Shown piece by piece: positions 1 to 64,000 of a stretch of 64,000 nucleotides of DNA. Below the pieces are notes generated by a model. That model saw only the letters and a program-made list of their open reading frames with translations, was not told the DNA's origin and searched no databases. Position 1 is the stretch's first letter. Each line of letters opens with the position of its first letter. Source of the stretch: Thermoanaerobaculia bacterium (GTDB lineage Bacteria > Acidobacteriota > Thermoanaerobaculia > UBA5066); NCBI GenBank assembly GCA_963719225.1, contig CAVRAY010000002.1:544001-608000 (forward strand), given 5' to 3'. A program made the position numbers and the translations under genes.

Positions 1-276
1 AGCGTCCTGTCCCGCAAAGAAGCCCTCGCGAGTCCGTGTTCCGTTGATCAGGAACCCGTCGTGGCTGCGTTTGCCCGTCGAGAGGTTTATCCCATACCAC
101 TCAGGATCGTCAGGAACATAGAGAACCGTTGTGTCAGCGTCGACCGTCCTGATCTCGATGGTCACATGACTGTCTGAATCGCACGATATGAAGTGAGCCG
201 TCGTGGTGTAGCCTCGCGATTCGGCATGAAGGCGTTGGTGTCGCTTGCCTCTATTGGGTGCCGGCGAAGTCTTCAC
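1..276 (-). CDS. partial hypothetical ORF running off the window start
   Basis: Manually translated open frame from GTG at 276 (VKTSPAPN...FFAGQDA) with no stop before position 1; no motif recognised. Confidence 0.3.
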   Translation of the reverse strand, partial: MKTSPAPNRGKRHQRLHAESRGYTTTAHFISCDSDSHVTIEIRTVDADTTVLYVPDDPEWYGINLSTGKRSHDGFLINGTRTREGFFAGQDA

Positions 277-363
277 TTGGCGCTCCGCGATGCGGCGCGC
301 TCGCGATGAAGGACGTGTCCTCCTGAGGGCGGGCACCAGTGTTTCATGCAGGGCCCCTCTTAT

Positions 364-448
364 ATCTAACGATACCGAGTTCACCGGGGAGCGCAAGTAG
401 AGTGAACTGCGGGGGTGCACTCCGCAAGGCCGAGGCGGAGGTTGGGGC
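364..448 (-). other. degenerate integron attC-like site
   Basis: Minus strand reads GCCCCAAC...GAGTGCACC...CCGGTGAACTCGGTATCGTTAGAT: GTTRRRY core, near inverse core and imperfect inner inverted boxes. Confidence 0.35.
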
Positions 449-459
449 CAGAAGGCATA

Positions 460-1293
460 GGCCGCCGCGCGTCTGAACAAGTCACAGCCGGCCGTGACGA
501 TGACGGTGAAGGCTCTGGAGCGGGAGATGGGTGTGCCCCTCTTTGCGCGGGAGGGCCGCGGAAAGAGGCTGACGGCGGCGGGAGCGAGGCTGGCCGCGAA
601 GGCCGCGGGCATCCTGGAGGGCGCGCGGCGATTGAAGGAGGATGTCGCCGGAGAGCCGGAGGTGCCCCGGGGGCCCGTGCGGGTGGGGGCCGGGGAGGCC
701 GCCATCGTCTACTTCCTGCTTCCGCTTCTTCGAAGGATTCGCGAGGCGTACCCGTCCCTGGCTCTCGAGGTGCGAAACCAGCGCGACATGGAGTCGTTCG
801 ATCAGTTGCTCGCGGGCGAGCTGGACCTGGCGGTTCGGTCCCGGGAGGCGCTGCCGCACGGTTTGAGGTTCGAGCCGCTGTTCGCGTCGGATCGAATGCT
901 GATCGTGCCGCGTGGTCACGAGCTGGCGGGGAAGAAGCGCCCGACGCTCAGAGACCTCGCTCGCCATGCGTTCGTGATCCCCCCGGCGGGTTCGACGTCG
1001 CGCCGCCTGATCGAGGCCGCGTTCCTGCGGGCCGGCCTGAGGCTGGAGATCGCGATGGAGGCGGGAGGCTGGGAGATCGTGAAGCGCCTGGTGCGGGCAG
1101 GGGTGGGCGTGGCGGTGGTTCCTCGATTCTGTTGGAGGCTCCTGATCTCAGGAGCGGTGGCGATTCCGGCGGGGCATCTCTTCCCTCCGGATGTCCATGG
1201 GCTGGTGACGCGGGAGGGCACCGGCGCCTCATCCGCAACGGCCGCCGTGACGCGGGTGCTGGAGGAGGCGGGGAGGAGGGTGGGGTAGGGGGG
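460..1293 (+). repeat. LysR-gene-derived array repeat, copy 1 (longest; lacks start of HTH; ORF 494-1288)
   Basis: AAARLNKSQPAVTMTVKALEREMGVPLFAR...LTAAG LysR HTH plus substrate-binding domain (GELDLAV, GVGVAVVP); no N-terminal start; ends in GGGGAGGAGGGTGGGGTAGGGGGG. Confidence 0.93.
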
Positions 1294-1304
1294 CTTTACA
1301 TGAC

Positions 1305-1332
1305 TTGCGAGTATACGCAGAATGCGTATACT
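1305..1332 (+). promoter_or_regulatory. TA promoter with palindromic operator
   Basis: TTGCGA-16-TATACT; perfect inverted repeat GTATACGCA-gaa-TGCGTATAC at 1311-1331; GTG start 7 nt after -10. Confidence 0.7.
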
Positions 1333-1339
1333 TTCAGGC

Positions 1340-1683
1340 GTGAAAGGCGTGTTCGTCGAGCTGCCCGCCTTCGAACGACATCGGACGAATTACCTCGATG
1401 ACGAGGCGTTCCGGAGCCTCCAGAGCCTTCTCATGAAGGATCCGTCGGCGGGCGACCCGATCCCGGGGACCGGAGGCCTGCGAAAACTTCGCTTCGCCGA
1501 TGTGCGGCGGGGAAAAGGAAGCGAGGCGGGCTCAGGGTGATCTATTACTGGTGGCAGGCCGGGCTGCAGTTCTGGCTCTTCACCATCTACGCCAAGGACG
1601 AGATGTCGGACTTGACCGCGGCCCAGCGCGAAGCGCTGAAGAGAATGATCAAGGCGGAACTGGAAGCAAGGAGAACGTCATGA
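1340..1683 (+). pseudogene. higB: HigB2/RelE-family toxin, frameshifted near 1515-1520
   Basis: FVELPAF...GDPIPGTGGLRKLRF then, in a shifted frame, KRGGLRVIYYWW...LFTIYAKDEMSDLT; one base missing in GGAAAAGGAAGCG. Confidence 0.85.
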
Positions 1684-2027
1684 AGATCGAAGGCGGAGGC
1701 AGGCGGGCGCGTTCGGGCAAGCGCGACCTGTTCGTCGAGCTGAGCGAGGGAGTCGCCGCTCTCACCGAAGCGCGTGAGGGGAAGCGGACGCTGCGATCTC
1801 ACACGGTCGAGTACAAGCCGGCGCCAAAGGTGACACCACAGGAGTTGATTCGCGTTCGCGAGCACCTGAACCTGTCGCGCGCCCTCTTTGCCGTCTATCT
1901 GCGGACCAACGTGCGAACTCTGGAGAACTGGGAGCAGGGCCGCGCCAAGCCGAATGCGCAGGCGGCTCTTCTGATCAACCTGGTCAAGAAGTACCCGGAC
2001 ACGGTCGAGCGGCTCGCAGCGATCTGA
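1680..2027 (+). CDS. higA: HigA2-type XRE HTH antitoxin
   Basis: ATGA overlap with toxin stop; IRVREHLNLSRALFA...RTLENWEQGRAKP HTH. Confidence 0.88.
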   Translation: MKIEGGGRRARSGKRDLFVELSEGVAALTEAREGKRTLRSHTVEYKPAPKVTPQELIRVREHLNLSRALFAVYLRTNVRTLENWEQGRAKPNAQAALLINLVKKYPDTVERLAAI

Positions 2028-2062
2028 TCAGGAGCCTTAGCCGGTAAGCTTGACCCTGGGCA

Positions 2063-2995
2063 ATGAGCTACGACCTTTTCTTCCGGTTTCGTCCCGGCGC
2101 ACTTCACGCCTCCGCCAGCGAGATCCTGGACTTCTTCAAATCGCGTCCCGGATATGAGTGCTCCGAGACGCAGGCCTGGTACTCGAACGAAACGACGGGC
2201 GTCTATTTCTCGTTCGAGATTGAGGAACGGGGAACTGCGGAAGAGGCGGGCGAGCAGTTCGACGAGGAAGCACCTCCGCCAGATCCTGACGCGGCGCCCG
2301 TTTCCTTCAACATCAACTACTACCGCCCGCACTTCTTCGGGCTGGAGGCCGAGCCGGAGCTGACGCTGTTCGTGAAGCTCTTCGACCTGCTCGTGTCCGA
2401 CCCGCAGGTCAGCGGGATGGGCGATGGGGAGTACACGCCAGAAGGATTCTTGGCGGGCTGGAACGCAGGAAACGTCGTCGGATATCGCGCCGCTGCTGCG
2501 TCAATCGAGGACGAAAAACCTCACCTTCTGCCCACCGCGGTACTGGAGCGGATCTGGCGTTGGAACTACACCCGCCCCAATCGCGCGGAGGCGCTCGGCG
2601 AGGAGACATACGTGCCCCGGATCTTCCACTTCCAGAAAGACGGCCAGCTGCAGTCGGGCATCGTATGGGGCGATGCGATGCCTATCCTGATTCCGCGGGT
2701 CGACCTGATCCTTGCCCCTCGCGAAAAACTAGCCCCTCGCAGGTTCTTCAAGGCGCAAGAGGACAAGGTGCTGTGCACATGGGGCGAGATCGAGCCGCTC
2801 CTCACGACGTTTCCTCAGGTGAACGACTATCTGCCGGCTTGGCGTCTTTCCTATCGGGAGATTCCGCGGGCCATCGAGGCGTTCTTCCGCTCGCATGAGC
2901 CGCTCCTTGATACGTCGGCAGGCATGAAGATCGTCGCGATGGACCTCGTGCTGAACGCGGAGATCTATGAAGAGGCGCGAAAGCCTCGCACCTAG
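2063..2995 (+). CDS. hypothetical protein (cassette cargo)
   Basis: 310-aa ORF with protein-like composition; stop lies 1 nt before repeat copy 2. Confidence 0.8.
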   Translation: MSYDLFFRFRPGALHASASEILDFFKSRPGYECSETQAWYSNETTGVYFSFEIEERGTAEEAGEQFDEEAPPPDPDAAPVSFNINYYRPHFFGLEAEPELTLFVKLFDLLVSDPQVSGMGDGEYTPEGFLAGWNAGNVVGYRAAAASIEDEKPHLLPTAVLERIWRWNYTRPNRAEALGEETYVPRIFHFQKDGQLQSGIVWGDAMPILIPRVDLILAPREKLAPRRFFKAQEDKVLCTWGEIEPLLTTFPQVNDYLPAWRLSYREIPRAIEAFFRSHEPLLDTSAGMKIVAMDLVLNAEIYEEARKPRT

Positions 2996-2996
2996 C

Positions 2997-3524
2997 GGCG
3001 TACCCGTCCCTGGCTCTCGAGGTGCGAAACCAGCGCGACATGGAGTCGTTCGATCAGTTGCTCGCGGGCGAGCTGGACCTGGCGGTTCGGTCCCGGGAGG
3101 CGCTGCCGCACGGTTTGAGGTTCGAGCCGCTGTTCGCGTCGGATCGAATGCTGATCGTGCCGCGTGGTCACCTTAGAAACCCCTCGCTCGCCATGCGTTC
3201 GTGATCCCCCCGGCGGGTTCGACGTCGCGCCGCCTGATCGAGGCCGCGTTCCTGCGGGCCGGCCTGAGGCTGGAGATCGCGATGGAGGCGGGAGGCTGGG
3301 AGATCGTGAAGCGCCTGGTGCGGGCGGGGGTGGGCGTGGCGGTGGTTCCTCGATTCTGTCTGGAGGCTGCTGATCTCAGGAAGCTGGTGGCGATTCCGGC
3401 GGGGCATCTCTTCCCTCCGGATGCTTATGGGCTGGTGACGCGGGCGGGCACCGGCGCCTCATCCGCAACGGCCGCCGTGACGCGGTTGCTAGAGGAGGCG
3501 GGGAGGAGGGTGGGGTAGGGGGGG
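2997..3524 (+). repeat. LysR-derived repeat copy 2
   Basis: Near identical to 746-1293; internal deletion variant ggtcaccttagaaacccctcg at about 3170. Confidence 0.95.
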
Positions 3525-3529
3525 CGGGG

Positions 3530-3841
3530 CTATCTGGCCACGGCCCGGGCGATCTCTCGAGGCCGTTTCCCGGTGGCGAGAAGCGACCGAACGATGAGAT
3601 CGAGGCTGACCTGCGCGTCAGCGGCCTCCATCTTCGCGACTCGGGACTGGCTCGAGCCCAGCTTCGAGGCGAGCGCCGTCTGGGACAGCCCCTTCTTCAA
3701 GCGCGCCTTCTTGAGTTCGCGAGCGAGGCTGAGCTTGATCTCGATGTAGGCCGATTCCTCGGGGGTCAGGCCGAGGAAGGTCTCGGCGGATCCGAATGTC
3801 CAGCCCTTCTTCGTGAGGCGAGCCTTCTTCGTCTTGTCCAT
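3530..3841 (-). CDS. XRE HTH antitoxin
   Basis: ELKKARLKKGLSQTALASKLGSSQSRVAKME HTH; follows toxin. Confidence 0.88.
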   Translation of the reverse strand: MDKTKKARLTKKGWTFGSAETFLGLTPEESAYIEIKLSLARELKKARLKKGLSQTALASKLGSSQSRVAKMEAADAQVSLDLIVRSLLATGKRPREIARAVAR

Positions 3842-3845
3842 CTGA

Positions 3846-4178
3846 TTACTCCCTGTCCCATGCCGCGAGGCGCTGCGCGCAGGCGGCGATCACGGCTTTC
3901 GGCGTGCGTTGAGTGCCCTTCTTCTCGACTCCCAGTACCACGATCGCGTCATGCCGAACTGCATAGAAGATCCGCCAGTCGACGTTCCCGTCGGGCACTC
4001 GGAGCTCGTGGCAACCCTTCCCGATCCCCGGCATCGGTCGAGAATCCGGCAGCGAAAGCACGTCCCCCTGCTGAAGGCCCCTCAAGAGGTATCCGGCACG
4101 AACCCGCCCCTCCTTCGAAAAGGGCGGAGACTTGATTCCACCGTGCATCCACGCGAGGGGTTTCTCGGGGAGCTTCAT
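3846..4178 (-). CDS. RelE/ParE-superfamily (Gp49/DUF891-like) toxin
   Basis: SPPFS...SRPMPGIGKGCHELRV...WRIFY...KKGTQRTP motifs. Confidence 0.85.
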   Translation of the reverse strand: MKLPEKPLAWMHGGIKSPPFSKEGRVRAGYLLRGLQQGDVLSLPDSRPMPGIGKGCHELRVPDGNVDWRIFYAVRHDAIVVLGVEKKGTQRTPKAVIAACAQRLAAWDRE

Positions 4179-4191
4179 TTCACCCGGAACG

Positions 4192-4230
4192 AGATTAGGG
4201 TGATTAGTGGTCTATGTCAAGACTGACATA
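4192..4230 (-). promoter_or_regulatory. sigma70 promoter with operator palindrome
   Basis: Minus strand TTGACA-17-TAATCT; TATGTCA-agac-TGACATA inverted repeat at 4213-4230 covers the -35. Confidence 0.75.
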
Positions 4231-4231
4231 T

Positions 4232-4569
4232 GTCCCCGGAGGTGCTGCCGCACGGTTTGAGGTTCGAGCCGCTGTTCGCGTCGGATCGAATGCTGATCGT
4301 GCCGCGTGGTCACGAGCTGGCGGGGAAGAAGCGCCCGACCCTCAGAGACCTCGCTCGCCATGGGTTCGTGATCCCCCCGGCGGGTTCGACGTCGCGCCGC
4401 CTGATCGAGGCCGCGTTCCTGCGGGCCGGCCTGAGGCTGGAGATCGCGATGGAGGCGGGAGGCTGGAGATCGTGAAGCGCCTGGTGCGGGCAGGGGTGGG
4501 CGTGGCGGTGGTTCCTCGGCCGCCGTGAGGAGGGTGCTGGAGGAGGCGGGGAGGAGGGTGGGGTAGGGG
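4232..4569 (+). repeat. LysR-derived repeat copy 3
   Basis: Matches 838 onward of copy 1; private deletion at about 4517 (gttcctc/ggccgccgtg). Confidence 0.95.
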
Positions 4570-4575
4570 TGGCTG

Positions 4576-4788
4576 TTAGGCGTAGGCGAGGCGGCCGCGG
4601 GCCTCGGGAATGGGTCGCCCGAGCGACTTTGCGGTCTCGATCCACTCGCGAATGACTACCTCGGCGGCCGCGAGAGCCTCGGCGTAGGACGCACCATCGG
4701 CCATGCAGCCCGGCAGCTCGGGAACCTCGGCGACGAACGCCTCGTCCTCTTTGCTCCAGTAGATGATGACTTCGTACTTGGGGCTCAT
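4576..4788 (-). CDS. hicB: HicB-family antitoxin
   Basis: YEVIIYWSKED...VPELPGCMADG...EAL...GRPIP. Confidence 0.9.
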   Translation of the reverse strand: MSPKYEVIIYWSKEDEAFVAEVPELPGCMADGASYAEALAAAEVVIREWIETAKSLGRPIPEARGRLAYA

Positions 4789-5039
4789 AGCGCACCTGAA
4801 AGTTTATACCGGACGAGAATCGATCGCACCTGCTTGACCTGATAAGGCTTAGCTTTCGAACCCTTGGGCTGAATGTTGAGGATCTCGACGACCCCGTCCT
4901 TCGTGAAGATGTGATGGCTGCCTCGGGTGCGACTCTCGAACCCGAGTTCCTCGAGGAGAGCGCAGAGATCTGAGAAGCGGATGTTTGCGTCCGAGGCTCC
5001 GGTCAGGATCTGCTCCAGAAGCCGGCTGTGCCGAGTCAC
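4785..5039 (-). CDS. hicA: HicA-family toxin
   Basis: IRFSDL...LGF...RGSHHIF...KAKPYQVKQV; leaderless GTG 6 nt after TAGCGT. Confidence 0.9.
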   Translation of the reverse strand: MTRHSRLLEQILTGASDANIRFSDLCALLEELGFESRTRGSHHIFTKDGVVEILNIQPKGSKAKPYQVKQVRSILVRYKLSGAL

Positions 5040-5143
5040 GGGAGAACGCTAGCACGCCGAGCGACTCGCGAGCCGGCGCCGGAGGGGCTGGACTTGCCCC
5101 GATTTCGGGCGATAGGATTTGCCTCGCCAACCGGGGGTACATC

Positions 5144-7001
5144 GATGACGCGGTCGCTCATATCGGCCTTGGCTTCGCTTCTCCTCGCAGTGGATGTCCG
5201 GGCGGCCGACCCCCGCTGGACGGTCGAATTCAAGGAAGGCGCGCGCACCTTCCTCACGGCGACGGGCCTCGAGGTCGGACAGAAGACAACTCCGGGCGCG
5301 ACGATCGCGGGATACCTCGTCGTCAAGCTGCCAGCCGACGTCGACCCCGCCACCACGAACCGCGGCGTGTTTCTCGGCCGCGTGCGTGTGCCCGAGCGGC
5401 GTGTCACTTGGCTGAAAGGGGACGAGTTTGCGGCCGGTGCGCTGCTGCCCGCGCAGCACCTCATCGCCGTCACTCCCAACGCCGGCTTCGAGCCCGGGTT
5501 GTGGGCGGTGAAGGTCCGCGACACCGTCAAGGACCGCAACGGGCGCCCGGTCAATCCCACGAACGCCACGTGGACGGTCGAGATCGGGGAACCGCGTGTA
5601 CGGCCGGACGAAAGCGGCCCGGCTCGTAACACGCTGAAGCTGAAGTTCACGACCGAGGTCGATCCGGCGACGTACGCGGACGGGATCGTCGTGGAGAAGC
5701 AGGTCGCGGGAGGCTGGGAGGAGGAGCCGCGGGGCAGCGCGACGATCGCGCCGCGGGAGCACGGCGGGTCGGTCAACGAGATCGGTCTCCGGCCCCTCGG
5801 CGGGTGGGAACGTGGGGCGACGTACCGCGTGCGCGTCACGGAGGCAATCCGCGACCTTCGTGGGCTCCCCCTGACGAACGCCGAAGACTTCAGCTTTGTT
5901 GTGCCGAAGTCCGGGCCGTTCGACACGCGTCACGAGCCGCGGCGGCCGGTGGCGCAGGCGAGTGCACAGGCGGCCTCTGCAGGGCCGGCGTTCCCGGGCG
6001 GGCAGGCGCTGGGCTGGCACGGGCACTGGACCGACCCCGTCACCGGGCTCATCTACATGCGCCACCGCTGGTACGACCCGCGGACGGGGACGTTCCTGTC
6101 GCCGGATCCGCTCGAAGACATCGACTCGCCGAACCAGTACCTGTTCGGCGCGGGCAGGCCGCACGAGGTGGTGGATCCGCTGGGGCTGTGTCTAGGTCTG
6201 GACAAGGAAGGGCGCCCCTGCGGTTACTACGCTGACAGGATCGACGACTACCTAGTCGAGACGGCGAAGCTGCGAAGAGACCGAACCGGGGTTCCACTGG
6301 CCCTCGATCGTCTGCTGCTCAGTCCGGTCACGGGGATTCTGCGACTCGGCGAGGCGCAGGGTCGACTCGGCTATCGATACGCCGAGGCTTTGACCAATCC
6401 CAGGGTCGCCCTGCCGCCAGGCGCGACCGTCACGAGCGAGACGAACGAGGTCGGAGCCGACCTGCTTCAGGCTGCCGGCGACGCAGCGCTGCTGGCGCCG
6501 CTGACGAGGGGCCTGGTTGGCATGCGCACCGCTGCCTCGCCTGCCGCTTTAGTCCCCATTGCGGAGTCGATGCGTCCGTCTCTGCCGGTGCTGAACCCGC
6601 ATTTCACCCCCGACCCAAAGGCGGTGTTGCAGAACCTGGCCACCTTCCAGAACGCACGGCTTGCTGCGAATCCGGCGCTCGCAGAAACGGTCCTGACACG
6701 CCCGGAGTACGCTGCCGCCACGAAGAACATCGGCATCGCGCGGATGGAGTGGGGGAACGCGGTTGAACGGCTAATGGCGGGAGAGGTTCGTGAGCAGCCC
6801 TCACTCAGATCTATGTTCGAACACCAGGGCGGACCAAACAGGCCAGATTTCATAGGAAGAGGCGCCTTCGATGGGCTGAAATTCGAGGTGACGACACCCG
6901 GACAAGTACGGGCGCACTTGGCTCGGCCCCGATACGGACTAGGATTGAATGTAGTCACCTACCAGAGGCCCGCGGGCTTTACTCTATTCCCGCCACAATG
7001 A
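5144..7001 (+). CDS. secreted Ig-domain mini-Rhs polymorphic toxin 1 with putative nuclease C-terminus
   Basis: Signal peptide MTRSLISALASLLLA..VRA; Big_5-like Ig segments; Rhs core DPVTGLIYMRHRWYDPRTGTFLSPDP...NQY...DPLGL; CT with RPDF..FEVTT..H. Confidence 0.85.
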
Positions 7002-7690
7002 GGGTATTCGAAGGGCGCGAATTTCGTTCCTTTTACGACGATGGGGACTCGCTCTTCGAGGACATCGAGTTCCGGCGATGCTCCTTCATCAGTTCGGCGA
7101 TCTCGATCACGAGAAACCCCGGTCGAAGGTCGACGGCTCGACGTTGTCGTGTCATTTCGTGTGAACAGCGAGGGTGCGCGATCGATACAGCCGTCCTTGA
7201 GGATGTGCTCGTGGACGGATTTCTCACGCATGGCCTCTTGCAGACTTGGGGGGCCGTCTTCAAGCACGTCACGCTTCGGGGCCGGATGGGGCGAATCATG
7301 ACGAGTGACCGCATCGCTACGGGCACCGCTACGGCTGCCGAGCAGAGCGCCTTCGATGAAGCGAACGCTGCCTACTACGCCGCTGTCGATTGGGCCCTGG
7401 ACCTGCGCGAGGCGGAGTTCACAGACGAACCGGACTTCAGGGGCATCCCCGCGAGGCTTGTCATCCGAGACCCTGATTCACAGGTTGTGGTGACGCGAGA
7501 GAGGGCGATGCAGGGGACGTGGAGGCAGGTCGACCTCTCGGGCACCTCCTGGGAGGCGTACATCCAGGGAATGCTGAGGGACGGCTATCCCGACGTCATC
7601 CTCGTCGCACCTAAGCGGAGTCGGAAGTTCCGGGACCTGCTCAATGGGCTCATGAGACTGAAAGACGCCGGCGTTACGGAACCGTATTGA
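6998..7690 (+). CDS. probable cognate immunity protein (beta-helix-like N-terminus)
   Basis: ATGA overlap with the toxin stop; FEDIEFRRCSF repeat-like pattern. Confidence 0.7.
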   Translation: MRVFEGREFRSFYDDGDSLFEDIEFRRCSFISSAISITRNPGRRSTARRCRVISCEQRGCAIDTAVLEDVLVDGFLTHGLLQTWGAVFKHVTLRGRMGRIMTSDRIATGTATAAEQSAFDEANAAYYAAVDWALDLREAEFTDEPDFRGIPARLVIRDPDSQVVVTRERAMQGTWRQVDLSGTSWEAYIQGMLRDGYPDVILVAPKRSRKFRDLLNGLMRLKDAGVTEPY

Positions 7691-8088
7691 TGGCATCGAG
7701 GATCATCGCGCACCGTGTGGAACTGCCGGGAGAAGGAATCCACGAAGTCTCCCTCGAGGCCTCGGACCACGGCCTTGTCATCGACGTCAACGCATCCACG
7801 GCCTACCACTACATCACGAACCGGGACTTCTCCGAGATCTTCGACGCACTGCACCTATACGATCGCGGCACCGCTGATGAGCTTCAGGGCGGAGAGTCAG
7901 CGTTCGTCGTGTGGTCGCCCGAACTCCAACGAGCCGGCGTCTTCTATCGGGGCAGGTTTCAGGCCGCTGTGGACTTTGAACGACACGAGGCGCGCTGCCG
8001 CAGCGGGTTTCCGACGTTGCCAAACACTCCGTGGCTTCGATCGGGCCACGGGTGGGACGATGAGCTCGTAAAGGGGCTGGAACCCTGA
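7687..8088 (+). CDS. DUF2251-like protein, possible orphan immunity gene
   Basis: DALHLY...WSPE...AAVDF...CRSGFP motif pattern. Confidence 0.65.
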   Translation: MMASRIIAHRVELPGEGIHEVSLEASDHGLVIDVNASTAYHYITNRDFSEIFDALHLYDRGTADELQGGESAFVVWSPELQRAGVFYRGRFQAAVDFERHEARCRSGFPTLPNTPWLRSGHGWDDELVKGLEP

Positions 8089-8113
8089 ATTTACAGACCC
8101 CCAGCAGGCCTGC

Positions 8114-8953
8114 GTGGCTCAGTCTAGATCCGCTCTTCACGAAATGAACGGTCTGACGGATCTCGGCGCCTCCATCGCGATGAATGGCACGCCGGCCGTG
8201 CAGCAGGTCAGATTTCCCGGAAGGTTTCGTTGGACCAGGCGGCTGAACGTAAACCGCTTGTTTGACGACGTGGACCTTGGTGATGTGCATGGCCGCCCAC
8301 GGCTCTGGGGCCATGTCTCATTTGAAGGCTGTGCCTTTCGGGGCGTGACGCTGGACGGGGCGCGGCTCGAACGAGCGTCGTTCACGGGATGCCGATTTGA
8401 GCGTGTCAGATTCGGGCATCGCCTGATGGGGCTTATCAAAGGCTGTACGTTTGAGCACTCGACGTTCTCGGAGGTGGCGTTCGGTGGGGCCCAGATCATT
8501 GATTCCGGCTTTGCGTCATGCGAATTTGACCGAGTGGATGCGAGAGACCTCATGTTTCGGCAGACTCATATTCAGGGGCTCACGCTATCTGGCAACGTTT
8601 CGTCCTGCAACTTAGTCGACTGCACTGTGTCGGAGCTCGACGCCGGCAGAGCCTACGTTGAAGACCTCGGAATCGTCGGGGGCAGCCTGAGGGACGTGAC
8701 TTGGCCGCACCACGACTCGAACTTCGCGGTAGCCCCGTCCTCATTGATCGAGGTAATGGCAGAGGTGGAGCCGAAGCTCCGATTGGAGTCCCGGGCCCGC
8801 TACGAGGAAATGGCGCGTCTGTATTCCGCGTCATCGAGTCCGGTCGTGATGATTGCGAAGTCGGGCGTTAGGGAAATGACTGACGTGGAGTCGGACGCGG
8901 TCATAGGGGCTCTTCGGCGTTTCGGAGTCTCAAAGTCACCCGAGCCCAAGTGA
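8114..8953 (+). CDS. pentapeptide-repeat protein, possible orphan immunity gene (start uncertain)
   Basis: SFEGCAFRGVTLDGARLERASFTGCRFERVRF repeats. Confidence 0.7.
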   Translation: MAQSRSALHEMNGLTDLGASIAMNGTPAVQQVRFPGRFRWTRRLNVNRLFDDVDLGDVHGRPRLWGHVSFEGCAFRGVTLDGARLERASFTGCRFERVRFGHRLMGLIKGCTFEHSTFSEVAFGGAQIIDSGFASCEFDRVDARDLMFRQTHIQGLTLSGNVSSCNLVDCTVSELDAGRAYVEDLGIVGGSLRDVTWPHHDSNFAVAPSSLIEVMAEVEPKLRLESRARYEEMARLYSASSSPVVMIAKSGVREMTDVESDAVIGALRRFGVSKSPEPK

Positions 8954-9059
8954 CGAAGCCAAACGTTCTCACGCAGCACGTTTTCGCGTGCCTTATGCCG
9001 ACGCCTGGACTCGTTGCGCTGCGCTCCGATTTCCGTTCTTGTCCGACGTGAAGACGATC

Positions 9060-9857
9060 CGCGTCTGAACAAGTCACAGCCGGCCGTGACGATGACGGTG
9101 AAGGCTCTGGAGCGGGAGATGGGTGTGCCCCTCTTTGCGCGGGGGCCGCGGAAAGAGGCTGACGGCGGCGGGAGCGAGGCTGGCCGCGAGGGCCGCGGGC
9201 ATCCTGGAGGGCGCGCGGCGATTGAAGGAGGATGTCGCCGGAGAGCCGGAGGTGCCCCGGGGGCCCGTGCGGGTGGGGGCCGGGGAGGGGGACTCGGATT
9301 CGCGAGGCGTACCCGTCCCTGGCTCTCGAGGTGCGAAACCAGCGCGACATGGAGTCGTTCGATCAGTTGCTCGCGGGCGAGCTGGACCTGGCGGTTCGGT
9401 CCCGGGAGGCGCTGCCGCACGGTTTGAGGTTCGAGCCGCTGTTCGCGTCGGATCGAATGCTGATCGTGCCGCGTGGTCACGAGCTGGCGGGGAAGAAGCG
9501 CCCGACGCTCAGAGACCTCGCTCGCCATGCGTTCGTGATCCCCCCGGCGGGTTCGACGTCGCGCCGCCTGATCGAGGCCGCGTTCCTGCGGGCCGGCCTG
9601 AGGCTGGAGATCGCGATGGAAGCGGGAGGCTGGGAGATCGTGCAGCGCCTGGTGCGGGCAGGGGTGGGCGTGGCGGTGGTTCCTCGATTCTGTCTGGAGG
9701 CTGCTGATCTCAGGAAACTGGTGGCGATTCCGGCGGGGCATCTCTTGCCTCCGGATGTCCATGGGCTGGTGACGCGGGAGGGCACCGGCGCCTCATCCGC
9801 AACGGCCGCGGTGAGGAGGGTGCTGGAGGAGGCGGGGAGGAGGGTGGGGTAGGGGGG
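9060..9857 (+). repeat. LysR-derived repeat copy 4
   Basis: Starts cgcgtctgaacaagtcacagcc; frameshifts near 9140; deletion near 9287. Confidence 0.95.
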
Positions 9858-9860
9858 AAG

Positions 9861-9921
9861 CTAAGCGACTTGATAGATGGCGGGCTTGAAGGACGGGGGC
9901 GGTATGGTCTTACCCGCCTCC
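9861..9921 (-). pseudogene. 3' remnant of hicB like 18596-18657
   Basis: EAGKTIPPPSFKPAIYQVA* versus EAGKPIPPPSFKPAIYQVA* at 18596. Confidence 0.8.
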
Positions 9922-10257
9922 ACCCTTGGACAAGAGTTCCTTGACGGCTGCCTCGAGGCCCGGCAACTCTTCGTTAACCGCCTGCCAGACGATGTCGAGA
10001 TCGGCGACGAAGTACTGGTGCGCGAGGACGTCGCGCATTCGGGCAAACCCACGCCAGTCGACAGCGGGATGGCGCTCCGTGAGTGCCTCCGGGAGCTTCT
10101 TGATGGCTTCCCCGATGACCCCGAGGTTGTGGAGGACGGCGTCGCGCGTGCGCACGTCGGAATCGAGCGTCTGCCGCGACGCGCCCGCGAGGTAGGTCCG
10201 CACGCGGGTTGCGGCCTCGAGGATGTCCTCCAGGTAGAGCCTAAAGTCCCGGGACAT
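9910..10257 (-). CDS. HEPN/DUF86 (HepT-like) RNase toxin
   Basis: YLEDILEA...IGEAIKKLP...RDVLAHQY (RxxxxHxY). Confidence 0.9.
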   Translation of the reverse strand: MSRDFRLYLEDILEAATRVRTYLAGASRQTLDSDVRTRDAVLHNLGVIGEAIKKLPEALTERHPAVDWRGFARMRDVLAHQYFVADLDIVWQAVNEELPGLEAAVKELLSKGGGG

Positions 10258-10570
10258 CCTGGGCTTCTGCGAGGACCCTCTCGCGAACGAGGGGCCTGAT
10301 CGTCTCGCGGATCACGAGGTCCACCTTGTGTCCGAGCAGTTTCTCGAGGAAGTCTGCGAGGCCCATGTAGTTCCGGAACGTCTTCCTGTCGAAGTCGACG
10401 AGGAAGTCGAGATCGCTCTCGGGCCGCGCCTCACCTCGAACGGTCGAACCGAACAATGAAAGCCGCCGGACGCCAAAGGCCTTTAGCGCACCGACCTCAC
10501 CCGCAAGGGCAGTAAGGACGTCCTCGGCGCGGAGCGCTTGGTGGTGGGGCCGATGGGCTATGGTACGCAT
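10241..10570 (-). CDS. minimal nucleotidyltransferase (MNT) antitoxin
   Basis: LFGSTVRGEARPESDLDFLV (GSx10DxD). Confidence 0.9.
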   Translation of the reverse strand: MRTIAHRPHHQALRAEDVLTALAGEVGALKAFGVRRLSLFGSTVRGEARPESDLDFLVDFDRKTFRNYMGLADFLEKLLGHKVDLVIRETIRPLVRERVLAEAQDVPGL

Positions 10571-10657
10571 GGCTGGCCGATTATCGCTCTCCGGCCGAGG
10601 GTCTGGACTTGCCCTGATTTCAAGCGATAGGATTTGCCCCGCCACCGGGGGTACATC

Positions 10658-12216
10658 GATGAAGCGGTCGCTCATATCGGCCTTGGCTTCGCTTCTCCTC
10701 ACGGTAGACGTCCGGGCGGCCGAGCCTCGCTGGACGGTCGAATTCAAGGAAGGCGCGCACACATTCCTGACGGCGACGGGCCTCGAGGTCGGGCAGAAGA
10801 CAAGTCCCGGGGCGATCGCGGGTTACCTCGTCATCAGGCTTCCCGCCGACGTCGACCCCGCCACGACAAATCGCGGGATCTTTCTCGGTCGCGTGCGTGT
10901 GCCCGAGCGCCGGGTCACGTGGCTGAAGGAGGACGCAGTAAAGGTGCGCGACACGGTCAAGGACCGCAGCGGGCGCCCGATCAACCCCACGAACGCTACG
11001 TGGACGGTCGAGATCGGGGAGCCTCGCGCGCGTCCGAACGACTCCGGTCCGGCGCGCAACACCCTCAAATTGAAGTTCACGACCGAGGTCGACCCGGCGA
11101 CGTACGCGGACGGGATCGTCGTGGAGAAACAGGTCGCGAGCGGGTGGGAAGAGGAGCCGCGGGGCAGCGCGACGATCGCACCGAGCGCGCACGGCGGCTC
11201 GGTTAACGATATCGGACTCCGGCCGCTGGGCGGATGGGAGCGCGGCTCGACGTACCGCGTGCGCGTCACGGAGGCGATCCGCGACGTGCGCGGACAGCCG
11301 CTGACGAACGCCGAGGACTTCAGCTTCACCGTGCCGAAGTCCGGGCCGTTCGACACGCGCCACGAGCCGAAGCGGCCCGTGGCGCAGGCGAGCGCACAGG
11401 CGGCATCAGCAGGGCCGGCGTTCCCGGGCGGGCAGGCGCTCGGGTGGCACGGGCACTGGACGGACCCCGTCACCGGCCTGATCTACATGCGCCACCGCTG
11501 GTACGACCCGCGGACGGGGACGTTCCTCTCGCCGGACCCGCTGGAGGACATCGACTGGCCGAACCAGTACCTGTTCGGAGCGGGTAGGCCGCACGAAGTG
11601 GTGGATCCGCTGGGGCTGGCGGTGACGGTGAAGTGGGAGAAAGGCGTTCTCTGCAGGGGCTGTCTGACGTTTGGCGCCGACCTCGGGTTGACGATGGGAG
11701 GAACCGGAGTTCCAGTTCGCAAAGGACGTGGCCGGTGTCTATCTGCCCCGTCTCTTCGCCAGGCCGCGGCCTCGGGTTGCCACAGCCGGTGTCAGAGGTT
11801 CGGCCCCGATTGGTCCGGTGGGTCCGGTTCAGGCACTCGAGCCGGGGCAATGGGTGAGAGCCAGCGAGTCCATGAGTGCACGCGCTGCGGCCTACCAAAC
11901 GCAGATCTCTGGCCGGGCCGCCGGTGAGGTCTACCTGGTGGACGGAGTGAATTTCGATGCATTTCGCGGCGGAACGCTCCTCGACGCGAAGGGCCCGGGC
12001 TATGCGACCTTTACGAAAGACGGACGCTTTCGGGAGTTCTTTCAGGGTGCCGAGGATCTGCTTAGCCAGGCGGCTCGACAGGTGCGGGCCGCTGGCAAGA
12101 CATCCATCGAATGGCATGTCGCCGAAAGGGAGGCCGCCGACGCCATCACGACGTTGTTGCGTGAGGCGGGCTATTCTTCTCGGATCAATGTTGTCTTCAC
12201 ACCTCCAGTGCCGTGA
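10658..12216 (+). pseudogene. mini-Rhs toxin 2 with Tox-REase-5 C-terminus, frameshifted near 11690
   Basis: Paralog of 5144-6188 up to DPLGL; CT in another frame AAAYQTQISG...NFDAF...LLDAKGPGY...QAARQ...IEWHVAE. Confidence 0.82.
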
Positions 12217-12941
12217 TGGCGGATAGCTTCGTTGTCGGCGCCTACTGGGGGAGCCGGTCGGAGATGCCGGAGGGCTGCGCACAAAGGCTGAATCAACTGC
12301 TCGCCGGGCTGAAGTCCCTGGACCCGGTGTTTGCTGGATGGTTCGCAAAAGGGCCTTCTGCGGGAATAGACCGAACAAAGAATCTCTCGCCCGCGGACAT
12401 CAATGATCTCGCTATGCGTGGAGTGAATCGGCGCGACCTCGGCGCCTCGCCCATCCCTGCGCTTGGCGTGCGAATCGGAGTTTGGAACGGCGGCCGCGAG
12501 GGAACGACCGCGGTGGGCATCAGCACGCGCTGTGGCTCCTTCGATGAGTCCGGCGGCGTGCCGGCCTTGAACTCACTTCTCATCAGCCTGCCGAATCAAG
12601 GCCCGGACGCCGATCGCATTCTCAACATCGAGGCACTTGAAGAAATGCTCGAAGTGGTCGTTCGCGCCTACGACCCGGACTGGGCGGTCGTGGCATCACG
12701 AGAACACATGAAGCTGTGGCCTTCTGGTCCTGAGGGCGGGCCCCACGCGGGCTGGATCACATATCTGTCCAGACGAAATAGAGAAGCGACGTTGGCGGCC
12801 AACGGTTTGGCCCTGAAACGCCTTGAGTTCGCTGCTTTCGGGACAGCCTGGGTCACGACGGAGGAGAGGTTTTCTCTTAGCAACCCCACTCACATCGCAC
12901 AGGGGCGCGTGTTGGAACAAGCCATCAGCCGAAGACCGTAG
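12213..12941 (+). CDS. Imm52-family immunity protein
   Basis: GAYWGSRSE..C...LDPVFAGWF...WNG...GWITY; overlaps the toxin stop; Imm52 is the usual Tox-REase-5 partner. Confidence 0.8.
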   Translation: MMADSFVVGAYWGSRSEMPEGCAQRLNQLLAGLKSLDPVFAGWFAKGPSAGIDRTKNLSPADINDLAMRGVNRRDLGASPIPALGVRIGVWNGGREGTTAVGISTRCGSFDESGGVPALNSLLISLPNQGPDADRILNIEALEEMLEVVVRAYDPDWAVVASREHMKLWPSGPEGGPHAGWITYLSRRNREATLAANGLALKRLEFAAFGTAWVTTEERFSLSNPTHIAQGRVLEQAISRRP

Positions 12942-12987
12942 ACGAATGTAGTGTCACCCGACCAGTCTCACTGCGGGTGTGTGCAGC

Positions 12988-13652
12988 GCTCTGGAGCGGG
13001 AGATGGGTGTGTCCCTCTTCGCGCGGGAGGGTCGCGGAAAGAGGCTGACGGCGGCGGGAGCGAGGCTGGCCGCGAAGGCCGCGGGCATCCCGGAGGGCGC
13101 GCGGCGATTGAAGGAGGATGTCGCCGGAGAGCCGGAGGTGCCCCGGGGGCCGGTGCGGGTGGGGGCCGGCGAGGCCGCCATCGTCTACTTCCTGCTTCCG
13201 CTTCTTCGACGGATTCGCGAGGCGTACCCGTCCCTGGCTCTCGAGGTGCGAAACCAGCGCGACATGGAGTCGTTCGATCAGTTGCTCGCGGGCGAGCTGG
13301 ACCTGGCGGTTCGGTCCCGGGAGGCGCTGCCGCACGGTTTGAGGTTCGAGCCGCTGTTCGCGTCGGATCGAATGCTGATCGTGCCGCGTGGTCACGAGCT
13401 GGCGGGGAAGAAGCGCCCGACGCTCAGAGACCTCGCTCGCCATGCGTTCGTGATCCCCCCGGCGGGTTCGACGTCGCGCCGCCTGATCGAGGCCGCGTTC
13501 CTGCGGGCCGGCCTGAGGCTGGAGATCGCGATGGAGGCGGGAGGCTGGATGTCCATGGGCTGGTGACGCGGGAGGGCACCGCCGCCTCATCCGCAACGGC
13601 CGCCGTGAGGAGGGTGCTGGAGGAGGCGGGGAGGAGGGTGGGGTAGGGGGGG
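12988..13652 (+). repeat. LysR-derived repeat copy 5
   Basis: Near identical to copy 1; about 120-bp deletion ggaggctgg/atgtccatgg at about 13548. Confidence 0.95.
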
Positions 13653-13681
13653 ACCCACCTACGCCACGATAGAATGCTCGA

Positions 13682-13927
13682 GTGAGCCGAGACCCGCTGC
13701 TCGCCAGAATCACGCTGGACCCCAAGGTCATGGTGGGGCAACCCGTGGTCCGTGGCACGCGCCTGACCGTCTCCTTCATCCTGGGCCGTCTCGCCCACGG
13801 ATCCGCGGTGGAGGACCTGCTGAGCGAGTATCGCGGGCTGACCCAGGAAGACGTTCAGGCCTGCCTGCTCTTCGCTGCGGAAGCGGTGGGCGACAACACC
13901 TTCGCCCCCCTCGCCAACGCGAAGTAA
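13682..13927 (+). CDS. DUF433 antitoxin
   Basis: RITLDPKVMVGQPVVRGTRLTV...LTQEDVQACL; leaderless GTG 6 nt after TAGAAT. Confidence 0.9.
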   Translation: MSRDPLLARITLDPKVMVGQPVVRGTRLTVSFILGRLAHGSAVEDLLSEYRGLTQEDVQACLLFAAEAVGDNTFAPLANAK

Positions 13928-14111
13928 GTGCGTTTTCTCGTCGACGAATCGACGGGGCCTGACGTGGCGCGGTGGCTTCGAGCGCCCGGCAAACAAGAAG
14001 GCGGTTCTGGAGAGGCTCCTTCAGGGGCACGGTAAGGACATTCCCGGCAGTTTCGTCGTCGTGTCGGAGGACACCGTGAGGATCACGCGGTTCTCGGGTG
14101 GCGGGAGCTGA
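13928..14111 (+). pseudogene. DUF5615 (PIN-like) toxin with central deletion
   Basis: VRFLVDESTGPDVARWLRA joined out of frame to C-terminal ERPANKKAVLERLL...FVVVSEDTVRI. Confidence 0.75.
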
Positions 14112-14433
14112 GGCGTACCCGTCCCTGGCTCTCGAGGTGCGAAACCAGCGCGACATGGAGTCGTTCGATCAGCTGCTCGCGGGCGAGCTGGACCTCGCGG
14201 TTCGGTCCCGGGAGGCGCTGCCGCACGGTTTGAGGTTCGAGCCGCTGTTCGCGTCGGATCGAATGCTGATCGTGCCGCGTGGTCACCTCAGAAACCCCTC
14301 GCTCGCCATGCGTTCGTGATCCCCCCGGCGGCTGTCCATGGGCTGGTGACGCAGGAGGGCACCGGCGCCTCATCCGCAACGGCCGCCGTGAGAAGGGTGC
14401 TGGAGGAGGCGGGGAGGAGGGTGGGGTAGGGGG
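14110..14433 (+). repeat. LysR-derived repeat copy 6 (shortest with full 3' end)
   Basis: gaggcgtacccg...ggggtaggggg with two internal deletions. Confidence 0.95.
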
Positions 14434-14448
14434 TAACATTCTGAAGGT

Positions 14449-14772
14449 ATGAGCCCCGCGCAAGTGCTTTCAAGCGGACGGATTACGGTGCCTCGGGAGG
14501 CCATTGCGGGCTTCTGCCGGAAGCACCACATCCGGCGGCTGGCTCTGTTCGGGTCGGTGCTTCGAGACGACTTTCGAGGTGACAGCGACGTGGACGTCCT
14601 GGTCGAGTTCGAACCCACCCACGTTCCCGGGTTCTTCGGGCTTTTCGGAATGGAGCAGGAGCTTGGGGAGATCGTCGGCCGCAAGGTGGACCTGAACACG
14701 CCGGGCTCGCTGAGCAAGTACTTCCGGGCCCGGGTATTGGCCGAGGCCGTGCCGCTGCATGACGCGGCATGA
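14449..14772 (+). CDS. MNT antitoxin
   Basis: [22 protein letters not shown]. Confidence 0.9.
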
Positions 14773-15097
14773 CGAGGACGCGCGCCTCCGGCACATGCTG
14801 GACGCTTCGCGCGAGGCCGTCGGCTTCGCGAAAGGGAGATCGAGAGCAGACCTGCACGCCGACCGCGGCTTGCAGCTGATTCTCACGAGGCTTCTCGAAA
14901 TTGTCGGCGAGGCGGCGAACAAGGTGCCGCAGGCGACACGCGACCTCTACCCTGAGATTCCCTGGTCGGCCGCGATCGCGATCCGAAACCGCCTGATCCA
15001 CGGCTACGAGGACGTCGACCTCGACATCGTCTGGCAGACTGTCAACGAGGATCTGCCGAAGTTGATCCGGGCACTGGAGATCGCTGTCGGCGGGTAA
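14759..15097 (+). CDS. HEPN/DUF86 toxin
   Basis: EIVGEAA...EIPW...RNRLIHGY. Confidence 0.9.
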
Positions 15098-15117
15098 AGG
15101 GACGACGCAACGACGTT

Positions 15118-15711
15118 CTACCTTTTCCCCTTCGGCGCCTGCGGCCGGAACAGCTTGAGGATCTCGTTGACCAGGTTCAGATCGAAACGTTCCGGGTTGT
15201 ACCGCGGGCCGGCCCAGGTTCGCACGCGGTCGTGCTCCTCGTGCGCCGGGTCGCGCCAGGCCTCGAGAAACCCCACGTAGCCGCCGGTGCCTCCGCAGTC
15301 CTCGGGCGGTGCGGCACGGGCGCCTCCGAGACAGACCGGATAACGGATGGCGGGGTCGGGCGAGAAGCGCTTCTCGACGGCGATGTCGTGGATCCAGTCG
15401 TCCCCGAAGTCGTACGTGTACGAGAAGCGCGTGACGTCGCGTGTCACGAGGTCGCCGAGCCGCGTCATGCGCGGGTGACGGGGACGGACGTCCTCCGGGA
15501 ATTCCGGGTCGGGTTCTGTCACTCGCGACGTCCCGACCTCGAACGCGTAGAGGTGGCTGTGCTCCCACCCGAAAGACCACTGGATGATCTCGTGAAGGAG
15601 ATGGAACGTGCGCGTGTTCGTGACGTGAATGACGCGATAGATCGGCCGCTCGACGTCGCGGATCCGAATCCGGAGCTGAAGGACCTCTTCAGGGAAAGCG
15701 GCGGGTTTCAT
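15118..15711 (-). CDS. plasmid pRiA4b ORF-3 family protein
   Basis: LHEIIQWSFGWEHSHLYAF...YTYDFGDDWIH...PPEDCGG. Confidence 0.88.
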   Translation of the reverse strand: MKPAAFPEEVLQLRIRIRDVERPIYRVIHVTNTRTFHLLHEIIQWSFGWEHSHLYAFEVGTSRVTEPDPEFPEDVRPRHPRMTRLGDLVTRDVTRFSYTYDFGDDWIHDIAVEKRFSPDPAIRYPVCLGGARAAPPEDCGGTGGYVGFLEAWRDPAHEEHDRVRTWAGPRYNPERFDLNLVNEILKLFRPQAPKGKR

Positions 15712-15729
15712 CGAGCACATTGTGCGCGG

Positions 15730-16373
15730 GGCCGCCGCGCGTCTGAACAAATCACAGCCGGCCGTGACGATGACGGTGAAGGCTCTCGAGCGGGGAAAGA
15801 GGCTGACGGCGGCGGGAGCGAGGCTGGCCGCGAAGGCCGCGGGCATCCTGGAGGGCGCGCGGCGATTGAAGGAGGACGTCGCCGGAGAGCCGGAGGTGCC
15901 CCGGGGGCCGGTGCGGGTGGGAGGGGATTCGGATTCGCGAGGCGTACCCGTCTCTGGCTCTCGAGGTGCGAAACCAGCGCGACATGGAGTCGCTCGATCA
16001 GTTGCTCGCGGGCGAGCTGGACCTGGCGGTTCGGTCCCGGGAGGCGCTGCCGCACGGCTTGAGGTTCGAGCCGCTGTTCGCGTCGGATCGAATGCTGATC
16101 GTGCCGCGTGGTCACGAGCTGGCGGGGAAGAAGCGTCCGACGCTCAGAGACCTCTCTCGCCATGCGTTCGTGATCCCCCCGGCGGGTTCGACGTCGCGCC
16201 GCCTGATCGAGGCCGCGTTCCTGCGGGCCGGCCTGAGGCTGGAGATCGCGATGGAGGCGGGAGGCTGGCTGTCCATGGGCTGGTGACGCGGGAGGGCACC
16301 GGCGGCGCCTCATCCGCAACGGCCGCCGTGAGGCGGTTGCTGGAGGAGGCGGGGAGGAGGGTGGTGTAGGGGG
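15730..16373 (+). repeat. LysR-derived repeat copy 7
   Basis: Same 5' start as copy 1 (ggccgccgcgcgtctgaacaa); several deletions; third G-tract changed to GGTG. Confidence 0.95.
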
Positions 16374-16388
16374 TAACATTCTGCTGGT

Positions 16389-16712
16389 ATGAGCCCCGCG
16401 CAAGTGCTTTCAAGCGGACGGATTACGGCGCCTCGAGAGGCCGTTGCGGGCTTCTGCCGGAAGCACCACATCCAGCGGCTGGCTCTGTTCGGGTCGGTAC
16501 TTCGAGACGACTTTCGCCCCGAGAGCGACGTGGATGTCCTGGCCGAGTTCGAGCCCGGGGGCGTGCCGGACTTTTTCGAGCTGGTCGGAATGAAAGAAGA
16601 GCTTTCTTCGATCTTCGGCCGCCGGGTGGACCTCAAGACCCCGAACTCTCTGAGTCCGTATTTCCGCGACCGGGTTCTCGCCGAAGCTTTCCGCCTCCAT
16701 GACGCGGCATGA
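16389..16712 (+). CDS. MNT antitoxin (paralog of 14449)
   Basis: [19 protein letters not shown]; 5' half nearly identical to 14449. Confidence 0.9.
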   Translation: MSPAQVLSSGRITAPREAVAGFCRKHHIQRLALFGSVLRDDFRPESDVDVLAEFEPGGVPDFFELVGMKEELSSIFGRRVDLKTPNSLSPYFRDRVLAEAFRLHDAA

Positions 16713-17034
16713 CGAGCTGATTCGCCTTCAGCACATGCTGGACGCGGCCCGTGAGGCGGTCGAGCTCGTCCGCGGTCGGACCTCGCAGCAAATCGAGGAA
16801 GACCGCCTTCGGGTGCTCGCACTCGAGAGGCTGTTCGAGATCATCGGAGAAGCGGCTGCACAGACCTCTGACGGCGTCCGGGCGCGATACCCGGAGATTC
16901 CGTGGAGCCGGATCGTCGGGATGCGCAACGAGATCATCCACGGCTATTCGACGATCGATCTCGAGATAGTCCTCAAGACGGTGGAGAACCGGCTCCCAGC
17001 GCTGATCAGGCAACTCGAAGCGGCTCTGAAGTAG
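16699..17034 (+). CDS. HEPN/DUF86 toxin
   Basis: EIIGEAA...EIPW...RNEIIHGY. Confidence 0.9.
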   Translation: MTRHDELIRLQHMLDAAREAVELVRGRTSQQIEEDRLRVLALERLFEIIGEAAAQTSDGVRARYPEIPWSRIVGMRNEIIHGYSTIDLEIVLKTVENRLPALIRQLEAALK

Positions 17035-17051
17035 TCGGCTGCTCCTGACGC

Positions 17052-17465
17052 AGGATTCGCGAGGCGTACCCATCCCTGGCTCTCGAGGTGCGAAACCAGC
17101 GCGACATGGAGTCGTTCGATCAGTTGCTCGCGGGCGAGCTGGACCTGGCGGTTCGGTCCCGGGAGGCGCTGCCGCACGGCTTGAGGTTCGAGCCGCTGTT
17201 CGCGTCGGATCGAATGCTGATCGTGCCGCGTGGTCACCCCAGAGACCTCTCTCGCCATGCGTTCGTGATTCCCCCGGCGGGTTCGACGTCGCGCCGCCTG
17301 ATCGAGGCCGCGTTCCTGCGGGCCGGCCTGAGGCTGGAGATCGCGATGGAGGCGGGAGGCTGGATGTCCATGAGCTGGTGACGCGGGAAGGCACCGGCGC
17401 CTCATCCGCAACGGCCGCCGTGAGGCGGTTGCTGGAGGAGGCGGGGAGGAGGGCGGGGTAGGGGG
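17052..17465 (+). repeat. LysR-derived repeat copy 8
   Basis: aggattcgcgaggcgtaccc...ggggtaggggg. Confidence 0.95.
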
Positions 17466-17584
17466 CTATCTGGCCACCACCCGAGGAGAGCCCGGCGAAG
17501 GACGAGCCGTTCGACGTGACGTGCGTCCCCGGCTTCTACGACGGCGAGGGCGACCTCTGCGGCGGGGCCTTTTCTTGGCCCGGT

Positions 17585-17926
17585 CTACGGTGTGGCAGGG
17601 CTGCCGAGGATTTCGATTACCTTGGCCTTCAACGCAGGCACGTCCCGCGCAACGGCGACCCAGACTTCCTCGAGGTCAATGCCGAAGTAGTCGTGTACGA
17701 GGATGTTCCGCATGGCGGCTATCTGACTCCACGGGACATCCGGGTGCGCGGCGCGAATCCCCTCCGAAAGGCCACGCACAGCTTCGCCAATGATCTGAAG
17801 GTGATGGACGATCCAGGTCTGGACCAACTCGTCGCCGTCAAACGGAGTCCGGCCGCCGCTCGCATACTTCTCGATGCGCTCGATCGCCTCAAGGATGTCT
17901 TCGAGGCGTTGCCGGTCCCGCTTCAA
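17585..17926 (-). CDS. HEPN/DUF86 toxin
   Basis: LEDILEAIERI...IIGEA...RNILVHDY. Confidence 0.9.
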   Translation of the reverse strand: MKRDRQRLEDILEAIERIEKYASGGRTPFDGDELVQTWIVHHLQIIGEAVRGLSEGIRAAHPDVPWSQIAAMRNILVHDYFGIDLEEVWVAVARDVPALKAKVIEILGSPATP

Positions 17927-18213
17927 AGCGGAACGGCCTCTTTCAGGACTCGGTCCCGGATTCGGGACCGCAGCCCGCGGGCGACGGCGACGTCGACTCT
18001 GCGGCCGAGCAAGGCTTCGAGCTCTATCACCAGGGCGGCGTGATCGAGAAGGCTACGGCCGGGCTCGAGATCGACGAGCAGGTCCACGTCGCTATCCGCC
18101 GAAGCTTCGCCGCGCGCGACTGATCCAAACACGCGCACGTTGCCCGCTCCGTGGGCCTTGGCCGCGCGGAGGATCGCAGGCCGGTTCTCGCTGAGGAATT
18201 CTTCGATTCCCAT
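17923..18213 (-). CDS. MNT antitoxin
   Basis: VFGSVARGEASADSDVDLLVD; RBS GAGG and TACAAT upstream. Confidence 0.9.
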   Translation of the reverse strand: MGIEEFLSENRPAILRAAKAHGAGNVRVFGSVARGEASADSDVDLLVDLEPGRSLLDHAALVIELEALLGRRVDVAVARGLRSRIRDRVLKEAVPL

Positions 18214-18243
18214 GGTCGCCTCAAGGAGATTGTAGTCGCTGGG

Positions 18244-18595
18244 GATCAGTTGCTCGCGTGCGAGCTGGACCTGGCGGTTCGGTCCCGGGAGGCGCTGCCG
18301 CACGGTTTGAGGTTCGAGCCGCTGTTCGCGTCGGATCGAATGCTGATCGTGCCGCGTGGGTCACCTTAGAAACCCCTCGCTCGCCATGCGTTCGTGATCC
18401 CCCCGGCGGGTTCGACGTCGCGCCGCCTGATCGAGGCCGCGTTCCTGCGGGCCGGCCTGAGGCTGGAGATCGCGATGGAGGCGGGAGGCTGGATGTCCAT
18501 GGGCTGGTGACGCGGGAGGGCACCGGCGCCTCATCCGCAACGGCCGCCGTGACCCGGTTGCCGGAGGAGGCGGGGAGGAGGGTGGGGTGGGGGGG
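18244..18595 (+). repeat. LysR-derived repeat copy 9
   Basis: gatcagttgctcgc...; stop codon changed TAG to TGG with G-tracts retained. Confidence 0.95.
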
Positions 18596-18814
18596 CTAAG
18601 CGACTTGATAGATGGCAGGCTTGAACGACGGGGGCGGGATCGGCTTTCCCGCCTCCTTGGCAGCCTCCAGCCAGGCGGCCTTCGCCTTCAACACTTCCTC
18701 GAGCGCCTTTTCAGGCGTCTCTCCAAAGGCGGAGCAGTGCGGCAGATCGGGGATATCGGCGATGTAACCGCCATCCTCGTCGCTCTGGAAGATGTTGATG
18801 TGGTAGTCCTTCAT
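18596..18814 (-). CDS. hicB: HicB-family antitoxin
   Basis: YHINIFQSDEDGGYIADIPDLPHCSAFGETPEKAL. Confidence 0.9.
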   Translation of the reverse strand: MKDYHINIFQSDEDGGYIADIPDLPHCSAFGETPEKALEEVLKAKAAWLEAAKEAGKPIPPPSFKPAIYQVA

Positions 18815-19058
18815 TCGTCGCCTGCGAGCTTTAGATTATGCCGCTCTACGAGTTGGAGCAACTGCTTGATCTGATAAGGCTTGGCCTGTCCGTGAACTTC
18901 CTGGAGATTCAGGAGCTGCGGGATTGCACGAAGATGTGGTGGCTCCCACTTACGCGACTGAGACGGAACCCGAAGGCCTCAGCGAGCGCCCGGGCCTCGG
19001 CGAACCTGAAGTTGTTTGGAGAGGCCAGCGCCCTCTGGAGGAGCTTTCGGGGGTTCAT
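18811..19058 (-). pseudogene. hicA: HicA toxin, frameshifted near 18925
   Basis: MNPRKLL...RVSGSHHIFV then shifted IPQLLNLQEVHGQAKPYQIKQLL. Confidence 0.82.
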
Positions 19059-19084
19059 TGGCTGAACCTAAACCTAGCACGCCT

Positions 19085-19458
19085 GCGAGGCGTACCCGCC
19101 CCCAGGCTCTCGAGGTGCGAAACCAGCGCGACATGGAGTCGTTCGATCAGTTGCTCGCGGGCGAGCTGGACCTGGCGGTTCGGTCCCGGGAGGCGCTGCC
19201 GCACGGTTTGAGGTTCGAGCCGCTGTTCGCGTCGGGTCGAGTGCTGATCGTGCCGCGTGGTCACCTTAGAAACCCCTCGCTCGCCATGCGTTCGTGATCC
19301 CCCCGGCGGGTTCGACGTCGCGCCGCCTGATCGAGGCCGCGTTCCTGCGGGCCGGCCTGAGGCTGGAGATCGCGATGGAGGCGGGAGGCTGGACGTCCAT
19401 GGGCTGGTGACGCGGGAGGGCACCGGCGCCTCATCCGCAACGGCCGCCGTGAGGAGGG
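19085..19458 (+). repeat. LysR-derived repeat copy 10 (3' end truncated before the G-tract)
   Basis: gcgaggcgtaccc...gccgtgaggaggg. Confidence 0.93.
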
Positions 19459-19459
19459 G

Positions 19460-19655
19460 GCCATAGAACTCGGCGACGGCCGTTTGCACCGCCCCGGCCG
19501 CGAGAGCACGGTCGACATGAGCGAGAAGCGTCCGGGCGAGGTCCGCGTCGATCCGGTTCAAGGTCCGCCAGAGGCTCTCCTCCGGATTCGAGCGCTCCGC
19601 ACCCAGGCAGCAGGCCTTGTACTTCTTCCCGCTCCCGCACGGACACGGTGCGGCC
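19460..19655 (-). pseudogene. SEC-C motif protein fragment
   Basis: APCPCGSGKKYKACC followed by a helical segment; truncated at both ends. Confidence 0.7.
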
Positions 19656-19659
19656 GCGC

Positions 19660-19800
19660 GCGGGCGCTCGACTCGAAGACGTGGGGCGAGTTTCGGAGCC
19701 GCATCCCCGCCGAGGAGTAGAAGGAGCTGGCCTCGAAGCTCGAGGAGATCCCGGCGAAAGACGAGCCGTTCGACGTGGCGTGCGTTCCCGGTTTCTGCGA
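19660..19800 (+). pseudogene. hypothetical gene fragment with in-frame stop; also present at 17482-17541
   Basis: KTWGEFRSRIPAEE*KELASKLEEIPAKDEPFDVACVPGF; DNA match to 17482-17541. Confidence 0.6.
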
Positions 19801-19831
19801 GTCGTCCGATCAGTTGCTCGCGGGCGAGCTG
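19799..19831 (+). repeat. LysR repeat remnant (copy 11)
   Basis: gagtcgtccgatcagttgctcgcgggcgagctg. Confidence 0.8.
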
Positions 19832-19862
19832 AGAGCGTTGCGCCCGAGCATCCAGACACGCG

Positions 19863-20192
19863 ATGTCTGTGCGGGTGCACCACCTTTTCACCATGGACAC
19901 TCGAAGACCAGGCGACCGCGTCATCCAGATCCCGCTCGAGTGGCCGGCGCGCTGCGGGACGGTGCTGGAGGTGAAGGCAGCTCCGCCTGCAGAGGTGCTC
20001 ATCGGATGGGATGACGGCCGGCGAGATTGGCTCGAAGACGGGGATCTGCGCTCCCTCCGGATCTGGTTCATCGACGAGGCCGGAACGGAAGTCGAGCCGA
20101 GACCGGGCCCATTGGAGACGCAGCTTTCCACGTTTCTGGGAATCGAGGCCGGGCGGTCGAAGCCGTTTCGCTTCCCGAAAGGACGCTCATGA
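19863..20192 (+). CDS. hypothetical protein
   Basis: 109-aa ORF, no motif. Confidence 0.45.
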   Translation: MSVRVHHLFTMDTRRPGDRVIQIPLEWPARCGTVLEVKAAPPAEVLIGWDDGRRDWLEDGDLRSLRIWFIDEAGTEVEPRPGPLETQLSTFLGIEAGRSKPFRFPKGRS

Positions 20193-20485
20193 CCACTCAA
20201 AGCGGAAGACGACTCGATTTCCCGTCACCGCCGCGTCGGAAAGCGCCGCTCGGCGCGTGGCCCGCCATGAGAAGAGGCTCGCCGAGACGCTCGGCGCGCT
20301 GGAGGAGGATCAGTCCGCCTGGGCCGTTCTGCACGGGCTGAAGAGGGTGCGGGCTTGAAGGCGACGTCGAAGGGCTGGATGACGAAGCCGCTCCCGGCCC
20401 GGGCGCCTCGGCCGGATCCGGCTTGCCGGCGATATGATTTGCGGAGGCACGAAAAAGGCCATACGCTCTGAATCTCCAGGAGGTT

Positions 20486-21025
20486 GTGATGAGAACGAGT
20501 CTTAGTCGCCGTCGAGCGGGATTCACCTTGATCGAGCTTCTCGTCGTCATCGCCATCATCGCGGTCCTCATCGGTTTGCTCCTGCCGGCCGTCCAGAAGG
20601 TGCGGGAGTCGGCCGCGAAGGGGTCTCGAACCGCGGTCTGGGCCGAGGGGGTCGAGAGGACCCTTCTGAAGCTGAAACCGATCGTGGAGAACGGCAAGTC
20701 GCGCATGGAGAGGGCGAAAGGCGGGCATGAAAGGCTGGCCGACACCTATTTTCACTCGATGCGCTCGAGCCTCCGGGAGGCCGAGAAGGACGTCGCGCGT
20801 CAGATCACGGATCTCGAGCACCTCAAGGTCGCCCGGAACGAATCCCTCAGGGCGGGCGCGGCCGGCAAACCGGGGTCTCTGTCTCTTGCCCCAGCGGCCC
20901 ATCCCCCCGAGATTCCGCAGGGGGTCGAGGACGACCTGAGGAAGCTGCAGCAGGAGATCGTGAAGGCGAGGAAGCTCCTCGAAACCAATCACGTCGAGCA
21001 GGCGCCGGCGACGCAGGTGAAATAG
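20486..21025 (+). CDS. prepilin-type N-terminal cleavage/methylation protein
   Basis: [37 protein letters not shown]; RBS AGGAGG. Confidence 0.85.
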
Positions 21026-21111
21026 CGCCTCGCCGTCCGCGCGCGCCTGGGCGGCGGCGCGGTGGCGCGGCATGTCGTGCTCGTTCTGGTACGTCGCTTG
21101 CTGCCGCCGCG

Positions 21112-22071
21112 GTGGAGGCGCGTCGTGAAGAAAAGCTCCCGACCGCGGCGGTGCCGGCGCACGCCGATGAAGGCGAAGGACGAGCTCCGGGCCCTGTACG
21201 GCCGGTGAGGTTTTCCGCGTTCCTCGAGCAGCCGGCGGCCCCCGTTCTCGGCTTCGTCCGGCGCGTCCTCCGGAATTTCCACGAGAACCAGGGCTTTCTC
21301 CTCGCGAGCGCGGTTGCGTACAACACGCTTCTCTCCATCGTTCCGCTCTTCGCGGTGCTCCTCGTCCTCGCCTCGAACGTCACGGACGAAGGGAGCCTCG
21401 TCGCGACGGTCGCGGTCTACGCCGAGCTGCTCCTTCCGGGCCGCTCCGCGGCCGTCATGGACCAGGTGCGGGCGCTCCTCGAGCACCGGGAGGTCATCGC
21501 GGGCGTCGGCGGCCTCGCGCTCCTGTTCTTCAGCTCCATCGCGTTCTCGGTTCTCGAGGGTGCGATGGAGGTGATCTTCTTCCACCGCCTCGTGAGCCGG
21601 CGCCGCCATTTCCTGTGGTCGGCGGCGCTCCCGTACCTCTTCATCATGGCGCTCGGCGCGGGACTCCTGCTCGTGAGCATCATCTCGGGCGCACTCCAGA
21701 CCGTCGGGCGCGACACGATCCCGCTCTTCGGCCGTTCGTGGTCGCTCGCGGGTCTCTCGCGCGCGATCCTGTGGTTCCTGGGCGTCGCCGGCCTCGCGCT
21801 GCTCCTCACGGCCCTCTACATGGTCATGCCCGTCGGGCGTCTCTCGTTCCGGCACGCGCTCGCGGGCGGCGTCACGGCGACGGTCCTGTGGGAGGTCGTG
21901 CGCCGCGTCCTGAGGTGGTACTTCGCGACGCTCTCGATGGTGAACGTCGTCTACGGCTCTCTCGCGAGCACGATCGGCGTCCTCCTGACGCTGGAGGCGG
22001 CCGCGCTCGTGCTGCTCCTCGGCGCGCAGGTCATCGCCGAGCTCGAGAGGTCGCGGGTCCCGGCGGCCTAG
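21112..22071 (+). CDS. YihY/BrkB-family membrane protein (start uncertain)
   Basis: ASAVAYNTLLSIVP...VYGSL; multiple TM helices. Confidence 0.88.
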   Translation: MEARREEKLPTAAVPAHADEGEGRAPGPVRPVRFSAFLEQPAAPVLGFVRRVLRNFHENQGFLLASAVAYNTLLSIVPLFAVLLVLASNVTDEGSLVATVAVYAELLLPGRSAAVMDQVRALLEHREVIAGVGGLALLFFSSIAFSVLEGAMEVIFFHRLVSRRRHFLWSAALPYLFIMALGAGLLLVSIISGALQTVGRDTIPLFGRSWSLAGLSRAILWFLGVAGLALLLTALYMVMPVGRLSFRHALAGGVTATVLWEVVRRVLRWYFATLSMVNVVYGSLASTIGVLLTLEAAALVLLLGAQVIAELERSRVPAA

Positions 22072-22484
22072 GGCTGCTCGACCTTCTCCGTCAGCGGCTT
22101 GCCCTTCTCCGCCACGAAGACGACGGCGAGCCGCGCGGGCGCCGACGACTCGTTCACGGCGAAGTGGAGCTGCCGCGGGAGGACGTGGAACATGGCGCCC
22201 GCCTTGACGACCTTCTTCTCGGCGCCCTCGCCGTGGAACGTCATCGTCCCTTCGACGACGAACCCGAAGATCTCGGCGTTGTGCATGTGCGGGCGCTCGC
22301 CCGCGCCGGGCGCGAAGTCCACCCACACCGTGTGGACCTCGCGGCCGGGCACGCCCGCGAGGTCGTACTTCTCCGAGTCCCCGTGCGTCGGCGCCTTCAT
22401 CTCGTCGGCGCGCGACGGGAAGGGCGCGAGCGCGAGAGCGGCCGCGAGGGCGCCGAGAGCGATACCGTGAAGCGGGCGGGTCAT
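22068..22484 (-). CDS. secreted cupin-domain protein
   Basis: Signal peptide; PHMHNAEIFGFVVEG...QLHFAVN. Confidence 0.85.
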   Translation of the reverse strand: MTRPLHGIALGALAAALALAPFPSRADEMKAPTHGDSEKYDLAGVPGREVHTVWVDFAPGAGERPHMHNAEIFGFVVEGTMTFHGEGAEKKVVKAGAMFHVLPRQLHFAVNESSAPARLAVVFVAEKGKPLTEKVEQP

Positions 22485-22639
22485 GGGGCCTCCTTGCACG
22501 AGGTGAGAATGGGTCGCGACTCTAGCGCGCGGGTCGCGCGCGCGTAAAGGAGCCCCGCCGGCCCGGCCCAACGGAAGCTTGCCGGTCCCGGCCCCGGCCG
22601 ATACTGTATGGAGCAACCGACGACGCCCGCGAGGGGAAG

Positions 22640-24427
22640 ATGACAGCCATCGACAAGCGCAACCTGGTCGCCCAGTGGGCGTTCGACACCCGGCCCGTGC
22701 TGCTCCGTTTCCACCTGTGGCTCGAGGACGTCGAGCTGGAGCGCTCGCAGCCGGAGCCCGTCTCGGATCACGCGTTCACGCCGCGCGGCATCGCCCGATG
22801 CCTCGCGATGACGTCCGCGGCCACCGCGCTCGGGACGCGCCTGTTCGGCGGATTCGGCGGGGGCGCGGGCAAGGACAAGGCGACGCTGAACCAGGTGAAG
22901 AAATCGGCGGACGCGATCAGCGCCTACGTGATGAGCGAGGGGCTCTGGCACCTGACGCGCACGCTTCCCGAGAACCACGCGATCATGGTCTCCCTCGGCG
23001 AGGGCCTGATGCCGAAGGCGGGAGAGTCGCCGGAGATGGGCGCGAACCCGCTGCTCGGTTTCGGCCGCGTCTACGCCCGCCCCGAGGTGGCGCGCGTCCT
23101 GGACCGGAGGGTCCGCCGGCTGCTGAACGACCCCGGATACACGTTCGAGCAGTTCTACGGCTGGCTCCACGCGCGGGGCATCACGATCTGGGGCGCCGCC
23201 GTGGACACTCTCGAGAACACCGCGCGCTTTGCGGAGGGGAAGTCGACGGGCCCGATGGCGGTGTTCCACCTCTTCAACTCGCCGCTCGTCCTCGCGCGCC
23301 CGTACGAGTCGTACATGGGCTGCCTCACCGTGCCGGGGCGCGTGGCCGTGGCGGCCGACCGGGTCTCGCTGCTCCTCGACTACCGGACGCCGCGCGCGCA
23401 GGTGACGCAGGCGATCGAGGCGGCCTACCCCGGCGTCAAGCGCGGAAACATCCACGTCTGGACGCTGAGGGGCCAGAACCGGCTCGGGCGGCTCGGAAAG
23501 CTGTGGGAGGAGTGGACCGCGCTCGGCGTCCACCTCGTCGAGGACGGCTGGAAGGCGCCGTCGGGCTTCGAGGTGTTCACGGACTCGGGGACGTACGCGC
23601 CGACGTTCCTGATCGGGAGCTGGGCGGACGAGGCGGGAGACACGCACGTCTTTCTCTGCGACGGCTACGCCGCCACGGCCGAGGCGATGCAGGCGGCGAG
23701 CCTCGCGGAGGTGCTGGACGTCGACGCTTCGATGGCGCTCTTCTCCCCGGGCTTCGAGCTCCCGTGCGGCACCGAGGGACGGCTCATGGCGCTCGATCCC
23801 GACAGGCCCGACTTCCCGCAGAGAGTGCGCGAGGCGCTGGGCGGGCGAAACGCCGAGGCGGGCCGGGCCGTCAAGTACGGGGAGGCGATCCGCGAGGCGC
23901 GGGAATGCAACGTGCCGACGGGCCGGCCCGTCCTCAGGCCCGACGACTTCGTCCCCGAGAAGAACTGGAGCGTGCTCGCGTCGACGGGCTACATCTGCGA
24001 CGACCCCTACACGGGAACGGCGGGCGTCACGCGCGTGGCCGACGACGTCTACCGGGTGACGACGCGGCTCGCCGCGCGCCAGGCCTCGAGCCGCATCACG
24101 TTTACGTTCCGGCTCATGGAGCCGCTCGAGAGGGCGTGCCACGTCTTCAGCCCTCTGCTCGTGCGCTTCATGTCGGGCGTGGACCACACGACGCGCCCCG
24201 TGAAGATTTCCGACTCGGGCCGCATCCGCAACGAGCTGCAGACGATGTTCTCCCAGGCGCTCGAGCACGACGGCGACAAGATCCGGATCCACTTCAACCG
24301 CCTCGACGAGAAGGTCGTGCCGCGCGACAAGCAGAAGACGATCCGCAAGGTGCTCGAGTGGTACCGCGCGAATCACCCGGTCTGGTTCGACTGGGTCGAG
24401 ATCGGGGAGACGACACGGGGCATCTGA
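22640..24427 (+). CDS. hypothetical protein, distant GlpX (class II FBPase)-like
   Basis: Colinear motifs KKSADA, SLGEG, AVDTLENT, YMGCL, STGY. Confidence 0.75.
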   Translation: MTAIDKRNLVAQWAFDTRPVLLRFHLWLEDVELERSQPEPVSDHAFTPRGIARCLAMTSAATALGTRLFGGFGGGAGKDKATLNQVKKSADAISAYVMSEGLWHLTRTLPENHAIMVSLGEGLMPKAGESPEMGANPLLGFGRVYARPEVARVLDRRVRRLLNDPGYTFEQFYGWLHARGITIWGAAVDTLENTARFAEGKSTGPMAVFHLFNSPLVLARPYESYMGCLTVPGRVAVAADRVSLLLDYRTPRAQVTQAIEAAYPGVKRGNIHVWTLRGQNRLGRLGKLWEEWTALGVHLVEDGWKAPSGFEVFTDSGTYAPTFLIGSWADEAGDTHVFLCDGYAATAEAMQAASLAEVLDVDASMALFSPGFELPCGTEGRLMALDPDRPDFPQRVREALGGRNAEAGRAVKYGEAIREARECNVPTGRPVLRPDDFVPEKNWSVLASTGYICDDPYTGTAGVTRVADDVYRVTTRLAARQASSRITFTFRLMEPLERACHVFSPLLVRFMSGVDHTTRPVKISDSGRIRNELQTMFSQALEHDGDKIRIHFNRLDEKVVPRDKQKTIRKVLEWYRANHPVWFDWVEIGETTRGI

Positions 24428-24504
24428 GGCGCGCCGCGGGCCGCATGGTGTTTTGACACGGCGTCTCAGCGGTCCTAATCTGATCCGCGGTCGGGAGGTG
24501 ACCC

Positions 24505-24999
24505 ATGGACGGACGTCGCGCCATTCTGAAAGCCGGTCTCGTCGCCATCGGGAACGTTGTCCTCGGGCCGGCCCGCATCCTGCTGGGCGCCGTGACGTCG
24601 AAGGCTCCGGCGCCGCGGGCGCACCTCCTGCCTTCCGAAGAGAAGACAGTCCGCTCGTACTACGAGGCCGGCTGGAACAAGGGCGACAAGAACTTCCTCC
24701 TGGCGGTTTCCAGAACTGGTGAACAGTGCGCGAGGGAGCTCGACCGTTATCGGGGCGCGTTTCCCGACCTTCGATTCGACGTCGGTTCGGTGCAGAAGGT
24801 GGGGGATGAAATCCATGTGCGATGGACAGCGCAGGGCACGAACCGCGGGGCGCTCGACGGCCGGGCGGCGACGGGACGCCGGGCGACGATTCAAGGCCTG
24901 ACGAAGTTCAAGGTCGTGGAAGGCAAGATCGTCTCCGCGGCGCCGGAGTGGGATCAGGCCGCGCTGCAACGGCAGCTCGGGGCCAGGACCGCAGGCTGA
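24505..24999 (+). CDS. SnoaL-like ester cyclase family protein
   Basis: YRGAFPDLRF...VRWTAQGTNRG...ATGRR...EGKIV. Confidence 0.8.
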   Translation: MDGRRAILKAGLVAIGNVVLGPARILLGAVTSKAPAPRAHLLPSEEKTVRSYYEAGWNKGDKNFLLAVSRTGEQCARELDRYRGAFPDLRFDVGSVQKVGDEIHVRWTAQGTNRGALDGRAATGRRATIQGLTKFKVVEGKIVSAAPEWDQAALQRQLGARTAG

Positions 25000-26489
25000 C
25001 CGACCTCTTCCACGAGGTCCTTCTCTCCGCGTGCGCCGGACGCGGCGCGCGGCCTGCCTTCATCGACGCCGCGACCGGGCGCACGGTTCGCTTCGACGAG
25101 ATTCGGCCGGTGGTCGAAGGCCTGTCCGCACGCCTCCGCGCGACGGGCGTCGGGGGCGGCGACGTCGTGGCGCTTCTCGCGAGAAACGCGCCGGAGTATC
25201 TCCCGACCGTTTGCGGCATCCTCGCAGCGGGCGCGGCCGTCGCGCCCGTGAACCCCGCGTTTCTGCCGCACGAGATCGCGCGCCAGCTCGGGGAGAGCGG
25301 CGTCTCGACCCTCGTCGTCGCCGACGCGCTCGCCGGAAGGGCGGCGGGCTTTCCGCCGATTCCGGGCCTCGTGCGTGTCATTGCCCTGGACGACGCGTAC
25401 GGTCTCCGGCCGCTCGCGAGATCCGCGGGCGCTCCCGGGCTCCCCACGGAGAAAGGCGACGCGCTTCTCGCATGGTCCGTGGGGCTCGGCGGCCTGCCCG
25501 GGCCCGCGCGGCACACGCACGAGAGCCTTTCCGCCGCGCTCCTCGGGCTCGCCGCCGTCGCGCCGTGGCGCGAGAGCGACGTCGTGTACTCGGCGATCTC
25601 GCCGTACGACCTGTACGGGCTCGTCGCGACGCTCGCTCTGTCGCTTCACAGGGGTCTCACGGCGGTGACGTCGGCGCGGTTCGACCCGGCGTCCTTCGCG
25701 GCCGCCGTGAAACGCTTCGGCGTGACGGTGTCGAATGTCGTGCCGTCGATCGTGCACGCGCTGAGCCAGGCCGCGGCGCCGGCGGGCGCGCTCGCACCCC
25801 TGCGCCTTCTCATCTCCGGCGGCGCGCCGCTCGCACCCCACGTATCGCGCGCGTGCGCGGCGCGGCTCTGCATGACCGTCGTGCAGGGCTATGGTCTCGC
25901 CGAGTGCGCGGGCGCGACGCATCTCGACTGGGACCTCGACCGCGCCGACGTGCCGTCGAGCGGGCGGCCCCTCCCCGGCATGGCGACGCGCGTCGTCGAT
26001 GCGGCCGGCGACCCCGTGAAGGAGGGGGAGGAAGGCGAATTGTGGCTGAAGGGCGCGCAGATGCTCATCGGATACCGAGGGCGGCCCGAGAAGACGGCGG
26101 CCACGCTGACGGAGGACGGCTGGCTCCGCACGGGCGATCTCGTCCGCGAGGACGCGTCGAAGCGACTGACCGTCGTCGGCCGCACGAAGCGGCTCGTGAA
26201 GGTCAAGGGATTCCAGGTGTCTCCCGAGGAGATCGAGCATGCGCTGCGTGCGCATCCGGCGGTCGTGGACGCCGCGGCGTTCCCGGCATGGGACCCGGAG
26301 TCGGGCGAGGAGTCGGCGCGCGTGTACGCGGTGGCGGGGAGCAACGTGTCGTCCGACGCGCTCGTCGACTGGTGCGCGGCGCGCCTCGCGCGCCACAAGA
26401 GGCCGGTGCGCGTCAATATCGTGCCGGAGCTTCCGCCCGACGCGGACGGCCCGTGGCGGTTCCCGTGGCTCGGGACGACCCGAGGGTGA
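24996..26489 (+). CDS. AMP-binding (acyl-CoA ligase-like) protein with degenerate motifs
   Basis: QGYGLAE, GELWLKG, WLRTGD, GRTKRLVKVKG; P-loop and A10 Lys altered; start possibly CTG. Confidence 0.8.
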   Translation: MTDLFHEVLLSACAGRGARPAFIDAATGRTVRFDEIRPVVEGLSARLRATGVGGGDVVALLARNAPEYLPTVCGILAAGAAVAPVNPAFLPHEIARQLGESGVSTLVVADALAGRAAGFPPIPGLVRVIALDDAYGLRPLARSAGAPGLPTEKGDALLAWSVGLGGLPGPARHTHESLSAALLGLAAVAPWRESDVVYSAISPYDLYGLVATLALSLHRGLTAVTSARFDPASFAAAVKRFGVTVSNVVPSIVHALSQAAAPAGALAPLRLLISGGAPLAPHVSRACAARLCMTVVQGYGLAECAGATHLDWDLDRADVPSSGRPLPGMATRVVDAAGDPVKEGEEGELWLKGAQMLIGYRGRPEKTAATLTEDGWLRTGDLVREDASKRLTVVGRTKRLVKVKGFQVSPEEIEHALRAHPAVVDAAAFPAWDPESGEESARVYAVAGSNVSSDALVDWCAARLARHKRPVRVNIVPELPPDADGPWRFPWLGTTRG

Positions 26490-26572
26490 GACGGCCTCAC
26501 TTCCTTGCGAAAGCCGTCCTCCGCCGAGGAATACCCGATCCGGGACCGCAGTCTCCTAGACTTGGAGTCTCC

Positions 26573-29191
26573 ATGCGCACCGCTCCCGCACGAGCCGTAA
26601 CACTCGCCGGAATCGTCGTCGCGGCGGGCGCCCTTCTCGGCGCGAGGCCGGCGCGGCGGTCGCCGCTCGCGGTCTCGATCCCGAACCCGATTCTCTTCGT
26701 GACGCAGATGCCCGTGCCGGGCGACTTCACCACCGTCGCGTCGGTGTTCGGGAACGCGTCGGGCGGCCTCGAGGCCGCGCCGCGCGGCGGCGACCTGTGG
26801 ATCCAGTATCCGGACGGGACGAAGAAGAACCTGACGCAGCTCGCGGGCTACGGGCAGGCGGGCTCGCAGGACGGCGCGGGCATCGCGGTGCGCGAGCCGT
26901 CGGTCCACTGGAGCGGCACGAAGGCCGTCTTCTCGATGGTCGTCGGCGCACCCTCCGCGCAGTACGCACAGGGGACGTGGTTCTGGCAGCTCTACGAGGT
27001 GACGGGCCTCGGCGAGGCGGAGGTGCCGGTCATCACGAAGGTCCCGAACCAGCCCGCCGGCTTCGACAACGTCGCGCCGATCTACGGCACGGACGAGCGG
27101 ATCCTCTTTGCGTCCGACCGGCCGCGAAACGGCGCCGCGCATCTCTACCCGCAGCTGGACGAGTACGAGGAGGCGCCGACGGTGACGGGCCTCTGGAGCC
27201 TGAACCCCGCGACGGGCGACCTCAGGATGCTGAACCACTCGCCGAGCGGCGTTTTCTCGCCGACGATCGACTCCTTCGGGCGCGTCGTCTTCACCCGCTG
27301 GGACCACCTGCAGCGCGACCAGCAGGCCGACGGCGACGGCCCGTCCGGCCCTTTCGACCAGGCGAACCCGTACGGCACGTTCAACTACGCCGACGAGTCG
27401 GCCGGGGCCGCGAAGCTCGCGACGCGGGCCGAGGTGTACCCCGAGCCGCGCGCGGCGAGGCCGGACCTTCTCGCCGGGACGAACCTCGTGGGGCACTCCC
27501 TGAACCACTTCTTCCCGTGGCAGGTCCGCGAGGACGGCACGGAGGAGGAGACGCTGAACCACATCGGGCGGCACGAGTTGCACGACTACTTCAGCCGCGT
27601 CTTCGACGACGACGGCAACGTCGTGGACTTCATCTCGGCGACGTCCGGCCGCGTCAACGCGAACGGCATCCAGAACTTCCTCGAGATCAAGGAAGACCCG
27701 ACGACGCCCGGCCGCTTCTTCGGGATCGACGCGCCGGAGTTCCAGACGCACGCGGGCGGGCAGATCGTGCGGATGGACCTGCCGGTCGGCCAGCACCCGG
27801 ACCAGATCGCGGTCGGCTACGTGACGAACCGCGCGACGTCGAGCCCGCGCCTCGACACGGACCCGGTGCCGCCGGGACATTCGGGCTTCTACCGAAATCC
27901 GCTCCCGCTCTCGGACGGGATGCTTCTCGCCGTCCACACGTCCGAGACGCGCGCCGACCTGAACGAGGGCACGCGCGCGGCGCCGGTCTCGCGGTACGCG
28001 TTCCGGATCCAGTCTCTCGCTCCGGTCGGCGACGGCACGCTCACGGCGAGCCAGACGCTCACGACGGGGATCGTGAAGAGCGCGTCGTACTGGGATCCGG
28101 ACGTTCGCGTGACGTACACGAACGCGACGCTCTGGGAGCTCGATCCCGTCGAGGTGAAGGCGCGCGCGAAGCCCGTGGCGCCGCCGTCGACGCTGCCCGG
28201 GCCTGAGTCGGCGATCTTCACGCAGGAAAACGTGGATCCCGTCGCGTTCAGGGCGTGGCTCGCGCAGCGGAACCTCGCCGTGATCGTGAGCCGCGACGTG
28301 ACGACGCGCGACGCGCTCGACAGGCAGCAGCCGTTCAACCTCCGGATCGCCGGGACGTCCCACCAGACGGCGCCCACGGGCGGCAAGCTCTACGACGTCG
28401 CGCACATGCAGCTCTTCCAGGCCGACCAGATCCGCGGCGTCGGGGGCACGGCGAGCCCGCGGGCCGGGCGCCGCGTCCTCGCGCAGGTGATGCACGACGC
28501 CGTGGCCCTCGGCACGAACCCCGTGAACCCCGGCGGGCCGACCGGCAGCGTGCGGCTCGGCAACGACGGCTCCATGGCGGCGTTCGTGCCCGCGCACCGC
28601 GCCGTCACGTGGCAGATGACGGACCCGGCCGGGACGCCCGTCGTGCGCGAGCGTTACTGGCTGACGTTCCAGCCCGGCGAGGTGCGCGTCTGCACGTCGT
28701 GCCACGGCCTCTCGAGCCACGACCAGATGGGACGTCCCGAGCCCGTGAACCCTCCGGAGGCGCTGCGGCAGGTCGTGCGCTATTACCGCGACGTCCTGAA
28801 CCCGGCCTCGACCCCCGTCGCGTCGAGCTTCTACACGCTTCCGCCGTGCCGTCTCCTCGACACGCGCAGGCCGGCGGGCCCGCTCGGCGCGCCGGCGCTC
28901 GCGGCGTTCGGCCAGCGCGTCGTCACGCTCACGGGCGCGTGCGGCGTTCCGTCCGGCGCAACGGCGCTCGCGCTGAACGTCACGGTGACGCAGACGCTCG
29001 GCGCGGGCTCTCTGCGCCTCTATCCGGGCGACAGCGTGCCGACGTCCGCGACGACGATCTCGTTCGCGCAGGGCGCCACGCGCGCGAACAACGCGCAGGT
29101 GAGGCTCGCGCCGGACGGGAGCGTCGGGATCTCGAACGACGCCGGCGGCGCCGTCCACCTGATCCTCGACGTCTTCGGGTACTACCGGTGA
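26573..29191 (+). CDS. secreted hydrazine-synthase-alpha-like protein with CxxCH and C-terminal domain
   Basis: TolB-like N-terminus; DGSMAAFVPA...WQMTD..G..VVRERYWLTFQPGEVRVCTSCH; PCRLLDTR..HLILDVFGYY tail. Confidence 0.8.
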   Translation: MRTAPARAVTLAGIVVAAGALLGARPARRSPLAVSIPNPILFVTQMPVPGDFTTVASVFGNASGGLEAAPRGGDLWIQYPDGTKKNLTQLAGYGQAGSQDGAGIAVREPSVHWSGTKAVFSMVVGAPSAQYAQGTWFWQLYEVTGLGEAEVPVITKVPNQPAGFDNVAPIYGTDERILFASDRPRNGAAHLYPQLDEYEEAPTVTGLWSLNPATGDLRMLNHSPSGVFSPTIDSFGRVVFTRWDHLQRDQQADGDGPSGPFDQANPYGTFNYADESAGAAKLATRAEVYPEPRAARPDLLAGTNLVGHSLNHFFPWQVREDGTEEETLNHIGRHELHDYFSRVFDDDGNVVDFISATSGRVNANGIQNFLEIKEDPTTPGRFFGIDAPEFQTHAGGQIVRMDLPVGQHPDQIAVGYVTNRATSSPRLDTDPVPPGHSGFYRNPLPLSDGMLLAVHTSETRADLNEGTRAAPVSRYAFRIQSLAPVGDGTLTASQTLTTGIVKSASYWDPDVRVTYTNATLWELDPVEVKARAKPVAPPSTLPGPESAIFTQENVDPVAFRAWLAQRNLAVIVSRDVTTRDALDRQQPFNLRIAGTSHQTAPTGGKLYDVAHMQLFQADQIRGVGGTASPRAGRRVLAQVMHDAVALGTNPVNPGGPTGSVRLGNDGSMAAFVPAHRAVTWQMTDPAGTPVVRERYWLTFQPGEVRVCTSCHGLSSHDQMGRPEPVNPPEALRQVVRYYRDVLNPASTPVASSFYTLPPCRLLDTRRPAGPLGAPALAAFGQRVVTLTGACGVPSGATALALNVTVTQTLGAGSLRLYPGDSVPTSATTISFAQGATRANNAQVRLAPDGSVGISNDAGGAVHLILDVFGYYR

Positions 29192-29235
29192 AGGGCCCTT
29201 CCGGCGGAGCCGGGCGGCGTAATAGATCGCCGTGG

Positions 29236-29760
29236 GTGCGCGAACCGAAGTTCCACCTGCGGTTTCCCGTGTCGTCCGTCGAGAGGTGGGCGGCGCGGTT
29301 CTCCGACGCGTCGGAGTCCTTCATCGAGACGGAGGTCGCGCCCGCGGTGCGCCGGCAGGGCTACCTGACGCGCGAACAGTTCCTCGGAATCGCCGAGTGG
29401 AAGACGGCGCGGTCGCGGCCGCGCTGCGAGAGGAACGAGGAGGAGTTCGTCCGGGAGGTGACGCGTGCGGCGCTCGCGACCACGGACGAGCGGTTCAAGA
29501 TCCACGCGCTCCGGCTCCTCGAGGGCGTCGAGTGGCCCACGGCGTCCGTCATCCTCCACTTCTGCGACCGCGGCCGGTACCCGATCCTCGACGTGCGCGC
29601 CCTCTGGTCCTCGGGCCTCGACGGGTCGCCTTCCCACTCGTTCGGGCTGTGGACACGGTACACGGAGTTCCTGCGCGGGGCCGCGGAGAAGGCGGGCGTC
29701 TCGATGCGCACGCTCGACAAGGCGCTCTGGCAGTACTCGAAGGAGAGACAGGGAAGCTGA
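29236..29760 (+). CDS. HhH DNA-glycosylase-like hypothetical protein (start may be 29188)
   Basis: EWKT...LEGVEWPTASVILHF...YPILDVRA. Confidence 0.7.
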   Translation: MREPKFHLRFPVSSVERWAARFSDASESFIETEVAPAVRRQGYLTREQFLGIAEWKTARSRPRCERNEEEFVREVTRAALATTDERFKIHALRLLEGVEWPTASVILHFCDRGRYPILDVRALWSSGLDGSPSHSFGLWTRYTEFLRGAAEKAGVSMRTLDKALWQYSKERQGS

Positions 29761-29781
29761 GAGCGGCGCGGCGCGGGACGC

Positions 29782-30039
29782 CTAACGCGCCGCGCGGCGG
29801 TACGTCGCCGAGAGGCGCGCCTCGGCGAGGACGTGGCCCTCCATCGCCGCCTCCCCGGGCGCGCCGGCGACGGCGAGAGGCGGCGAGAGGTTCTCGCCGT
29901 CGCACGTGTGGCGCTCCGGGATCGCGCCGCCCGGCGCGAACGCCGGCGACGTGAGCGCCATCCCGTGGCTCCTGTCCTTCGCGGCGCAGGAGACCGCGAG
30001 AAAGGGGAGAAGGAGAAGGAGCGCGGCAGGAGAACGCAA
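29782..30039 (-). pseudogene. YbhB/YbcL (PEBP) lipoprotein with central deletion
   Basis: LTSPAFAPGGAIPERHTCDGENLSPPL joined directly to AMEGHVLAEARL; core DPDAP/GPxPP missing. Confidence 0.75.
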
Positions 30040-30071
30040 CGGGCCATTTTCGCCGAGGGCGCCTCCGCGTC

Positions 30072-30467
30072 CTAGCGCTCCGGGGCCTTCTGCACCACGA
30101 GGCCGAAGGCGTGGTAGCCGGCCCCTTCCGAGACACGCATCGCGCGGCGCACCTCGGACATCCGGAGGCGGCCGTCCGCGAAGAGGACGAGCTCCTTGGC
30201 GGGCGTGCGCTCCCGGATCTCCTTCAGGCGGTCGCCGAGGAGCGATTCCTCGATCAGGGTGTCCTCGAGCCAGAGGTCCCCGCGCTCCCCGATCGCGACC
30301 TTGACCTGCCGCGACCGGTCCTTCCGGCCCTCGTCCGGGTGGGTGGTGCGGGGCAGCGTCACGCGCTCGACGATCATCGGCGTGACGACCATGAAGATAA
30401 TGAGCATGACGAGGCACACGTCGACGAGCGGCGTGACGTTGATTTCGCAGCGAGGCCTGTCGTCCAT
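30072..30467 (-). CDS. ExbD/TolR-family protein
   Basis: EINVTPLVDVCLVMLIIFMVVTPM. Confidence 0.9.
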   Translation of the reverse strand: MDDRPRCEINVTPLVDVCLVMLIIFMVVTPMIVERVTLPRTTHPDEGRKDRSRQVKVAIGERGDLWLEDTLIEESLLGDRLKEIRERTPAKELVLFADGRLRMSEVRRAMRVSEGAGYHAFGLVVQKAPER

Positions 30468-30667
30468 CGCGTCACCTCCATCACGGGATCGACGGGGAGA
30501 CCCCGCGGAGGCCGGAGAAGTTCCCGGAACGTCGTCGCGCCTCGACGAAGTAGGGACCGGGAAAAGTCAGGACCGAGCGGGGGGCGGAGGCACCCTCGCC
30601 GACCACGCGACTTTCTCGTAGGCGCCGGGGAAGGCGAGACAGACGCGGCGCAGGCGGTCGAGGACGT

Positions 30668-31246
30668 TCATCTGCGCAGGGCAACGCGCGAGAGGTCGGC
30701 ACGGCCGAGCTTGCCCTCGACGCCTCGTGCGGCGGCGACGAGCTGGGCAACGCGGTCCGGGGCAGGCGTGGGCGTCTTCGTGGGCTGGAGGACGACCAGC
30801 GTCTGCCTATTCTGGAGAGGCGATCGCTCCAGCGCCTTCGCGTTGTTGATCGCCTTCATGCTTTTCATGATCGCCCTCAGGTCTTCCTGCGCCGATCTGG
30901 ACGCGGCCATCAGGACGAGGAAGCAGAGCGCCTCGATGTCGGCGCCTTCCATGCTCCCGAGGGCGGCCCAGGTCGTGGCCTTCGTCCTCTCGACCGTGCC
31001 CGCGTGGGGAGGGGAGATGCCGAAGTGCGCGCGGACGGTCGCCCGGAGAGCCGCGGCGTCGATCGGGCCCGAGGCTTTCGCGAGGCGCGCGCCCTCCTCG
31101 TGCACCCAGGCGAGCACCGCCGGCGATGCCGTGCGCGACGTCGCGTCGGCGCGGGCCTGAAGGTCGGCCGGGATGGTCGTCGCGCGCATGGAGAGCGCGG
31201 GCAGGAGAAAGGAGACGCCGAGGGCTTTCGCGAGCCGCAGCTTCAT
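30668..31246 (-). CDS. secreted hypothetical protein
   Basis: Signal peptide; DIEALCFLVLMAASRSAQEDLRAIM; resembles 57209-57763. Confidence 0.7.
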   Translation of the reverse strand: MKLRLAKALGVSFLLPALSMRATTIPADLQARADATSRTASPAVLAWVHEEGARLAKASGPIDAAALRATVRAHFGISPPHAGTVERTKATTWAALGSMEGADIEALCFLVLMAASRSAQEDLRAIMKSMKAINNAKALERSPLQNRQTLVVLQPTKTPTPAPDRVAQLVAAARGVEGKLGRADLSRVALRR

Positions 31247-31325
31247 GTCCGAATCCTATCGCGACGACGGTGCTCGCCGCAGACCGCCCACCGTCGCGGC
31301 GAACCGGCCTAGACTCCAGGCGCTC

Positions 31326-33728
31326 ATGACGACGTCCGCTCCCGGCGGCCTCCCGCCCGACGGGGATCTGACCCTCGACCGCGACCCGTCGCGTCCGCCG
31401 GCGGATGCGGGCGGTGGCGCGTTACCGCGCGAGATCGGCGGGTTCCGCATCCTCGGAAAGCTCGGCGAGGGCGGAATGGGAATCGTCTACGAGGCCGAGC
31501 AGCGGAGCCCGCACCGGCGGGTCGCGCTCAAGGTCGTCCGCGCCGGGCACTTCGTCGACGACCAGTACCTGAGGATGTTCCGGCGCGAGACCGAGACGCT
31601 GGCCCGGCTCACGCACCCGAACATCGCGGCGCTCTACGAGGCGGGGCGCACGGACGACGGACAGCACTTCTTCACGATGGAGCTCGTCCTCGGCGAGACG
31701 CTCGCCGCGTGGGCGAAGAAGCGCCTCGGCGGCGACGCGCCGAGCCCCGCCGAGACGCGCGAGCGCCTGCGCCTGTTCGTCACGATCTGCCAGGCCGTGA
31801 ACTACGCGCATCAGCGCGGCGTGATTCACCGCGACCTCAAGCCCTCGAACGTCGTCGTCACGGACGCGGGCCCGAAGATCCTGGACTTCGGCCTCGCGCG
31901 CATCACGGATGCGGACGTGGCGGCGGCCACGGTGATGACCGAGGTCGGCGCGATCCAGGGGACGCTTCCGTACATGAGCCCGGAGCAGACGCGCGGCGAC
32001 AGCCGCGACATCGATCTCAGGACCGACGTCTACTCGCTCGCGGTCATCCTGTACGAGCTCGTCTCCGGGACGCTCCCATACCCGACGCGCGGCATGTCGG
32101 TCGTGCAGGCGATCCGGAACATCTGCGAGGAGCCGCCGAGGCCCCTCGACGTGGACGCGGACCTCTGGACGATCCTCGCCAAGGCGCTCGAGAAAGAGCC
32201 GGACAGCCGCTACCAGAGCGCCGCGGCGCTCGCCGAGGACGTGGAGCGGTACCTCGGGAACCAGCCGATCCTCGCGCACCCGCCGAGCACGGTGTACCAG
32301 CTGAAGAAGCTCGTCGCGCGCCACCGCGGCATGGTGGCGGCGGCGGGGGTGATCGCCGTCCTTCTCGTTGCGCTCGGTGTCACGATGGTCGTGCAGGCCG
32401 GGCGCGTGAGGAAAGAGCGCGACCGCGCGGCGGCCGAGGCCGCGAAGGCGGGCGCGATCGACTCGTTCCTCCTCGACGCGCTCGGCGCGGCCGACCCGTG
32501 GTCGAAGGGCTCGCGCAACGTGTCGCTCCTCGACGCGCTCAAGCAGGCGCAGGACAAGGCGAGGACGTCGTTCGCGACGCAGCCGCTCGTCGAGGCGTCG
32601 GTGCTGCAGACGATCGGCACGACGTTCTCGAACCTCGCCGAGTTTCCCGAGGCGGAGAAGGCCCTGAAGGCGTCGCTCGACCTGCGCGTGAAGGCCGCAG
32701 GGGCGAAGAGCGCCGAGGCCGCCGAGGCGCTCTCCGCCCTCGCGCAGATGTATTCGACCTGGAAGAAGTTCGACGAGGCCGGGAGGTACGCCCACGAGGA
32801 GGTCGAGATCGTGCGCGGCCTTCACGGCGCCGGGAGCCTCGAGGCCGCCGCGGCGCTGAACGACGTCGGGACCGTGCTCATCGGAGAAGCGAAGCTCAAG
32901 GACGCGAAGGCGACCGCCGACGAAATGCTCCGGATCGTGCGCGCTCCCGGCGCCGCTGGAGAGCCGAAGGCGGCGAAAATCGAGGCCGACGCGCTCCTCC
33001 TCCTGTTCACGGCGGCCATCGCGGAAGAGGATTTTCCGAAGGCTCTCGCGCTGGCGCGCGAACGTCTCGCACTCCTGAAGAAGAGAGTCGGCGACCGCCA
33101 CCCCGACGTCGCGATGGCCCTGAGCGACCTCGCTCTCGGCCAGATGTACACGGGTGACCTCACCGGCGCCGAACGCACGTATCTCGAGGTCCTCGACCTG
33201 GAGGTCGCGCTCCTCGGGCCGGATCACCCGGAGGTCGCAGGCGCCCGGGAGAACCTCGGGAACGTGTATTTCCGGCAAGGCCAGCTCGACAAAACCGCGA
33301 AGAACCTCGAGGTCGTCCTCGCGATGCGCCGGAAGGCGCTCGGCGACGACTCGGAGCCCGTCGCGCGGACGCTCGCGAACATCGGGACCGTCTACCTGCG
33401 CGCCGGAAATTACGAGGCCTCCGTGAAGAGCTATCTCGAGGCGGTCGAGCGTTTGTCGCGGAAGCTCGGGCCGGAGCATCTCGACGTCGGCACGACGCTC
33501 ACGGGCATGGGCCAGGCGTACCGCAAGCTCGCCAGGTTCCCGGAGTCCGAGGCCGCGTTCAAGCGCGCGCTCGCCATCCAGGTGAAGGCGCTCGGCGAGG
33601 ACAACGCGGCCACGCAGAGGACGATCAACGCGCTCGCCGGCCTCTACACGGACTGGAAGAAGCCGGCGCTGGCGGCGGCGTTTAGAGCGAGGCTGAAGCC
33701 CGTGGAAACGAAGGCCGCGGCAAAATAG
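31326..33728 (+). CDS. Ser/Thr protein kinase with TM helix and TPR repeats
   Basis: LGEGGMG, VALK, HRDLKPSN, DFGLA, YMSPEQ; GPDHP-type TPRs. Confidence 0.95.
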   Translation: MTTSAPGGLPPDGDLTLDRDPSRPPADAGGGALPREIGGFRILGKLGEGGMGIVYEAEQRSPHRRVALKVVRAGHFVDDQYLRMFRRETETLARLTHPNIAALYEAGRTDDGQHFFTMELVLGETLAAWAKKRLGGDAPSPAETRERLRLFVTICQAVNYAHQRGVIHRDLKPSNVVVTDAGPKILDFGLARITDADVAAATVMTEVGAIQGTLPYMSPEQTRGDSRDIDLRTDVYSLAVILYELVSGTLPYPTRGMSVVQAIRNICEEPPRPLDVDADLWTILAKALEKEPDSRYQSAAALAEDVERYLGNQPILAHPPSTVYQLKKLVARHRGMVAAAGVIAVLLVALGVTMVVQAGRVRKERDRAAAEAAKAGAIDSFLLDALGAADPWSKGSRNVSLLDALKQAQDKARTSFATQPLVEASVLQTIGTTFSNLAEFPEAEKALKASLDLRVKAAGAKSAEAAEALSALAQMYSTWKKFDEAGRYAHEEVEIVRGLHGAGSLEAAAALNDVGTVLIGEAKLKDAKATADEMLRIVRAPGAAGEPKAAKIEADALLLLFTAAIAEEDFPKALALARERLALLKKRVGDRHPDVAMALSDLALGQMYTGDLTGAERTYLEVLDLEVALLGPDHPEVAGARENLGNVYFRQGQLDKTAKNLEVVLAMRRKALGDDSEPVARTLANIGTVYLRAGNYEASVKSYLEAVERLSRKLGPEHLDVGTTLTGMGQAYRKLARFPESEAAFKRALAIQVKALGEDNAATQRTINALAGLYTDWKKPALAAAFRARLKPVETKAAAK

Positions 33729-33752
33729 AGCCGGACGATCGTTCGAGGAGCC

Positions 33753-34475
33753 GTGGAAAACGTCAGCGTGAACAGGGGCCTCCTGATCGGGATCGGGGCG
33801 GTGGCCGCCGTGTCCCTCCTCGCGCTCGCGTTCGTGCTCGGGCGCGAGTCCGGATCCGGCGGCGTCCCCGCGCCGCGGGCGAGGATCGAACGCGTCGCCC
33901 CGCGCGCAGGGCAAGCCGCGCCGCCGACGCCCCGGACGACCGCCGACCGGGCGGACGCGCAGCCAGACTCCCCGTTCGTGCCTCCGACTCCGGGACCGGA
34001 CGCTCCGGCGCGGGCCGCTGCGGGCGAGGCCCCGGCTCCTGTCGGCGGCGATCGAAACGGCACCGGGTTCGAGGCGGAGCGGGCGTCCGTCGCGGCGTAT
34101 TTCGAAGCGGTCGACCGCATCCAGCTGGGGGCCGTGAACGGCCAGGCGGAGGGCATCGCGAACGAGATGGCGGCGGCGCTCGCGAACGGCGACACGTCGG
34201 GTCTCGACAGGATGATTCGCGACGCGGAAGCGGCGAAGGCCGGTCTCTCGGCCGTCGCGCCGCCCCCGCCCTGCGCGACCCACCACCGCGAGACCGTCGC
34301 GAGCCTCGACGACGCGATCGACGTCCTGCGCTCGCTGAAGGTGGCGATGGAATCGTCCGAGCCCGCGGCCAGGCTCGCGGACGTCTCCGCGCGCGCCACG
34401 ACGCTGCGGACGCGCGCGGACGCGCTCGAGAAGGAGGAGCTCGCGCTCCGCGAGCGTTACGGCCTGAAGCGCTGA
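33753..34475 (+). CDS. membrane-anchored hypothetical protein
   Basis: N-terminal TM, Pro-rich linker, helical domain; RBS GAGGAG. Confidence 0.75.
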   Translation: MENVSVNRGLLIGIGAVAAVSLLALAFVLGRESGSGGVPAPRARIERVAPRAGQAAPPTPRTTADRADAQPDSPFVPPTPGPDAPARAAAGEAPAPVGGDRNGTGFEAERASVAAYFEAVDRIQLGAVNGQAEGIANEMAAALANGDTSGLDRMIRDAEAAKAGLSAVAPPPPCATHHRETVASLDDAIDVLRSLKVAMESSEPAARLADVSARATTLRTRADALEKEELALRERYGLKR

Positions 34476-34648
34476 GTCGGGGATGCGGGCCGATCGCCCC
34501 CTGGGCGGCGGCGAAGTGCGTCGGGGCGGGGCCTTCACGGTGAAGCCCACCGGGAGGCCGGGCCCGGTCCTTTCGAAGGTCACGAAAGGGAGACAAAGCT
34601 GTCCCTTCCGCCCTCGATTCGTCGAAACAGGGAGAGGGGATCTCCGAC

Positions 34649-35464
34649 ATGAAGAGCCTTCGTATCCTCGCCGCCGCGGCCCTGATCTCGGGGAGCCTCC
34701 GGGCGTCCGAGCCCAAGGCGCCGCCGCCGCCGGTGGCCAGGCCCGTCGCCGCTCCGGCGGCGCTGGCGGCGACGCTCAAACCCGACCTCCGCATCTCCCT
34801 GGTTCCGACCAACGGCATCGGCCCGGTATACGACTTCGTGATCGAGAACGTGGGGAACCTGCCGGCGAAGGAGTCGACGATTCACTTCTGGGCCTGGCCG
34901 CCGTGTCCGGGAGCGATGCTGGCCGCGAGCGTCGATCCGGGGAAGCTCTTCAAGAGCGAGCCGCTCCGGGCGCTCCCCGTGACGACGCATCCGTCCAACG
35001 CGTTCCACTACTCGGTCCAGATGCCGGAGGGGTACCGCGGGTGCCGGCTCCGGACGGTCGTGGACGCGAACCACGTGATCGACGAGCTGAGAGAGGACAA
35101 CAACGAGGCGTCGGTCCAGACGGCGCCGCGGCCGCGGCCGGACCTCGAGGCATGGGTGACCCAGAGCAGCCCGGACGCGTGGAGGGGCACGATCCTCATC
35201 ACGAACAAGGGAAACGCTCCGTCCCCGCCGTGCGTCCTCATGGCTTATTGCAACGCCCAGAAGGTGAATGTCGGTGCGGGCGACGCCTGGCCGTGCGGCG
35301 GCAACGGCCCCTCGAGGACGTGGACGTTCGATGTGCCGCGGCTCGAGCCGGGTAAGAGGTTCGAGATGCAGACGCCGGTCCAGGTGAAATGGCTGTCGAT
35401 TCGGGTGGACACGGTGAACCAGGTCGACGAGTCGGACGAGAAAAACAACACGTGGCCCCGCTGA
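34649..35464 (+). CDS. secreted CARDB-domain protein
   Basis: PDL...IENVG...VDANHVIDELREDNN twice. Confidence 0.85.
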   Translation: MKSLRILAAAALISGSLRASEPKAPPPPVARPVAAPAALAATLKPDLRISLVPTNGIGPVYDFVIENVGNLPAKESTIHFWAWPPCPGAMLAASVDPGKLFKSEPLRALPVTTHPSNAFHYSVQMPEGYRGCRLRTVVDANHVIDELREDNNEASVQTAPRPRPDLEAWVTQSSPDAWRGTILITNKGNAPSPPCVLMAYCNAQKVNVGAGDAWPCGGNGPSRTWTFDVPRLEPGKRFEMQTPVQVKWLSIRVDTVNQVDESDEKNNTWPR

Positions 35465-35776
35465 CATCCACGGGACGTCGCCGCCGCGAGAGGCCTACTG
35501 CGGCGCGAGAGGCGGCGGGGCGGCGCCCTCGAAAGCGCAGCGAAGAACACGAGGGGCGAGAACGGCGGCGCGCCGCGCGTGCCCGGCGCCGCGACCGTCG
35601 AGTGAGGACCGCGACCGCGAGGTCCCGCGACGGCTGGATCGCGACGAGGGCGTATGCGCACGCGAGCGGTAGCGCCGTGAGAGGCGACTCTGCGGAGTGC
35701 ACCCCCGATAATCGGCCCGCGGCACGTGTCCCTTCCCGCCCCGCTTCGCCGAGTCCGGAAAGGAGGGGAGCCCGCC

Positions 35777-36574
35777 ATGAAGAGCCCGTGCATCCTCGCC
35801 GCCGTCGGCCTTGCCTCCATGAGCCTCGCGGCCTCGGAACAAGCGAAGGCGCCGCCGCCCTCCTCGAAGGCGATGCCTCCGCCCGCGGTCCTGGCCGTGC
35901 CCTATCGGTCGGACCTCAAGATCACCTTCAAGCCGCACAACGGGTACGGACTTCTCTTCGACTTCGTCATCGAGAACGTCGGAAACCTCAAGTCGAAGGA
36001 GACGGACATCCAGTTCTGGGTGAGGCCGCCGTGCCCGAGGCCGGACGTCCAGGCGAGCCTCGGCTCCGGGAAGCTGATCAAGTCGGGGAAGGTCAAGGCG
36101 CTCGTCGTGACGACGTCTCCGAACTATGCCTTCCACTACTCGTTCGAAATTCCGGCCCCTATGCTGGGCTGCGCGATCAAGGCGGTCGTGGACCCCTCTC
36201 ACACGCTCCTCGAGTCGAACGAGAACAACAACGAGGTGACCGTCCAGACCGCTCTCCCGCCGGTGGCCGATCTCGTCGTCACCTACTGGAACGGCCAATT
36301 CAAGGTCAAGAACATAGGCAATGCCGCCGCGGGCGCGTCGACCGCACGGGTGGAGTGCGCGAGCAACCAGCAAAGCCACCCGTGCGATCCGCAGGGCGGG
36401 TCGAGCCAGAAGACGTGGAATTACAACGTTCCGGCGCTGTCTCCGGGCCAGGCGCACACCTTCGGTTCGCCGCTCGCGGACCAGTACGCGCAGTTCCTGC
36501 ACGTCGTCGCCGACGCCCAGAACCAGGTGCCGGAACTCAACAAGGGCAACAACACCTGGTGGGGCAGCCACTGA
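35777..36574 (+). CDS. secreted CARDB-domain protein (tandem paralog)
   Basis: DFVIENVGNL..VDPSHTLLESNENNN; colinear with 34649. Confidence 0.85.
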   Translation: MKSPCILAAVGLASMSLAASEQAKAPPPSSKAMPPPAVLAVPYRSDLKITFKPHNGYGLLFDFVIENVGNLKSKETDIQFWVRPPCPRPDVQASLGSGKLIKSGKVKALVVTTSPNYAFHYSFEIPAPMLGCAIKAVVDPSHTLLESNENNNEVTVQTALPPVADLVVTYWNGQFKVKNIGNAAAGASTARVECASNQQSHPCDPQGGSSQKTWNYNVPALSPGQAHTFGSPLADQYAQFLHVVADAQNQVPELNKGNNTWWGSH

Positions 36575-36677
36575 CCCGCCATGCGGAAGGGTGCTTCTGC
36601 TCCGGGTCCGACATGACGATGATCCCGGCGGGCACGCGTCTCGTGCCCGACGATGCCCGGGATGTCGGCGCGGGGAC

Positions 36678-38102
36678 CTACTCGCCCGCGGTCTTCTCCC
36701 CGTGCTGGCTCACGTTGGCGCCATCGCCCGGCTTCAGCTCGTGGAACACGGCCGCCGAGAGGACGGTCATCGCGCCGAGGACGAGGAGCGCGCTGTGGAT
36801 CCCGTGGAGCAGCTCGCGCGGGTTCGAGCGGAACCGATCCGGGATGAAGATGGCCGTCGCCAGCGACGCGGCCGCGACGCCGAAGCTCAGCGACATTTGC
36901 TGAAGCGTGCTCGCGATCGTGCTCGCCATGCTCGCGTCCGGCCCCGTGATCTCGGCGAACGCGAGCGTGCCCATGCTCGTGTACTGGAGCGAAGCGGCGC
37001 CGCCGAACAGGAGCGCGAGAACGACGATGACGGCGACGGGCGTCTCGGCGCCGATCGTCGCGAAGAGCGCGATCGCCGCGCCCATGAGGACCGTGTTCGA
37101 AAGGAGCACGTTGCGGTAGCCGAGGCGCCCGAGGATGCGCGGCATCCACGGCTTGAGCGCCATTGCGGCCGCGGACTGCGGCATGAGGAGAAAGGCGGAC
37201 TGCACGGGAGTGAACCCGAGCCCCACCTGGTAGAGGAGCGGGAGGAGAAACGGAATCCCGCCCGCGCCGAGACGCGTGATGAAGCTCCCGATCACGGCCG
37301 ACCGGAACGTCCTGAGGCGAAAGAGGGCGAGGCGGAGGAGCGGATACGCGTTTGCGAGCGCGTGGCGGAAGTAGGCGGCGAGGAGGGCGAGCGCGAGCGC
37401 GAAAAGGCCGAGGACCGCGCCCGTCGAGAGCGTGTGCTCGCCGAAGACCTCGAGGATGTAGGAGAGGAGGCCGATGCCGCAGCCGAAGAGGACGCCTCCG
37501 AAGACGTCCAGCCGGGGAACGCCCTCGGCGCGGTAGTCCGGGAAGCGGCGCACGACGAGGGCGAGGCCGAGGAGGCCGATCGGGATGTTGACGAAGAAGA
37601 TGATCCGCCAGTTGAAGTAGCCGACGATGAAGCCGCCGGCGACGGGCCCGAGCATCGGCCCGATGAGCGCCGGGATCGTCACGAACGTCATCGCGCGCAC
37701 GAGGTCGGACCTCTCGAACGTGCGCACGATCGTGAGGCGGCCGACGGGCACCATGAGCGCGCCGCCCATGCCCTGCAGGATCCGGAACGCGACGAGGACG
37801 TGGATGTTCGTCGAGAGGCCGCAGAGGAGGGAGCCGAGCGTGAAGATCGCGATCGCGGACGCGAAGACGCGGCGCGTGCCGAACCTGTCCGCGATCCATC
37901 CGCTGACGGGGATGAAGACGGCGAGGCTGAGCGTGTAGCTCGAGAGGACCGACTTCATGCTGAGCGGCACGACCCCGAGCGCGTCGGCGATCGTCGGGAC
38001 CGCGGTATTGAGGATCGTCGTGTCGAGCGCCTCCATGAGGAACGCGACGGCGACCATCCACGGGAGAAGTCGCTTGACGGAGGGGTCGGACGGCGGGGGC
38101 AC
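36678..38102 (-). CDS. DHA2-type MFS efflux transporter
   Basis: LDTTILNTA, GWIADRFGTRR, FRILQGMGG, WRIIFFVNIPIG. Confidence 0.93.
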   Translation of the reverse strand: MPPPSDPSVKRLLPWMVAVAFLMEALDTTILNTAVPTIADALGVVPLSMKSVLSSYTLSLAVFIPVSGWIADRFGTRRVFASAIAIFTLGSLLCGLSTNIHVLVAFRILQGMGGALMVPVGRLTIVRTFERSDLVRAMTFVTIPALIGPMLGPVAGGFIVGYFNWRIIFFVNIPIGLLGLALVVRRFPDYRAEGVPRLDVFGGVLFGCGIGLLSYILEVFGEHTLSTGAVLGLFALALALLAAYFRHALANAYPLLRLALFRLRTFRSAVIGSFITRLGAGGIPFLLPLLYQVGLGFTPVQSAFLLMPQSAAAMALKPWMPRILGRLGYRNVLLSNTVLMGAAIALFATIGAETPVAVIVVLALLFGGAASLQYTSMGTLAFAEITGPDASMASTIASTLQQMSLSFGVAAASLATAIFIPDRFRSNPRELLHGIHSALLVLGAMTVLSAAVFHELKPGDGANVSQHGEKTAGE

Positions 38103-38195
38103 GCCGGGAGTTTAGGGAGGCGGAGGTCCCGCCGCGGCCGCCCTGCCCGCCGGACGGCCAAACCGGTGCTCGGGATGTAACGTAAAAGGAGCGAC

Positions 38196-38975
38196 ATGAA
38201 GAGCCGGACACTGCTTCTCGCCACCGGAATCGGCCTCGCGCTCGCGCCGCGGGCGTGGGCCGGAAGCACGTCCTACGTCGACGTGCACACGGAGGCGTTC
38301 CCGGCCGGCGCCGCGCGGGGACAGCTCGCCGCGCGTGCGGACGCGGAGGCGCCCCCGGACGAGCCGCCCGCCGCTCCGGCCGGCGCGTCGCCCGGCGGGA
38401 TCCGTGAGGACGGGGATCGGCGCGTCGCAAGGGACGCCGGGTCGCGGATCCCGAAGGCACCCCAGCGGATCGTCGGAAGCGCGCCGGAGTCGAAGACGTA
38501 CCTCGACCCCGACTTCGAGCTCGACGTCCATGCGACCTCGGGTCTCGATGTCATCTTCTTCGCCTCGGGGGATTGCACGGTCGACGGGTCGTATGTCCAC
38601 ATCACCGGGGCGGGCCGGTGCGCGCTCGAGGCTCACCAGCCGGGCGATGCGAATACGCTCGCCGCGCGGATCGTCGACCTGCAGTTTCCGATCGCCAGGG
38701 CGGACCAGACGATCGACTTCGCCGAGCTTCCGAGTCCCCACTTCGGCCGCCACGCGTTGCGGCTCCACGCCCACGCCTCTTCGGGGCTGCCGGTCGTCTT
38801 CGGCGTCTCGGGCCCGTGCGAGATCGACGGCCCCTCGCTGCGGGTTCTCGAATCCGGCGAGTGTTCCGTGACGGCCGGACAGGGCGGAAGCCGGAACTTC
38901 AACGCCGCGCCGCCCGTGACCCGAACCCTCCGGGTCGTCCTGCCGACCCCGAGTCCTAGGCCTCCCCCCGCCTGA
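38196..38975 (+). CDS. secreted Ig-like repeat protein
   Basis: Signal peptide; two ATSGL.V.F..SG.C...G.C repeats. Confidence 0.75.
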   Translation: MKSRTLLLATGIGLALAPRAWAGSTSYVDVHTEAFPAGAARGQLAARADAEAPPDEPPAAPAGASPGGIREDGDRRVARDAGSRIPKAPQRIVGSAPESKTYLDPDFELDVHATSGLDVIFFASGDCTVDGSYVHITGAGRCALEAHQPGDANTLAARIVDLQFPIARADQTIDFAELPSPHFGRHALRLHAHASSGLPVVFGVSGPCEIDGPSLRVLESGECSVTAGQGGSRNFNAAPPVTRTLRVVLPTPSPRPPPA

Positions 38976-39258
38976 TCGCCTCGATCGCCCGCGCGCAGTC
39001 GTCGTGGATGCGCTGGCGGTCGACCTGGTACTCGCTCTCGGCCTTCTCGCGCTCGGCAGGGTCAGGGGTCTTCTTCATCGAGTCGCGGAACAGGATCTCG
39101 CGCTCGGCGAGGCGCGACGACGCGATCCGGCGGGCCTCGGCGATGGCTTCCTTCTGCTTCGGGCTCAGCACGGCCTTTTCCTTCGTGCCGGCCTCGTCGT
39201 CCTCGGCTTTCAGTCGCTCCATCGCGAGCTCCAACGCGGTCTTCGGTTTGTCGCCCAT
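38956..39258 (-). CDS. conserved-looking hypothetical protein
   Basis: MGDKPKTALELAMERL...QKEAIAEARR helical ORF. Confidence 0.7.
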   Translation of the reverse strand: MGDKPKTALELAMERLKAEDDEAGTKEKAVLSPKQKEAIAEARRIASSRLAEREILFRDSMKKTPDPAEREKAESEYQVDRQRIHDDCARAIEAIRRGEA

Positions 39259-39291
39259 GGCAGGCGCCAAGAATATCCCGGCGAAAGCGCG

Positions 39292-39428
39292 TATGCTCCT
39301 GTTGTTCGACCTCCTTCCCGTCGGCGGAGCGGACCGAGTACCGAAAGGTCCCCGCGACCCCAACCTTCCCCTCCCCACCATCTATCAGTCGCCCGTCCCT
39401 TCGGACGTGCGTTTCACAGAGGAATCTC
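39292..39428 (+). promoter_or_regulatory. -10 box and conserved 5' leader of RRM gene
   Basis: TATGCT; leader matches 54486-54592. Confidence 0.6.
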
Positions 39429-39713
39429 ATGAAGCTCTACGTTGGAAACCTGTCCTATTCCGTCAACGACTCCGTCCTGAAGGAGCTCTTTCAGCCCTTC
39501 GGCAACATCGAATCCGCCCGCGTGATCTCGGACCGCGACAGCGGCCAGTCCAAGGGCTTCGGGTTCGTCGAAATGTCCGACGCCGACGCGCAGAAGGCGA
39601 TGAGCGCCCTCAACGGCAAGGAGCAGGACGGCCGGGCGCTGAAGGTCAACGAGGCCAAGCCCCAGGAAAACCGGGGCGGCGGCGGCTTCGGTGGCGGCGG
39701 CCGCCGCTACTGA
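39429..39713 (+). CDS. RRM RNA-binding protein
   Basis: RNP2 LYVGNL, RNP1 KGFGFVEM, Gly-rich tail. Confidence 0.95.
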   Translation: MKLYVGNLSYSVNDSVLKELFQPFGNIESARVISDRDSGQSKGFGFVEMSDADAQKAMSALNGKEQDGRALKVNEAKPQENRGGGGFGGGGRRY

Positions 39714-39736
39714 TCGACGGCTCGCTCTGTTCTTTC

Positions 39737-39769
39737 GGCGCCGGTGCGGAAACGCTCCGGCGCCTTTTT
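39737..39769 (+). terminator. intrinsic terminator
   Basis: GGCGCCGG...CCGGCGCC-TTTTT. Confidence 0.85.
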
Positions 39770-39792
39770 CTTCGCCGGAGCCCGCCGAGATT

Positions 39793-40134
39793 TCAGCGAC
39801 GCCCCGGTGGTGGCAGGAGAGGCGGCTCGACACGCGTGGCCTGCACGGGGGGCTCGGCCTCGGGCCGGCCAAGCCGGCGCGTCGCGAGGAAGACCGCGAT
39901 CGTCCACGTCGGCGCGAGGTCGACGGCGGGCACGAGCTCGAGCGCAAAAGCCGGCAGGAACGCCCAGTGCCAGCCGAGGAGCGCGACCATCGCCGCGCCG
40001 ACGCCGAGGTCGAGGACGGCGTCGAAGCCTTCGGGCGCACCGCCCGCGAAGAGCGGCATCAGGCCGAGCTGGATCGCGTCGGCGAGGACCGCGATGACCC
40101 GCGCGGCGAGGACGCGCCGCGGCAGCGTTTCCAC
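39793..40134 (-). CDS. small membrane protein
   Basis: ADAIQL...LLGWHWAFLP...ELVP.VDLAPTWT. Confidence 0.75.
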   Translation of the reverse strand: METLPRRVLAARVIAVLADAIQLGLMPLFAGGAPEGFDAVLDLGVGAAMVALLGWHWAFLPAFALELVPAVDLAPTWTIAVFLATRRLGRPEAEPPVQATRVEPPLLPPPGRR

Positions 40135-40165
40135 GCGCCGACGTTAGGCCCGGCGGTGCGCGGGG

Positions 40166-40603
40166 TCAACGCCGCATGAGGACGTAGGGACCCCGGCTCA
40201 GGAAGAAGTCGACGTCGTGCCAGCGGTCGTGACCGCCGTCGGGGTCCATGTAGGACACGTTGTTCCGATCGCTGAACCGGTAGATGAGGATCGCGTGCGT
40301 GTAGGCGCCCCGGGTGTACGCGCAGAACACGTGGCTCGTGTGGAGGTGATTCTCGAGGTAACCGACGAGCGCGTCCGGGGCGAATCCTCCCCAGAAGAGG
40401 CCGAGCGCCGATGCGATGAGCGGGATCTTCGTGAGCGGCGTGATGCCGCCGGTCCCGCCCTCTCCCCAGCGGTGGATCAGCTGCTGCTGGTGCTGACGCG
40501 GGATTCGGTGGTCGACGAGCGACCAGCTCTCGAGCACCGCCGCCCAGCAGCTGTCCACGTGGGTCTGGGCCACGATGCGTGGCCTGACGCGGGAGATGTT
40601 CAC
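40166..40603 (-). CDS. papain-like (C39/C70-type) cysteine peptidase
   Basis: Q....SCWAA...HAILI...YMDP; GTGA overlap with GGDEF stop. Confidence 0.7.
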   Translation of the reverse strand: MNISRVRPRIVAQTHVDSCWAAVLESWSLVDHRIPRQHQQQLIHRWGEGGTGGITPLTKIPLIASALGLFWGGFAPDALVGYLENHLHTSHVFCAYTRGAYTHAILIYRFSDRNNVSYMDPDGGHDRWHDVDFFLSRGPYVLMRR

Positions 40604-41970
40604 GGTCGATCCTCCTTCACGTGGCGCGTTCCCGGCGGATCGACGTCGGCCGGGACAACGCGGTCCCGGCCGGCGCGCTTCGCGGCGTAGAGCGCCTCGT
40701 CCGCGCGTCCGAGGCAGGCCGAGAAGGTCTCCCCTGGGTCGCGGAACCTCGCGACGCCGATCGAGATCGTCGCGCGGACGGGCCCGCGGTCGCGGCCCTC
40801 GATCACGCGGGCGGCGAACTCGCTGCGCCAGGCCTCCGCGCGCTTCATGGCGCCCGGGATCTCGGCACGCGGCATGACGACGACGAACTCCTCGCCGCCG
40901 ATCCGGCACACGAGGTCCGACGTACGGACGCCCCCGAGGAGGACGTGGGCGAGCTGGAGGAGGACGCGATCGCCGACCGCGTGGCCGTGGGCGTCGTTCA
41001 CGCGTTTGAAATGGTCGACGTCGATGACGGCGACGACGAGCGACTCGCGAGCCCTGCGCGCCCGCGAGATGTCGCGCTTCATCGTCTCCTCGAGGTAGCG
41101 GCGGTTGTGGAGACCCGTGAGCGGGTCGCGCACGACCTGCTCACGGAGGCGGGCGTTCAGGTCCTCGATCTCGATCACGCGCGCCGCGAGCTCCTGATGC
41201 GCGCGCGCGAGCTCGTCCTGGACGCGCCGCTGCTCCGTGACATCCTGCTTGATCGCGATGAAGTGCGTGATCCCGCCGTTCTCGTCGAGGACGGGCGCGA
41301 TCGTCTGCTCTTCCTGGTACTCCATGCCGTCCTTGCGCCGGTTCACGATCGTGCCGGACCACGACTCGCCGTTCGTGATCGTCCGCCAGAGATCGGCGTA
41401 GAACCCCGGGTCGTGGCGGCCCGACTTCAGGATGCGCGTGTGCTGGCCCACGAGCTCGTCGAAGGAGTAGCCCGTGATGGCGCTCGCGGCGGGATTGACC
41501 CACGTGATCGTGCCCCCGCGGTCCGTGATGACGACGCCGTTCGCGGCGGAGCGCAGCGCGGTGGCCTGGACGCGGAACGTGTCGGGGCTTCGCGCGTGGC
41601 CGCGCTGGTCGCGAATCGCGCACGCGACGAATCGGCCCCGCGGGAGGGTGAATGGGCTCAGGGAGATGTCGACGGGGACGTCCCGCCCGTCGGCGTGGCG
41701 CGCGAAGAGCTGGAGCCCGCGCCCCATCGGACGCGCGGCCGGCCGGTCCGCGTAGGCCGCGCGCAGGCTCTCGTGCGCGTCGAAACGCGCGGGCACGAGC
41801 GTCTCCACGTTTCGGCCTCGGAGCGCGGCCGGGTCGTGGCCGAGAAGAGGGCCGCAGGCCGGGTTCGCGAGGACGATCGTGCCGGAGCCGTCGATGACGA
41901 GGATCGCGTCCGCGGAGGACTGGAAGAGCGCACGAAAGAAGGCGCCGTCGGCGAAGGCTTTGTCCGACAT
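40600..41970 (-). CDS. PAS-PAS diguanylate cyclase
   Basis: Two PAS domains; DPLTGLHNRR, GGEEF, ADEALYAAK. Confidence 0.95.
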   Translation of the reverse strand: MSDKAFADGAFFRALFQSSADAILVIDGSGTIVLANPACGPLLGHDPAALRGRNVETLVPARFDAHESLRAAYADRPAARPMGRGLQLFARHADGRDVPVDISLSPFTLPRGRFVACAIRDQRGHARSPDTFRVQATALRSAANGVVITDRGGTITWVNPAASAITGYSFDELVGQHTRILKSGRHDPGFYADLWRTITNGESWSGTIVNRRKDGMEYQEEQTIAPVLDENGGITHFIAIKQDVTEQRRVQDELARAHQELAARVIEIEDLNARLREQVVRDPLTGLHNRRYLEETMKRDISRARRARESLVVAVIDVDHFKRVNDAHGHAVGDRVLLQLAHVLLGGVRTSDLVCRIGGEEFVVVMPRAEIPGAMKRAEAWRSEFAARVIEGRDRGPVRATISIGVARFRDPGETFSACLGRADEALYAAKRAGRDRVVPADVDPPGTRHVKEDRP

Positions 41971-42034
41971 GTGAGCGCATTCTAGCGTCGGAGCGGCCGG
42001 CGGAAGCCTCGCCGCCGCGCAGTCGGCGCGGCCG

Positions 42035-42610
42035 TCAGGGCCCGCAGCCCAGACCGGCCGCGGCAGCCTTCGCGGGCAGCGCGAGGTCGAACGTCGCGTC
42101 CCACGAATATTTCTGCTCGTCGCTCAGCTTCCCGCCCGTGATTCGGCCGGAGATCCTGCCGCCCGGGACGACGCGGCCCGCGAGCTTCCGGACGTTCAGG
42201 GTCTCCTTGTCCTTCGGAAGCTCGAAAACCCACTGCCGGCTCGCCATGACAGAGTCGGCTCGGTTGACGCCCGTCTCGACGCTCTTCACGGCCGCCGCGC
42301 TCGCCTCGGGCTTTCCGCCGCCGGGGCAGAACGCGAAGTGCATCATCGTGCGCGGCTTGCCCGCCTCGTCCTTGTCCGTCGCGTACGAGCTCACGTGGAA
42401 CGCGTCGAGCTCCTTCGGCGTGAACGGCGCGTCCGAGAAGGTCAGCGTGACGCTCGGGCCGTCCTCGAAGACGGCGGCGGCGCAGTGCGCCATCGTGACC
42501 GGCTTGCCCGCGAGCACCGCCTTCAGGCGGCACGTGTCGGCGGCCCGGAGCGAGGCGGTCGGGACGAGAAGGAGCGCCAGGGCGAGAAGATGGCCGAGCC
42601 GATGGAGCAT
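42035..42610 (-). CDS. secreted hypothetical protein
   Basis: Signal peptide, 191 aa. Confidence 0.7.
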   Translation of the reverse strand: MLHRLGHLLALALLLVPTASLRAADTCRLKAVLAGKPVTMAHCAAAVFEDGPSVTLTFSDAPFTPKELDAFHVSSYATDKDEAGKPRTMMHFAFCPGGGKPEASAAAVKSVETGVNRADSVMASRQWVFELPKDKETLNVRKLAGRVVPGGRISGRITGGKLSDEQKYSWDATFDLALPAKAAAAGLGCGP

Positions 42611-42672
42611 GGCGCCGAGACTATCGCGGCGGCATCTCAGCGGGGAAGTCGGGCTAGACTGATTCTCAACTC

Positions 42673-43116
42673 TTGAAGCGCATCCTCCTTCTTGCGGCCG
42701 TCGGCGGGATCCTCATCGCGGCCCTCCAGCTCGTCGAGTACCAGCACTTCGTGCGCGCGTACCCGACGGAGGTCTACGGCGGCCTCGTCGCCGTGATCTT
42801 CACGGCCGTCGGGGCGTATCTCGGCCTCAAGTGGACGCGGGCGAAGGAAGTCGTCGTCGTGAAGGAGGTCCGGATCCGCGAGGGCGGCCCGTTCGTCCTG
42901 AACACCGCCGCGCTGCGCGAGGCCGGGCTGACGCCGCGCGAGCTCGAGATCCTCGGCCTCATCGCCTCGGGGCTGAGCAACCGGGAGATCGGCGAGAAGC
43001 TGTTCGTGTCGGAGAACACGGTGAAGACGCACTCGGCGCGCGTCTTCGAGAAGCTGGACGTCTCCAGGAGGACGCAGGCGGTCCAGGAAGGCCGGCGGCT
43101 CGGCCTGATCCCATGA
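42673..43116 (+). CDS. membrane-anchored LuxR HTH regulator
   Basis: Two TM helices then LTPRELEIL...GLSNREIGEKLFVSENTVKTH. Confidence 0.9.
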   Translation: MKRILLLAAVGGILIAALQLVEYQHFVRAYPTEVYGGLVAVIFTAVGAYLGLKWTRAKEVVVVKEVRIREGGPFVLNTAALREAGLTPRELEILGLIASGLSNREIGEKLFVSENTVKTHSARVFEKLDVSRRTQAVQEGRRLGLIP

Positions 43117-43224
43117 TTCCCGGGTCGACGAAAGGACGATTCTCACGGGTGCGAGCCGAAATCACCCGAAGGGATGACGACAAGGACGCCGGCGCGGCCT
43201 AGCTTGAGTTCGAAAGGACGGAAC

Positions 43225-43773
43225 ATGAAGAAGATCGTCTGGACGTTCGGCCTGATCTCGGGCGGGATCCTCGCGGCGTTCATGGCGGCCATGGCGCCGC
43301 TGTGCATGGACGGAAAGATGAGCGACTACGCGGAGGTCATCGGCTACACCGCCATGGTCCTGGCGTTTCTCCTCGTCTTTTTCGCCATCCGCTCCTATCG
43401 CGAGAACGTGGGCGGGGGCACGATCACGTTCGGCAAGGCGTTCCAGATCGGTCTTCTCGTGTGCCTGATCGCGAGCACGTGCTACGTGGCCACCTGGGAG
43501 ATCGTCTATCACGCCTTCCTGCCCGATTTCGCGGACCGGTACGCGGCGCAAACCCTCGAGAGAATGCGGGCCAAAGGCGCGACAGGGCAGGCGATCGAGA
43601 AGGCGACTCAGGAGATGGCGCGGTTCAAGGTGCTCTACGGGAATCCGTTCTTCAACGTCGGCATGACGTTCGTCGAGGTTCTTCCCGTCGGCCTCGTCAT
43701 GACGCTCCTGTCCGCCGCGATCCTGAGGCGGAAGACTCCGCCGGCCGTCATTTCCGCGGCGGCGGCCGGCTGA
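43225..43773 (+). CDS. DUF4199-like membrane protein
   Basis: FFAIRSYRENVGGGTITFGKAFQIG. Confidence 0.8.
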   Translation: MKKIVWTFGLISGGILAAFMAAMAPLCMDGKMSDYAEVIGYTAMVLAFLLVFFAIRSYRENVGGGTITFGKAFQIGLLVCLIASTCYVATWEIVYHAFLPDFADRYAAQTLERMRAKGATGQAIEKATQEMARFKVLYGNPFFNVGMTFVEVLPVGLVMTLLSAAILRRKTPPAVISAAAAG

Positions 43774-45493
43774 CGCCGCTCGAGATCACGAACATCCGTC
43801 CGGAGCGGTAGCCGTGGACGCCGCTCCAGGCGGACGTCACGAGGAGATCGAGCGTGCCGTCGCGGTCCACGTCGCCGAGGCCGACGGCGTCGAATCCGAA
43901 CGTGTCGCCGGGGATCCGGCACGTGTACGTCTTCAGGAGCGATCCGTCCTTGCCCGAGTAGAGGTACGCCCGGCCGCCCGACGCGGCGGCTCCGGCGTAC
44001 TGCCAGGCGCCCACGACGAGGTCCTCGTGTCCGTCGCCGTCCACGTCGCCGGCGCCCGCGGGGCCGATGCCGAACCCCTCGCCGGCCGTCTCGCCCGTGA
44101 GCGTGAGGAGGTGCCGGCCGTCCTTGCCCGAGTGGACGTAGACACGGCCCGTGCTCGGGCCCTTCGCGGCGTTCGTGAAGTCGGAGGTGTAGACGTCGGG
44201 CACGCCGTCGCCGTCCACGTCTCCCGGAACGGAGATGAACATGGCGCCGAGCGCGCGGCCGGTCTCGTCCGAGTCGACGACGAACTTCGGCTTCGGGGAC
44301 AGGCGGTCGTAGACGTAGACGCGGCCGGTCTTGCGCGGTCCGGCGCCGGGCGCGCCGACCATGAGGAAGAACCGCTTCCCGTCCGACCAGCCCGCGACCG
44401 TGCTCCCGAACGCGTCGCCGGCGCGCTCGCCGGTCAGCGTGAGGAGGAGATGCCCGTCCTTGCCGGAGTAGACGTACGCGCGGCCCGCTCCGGCCCCGCC
44501 GGCGCCGTTGGCGGGGGCGCCGATGATGACGTCCGCGCGGCCGTCGTGATCGACGTCGCCGGCCGTCGCGACATGCTGGCCGAACGCGTCCGCCTTCTTC
44601 TCGGCCGTGAACGTGAAGAGCACGTGGCCGTCCTTGCCCGAGAGGACGAGCGCCTTCCCGCCGAACGGCGCGCCGGCCACGACGTCCTTCACGCCGTCGC
44701 CGTCGACGTCGCCCGCGCACTCGACGCCCGTGCCGAGCTGGTCGCCGGGCTGGCCGTCGAACTTCCAGAGGAGCTTGCCCGTCTTCGTCGAGTAGACGTA
44801 CACGCGGCCCGCGTTCGCGCCGCCGACGGTCTTCGTCGGCGCGGACGTCACGACGTCGTGAACGACGTCGCCGTCGACGTCGCCCATGTCGCGCGCGATC
44901 CAGCCGAACTGGTCGCCCGCGGCCTCTCCGTCCCACTCGCGGACGACCTTCACGTTTTCGACGAACGGGTGCTCGAAGTCCTCCGGCTTCGGAAGCAGCG
45001 CCTTGTAGCGCGGGTCGCTCTTCAGAGCCGCGAGGTCCGGGTCCGTCTCCATGATGCCCATGTCGAGGCCCTTCGTGGCCTTCGCCTTCGCGAGCCACTC
45101 GAAAGCGTGGTCCGCGTCCTTGCGCAGCGCGAAGACGGTGCCGAGGTTGTACAGGAGAACGGGAGCGTCGGGCTTGAGCGCGAGTCCGCGCTCGTACGCG
45201 GCCTGGGCCCGGTCGAGGTCGTTCGCCTTCTGGTACGCGGTCCCGAGAAAACGCCACGCGAGGACGTTCTTCGGGCTCGCGGCCGTGACGGCTTCGAGGA
45301 TCTTCACCGCGTCGGCGAAGCTGCCGGCTTGCAGGGCCGCGATGCCGGCGCCGAGGGTCGGGGCTGTCGCCGCGGGTGAAGGCGCGGGTGCCGCGGGCGA
45401 AGGCATGGGCGCGGCGGCGGGTTGCTGCGCCACCGAGGGACCCGCGGCGAAAGGGAGGAGGAGGAGCAGAAGCGGGAGGGGACGCGGCGCCAC
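43748..45493 (-). CDS. secreted TPR plus FG-GAP (integrin-like) repeat protein
   Basis: Signal peptide, TPRs, repeated GDVDGDG..D..VGAP...GRVYVYSG. Confidence 0.88.
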   Translation of the reverse strand: MAPRPLPLLLLLLPFAAGPSVAQQPAAAPMPSPAAPAPSPAATAPTLGAGIAALQAGSFADAVKILEAVTAASPKNVLAWRFLGTAYQKANDLDRAQAAYERGLALKPDAPVLLYNLGTVFALRKDADHAFEWLAKAKATKGLDMGIMETDPDLAALKSDPRYKALLPKPEDFEHPFVENVKVVREWDGEAAGDQFGWIARDMGDVDGDVVHDVVTSAPTKTVGGANAGRVYVYSTKTGKLLWKFDGQPGDQLGTGVECAGDVDGDGVKDVVAGAPFGGKALVLSGKDGHVLFTFTAEKKADAFGQHVATAGDVDHDGRADVIIGAPANGAGGAGAGRAYVYSGKDGHLLLTLTGERAGDAFGSTVAGWSDGKRFFLMVGAPGAGPRKTGRVYVYDRLSPKPKFVVDSDETGRALGAMFISVPGDVDGDGVPDVYTSDFTNAAKGPSTGRVYVHSGKDGRHLLTLTGETAGEGFGIGPAGAGDVDGDGHEDLVVGAWQYAGAAASGGRAYLYSGKDGSLLKTYTCRIPGDTFGFDAVGLGDVDRDGTLDLLVTSAWSGVHGYRSGRMFVISSGVSRPPPRK

Positions 45494-45647
45494 GGTGTGG
45501 GGGACGAGACCCGCCGTTCGCGGGACGAAATCGCCCGGCAGTGGGATCACGGCGCCTCCGGCTCCGAACCGTTTCACGGGGCCTCCTGTCTCGGTGTCGG
45601 GAGGTACGCGGATTTCTGCGAATGAGTTTCCGGCGCGGGGGAAGGCT

Positions 45648-46203
45648 CCTACCTCGTCGTCTCGCATTTTCACATCGACCACGTCGGCGGCCTCGCGAAG
45701 CTCGTCGAGGGCATTCCGATCCGCAGGCTGATCGACCGCGGCTTTCCGGACTATGGCGCGCCGGCGGCGCCGAAGAGCGCGATCTTCGACGCCTACCGTC
45801 GGGCCGCCGAGGAGGCCGCCGGGAAAGGCGCCGTCCGTGAGCGCGCGCGCGTCGGCCGCGCCGACCAGATCGTGCCGGTGCACGCTCCAGGCGGCGTCCC
45901 GGGCCTCCAGGTCCGCGTCGTCGCCGCGAACGGCGAGGCCTGGACCGGAACGGGCGACGCGACGGCTTCGCGCTTTCCGCCGCTCGACGGCGTACCCGAG
46001 GAGGACCGGCCGGCCGAGAACCCGTGCAGCGTCGCGCTGCGCATCCGGTACGGAGGGTTCTCTCTCTACACGGGCGGGGACCTCTACGGGATGCGTCGCG
46101 CCCGGAGGCGCCTCGTATCGCGTCTTCGTCCTCGACGACACGAGCGAGAGCGGCGCCGTGACGTCCGTCCACGGGCCGTACGCGTCCTCCGGCGCGCGCT
46201 AGG
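45648..46203 (+). pseudogene. MBL-fold (ComEC-like) hydrolase fragment
   Basis: SHFHIDHVGG, ENPCSV..RYGGF..YTGGDL; N-terminus missing, internal deletion/frameshift near 46090. Confidence 0.7.
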
Positions 46204-46259
46204 AGCGTCTCCGGGAGCCACTGCGGTCTCCGCGAGTCGCGCGTGGCGCCGTTCTTGCG

Positions 46260-46994
46260 GTGTCGGTCCCGCGGGCCGATGCCGCCGGGGAGGACCCGAT
46301 GTGGGCGAGAAAGGTTACAAACGACCCCCTCCGTTTCGACGACGTGCTCGCGATCCGGTCCGGCGGCGTCGGGCTCGTGGCCGAACTTGCAATCCCGGAC
46401 GAGGCCGACGGGATCGTCGTCTTCTGCCACGGGCCGCGGAACAAGCGGCACGGGGCCGCGAATCTTACCGCCGCGAGGCTCATGAAGGAGGGCGGGATCG
46501 GGGCGGCCGTCTGCAACCTCCTCACGGGCGCCGAGGAGGCGATCGACGAGCGCCTGCCCGGGCCGCGCTTCGACGTCCCGCGGCTCGCGGGCCGGCTCGC
46601 GGACCTCACGGACGCGCTCGGGAGCAACCCGCGCACGGCGCACCTGCCCGTCGCGTACTTCGGCGCGTCCACCGCGGCGGCGGCCGCTCTCGTCGCCGCG
46701 GCGTCGCGGCCGCTCGCCGTGCGCGCGGTCGTCTCCCTCGGTGGGCTGCCGGAGCTCGCGGGCGACGCGCTGCGTCGCCTCGAGGCGCCGACCCTCCTCC
46801 TCGTGGGCGAGAGGGACTGGAAGGTCATGGACCGGAACGCCGTCGCGCTCGCGGACATGTCGGTCGAGAAGTCGCTCCTCGTCGTCGCCGGCGCGACGCA
46901 CCTCTTCGCCGAGCCGGGCCCGCTCGCGGAAGCCGCGGGCCTCGCGCGCGACTGGTTCCGGCATTACCTGCGCATCGAGCCGACGGCCGCGTGA
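46260..46994 (+). CDS. alpha/beta hydrolase (dienelactone hydrolase-like)
   Basis: YFGASTAAAAAL, PTLLLVGERD, THLFAEPG. Confidence 0.85.
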   Translation: MSVPRADAAGEDPMWARKVTNDPLRFDDVLAIRSGGVGLVAELAIPDEADGIVVFCHGPRNKRHGAANLTAARLMKEGGIGAAVCNLLTGAEEAIDERLPGPRFDVPRLAGRLADLTDALGSNPRTAHLPVAYFGASTAAAAALVAAASRPLAVRAVVSLGGLPELAGDALRRLEAPTLLLVGERDWKVMDRNAVALADMSVEKSLLVVAGATHLFAEPGPLAEAAGLARDWFRHYLRIEPTAA

Positions 46995-47271
46995 CGGTTT
47001 CGCGCGGCCGCGCTACCAGCCGCGGACGATGAGGATCGGCCCGGCCGCGAGCGACGCCGTTGCGGCCGCGAGGAGCAGACGCCGCCTCGCCGTGACGAGG
47101 CCGTCCGGCGCGTTCCGGGCGGCCTGCACGAGCGCCGCTCCGAGGCCGAGGCACCCGGCGCCGCAGGCGAGGAAAACCATGTCCGGCTGGAGAAGCGAGT
47201 CGAGGATGTCCATGCGGGCCTCCTGCGCGCTCTGACCCTTCGGATTGGAATTGGGTTCCCCGAAGGCGCCC

Positions 47272-48270
47272 TCAACGCGCCGGAACGCCACAGATGTTCG
47301 CGGCGGCGTTCGCGACGCCGGTGACGACTTGCGCCATTCGTGTGAGGTCCAGTGACTCGAGGGTGTCGGTCGGCGCGTGGTAGTTCGGGTTCCGGAGAAA
47401 CGCCGTATCGGTGACCATCACGGCGCTGGTGCCGACGGCCCAGTAGCTGCTGTGGTCCGAGGCCTCGATCCCGGCGATGACGGGCCCGCTGTAGCTGTAC
47501 GCGGGCACGGTCGAGGACCCCGAGATGCCGCGTCGCACGTCGCGTGCGAGGGCGCGATCTGCCCAACGACCGACGACGGCGATGAAATCACCGTGCGTGG
47601 GATACGCAAGCGTGAACAGCCGGCTCGGCCACGGCTGCGTCGCGGCGTAGAAGCCGATCATCTCGAGCGACACCATGCCGATCGGCGCGAGCCCGGCCTT
47701 CGTGATCGAGGAGGCGTGCACGGCACTGCCCATGTCCTCGGAGTGGTAGAAAGGCGGCTCCTCCGTCGAGTACGCGACAAGAACCAGCGGCCGCGTCAGC
47801 GGCTGACCGCCGAGAAGCCGAGCGACCTCGAGGAGCGCCGCGACCCCGCTCGCATTGTCGTCCGCGCCAGGATTCGCGTTCGTGTCGCCAAACGCGTCGT
47901 AGTGAGCGCCGATGACGAGAGCCCCGCGACCCTCCGGACCCAAACGCGCAAGGAGGTTTCGAAAAGGCTGTCCTCGGGCGAAGTACGCCTGGTCCGACAC
48001 GACCGCGCCGGCCTTCGAGAACTCGCTCCGAATGTGGACCGCGGCGGCTTCCAGGTTCCCGGGATGCCGGAAATCGCGCGGAGATGCCTCCTGCGTCAGG
48101 AATGCGATGTCGCTCCGGAGGCGAGATTCGTCCGCGCGTTTCTCGAGAACGCGCGGGGCAGCCGTGAATGCCGGTTGCCTCACCACGAGAACCCCGGTGA
48201 ACGTGAATCCGAGGAGCGCGGCCGCAGAGGTCGCCCCGATCCGCACGGCGGACCTCGTGACTCCTGCCAT
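47272..48270 (-). CDS. M28-family peptidase
   Basis: GAHYD, GADDNASG, EEPP, SDH, YH..TD. Confidence 0.9.
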   Translation of the reverse strand: MAGVTRSAVRIGATSAAALLGFTFTGVLVVRQPAFTAAPRVLEKRADESRLRSDIAFLTQEASPRDFRHPGNLEAAAVHIRSEFSKAGAVVSDQAYFARGQPFRNLLARLGPEGRGALVIGAHYDAFGDTNANPGADDNASGVAALLEVARLLGGQPLTRPLVLVAYSTEEPPFYHSEDMGSAVHASSITKAGLAPIGMVSLEMIGFYAATQPWPSRLFTLAYPTHGDFIAVVGRWADRALARDVRRGISGSSTVPAYSYSGPVIAGIEASDHSSYWAVGTSAVMVTDTAFLRNPNYHAPTDTLESLDLTRMAQVVTGVANAAANICGVPAR

Positions 48271-48397
48271 CTGAGGATGGTACGGAAGCGTGGCCTCCTC
48301 CGTCATCCCCGGAGGCACCTCGAAACAGTGCGTTTATGCGGTCACGGCGCTGCCTAAGCTGCTCCAGCGTCTCGGTTAAGAGGCGACCGCGTCTCAA

Positions 48398-48440
48398 TGT
48401 CAGAAAGGCGTTGACAGGATTCCGCGGCGGCCCCTACGCT
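48398..48440 (+). promoter_or_regulatory. promoter with inverted-repeat operator
   Basis: TTGACA-18-TACGCT; TGTCA-N9-TGACA at 48398-48416. Confidence 0.55.
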
Positions 48441-48480
48441 ACCCGCAACAAGCAGTGGACTCATCGAAGAAGGAGACGTC

Positions 48481-48816
48481 ATGGCCGACGCCGAACACGT
48501 GAGCTCCGAGATCGAGACCAGCGAAATCGAAGACGCGAGCCGCCGCGGGTTCATCCGCGCCGCCGTCACCGCGGGAGTCGCGGGCGTCGCCGGCCTCGCG
48601 ATCGGGGACGCCGTCGCGAGCGACGTGAAGCTCAATCCGGCCGCGCAGAGCGCCTTGAAGATCTCGCCGCCGCCCTCGACACCGGAAGAGCACGCGAAGG
48701 ATCAGAAGCGCCTGCAGGCCGAGGCGCTGATCAAGCAGCTCGGCGGCGACGTGCAGATCCAGTGGGTCAAGGGCAACGTCCCGAAGATCCGGCGCGTCAT
48801 CCAGATGGAAGGCTGA
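48481..48816 (+). CDS. small twin-arginine-motif protein
   Basis: SRRGFI plus hydrophobic stretch; RBS AAGGAG. Confidence 0.75.
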   Translation: MADAEHVSSEIETSEIEDASRRGFIRAAVTAGVAGVAGLAIGDAVASDVKLNPAAQSALKISPPPSTPEEHAKDQKRLQAEALIKQLGGDVQIQWVKGNVPKIRRVIQMEG

Positions 48817-49631
48817 GCGCCGCCCAGGACGCAGGCCCGGTCCCGGGGTCGGAGGGCGCGTGGACTCGAACGATCCGCGTTCCAGCCGGCACCCTGTCGA
48901 TGGGATCGACCCTCGAAGAGGTGGGGGAGTGCGTCCGGTACTGGAGCAGCCGCCTCGTGGACCCGTCGTACGAGGGGCCCTTCCGCGCCTGGATCATGAA
49001 GGAGGTTCCGCGGCATGACGTGGCGATCGCGGAGCTGGTGGCGTCGGAGTACCCGGTGACGAACGCCGAGTACCGGCTCTTCACCCTCGCGACGGGCCGC
49101 GTTCTGCCGGAGTCGCTCGCGGAAGGCCGGCCGGATTCGCATCCCGTGTGGGGCGTCGGCCTGGAAGGCGCCGAGGCGTACGCACGCTGGCGCGCCGCTC
49201 GCGACGGCGTGCCCTGGCGCCTTCCGACGGAAGCCGAATGGGAGTGGATGGCCGCGGGGCCCGAGCGCCGGCGCTACCCGTTCGGAAACGCGTTCGACCC
49301 AGCGCGCTGCAATACGGTCGAGCGCGGGATCGGCGCGACGAACCCGGTCGACGCGCACCCGGAGGGAGCTTCGTGGTGCGGCGCCCGGGAGCTCGCGGGC
49401 AACGTCGAGGAATGGACGAGCAGCCGGTATGCGCCGTATCCCGGCGGGGAGTTCGTCGAGGACGAGCTCACACGCCTCGCGGGCGCCGACTACCCGATCG
49501 TGCGCGGCGGCTGCTTTGCCCTCGGGGGCGACCTCGCGCGCTCGTCCCGCCGCCACGGCCCGCACCCGGGCGCCCGCTTCCGCTACATCGGGTTCCGACT
49601 CGTCGCGGACGCTCGCGGGGCGCCGGCGTGA
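48813..49631 (+). CDS. FGE-sulfatase/SUMF1-domain protein
   Basis: PVTNAEY, HPVWGV, RLPTEAEWE, GNVEEW, GFRLV; start CTG or ATG 48900. Confidence 0.88.
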   Translation: MSAAQDAGPVPGSEGAWTRTIRVPAGTLSMGSTLEEVGECVRYWSSRLVDPSYEGPFRAWIMKEVPRHDVAIAELVASEYPVTNAEYRLFTLATGRVLPESLAEGRPDSHPVWGVGLEGAEAYARWRAARDGVPWRLPTEAEWEWMAAGPERRRYPFGNAFDPARCNTVERGIGATNPVDAHPEGASWCGARELAGNVEEWTSSRYAPYPGGEFVEDELTRLAGADYPIVRGGCFALGGDLARSSRRHGPHPGARFRYIGFRLVADARGAPA

Positions 49632-51313
49632 TCGAGCACCGGTCTCCGATCAGCGGCATCGCGGCCGGGCCGGGTGGAAGAGTCGCGACGGCCGGGTACG
49701 ACAACCTCGTCATCCTGTGGGAGGGCCGCCGCGCTCTCGCGCGCGCCGCGCACGACCACCTCGCGAACCAGTGCGCCTTCGACGCGACCGGCCGCTTCCT
49801 CGTGAGCGCGAGCAGCGACTACACGGCGCGCGTGTGGAGCGTGCCGGAACTCAGGCTTCTCGCCGTCCTCGGAGACCACGAGGACGATGTCGAGATGGCG
49901 GTCTTCGACCCCTCCGGGACGCGCGTCGCGACGGCCTCGCGCGACCACCGCGTCCGCGTCTTCACGAGGGACGGGACGCTCCTCCGGCGTCTCGAGGGGC
50001 ACGCGGCCGACGTGATCTCCGTGGCGTGGGACGCGGCGGGCGACGTCGTCGTCTCGAGCAGCGACGACGGGACCGTGCGGTACTGGGACGCGGGAGCGGG
50101 CACGCTTCGGAAGACCGTCGCCCTCGGGGCCGAGACGGACACGGTCGTCGTCGGGGAGGACGGCACGCTCTTCGCAGGCGACGACCGCGGCGACATCGTC
50201 GTCATCACCCCGGCCGCGACGCGCCGCGTGAAGGCGCACGCGGCGGGCGTCAAGCGCCTCGCCGTCGACCGCGGCGGCAGGACGCTCGCCTCGAGCAGCT
50301 ACGACCGGACGCTTCGGACGTGGCGGATCACGCGCGGCGCTCTCGAGCCCGCGTTCACGACGACCCTGCCGGAGGCCGCGTGGGCGCGCAGCGTGACGTT
50401 CGCGGACGACGGCCGTGTCCTCGTCGGGACGTTCGGGACGACCTTCGCGGTCCTCGACCCCTCGAGTGGGGCGTGGGACCTCGACGGCGTGCGCGCCACG
50501 CCGGGGCTGAACTCCTTGCACGGGGCCGGCGGCTGCGTGTTCGCGGTGGGCGACGCCGGGCGCGTCTTCCGCAACGGCGCCGAGCTCGCGCGTCTCGGCA
50601 GCCCGTGCAACTTCGTGACGACGTGGCGCGGCCGCGTGCTCGCGGGCGGGCACCTCGGCGCGCTGTTCGACTGCGAGACGGGCGAGGTCCTGCACCGGCA
50701 CCTCTCGCCGCTGAACTGCGCGGCGGCTCTCGCCGACGGAGACCTCCTCGTCGGAACGTACACGGGCGAGGGCCTCCGGCTGAGGGAGGACGGCGACGCG
50801 CTCCGGCTCGTCGAGACGCGGCGCCTGCACGAGCAGGCCGTCAAGGGCGTCGCGGCCTCCGGGGACCGCGTTTTCAGCGTGAGCGCCGCCGGGGACGCCG
50901 GGCTTCACACGTTCGGGGAAGCCGCGGAGTCGAGGCGAATGCCGGCCGCCCACGACAAGATTGCGAACGCCGTCTGCGCTCTCCGGGACGGTCGCTTCGC
51001 GTCCGTGAGCCGCGACCGGAATCTGCGCCTGTGGACGGGGGAGCGCGCCGAGGTCGTTCCGACGCCGCACGCGCACTCGGTCAAGTGCGTCGCGGCGACG
51101 TCGGACGGACGTCACGTGGCGACGGGCGCCTACGACGGCACCGTGGCGCTCTTCGACCTCGAGACGGCGGCGTGGGGGCCTCTCGCGCGACCGACGTGCG
51201 CGGGCATCTCGTCTCTCTGCGCGGCGCCCGGGAAGGACGCCGTGCTCGCGGGCGCGTTCGACGGGAGCGTCCACCGCGTCGACGCGGCGGGCCGGACGGA
51301 GACCTGGCCATGA
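49628..51313 (+). CDS. WD40-repeat protein
   Basis: ATAGYDN, SASSDYTARVW, GH..DV...W, SSDDGTVRYWD. Confidence 0.9.
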   Translation: MIEHRSPISGIAAGPGGRVATAGYDNLVILWEGRRALARAAHDHLANQCAFDATGRFLVSASSDYTARVWSVPELRLLAVLGDHEDDVEMAVFDPSGTRVATASRDHRVRVFTRDGTLLRRLEGHAADVISVAWDAAGDVVVSSSDDGTVRYWDAGAGTLRKTVALGAETDTVVVGEDGTLFAGDDRGDIVVITPAATRRVKAHAAGVKRLAVDRGGRTLASSSYDRTLRTWRITRGALEPAFTTTLPEAAWARSVTFADDGRVLVGTFGTTFAVLDPSSGAWDLDGVRATPGLNSLHGAGGCVFAVGDAGRVFRNGAELARLGSPCNFVTTWRGRVLAGGHLGALFDCETGEVLHRHLSPLNCAAALADGDLLVGTYTGEGLRLREDGDALRLVETRRLHEQAVKGVAASGDRVFSVSAAGDAGLHTFGEAAESRRMPAAHDKIANAVCALRDGRFASVSRDRNLRLWTGERAEVVPTPHAHSVKCVAATSDGRHVATGAYDGTVALFDLETAAWGPLARPTCAGISSLCAAPGKDAVLAGAFDGSVHRVDAAGRTETWP

Positions 51314-53160
51314 ACATGCAGAACCGCCTCCTGCGCGTCGTCTACTCCCGGACGCACGACGTCCTCATCGGCTCGGACGTAAAGGGCCGCGTGCACAAGT
51401 TCGATCCGGACCTCAACCTCCTGCAGTCCTCGCCCGTCCCGACGTACGACAGGCCCGTGAACGCGATCTGCCTGACGGAGAAGTACGTCTTCACGAAGGA
51501 CCGCTTCGGCGCCATCGGCAAGTGGGACCTCGAGACGCTCCTCCCGCTCGACTTCTGGGACGGGAGGCTCGTCTGCGACCGGGCGGGGCTCCTCGAGGAC
51601 GAGGAGCCGTCGCCGTCGCCGAACCGCGCGATCGCGTACCTCAACGGCCGCCTCTACACTCCGAACGCGTACAACCAGTTCGTCGTCCTCGACGCCGAGA
51701 CGTTCGAGATCCTCGACATCCGGCCGTCGCCATCGAAGACATACGTGGACTGCATCTGCGTCGACGCGCCGGACGTGCAGGCGGTCTCGGACGTCGTCGG
51801 GAACCTCTTCATCGGCGATCTCGAGAAGAACGACTTTCCCGTCCAGCGCAGGGTGGACACGGGCGTCGTGCACGGCGTCGTCTGGGACCGCCGGCACGAT
51901 CGCTTCTGGACGACGCAGGACGGCGGCCTCGGCGAGGACCGGTGCGTGAGGACCGGCGTCACGACGCTCGAGAAGGACGGTTCCCTCTTCCGCGAGTTCA
52001 AGCTCTCGCACGAGGACAACGAGTTCATCGCGGCCGAGCCCGAGGGGCGATACGTCTTCGCGGGAGGCTTCAACGGGAAGATCGGCGTCTTCGACAACAC
52101 GGAGCGGGACTTCAAGCTCGAGCGCGTGATCGGCCCGCTCGACTTCCAGATCATCTCGGCGACCGTCGCCTCGAAGGACCAAATCTACGCGCTCCTGCAG
52201 ACAGGGGACATCCTCAAGCTGGACCGCGAGGGGAGAGAGCTCGCGCGCACGCGCTTCGCGAACCGCTGCGTCTGGACCCTCGAGCCGCACCCTTCGGACG
52301 CGTCGCTGCTTTACGCGGGCACGGACGCCGGCGTCGCGCTCCTGCGCTACGGCCCGGGCCGCTTCGAGTCCGTGCGGATCGAGCAGCTCGCCCACCACGC
52401 GCTCGGCCTCGGCATCGTGAAGGACGTCCGGCCGTTCCCGGACGGCTCTTTCATCGGCGTCTCGCGCAAGGGCTGGCTCTTCAGGGCGGACCGTGACGGG
52501 CGCATCCTCTGGCAGCGCCGCGTCGCGGGCGTCCCGCGAGGCTGCGCGGCGGGTCCGGGCTGGGACCGCGCCCTCTTCTCCTCGGACGCGGGCTCCGCGT
52601 GGGAGCTCGACGCCCGAAGCGGAGAGGTCCTCGACGAGATTCCCGTCGGGAGCCCCTCCTACGCGTGCGTCTACGCGGGCGACGGGCGCCGCGTCGTGAC
52701 GGCCGACGCCGGCCAGCAGGTCCTCGTCTACGCGGCCGACTCGCACGAGATCCTCGGGGCCGTCCGCGGCTTCAAGTACCGCCTCAAGCGCATCGGGCGG
52801 CTCTCGAACGGCGAGATCTTCGTCGTCGGGCCCGACGGTTTCTTCGAGCTCGACCTCGAGGCCTACGCCGTGAGACGGTCGTACGGAGACTTCCTCGTTT
52901 CGACGAAAGAGAACGGCGTCCTGTGCGACGGGTTTCTCCACGTCGGCGGGTACGGCTACCAGGTCGGGACGTACCGGCACGAAACCGGCGAGATCGTGGA
53001 CCTCAAGGAGAACCTCCCGGACTTCACGAAGGCATTCGCGGCGCGCGTGCCCGAGGACGGCGTCCCGATCCTCCTCGTCGGCGGGCGCGGCGGCTTCGTC
53101 AACGCCTACCGCGTCGTGGGCGGCGTGCCGCAGAAGGTCCGCGAGTTCTATGTCCGCTGA
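51310..53160 (+). CDS. beta-propeller protein
   Basis: ATGA overlap; beta-rich 616-aa frame within ORF 49429-53160. Confidence 0.8.
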   Translation: MNMQNRLLRVVYSRTHDVLIGSDVKGRVHKFDPDLNLLQSSPVPTYDRPVNAICLTEKYVFTKDRFGAIGKWDLETLLPLDFWDGRLVCDRAGLLEDEEPSPSPNRAIAYLNGRLYTPNAYNQFVVLDAETFEILDIRPSPSKTYVDCICVDAPDVQAVSDVVGNLFIGDLEKNDFPVQRRVDTGVVHGVVWDRRHDRFWTTQDGGLGEDRCVRTGVTTLEKDGSLFREFKLSHEDNEFIAAEPEGRYVFAGGFNGKIGVFDNTERDFKLERVIGPLDFQIISATVASKDQIYALLQTGDILKLDREGRELARTRFANRCVWTLEPHPSDASLLYAGTDAGVALLRYGPGRFESVRIEQLAHHALGLGIVKDVRPFPDGSFIGVSRKGWLFRADRDGRILWQRRVAGVPRGCAAGPGWDRALFSSDAGSAWELDARSGEVLDEIPVGSPSYACVYAGDGRRVVTADAGQQVLVYAADSHEILGAVRGFKYRLKRIGRLSNGEIFVVGPDGFFELDLEAYAVRRSYGDFLVSTKENGVLCDGFLHVGGYGYQVGTYRHETGEIVDLKENLPDFTKAFAARVPEDGVPILLVGGRGGFVNAYRVVGGVPQKVREFYVR

Positions 53161-53181
53161 CGGGGCGCGCGAGGTGGCCGG

Positions 53182-53793
53182 GTGAGGACGTACACCGTCC
53201 TTTCGGGCAGCACGCGGACGAACAGCCAGACGGCGAAGGTCGCGCGCTGGGTCGCCGCGGAGCTCGCGAGGACCGACCCCGAGTGTGTGGTCGAGCTCCA
53301 CGACCTCTGCGAGACGGCTCTGCCCGCCTGGCGGGAGGAGTTCTGGGACGACGCGGTGCCGCCGGACGCCGGGTGGGCGAAGCTCGCGGCGTCGCTGACG
53401 CGGAGCGAGGGCCTCGTCTTCGTGACGCCGGAGTGGTGCGGCATGGCGCCTCCGGCCCTCATGAACGTCTTCCTTCTCGCGAGCCGCGGGGAGCTCGCCC
53501 ACAAACCCGCCCTCATCGTGGGCGTCTCGGCGACGAACGGAGGCGCGTACCCGGTGGCCGAGCTGCGCGCGTTCGGCGGGAAGAACACGCAAGTCGTCTA
53601 CATTCCGGACCACGTCGTCGTGCGGCGCGCGGCCCGCGTCCTGAACGGACCAGAGCCCGCGAACGACGACGACGCGGCCCTGCGCGAACGCATCGCCTAC
53701 AGCCTGAGGATCCTGTGCGTCTACGCGCAGGCCTTCACGCTGATCCGGGGGAGCGGCGTGATCGACCTCGAGACCTATCCGTATGGGATGTGA
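53182..53793 (+). CDS. NADPH-dependent FMN reductase
   Basis: SGSTRTNSQT, FVTPEW.G...ALMN, HKPALIV. Confidence 0.88.
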   Translation: MRTYTVLSGSTRTNSQTAKVARWVAAELARTDPECVVELHDLCETALPAWREEFWDDAVPPDAGWAKLAASLTRSEGLVFVTPEWCGMAPPALMNVFLLASRGELAHKPALIVGVSATNGGAYPVAELRAFGGKNTQVVYIPDHVVVRRAARVLNGPEPANDDDAALRERIAYSLRILCVYAQAFTLIRGSGVIDLETYPYGM

Positions 53794-53794
53794 G

Positions 53795-54418
53795 ATGGAG
53801 GCCGATCCCGGCCGGTACGTCGGGATCCTCCGGGACGCGTTCCGGAAACACTACGTGGAGAGCTCGGACGTCTGGACGGACGACCTCGCGATGCGCGTGC
53901 TCCCGCCGATCGTGCAGGGCCGGCTCAAGCTGCCGCGGGAGACGCGCGTCCTCGACGTCGGCTGCGGCGCCGGGCGCGACGTCGCGTACTTCGCCGAGGT
54001 GTTCGACACCGTCGTCGGTCTCGACATCCACCCGCACCCGGGCTGGGAGGACGTTCGGCGAGCGGCGCCGAACGTCCGCTTCGTCTGCGAGGGCCTGCTC
54101 GAGCACGACGGGGCGTACGACCTCGTCGTCGACAACGGGTGCTTCCACCATCAGCACCCGGACCACGCCCGGCCGTACCTCGAGCGCGTCGCACGGCTCG
54201 CCGCGGGCGGCGGGTTCTACGTCCTCTCGACGTTCAAGAACGACGCGCTCGCCTCGCGCGTCGACGCGAACGGCCGGCTTCACCGGTACTTCTCGGACGC
54301 GGAGCTGCACGGCGCGCTGGAAGCCCCGGGCTTCACCGTGTTCGACGAGCTGGACGTCTGGCGAAACCGCCACCGCGACTATTACCGGCTCACGTTCTGC
54401 AAGACCAAGGGGGCTTGA
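53795..54418 (+). CDS. class I SAM-dependent methyltransferase
   Basis: VLDVGCGAGR, DNGCFHH. Confidence 0.9.
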   Translation: MEADPGRYVGILRDAFRKHYVESSDVWTDDLAMRVLPPIVQGRLKLPRETRVLDVGCGAGRDVAYFAEVFDTVVGLDIHPHPGWEDVRRAAPNVRFVCEGLLEHDGAYDLVVDNGCFHHQHPDHARPYLERVARLAAGGGFYVLSTFKNDALASRVDANGRLHRYFSDAELHGALEAPGFTVFDELDVWRNRHRDYYRLTFCKTKGA

Positions 54419-54451
54419 GCCGCGCCGGGCGGCCTTTCCGGGAAAAGGGGG

Positions 54452-54592
54452 TATACTCTTCCGCGTTCGCCCTCCCTCCCATTGACGGAGCGGACCGAGA
54501 ACCGAAAGGTCCCCGTCGACCTCAACCGATACCTCCCCACCATCTTTCAATCGCGCGCGTCCATTCGGCCGTGCGTTTCCTTAAGGAACCCC
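54452..54592 (+). promoter_or_regulatory. -10 box and conserved 5' leader of second RRM gene
   Basis: TATACT; leader matches 39325-39428. Confidence 0.6.
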
Positions 54593-54883
<291 letters not shown>

Positions 54884-54912
54884 CGCGTCACGACTCAACC
54901 CGTCTTCTGTTC

Positions 54913-54945
54913 GGCGCCGGTGCGGAAACGCCCCGGCGCCTTTTT
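54913..54945 (+). terminator. intrinsic terminator
   Basis: GGCGCCGG...CCGGCGCC-TTTTT, nearly identical to 39737. Confidence 0.85.
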
Positions 54946-55912
54946 CTTCACGCTCCGGCGTGGCGCGTTCGACCCCGCGCGCGCCGCGCGAGCCCGCTCT
55001 CGCAGTAGGCTCGCCTCCATCCGGAAGCGCCTCGCTCTCGCCGCGCTCCTCGTCGCGCCGTTTCTTTCGGCGGCCGAGCCGACGCGTCTCGTCTTCGAGC
55101 CGCAGCCCGGTCTGCCGCCTTCGGCGAACCGGCTCGCTCCGGGGCCGCGGCCGTGGGTCGCGGGCGTGATGGATCTCGTGGGCCTCGACTCGCCGGGGCC
55201 GGACGTCCACGTCCTCGTCGCGCCGGAGTCCTCGCCGCTCGCCCGCAACGTGCCGGCGTGGGTCACGGGGTACACGGACGGCGTCTCGAACGTCGTCGTC
55301 GTCCTCGCCGAGCGCACGCCGTCGTATCCGGACGGCGGCCTCGAGGAGGTGCTCGCGCACGAGGTCGCGCACGTCCTCATCCACCGCGCGAGCGGCGGGA
55401 GGCCCCTCCCGCGCTGGTTCGACGAGGGCCTCGCGATGCTCGCGGCGCGCTCGTGGCGCCTGCGCGACCAGACCGAGCTCGCGCTCGGCCTCCTGTGGGG
55501 CCCGCGCGTGCCGCTCTGGAAGCTCGACGACCTCTTCCGGGGAGACCGCCGGGAAGTCGAACGCGGCTACGCGCTCGCGGGCACGCTCGTCCAGGACCTC
55601 ATCGAGCGCGACGGCCCGGCGATGCCGCGGATCGTGCTCGCGCGCGTCGCGCGCGGGGACACGTTCGACGAGGCGTTCCGCGGGGCGACGGGCGCGTCCC
55701 TGATCGACGTGGGCGAGGCGTTCTGGGAACGGCAGGCGACGCTGAAACGCTGGCTGCCCGTCCTGACGAGCACGGCGGCGCTGTGGTTCGGGATCTCGAT
55801 CCTCGCGATTCTCGCCGCGTTCCGCAGGCGGCGGAAACGGGTGGCGCTCGCGGACGCGTTGGACGAGCCGGCCGCGGCGGACCTCGAGCCGCCGGACGAG
55901 ACGGTGAACTGA
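54920..55912 (+). CDS. MA-clan zinc metallopeptidase-like membrane protein (start uncertain)
   Basis: AHEVAH...PRWFDEGLA; C-terminal TM. Confidence 0.82.
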   Translation: MRKRPGAFFFTLRRGAFDPARAARARSRSRLASIRKRLALAALLVAPFLSAAEPTRLVFEPQPGLPPSANRLAPGPRPWVAGVMDLVGLDSPGPDVHVLVAPESSPLARNVPAWVTGYTDGVSNVVVVLAERTPSYPDGGLEEVLAHEVAHVLIHRASGGRPLPRWFDEGLAMLAARSWRLRDQTELALGLLWGPRVPLWKLDDLFRGDRREVERGYALAGTLVQDLIERDGPAMPRIVLARVARGDTFDEAFRGATGASLIDVGEAFWERQATLKRWLPVLTSTAALWFGISILAILAAFRRRRKRVALADALDEPAAADLEPPDETVN

Positions 55913-55953
55913 AACCTCCCGCTCCGCTCGGCGCGGCCTCTAGACTGCGCCGC

Positions 55954-56595
55954 GTGGACACTTCGCCCGATCGCGTGGCGGACCTCGTTGCCCTCGTCGG
56001 GCCGATCGACATCTACCTCTTCGATCAGATCCAGCGCGGCAGGGTCCCGGCCGGCAGCGTCGTTTTCGACGCGGGCTGCGGCACGGGGCGGAACCTCGTC
56101 TTCTTCCTGCGCGCGGGCTTCGACGTTCGCGCGGTAGACCCCGATCCCGAGGCGATCCACGCCGTCCGCGCGCTCGCCGCTGCGCTCGCGCCCCGGCTCC
56201 CCGCGGACCACTTCCGGGCCGAGCCGCTCGAGGCCCATGGCTTTCCGGACGCGTCCGCGGATTTCGTGATCGCGAGCGCCGTCCTTCACTTCGCCCGCGA
56301 CGAGGCGCACTTCCGCGCGATGCTCGGTGGCTGCTGGCGGGTCCTCAGACCCGGCGGCGTCTTTTTCGCCCGGCTGGCCTCGACGATCGGGATGGAGGGG
56401 CGCTTCACGCCGCTCGGAAGCGGCCGTTTCGCGCTCCCCGACGGAAGCGAGCGATTTCTCGTCGACGGGGGGACGCTGACGGCGCTCACCGCGGAGCTCG
56501 GCGGCGCGCTCCTCGACCCGCTGAAGACGACCGTCGTGACGGATCGCCGTTGCATGACGACGTGGGTCGTGCGCCGGAACCGAACCTTTCCCTGA
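55954..56595 (+). CDS. class I SAM-dependent methyltransferase
   Basis: FDAGCGTGRN, SAVLHFA, VLRPGG. Confidence 0.88.
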   Translation: MDTSPDRVADLVALVGPIDIYLFDQIQRGRVPAGSVVFDAGCGTGRNLVFFLRAGFDVRAVDPDPEAIHAVRALAAALAPRLPADHFRAEPLEAHGFPDASADFVIASAVLHFARDEAHFRAMLGGCWRVLRPGGVFFARLASTIGMEGRFTPLGSGRFALPDGSERFLVDGGTLTALTAELGGALLDPLKTTVVTDRRCMTTWVVRRNRTFP

Positions 56596-56731
56596 TCGGG
56601 GCGACGCGGTCCTCTTCATGCCGCACGGGCGCCACGGGACGTACACCGTCACCGGCGCGAAGTACTGAGGCTCGGACGGACCGGTCGCGGCGCGGGTCCG
56701 GGGCATAGACTCGCGTTCCAGGAGGCCGGCC

Positions 56732-57160
56732 ATGCCCTACCGGCTGATCTACTCCTCCGAGGCCGCGCCCGGTCTCGCACCCCCCGAGCTCGAAACGATG
56801 CTCGCCGAGTCGCGGATCCGCAATTCGGCGCACGGGATCACGGGCGTGCTCATCTTCGTGGACGGCGCCTTCCTGCAGATCCTCGAGGGGGAGAAGGCGG
56901 ACGTGCTCGACCTCATGGAGCGGATCGAGAAGGACCCGAGACACAGCGGGATCAAGGTGTTCTACGAACAGGAAGTCGACACCCGCGCCTTCGCCTCGTG
57001 GAGCATGGCCTACCTCAGCCCGCGCAGGGAGGACGTCGCGAAATGGGCGGAGCTCGAGGGAGCGACGACGATCGGGGACGTCCTCGCATCTCTGGGATCC
57101 AGCCCCGGGCGTCTCCCCGGGATGGTCCTGAACATCCTCACCGTGCTCGCCCGCGGGTAG
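56732..57160 (+). CDS. BLUF blue-light sensor protein
   Basis: LIYSS, RNSAHGITGVL, FLQILEG, DPRH, WSM. Confidence 0.93.
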   Translation: MPYRLIYSSEAAPGLAPPELETMLAESRIRNSAHGITGVLIFVDGAFLQILEGEKADVLDLMERIEKDPRHSGIKVFYEQEVDTRAFASWSMAYLSPRREDVAKWAELEGATTIGDVLASLGSSPGRLPGMVLNILTVLARG

Positions 57161-57208
57161 TCCCGGGTCCGGTGCCGATTTCGATCCCGGACCAGATCGA
57201 GCGCGTTC

Positions 57209-57763
57209 CTACTTCATCCCATGGACGATGACGTCGGAAACATCCGAGATCTTCCTGAGCAGGTTCGAGAGCGTCGCGATGAGCTTGCTCATGCGGTCCA
57301 TCGCCATCTGGAGACGCAGCGATTCCATCTCACCCATTCCCGACATGGAATCGATGTCCTTCGTGACGATGATGGCTGCCCGGTAGAGGAGGAGAAAGTC
57401 GAGGGCTTCGGACGTGCCGTGGACCCTCACGTGCGACCAACGGGACCGGACGGCCGCTTCGGCGAGAGCTTCGGGCTCAACGGGCCCCTTCGCGATACCG
57501 GGCGCGGCCTGGCTCACCCAATCCCGGACGGCGGGAGACGCGGCGTTCCAGAGGCGGTCGCCGCGGGCTTTGACGTCGGCCGGAAACGGGGGAGCCTTCG
57601 GGCGCACCTTGACGACGCGTGCTTTGACCGGCGCTCTCGCCGTCGCTCGAGTCGCGGTGTCGCCCGCTCGAGCGATGGGGGCGCCGAGGACGAGGAGAAG
57701 GACGGCCGCGACGGGCCAGGCGCGAGGCCCGAGGCGGCATTTGAGCACGTGGGAGTCTGGCAT
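57209..57763 (-). CDS. secreted hypothetical protein with conserved helical C-terminus
   Basis: Signal peptide; EMESLRLQMAMDRMSKLIATLSNLLRKISD. Confidence 0.7.
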   Translation of the reverse strand: MPDSHVLKCRLGPRAWPVAAVLLLVLGAPIARAGDTATRATARAPVKARVVKVRPKAPPFPADVKARGDRLWNAASPAVRDWVSQAAPGIAKGPVEPEALAEAAVRSRWSHVRVHGTSEALDFLLLYRAAIIVTKDIDSMSGMGEMESLRLQMAMDRMSKLIATLSNLLRKISDVSDVIVHGMK

Positions 57764-57792
57764 TTGCGAACTCCGGTCGGGTTGGCGAATCG

Positions 57793-59334
57793 TCACTGCG
57801 CGTACGGCGCCGTCAGGAGCGCCGCGAGCGTCCTCATGCCGGAGAGGTAGTGGCCCATGCGCAGGTTCTCGTCGTACGCGTGCTGGTTGTTGTCGGGATT
57901 CACGACGGGGACCTGGACGAACGGCGCCTTCAGGGGCCCGACGATCGCGTGCGTCGGGAGCGTGCCGCCCATCATCCGGATGCGGACGAGAGGAGACGCG
58001 GGGAACGCCGCCGCGACCGCGGAGGAGGCCCAGCGGCCGACGGCGGAGTCGAACGGCTGACGCGCCGCTTCCTCGGGGAGATGCGCGTCGAATCGCGCGA
58101 GCTTCGGCCAGCGCGCGCGCTCCTCGTCCGTGGGCTCCCGCGCGACGAGGTGCCAGCCCTGCGCCTCGACGTGCCGCTTCAGGAGGCCGAGCAGGTACTC
58201 CGGGTCGGCCTCGACCGTCGTCCTGAGGTCGAGCTCGGCGACGGCGTCGCGCGGGACGACGTTCGCGGCCTTCTCGCCGACGCTCGCCGAGGCGAGGCCG
58301 CGCACGTTGAGGGACGGGGACTGGAGCGACTCCTGGTACGTCGCGCCGACCCTCTCCGGCCGCGCGATGCCCGTGCGCGCCTTCAGCGCGGCCTCGTCGT
58401 CGGGCACCTCGGCGAGGACCGCGCGGTCGGCGTCCGTCAGGCGCGTCTTCGCGTACCAGCCGGGCACGATCACGCGCCCGTCGTCGTCCTTCATCGTGGC
58501 GAGGAGGCGCGCGAGCCGGAACGCGGGGTTCGGCACCCAGTTGCCGAAATGCCCGCTGTGGAGCGGCGCCCGCGGTCCGAAGACGGTGAGGGTGACGGGG
58601 ACGACGCCGCGGTTGCCGAACGAGAGCGTTGGCCGGCCGGACGCGTGGAGCGGTCCGTCGAGGAGGACGACGGCGTCCGAGGAAAGGAGCGCCGCGTTCG
58701 CGGCGACCGCCGCGGCGATTCCGGGAGAGCCGGCCTCCTCCTCGCTGTCGAGGAGAACCTTCACGTGGACGGCGGGGTCGATCTTCTTCCCGCGGAGGAG
58801 GTCGAAGACCGCGAGGAACATGACGATCGGCCCCTTGTCGTCCGAGGCCGAACGCGCGAAGACGCGCAACTCGGGGTCGAAGTCGGGCTTCAGCAGCTCG
58901 GCGCGGTCGACCTCGTTCCATTTCCCGTCCGCGCCCAGGCGCTTCACGACGGGCTGCCACGGGTCCTTCTGCGCCCACTGCGACGGGACGACGGGCTGGC
59001 CGTCGAAGTGGATGTAGAAGAGGACGGTCTTCTCCCGCGCGCGGGGCGCACCGTACTCGGCGAAAACGAGCGGGCGGCCGCCGTTCTCGAGCGCCCGCGT
59101 CGCGAATCCGCGCTTCCGGAATGCCGCCTCGAGCCAGTCCGCGTTCCGGCGGACGTCCGCCGGGCGGATGGAGTCGTTCGGGATCGCGAGGAGGTCGAGA
59201 TACTCGGGGAAGCTCGCGGCCGCCGCGGCGGCGATCGACGCGTCGTCGACGCCGGGCGGAAGAGCGGCGGCGGCAGGCGGAGCCCACGCGGCGAGCGCGG
59301 CGACGAGCCACGGGACGGCGAAACGAGAGCTCAT
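57793..59334 (-). CDS. M20/M25/M40 metallo-hydrolase
   Basis: HFDGQP, SASDDKGP, SEEE, LHSGH, NQHAYDEN. Confidence 0.92.
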   Translation of the reverse strand: MSSRFAVPWLVAALAAWAPPAAAALPPGVDDASIAAAAAASFPEYLDLLAIPNDSIRPADVRRNADWLEAAFRKRGFATRALENGGRPLVFAEYGAPRAREKTVLFYIHFDGQPVVPSQWAQKDPWQPVVKRLGADGKWNEVDRAELLKPDFDPELRVFARSASDDKGPIVMFLAVFDLLRGKKIDPAVHVKVLLDSEEEAGSPGIAAAVAANAALLSSDAVVLLDGPLHASGRPTLSFGNRGVVPVTLTVFGPRAPLHSGHFGNWVPNPAFRLARLLATMKDDDGRVIVPGWYAKTRLTDADRAVLAEVPDDEAALKARTGIARPERVGATYQESLQSPSLNVRGLASASVGEKAANVVPRDAVAELDLRTTVEADPEYLLGLLKRHVEAQGWHLVAREPTDEERARWPKLARFDAHLPEEAARQPFDSAVGRWASSAVAAAFPASPLVRIRMMGGTLPTHAIVGPLKAPFVQVPVVNPDNNQHAYDENLRMGHYLSGMRTLAALLTAPYAQ

Positions 59335-59408
59335 GAGGAGGCCTCCCGACGGCGACTCTACCGCCGCCGCAGGAGTAGAGTGGCGACGGAGCGGTCGCGG
59401 AGGACACC

Positions 59409-59759
59409 TTGGCCGGACGACGCCTAACCGACATCGAACGGATCGCCCGGATGGAAGCCGCCGCGGCGGAGGCCGAGAACGTCCTCCGGATGGCAGACCT
59501 CCCGATCTACGCGAAGGCGGCCGGGCTGCGCAACGCCGTGGCCGCCGGCCTCTCGCCGCCGGCCGCGTTCGTCGAGGACGTGCGCGCGGCGCTCCAGGCG
59601 GAGCTGAGGAAGACCGTCGAGCCGGCGATCCCGGAGGGAATCGACTCCGGGATGACCCGGGCCACGCGGATCACGCTCCGCGGCGTCCTCAAGCGTTTCG
59701 AGGGCGCGTTCGGCGGCCCGGCGGGGATGAGCACCGCGAGGATGCGCCGCGAGAAGTGA
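59409..59759 (+). CDS. hypothetical protein
   Basis: 116 aa; RBS GGAGG. Confidence 0.6.
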   Translation: MAGRRLTDIERIARMEAAAAEAENVLRMADLPIYAKAAGLRNAVAAGLSPPAAFVEDVRAALQAELRKTVEPAIPEGIDSGMTRATRITLRGVLKRFEGAFGGPAGMSTARMRREK

Positions 59760-59780
59760 CGGCGTGTCGCTGAGCGTCCC

Positions 59781-61951
59781 TCAGTCGGCGCCGGGGCGCT
59801 CGCCGCTGCCGTACAGAGGGGACGTCGCGGGGATCGGCTCGCCGAACACGTAGTGGCCGAACCAGTCGAGGTTGTGCTGGAGAACGGCGCGGTTCGACTT
59901 CGGCTTCGTGATCGGGTGAGAGAAGCCCTTGTAGAGGACGAGGCGGGCCGGGACCCCGGCGTCCACGAGACCTCGATAGAGCTCGAACGAGTTCGGCGGG
60001 GGCACGCGTTTGTCGCTGTCGCCGTGCTGGATGAGCGTGGGCGTCTTCGCGTTCCGGATGTTCGTGATCGGCGAGGTGCTCGCGTAGATCTGCGGGTCCT
60101 CCCAGGGCGTCGCGTGGAGATACTGGCGCGTGAACGGCGTGATGTCCGTGTTCACGTAGTACGTCGTCCAGTCGCTGATGCCGGCCCCGACGGAGATCGC
60201 CTTGAATCGGTCGGTGTGGGTCGTGAGGAAAAAGGAGATGTAGCCGCCCTGCGACCAGCCCATCGATCCCATCCGCGTGCCGTCGACGATTCCCTTCGCG
60301 ATGAGCGCGTCGACCCCGCTCATGACGTCCCACATGTCGCCGATGCCGAGGTTGCGTACGTTGAGCGCACGAAACGCGCCGCCGTAGCCGGCGCTGCCGC
60401 GGTAGTTCGGCTCGAGGACGAGCGCTCCCTTCGCGAGGAACTGCTCGATCGGGTAGTGCGCTTCGCGGCCGGGCGAACCGGCCGCGAGACGCCCGTCGGT
60501 CCGCCGTGGATCACGACGAGAAGCGGGTACTTTCGCGACGAGTCGTAGTCGGCGGGCTTGTGGAGGACGCCCTCGATCGTCGCGCCGTCCCGGCTCTTCC
60601 ACGAGACGAGCTCGACGGTGCCGAGCGTGAAACCCGCGACCTGCGCGTTCATGTCCGTGAGCTTCTTCGGTGCGAAGCCGTCCGCCGCCGTCCTTGCGAC
60701 GAAGACCTCCGGAACGCTCTTCGCGTCGGACGCCGTGAACGCGAGGACCGCGCCGTCCCGCGAGAGGCCGGCGTCTCCGAGAAACAGGCTCTCCGGCGTG
60801 ACGCGCGCGATCGACGCCGTGGCGGGGTCCAGCCGGAAGAGGGCCGCGTGGACGCGCTGTCGGGCGCGGAAGAGGATCCCGGCCTTCGTCCAGTCGAGCA
60901 GGTACGCGTTCTCGTCGAACTTCGGAGTGAGGTCGACGACGTCCTCGGGCTTCGTGGCCGGTTTCTTCAGGACGTCCTCGACGTTCACGCTCGCGATGTG
61001 GTCGTTTGCGTAGAAGAAGTACGGCTGGGCGAGGGAGGTCCCGAACGCGAGCCGGGTCCCGTCGGGAGAGAAGCGCGGGCTCGTGTCCGGCCCGTCGAGC
61101 GCGACGACCTTGTGGACGGCGTTGCCGTGGGCGAGGTCCACGAAGTAGATGTCCGACGTGCCGCCGAAGGAGAGAAGCGGCCTCGACGTCGCGCCGAAGG
61201 CGATGCGCATTCCGTCGGGCGACCAGGCCGCGTCACGGACGTTTGCGCCCGGGTCCGTCACGACCGGGCGGAGCTCCGCCGGCTGTCCGCTCTTCTCGGC
61301 GCCCGCGACGTCGGCGAGCCACAGGTGGTTCTGGCTGAAGTCTTCCTCGAAGACTTCGTATTCGCTGTACCGTTCCTTCCGCTCCTTCGCGGCTTTCGAT
61401 TCCGGAGCGGGCGCGACGACCGCGAGGCGCGTGCCGTCCGGGGACCACCGGAACGAGTCGATCTTCGCGCCGTGGCGGGTGAGCTGCCAGGCCTCGCCGC
61501 CGGTCGGCGAGATGAGCCAGATCTGCCGCGCCTCCGGCTTGGCCTCGTCCTTCTTTCCGTCCTTCTTCCCGGCCTTCTTCTCCTCTTTCGCCTCGGTCTT
61601 CTCATCGAGCGGTGCGACCGTGCTCGATTCGCGTTCGGTGAGGAACGCGATCCAGCGGCCGTCGGGCGACCACTGCGCGCCGTCGCTCGACTTGCGGCCG
61701 CGGGTCAGCGGGAACGACCGGCCCGTCTGCGTGTCGGCGAGCCAGAGATGGGAGACGTACGCGTTCTCCTTCCAGTCCGTCTCGGTGACGTCGTAGCAGA
61801 CGAAGCGGCCGTCCGGCGAGGGCGTCGGCCGCGAGACCGACTCGAGGCTCAGGAGCTGGTCGAGCGTCGGCATGGCGCCGCGGAGGGCCGGCGCGACCGC
61901 GAACGCCAGGACGAGCGTAAACGTGGCATTTCTCCGGAGCGGCGTGGCCAT
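59781..61951 (-). pseudogene. S9 peptidase (TolB propeller + alpha/beta hydrolase), frameshift near 60470
   Basis: WSPDG repeats, IHGGP, then shifted frame PNYRGS, GWSQGG, HGDSD..VP, SH. Confidence 0.85.
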
Positions 61952-62083
61952 GGACTCACCTCCCTCGTCGACCCCGCGATTCTGCATCGGCCGGAGAAGG
62001 GACGGGCGAACCTCGGAAGCGGCTCGACCGCGAGCGGCTTCGGGCAGGTCCCCCGTTTCCGAGCCGGAGGAACCGCCGACCGG

Positions 62084-62737
62084 CTAGCGGAGGGCGAACG
62101 TCACGCCCGCCAGGATCTTCAGGTCGCGCGAGTTGACGGTTCCTCCGGCGGGTCCCGTCTCGAACACGTTCACGAGGCCCACCGAGTAGCGGCCTTCGAG
62201 GAGGAGCCCGGTTCCGCCCTTCAGCCGGTAGTGAAGGCCCGCGCCCGCGTCCAGAGCGATGTCCGTCGCGCGCGTCTGGTCCTGGAAGTCCGCGGTCCCG
62301 GACGCCGTCTCCACGTTCGCCGAAAGGCGGAACCCGACGTTCGGCCCGGCGAAGACGTACGGCCGGAGAGGGCCGGAGCCGAAGGTCAGGGCGGCCGTGA
62401 GGGGCAGCTCCACGTAGTCGAGCCGGTAGGTGGCCCGACCCGCGGCCGAGGAGACCTCGAACCCCTTCTGCGTGTAGAACGCCTCGAGCCGTACGGAGAA
62501 GAGCTCCGAGAACCTGGCCTGTAAGACTCCGCCGCCGAGAAAGCCGGTGCGGTCGGATTTCGAGGAGCCCGGCGGAAGGTCCGGGGCGAGCAGGGCGTTC
62601 GCGAAATTGACGCCGGCCTTCAGGCCCCACGACAGCTCGGGACCCCGGGCGGCCGAAGGCGGCGCCTGGGCAAGGGCCGGGTGACCGAGCAGGATCGGCG
62701 AGACGGCCAGGGTCAGAAGCCGGATGGTCTTGCGCAC
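62084..62737 (-). CDS. outer-membrane beta-barrel (porin-like) protein
   Basis: Signal peptide; GLKAGVNFA, YTQKG, YVELPL, EGRYSVGL. Confidence 0.82.
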   Translation of the reverse strand: MRKTIRLLTLAVSPILLGHPALAQAPPSAARGPELSWGLKAGVNFANALLAPDLPPGSSKSDRTGFLGGGVLQARFSELFSVRLEAFYTQKGFEVSSAAGRATYRLDYVELPLTAALTFGSGPLRPYVFAGPNVGFRLSANVETASGTADFQDQTRATDIALDAGAGLHYRLKGGTGLLLEGRYSVGLVNVFETGPAGGTVNSRDLKILAGVTFALR

Positions 62738-62811
62738 GCGAGATCCTCCCCCGCGAGAGGCGGCTCCGGCACGATAGGGTTCGCGGCCCTCTCGCGCTGT
62801 CACGATCGTGC

Positions 62812-63753
62812 TCAGCGGAGTCGTGCGGAGGCGGCGACGAGCCCTTTCATCCGGGCCGTGCGCCGGAAGGCTCCCGGCGTCATGTCGAATTCCCGCCGGA
62901 ACGCGGCGGTGAAGTGGCTGTGGCTGGAGTAGCCGTGGTCGAACGCGACCGCGCTCAGGTCGGCGTCGGGGCTCGCGACACGCTCCAGGGCCGCTCGCAG
63001 CCGAAGCCGGTGGCGATAGCGCGTGATCGTCGTTCCGGTGACGGCCCGGAAGACCCGGCACAGATGAAACGGCGAAGAGCCGACGGCGTCACCGACCTCC
63101 GCGAGTGAGATCGGCTCCTGGAGCTTGAGGGCGAGGAAGGCGCGCGCCGCGTGAACCGCGCTGTGATGACGAGCCCGCAGGGGTCGAAGCGGGGGCGCGC
63201 TCTTCTCCCACCGGCAGGCCGCGGCGGCGACGTCCGCGACGAGAGCGAGCGCCGCCTCGTCGACGTCGAGACGGTCCGAATCGCGTCTCCTCGAGACCCG
63301 GAGGTAGAGGAGTCGCTGGAGCAGGTAGGTGCGCGAGGAACTCGGGCCGGAAGCGGCGAGGAACGGCGCCTCCGGGCGTTCCGTGACCGCCGGGTCGAAT
63401 CTCGACAGCGCCTCGAGGAGAATGTCCGTGCGGACGGCGATCGCGCTCCCGTCGTCGCCCGCTCCGCAGGGATGGCTCGTGCGGTAGGACTCGCCGCCGT
63501 TGAGGAAAAGAACGGTCCCTTGCTCGATCGTGTCGCGCCGGCGGCCCTTGTGAAGCGCGAAGACTCCCTGGTACGGGAAGCCGATCACGTGGACCGGCTG
63601 TCGCTGCTCGCGGCCGAGCGCGGGATCCGTCGGCCGGCACCGGTAGCGCGAGATCTGGACCATCGAGCCGGCGTACAGCCAGTCGATCGAGACGTCCAGG
63701 TCGGGAAGCGGCGGGTTCGTCCCGGTTCGCGGCGGCGCTTCTTGCTCTCGCAC
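62812..63753 (-). CDS. AraC-family transcriptional regulator
   Basis: SPFHLCRVFR...GYSSHSHFTAAFRREFDMTP. Confidence 0.92.
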   Translation of the reverse strand: MREQEAPPRTGTNPPLPDLDVSIDWLYAGSMVQISRYRCRPTDPALGREQRQPVHVIGFPYQGVFALHKGRRRDTIEQGTVLFLNGGESYRTSHPCGAGDDGSAIAVRTDILLEALSRFDPAVTERPEAPFLAASGPSSSRTYLLQRLLYLRVSRRRDSDRLDVDEAALALVADVAAAACRWEKSAPPLRPLRARHHSAVHAARAFLALKLQEPISLAEVGDAVGSSPFHLCRVFRAVTGTTITRYRHRLRLRAALERVASPDADLSAVAFDHGYSSHSHFTAAFRREFDMTPGAFRRTARMKGLVAASARLR

Positions 63754-64000
63754 TTACATTGAGTACGCGAGGCGCCATTCGCGGTTTCAGTCGTGCTTCA
63801 CCGTCGCGGGCTCAACTTCTCCCCGGGGGCTCGGTGGCGACCATGGCGCAGGCGAGCCCTTCCTTGGCCTCAGGGCTTTCGCCCAAGCTGCCATTGGAAC
63901 CCCTCTCAGAGTTTTCGCCCCGCCCCCGAAATCGCGAGGCTTCGCCGTCTCGGGCTCAGCCGTCGGAGGATCGGGATGGAGCTCGGGATCGATGACAAGA

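Follow-up and report, generated by a model that had tools for sequence, protein, structure and literature searches.

A toxin–antitoxin cassette array spaced by 3′ fragments of a lysR gene, probably built and reshuffled by host homologous recombination

Integrons (IntI, attI, attC) carry compact cassettes, rich in toxin–antitoxin (TA) modules, in ordered and variable arrays. Additive islands at tRNA genes are usually ascribed to integrases. In the additive flexible genomic islands of Alteromonas, as the available text of the source describes them, a single locus varies in how many cassettes it holds and in their order, a piece of the target gene recurs downstream of a cassette and near-identical cassettes occur across species, the targets being mostly tRNA or tmRNA genes and the repeats short (PMC4898812). 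For the T6SS immunity-gene arrays of Vibrio cholerae, homology-facilitated illegitimate recombination has been proposed and an integrase is not known; new modules enter at the front, behind a conserved upstream anchor, and push the older ones back at the expense of the old effector, which is displaced and lost; the accessible part of the account describes no repeated anchor between modules (PMC5361080). In Rhs/CDI displacement and its orphan arrays, again according to the sections available, paired homologous and illegitimate recombination swaps the in-frame C-terminus of a toxin gene, which is itself the anchor, and leaves behind it displaced 3′ gene fragments with variable starts, which stay substrates for later recombination (PMC8125069).

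Here we describe, in one genus of uncultured Acidobacteria, dozens of TA modules kept apart by incomplete copies of a single ordinary gene, a lysR regulator. With integrons the locus shares the compact, TA-rich cassettes and their ordered yet variable arrangement, with the Alteromonas islands the varying cassette complement, the repeated piece of target gene and the cassettes common to several species, with the Vibrio arrays the presumed front addition at an anchor that pushes older modules back, and with Rhs/CDI the displaced 3′ fragments of variable start. It differs from integrons in that the spacer has neither attC boxes nor a hairpin, no IntI is linked to it and the genome's own integron is separate; from the Alteromonas islands in its accessory protein-gene targets, its repeats of 30–890 bp with variable starts and the lack of a linked integrase; and from the Vibrio arrays in that the anchor is duplicated, so that every cassette keeps flanking direct repeats. 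In contrast to Rhs/CDI, an unrelated gene, for a regulator or a chaperone, serves as anchor and supplies the repeated 3′ end from its own sequence, and entire independent operons form the cargo, past the stop, outside the open reading frame and in either orientation. A literature search that took in few subscription papers and no supplements found no description of such an array.

The window, by which we mean the whole 64,000-nucleotide stretch of DNA analysed, belongs to genome G000. Its first-pass annotation had listed ten direct lysR fragments and a remnant, which BLASTN with the first copy against the whole genome recovers (Table 1), at identities of 86–100% (gaps counted) and E-values of 1e-17 to 0 (9e-8 for the remnant), with the start of the eighth moved to 17049. 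As also noted there, nine copies end at the lysR stop while their 5′ ends vary: these nine run 3–5 nt past the stop, the tenth ends 29 nt before it, the starts fall between nt 62 and 441 of 895, and the first 20 codons of the HTH region are missing even from the longest. Copy 9 has TGG in place of the TAG stop. Internal deletions of 25–116 bp are common to several copies, and the overall pattern of deletions and SNPs is individual to each.

Table 1. Features of the cassette array and its right flank (window coordinates; nt, position in lysR)
Feature	Position	Strand	Details
lysR copy 1	460..1293	+	nt 62-end, TAG + G-run at end; Pfam HTH_1 (partial), LysR_substrate
TA pair, RelE/HigB-like toxin (frameshifted) + HTH antitoxin	1322..2027	+	toxin without Pfam match; RelE/HigB-like label presumed
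310-aa ORF	2063..2995	+	no Pfam, no PADLOC family
lysR copy 2	2997..3523	+	nt 348-end, 25-bp deletion B
TA pair Gp49-like (DUF891) + HTH	3530..4178	-	Pfam
lysR copy 3	4232..4569	+	nt 441-end, internal deletion; BLASTN
HicA/HicB pair	4576..5039	-	Pfam
Ig-domain ORF with Rhs-core-like motif and variable C-terminus, then three ORFs	5028..8953	+	
Three ORFs behind Ig-domain ORF: 230 aa without assignment, DUF2251, pentapeptide repeat	within 5028..8953		Pfam
lysR copy 4	9060..9858	+	nt 71-end, 29-bp deletion A
Stub of HicB gene end behind lysR copy 4	to 9921		
MNT/HEPN pair	9910..10594	-	Pfam
Second Rhs-like module: Tox-REase-5 C-terminus (broken frame) + Imm52	10560..12941	+	Pfam
lysR copy 5	12988..13651	+	nt 115-end, 116-bp deletion C
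DUF433 + internally deleted DUF5615 (PIN) gene	13682..14109	+	Pfam; intact homologue in G008
lysR copy 6	14110..14433	+	nt 346-end, deletion B + larger deletion
MNT/HEPN pair (+) and pRiA4b ORF-3 gene (-)	14449..15711	mixed	Pfam
lysR copy 7	15730..16373	+	nt 63-end, deletions A and C
MNT/HEPN pair	16389..17034	+	Pfam; junction to lysR nt 334 seen again in four other loci, run X5
lysR copy 8	17049..17465	+	nt 334-end, deletion C
MNT/HEPN pair	17585..18213	-	Pfam
lysR copy 9	18244..18595	+	nt 403-end, deletions B and C
HicB + HicA-like gene (frameshifted)	18596..19063	-	HicA label by likeness to L078 HicA, not Pfam
lysR copy 10	19085..19461	+	nt 344-866, deletions B and C
lysR remnant, 33 bp	19799..19831	+	BLASTN
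5′ remnant of TY-Chap3/TY-Chap1 gene (spacer gene in relatives)	20153..20314	+	
Conserved 595-aa gene	22640..24427	+	right-flank marker in several relatives; adjoins WYL gene in G002

The nine TA pairs and the pRiA4b ORF-3 gene named in the first-pass annotation hold up: Pfam matches at least one partner in all nine (HTH/MqsA-like, Gp49+HTH, HicA+HicB, four HepT+nucleotidyltransferase, DUF433 and HicB), as well as pRiA4b ORF-3. Where it had seen two Rhs toxin–immunity modules, Pfam identifies Tox-REase-5 and Imm52, whereas the Rhs label itself is our presumption from a core motif, the only Pfam match of ORF 5028–7001 being Big_5. Several cargo blocks hold more than one module.

An intact master lysR had been expected upstream. 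There is none in G000, where the sole relative is a 31% paralogue on contig C1, and the 20 kb upstream of the array are a WYL/helicase/Mza-RM defence block; the leftmost copy is likely the 5′-clipped master itself. Full-length LysR proteins of 296–297 aa are encoded in other assemblies (P0018, whose contig measures 82 kb, and P0019), and a copy in G044 is complete at its 5′ end, yet carries a 32-bp deletion; the sequence past it looks foreign, may be a mis-join, and beyond its first bases was not used as cargo evidence.

We tallied 114 lysR copies in 50 loci (40 from metagenomes, 10 from genomes), which are not all independent, as some metagenome contigs have haplotypes in common. Before counting, we removed a duplicate of the G012 region, three chance matches of 24–29 nt and five loci that overlapped; two overlapping loci were merged, and an identical contig stands for G012 C1. 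The 3′ end lies within −3 to +8 nt of the stop in 72 of 99 resolved copies, and the 93 resolved 5′ starts are scattered over nt 1–870; counted as distinct flank classes, 34 of the 3′ ends are at the stop, 5 at −4 to −25 and 16 internal. At least two copies are present in 29 of the loci and at least three in 13.

Among relatives and metagenomes, cassette content and order vary between loci instead of following one fixed arrangement. The 5′ junction of a spacer goes with the upstream cargo and its 3′ junction with the downstream cargo: among the 13 recurring 5′ junction classes, 10 lead into two or more different next cargos, and among the 14 recurring 3′ cargo classes, 11 are found with two or more different upstream partners. 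An example is the junction of a HEPN gene end to lysR nt 334, found in five loci, in four of which the next cargo is resolved and different each time. For the deletion pairs A and C, and B and C, all four combinations occur, although the rare classes come from just one or two copies in G000 and could also be imitated by recurrent deletion. Together, junction linkage and deletion combinations point to crossovers inside the lysR spacers. Cargo ends and lysR starts have only about 0–4 nt in common (judged by eye, where other context is comparable), and deletions would look alike; since one cargo end can join different lysR positions (nt 344 and 599; 331 and 403), secondary deletion is also needed.

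The first-pass annotation had missed that lysR is not the only spacer: 3′ fragments of the chaperone gene TY-Chap space homologous cassettes in G044 (C4), G004 and G001, with four copies, 92–94% alike, in G004; the TY-Chap stop is the 3′ end of 28 of 43 resolved copies. In G000 and G019, a WYL gene has a new C-terminus followed by 1 kb of cargo and its own displaced old 3′ end, which may be read as a single event of the same type caught after one step. The locus is a fixed one with variable cassette number and order, and in G002, where the WYL gene abuts the 595-aa flank gene, it is an empty site. Probably any small gene that is shared in the island can take the part of the anchor, as lysR does here, TY-Chap in other lineages and WYL in one case.

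We consider it probable that the array, with lysR 3′ fragments as spacers between TA and toxin–immunity cassettes, owes its assembly and reshuffling to homologous recombination of the host and not to an integrase of its own. In the model we favour, incoming DNA carrying an anchor gene with a cassette right behind its stop would pair with the anchor gene already in place, and an illegitimate join would link its other end to a point inside that gene. A complete anchor would then be followed by the new cassette and by a displaced 3′ fragment, which would stand ahead of the older cassettes. As each cassette sits between direct repeats, crossovers in these could then insert, swap or delete cassettes, also across species, as the junction linkage suggests; TA addiction would favour retention, and small deletions would wear the repeats down. 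Such homology-anchored capture with illegitimate back-join, followed by homologous shuffling, would resemble Rhs C-terminal displacement. The circles envisaged in the first-pass annotation are one possible route; for a cassette already between two copies, two-armed recombination with linear DNA would give the same product. Of that interpretation, the reality of the array, its varying content and order and, by the junction pattern, recombination within the lysR copies are supported, and the upstream master is not. The uptake genes comEC and dprA are present in G000 and comM in 5 of 5 genomes; they lend weak support, because they are widespread in control genomes (10, 11 and 14 of 14, respectively).

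The recombinase sought nearby was not found: G000 has no tyrosine recombinase near the island and no serine recombinase at all, and in five relatives the nearest tyrosine recombinase on the same contig is at least 76 kb away or absent. A site-specific enzyme (IntI, XerC/D or another) inserting cassettes in trans at a gene-end site would suit the precise 3′ junctions, and G000 does encode a true IntI on another contig (C1:1115046; 467 bits against a cut-off of 265) and five further tyrosine recombinases; IntI and Xer-type enzymes elsewhere in the genome could act in this way. Nonetheless, we hold this to be very unlikely: a fixed crossover site predicts fixed 5′ starts, which instead scatter, no consensus follows the G-run across the 34 stop-end classes, the two spacer genes are unrelated, and the window cargo has no match in the genome's integron arrays. 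What we take to be the attC box consensus is present in the genome's own attC-like repeats and absent from the 105-nt 3′ core of the lysR spacer. Folding of this core gave no hairpin of significance (z −0.18 and −0.75), a weak test given that the attC-like repeats also have z near 0. An equally slight chance is left to tandem duplication and deletion within lineages: the island, rich in TA modules, would then have needed no special route of capture, and species would have exchanged little. Deletions are indeed frequent in lysR, TY-Chap and cargo, stubs of earlier cargo remain behind the G-run, the same island also has TA modules that lack spacers, and deletion alone can create both junction types; but the same junctions and deletions turn up beside different neighbours in different species and in metagenomes, 34 of 55 junction classes at the stop are unexpected from random deletion, and lysR copies are more alike between genomes (95.5–99.6%) than the WYL and flank genes (88–95%), as they are between a C1 segment of G000 and C2 (99.1% against 79–86% for core genes).

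That the array merely concatenates strain variants of a single lysR-adjacent site is largely refuted and close to negligible, even though G000 has 6.2% contamination, the start of its C1 resembles a relative's copy of the same locus and G044 turns foreign-looking right after lysR. Against it stand the multiple copies, with cargo in other orders, in 29 of the 50 loci (three or more in 13), the individual deletion and SNP pattern of each window copy, and the reappearance of window junctions in unrelated runs X4 and X5, in which summed contig depth increases toward the 3′ part (24 sequencing runs, 6 of them RNA; DNA runs X1, X3, X4 and X5 were examined). We also think it unlikely, if less so than insertion in trans, that the G-rich gene end itself acts in cis, as a G-quadruplex or as a G-run hot spot of breakage or slippage, and drives stop-exact capture, with homologous shuffling to follow. 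The lysR end has a G4Hunter score of 2.72 (0.009% of genome windows, own copies counted), and TY-Chap ends score 1.7–2.2 in a comparison made after both anchors had been seen, while of 2020 predicted gene ends no more than 8 reach 1.5; G-runs also link several cargo starts in other contexts, and a G4 starts pilin gene conversion in Neisseria, according to the available text of the sources (PMC13463697, PMC3547852). However, four G3 tracts are kept in just 41 of 72 full-ended lysR copies, GGG follows only 9 of 28 TY-Chap stops, and 127 of 143 sites scoring at least 2.0 lie outside any local duplication (14 of the other 16 are lysR copies), which rules out G4 as a sufficient cause.

If homologous recombination is indeed the builder, an integron-like TA/defence library can exist with no recombination handle beyond a recycled accessory gene. 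Such arrays would escape searches that rely on attC sites, integrases or short att repeats, and they are points at which short-read assemblies break. With two interchangeable anchors, the one-step WYL case and the empty site, birth, spread and decay become readable from sequence, allowing a direct test of homology-anchored capture, so far argued mostly for toxin genes alone; the array also offers, in little space, candidate anti-phage modules of a class without cultured members. It is possible, though doubtful, that a general integrase-free system is at work, in which G-rich gene ends are programmed capture points, operons are added at the stop, a variable stretch of gene is duplicated and several species share and reorder at least 34 TA/defence cassettes; any such gene (lysR, TY-Chap) would then be a self-extending repeat, and the whole a functional counterpart of sedentary integrons.

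Other origins were set aside. No match was found among 72,556 plasmids or, with one exact 24-nt pattern as the query, in viral contigs; reverse transcriptases, considered as agents of capture, were present in just 2 of 5 genomes and at a great distance from the array; and the other repeat clusters of G000 (kinase paralogues, IS copies, an attC-like array) are not related to it. The stop-exact position of many different cargos is left without account by the model of homologous capture. Among lysR copies, 60 of 130 substitutions are synonymous (27% expected), an excess that fits import from functional alleles and does not separate the main model from its rivals. Finally, toxin genes are broken in 3 of the 9 pairs in the G000 assembly, and the single-base frameshifts among them may be sequencing errors, because frameshifts are abundant elsewhere in that assembly.

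The lysR array is real and variable, and it is established in its anatomy, its variation, the linkage of its junctions and the absence of a linked recombinase; recycling of gene fragments as substrates for homologous recombination is, in our judgement, its likely explanation. The window covers positions 544001-608000 of contig C2. BLASTN within the studied genome (G000) recovered all ten direct lysR fragments and the 33-bp remnant described in the first-pass annotation, and the nine copies read there as ending at the lysR stop do so, with ends 3–5 nt past it and starts between nt 62 and 441 of the 895-nt gene. Because internal deletions (A, 29 bp; B, 25 bp; C, 116 bp; D, 32 bp) are shared among them, the copies are more than simple truncations. 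The nine toxin-antitoxin (TA) pairs each have Pfam support for at least one partner, as do pRiA4b ORF-3, Tox-REase-5 and Imm52; the Rhs label of the two modules is tentative and follows from a motif that resembles the Rhs core. Three further lysR copies at the start of contig C1 (L001, L003) form an array of their own, and the ~42 kb around them are 74–89% identical to C2 545–603 kb; this end of C1 probably represents the locus of a relative, joined into the G000 assembly.

Among the 28 genomes of the genus, seven match the lysR DNA. G008 and G012 hold arrays, four genomes carry remnants, and the copy in G044 is complete at its 5' end but has a deletion. Titled records with this lysR (L090, L091, L094) are labelled Acidobacteriota or Thermoanaerobaculia. 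In G002 the site is empty, a WYL gene adjoining the 595-aa flank gene. A pattern scan of metagenomes returned 50 loci; the set analysed after dropping overlaps, a duplicate and 24–29-nt chance matches comprised 50 loci (40 from metagenomes, 10 from genomes) with 114 lysR copies, at least two of them in 29 loci. Full-length LysR proteins (296–297 aa) are present in other assemblies, and in sequencing runs X1 and X5 (L104:1503-1504) the DNA directly before the start codon differs from that in G044; in X5 a −10-like box lies 7 nt before the ATG, and a leaderless promoter is suggested for this full-start lysR.

Most resolved lysR 3' ends (72/99) fall within −3 to +8 nt of the stop, and 93 5' starts are spread over nt 1–870; counted as flank classes, 34 fall at the stop, 5 slightly before it and 16 inside the gene. 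The 5' junction is tied to the preceding cargo and the 3' junction to the following one. A shufflable library had been proposed, and content and order do vary among relatives and metagenomes, junctions recurring with different neighbouring cargos: 10 of 13 recurring 5' junctions are followed by two or more different cargos, and 11 of 14 recurring cargos are preceded by two or more different partners. For deletions A and C, and likewise B and C, all four combinations were found, the rare classes being one or two G000 copies. Identity across genomes is 95.5–99.6% for lysR, 88–95% for the WYL and flank genes of the same genomes and 77 to 98% for the helicase, and junctions of the window recur in runs X4 and X5. 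From the junction linkage, deletion combinations, lysR identities and X4/X5 recurrence we infer crossovers inside the lysR spacers and exchange between species, although some contigs are not independent and the same cargo end is in some cases joined to different positions in lysR.

A second anchor is found in G044 (contig C4), G004 and G001, where homologues of window cassettes have fragments of a TY-Chap3/TY-Chap1 gene between them; no lysR DNA match was found in G001 or G004. Matches to this gene occur in 14 of the 28 genomes of the genus; among 43 resolved copies, 28 have their end at the gene's stop. In G023 (L132) a single, internally deleted copy ends at the stop and is followed by a HicB cassette. 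The WYL gene of G000 and G019 (L117) has a different C-terminus, followed by a 1-kb cargo and the displaced older 3' end, the layout to be expected of a single anchored capture.

The master lysR postulated upstream was not borne out: TBLASTN found no intact lysR in G000 and, beyond the fragments, only a 31% paralogue, and upstream of the array lie the WYL gene, a nuclease-helicase and an Mza/restriction block. The reported lack of a nearby recombinase holds, as none of the six tyrosine recombinases of G000 lies nearby (on C2, ~250 kb separate the array from the nearest one) and a search of G000 for serine recombinases found none. A true IntI is on C1, adjoined by short repeats; attC-like repeats elsewhere on C1 have paired boxes and the lysR core has none, judged by the attC box consensus.

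In its workings the array resembles Rhs C-terminal displacement (PMC8125069) and the capture through an anchor that has been proposed for the immunity arrays of V. cholerae (PMC5361080); in appearance it resembles additive islands at tRNA genes in which the target is partly repeated (PMC4898812). It belongs to none of them, because a gene unrelated to the cargo serves as anchor, cargo of either orientation sits outside the ORF, and attC, tRNA target and integrase are absent. Searches of mostly open-access papers gave no earlier description of such an array.

Under homologous recombination on recycled fragments, capture would proceed by pairing in the anchor gene and an illegitimate back-join, after which cassettes would be inserted, exchanged and lost by recombination between repeats; circles, as first proposed, may occur but would not be required. 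DNA would probably enter by transformation; comEC, dprA and comM were found, though such genes are common. TA modules favour their own retention through addiction, which may also retain the cassettes here. The exactness of capture at the stop may come from selection to keep the anchor intact, which would fit the synonymous excess among lysR copies (60 of 130 substitutions vs 27% expected). A G-rich hot spot at the gene end is another candidate; the G4Hunter scores of both anchors agree with it, but it is weakened in that the motif is incompletely conserved, 127 of 143 G-rich sites lie outside any duplication, and TY-Chap stops without a G-run exist.

Coordinates of features at the array, elsewhere in G000 and in related loci
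Feature	Location	Observation
Recurrent cassette gene	window 2063-2995	No Pfam family; candidate new TA/defence gene
Recurrent cassette genes	L046:9631-9981, L048:822-1322, L073:1376-2256, L001:14118-14774	No Pfam family; candidate new TA/defence genes
TY-Chap3/TY-Chap1 gene remnant	window 20153-20314	
595-aa flank gene	window 22640-24427	Conserved, no Pfam family; in 17/29 genus genomes, often at contig ends beside the island
WYL locus	L002:782-1873 and L002:2740-2805 (G000:C2:524782-526805)	Replaced C-terminus, lipoprotein-like cargo, displaced old 3' end
Upstream defence block	L002:7299-15675	C-5 methylase, Vsr, MzaB/C/D-like and AIPR genes; IS3-like element inserted in a gene that follows
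TY-Chap fragments in G021	L114:1-345 and 1290-1773	Two fragments flanking HicAB + HTH-type cargo
Stretch behind lysR in G044	L038 (G044:C5 from 317850)	~19 kb of actinobacterial-looking sugar-biosynthesis genes directly behind lysR; either a mis-join or a large insertion
Contig start with three-copy lysR array	G000:C1:1-42000	
Low-complexity stretch	G000:C1 54.9-56.2 kb	Very G-rich; beyond the C1 array segment
IntI	G000:C1:1115046 (in C1:1103000-1116000)	
attC-like repeat cluster	G000:C1:2197205-2210607	~65-bp repeats, TA cassettes, several IS copies; far from IntI
Kinase tandem	G000:C1:2293000-2320000	Approximately nine paralogues of a Ser/Thr kinase; kinase-domain identity 68-80%
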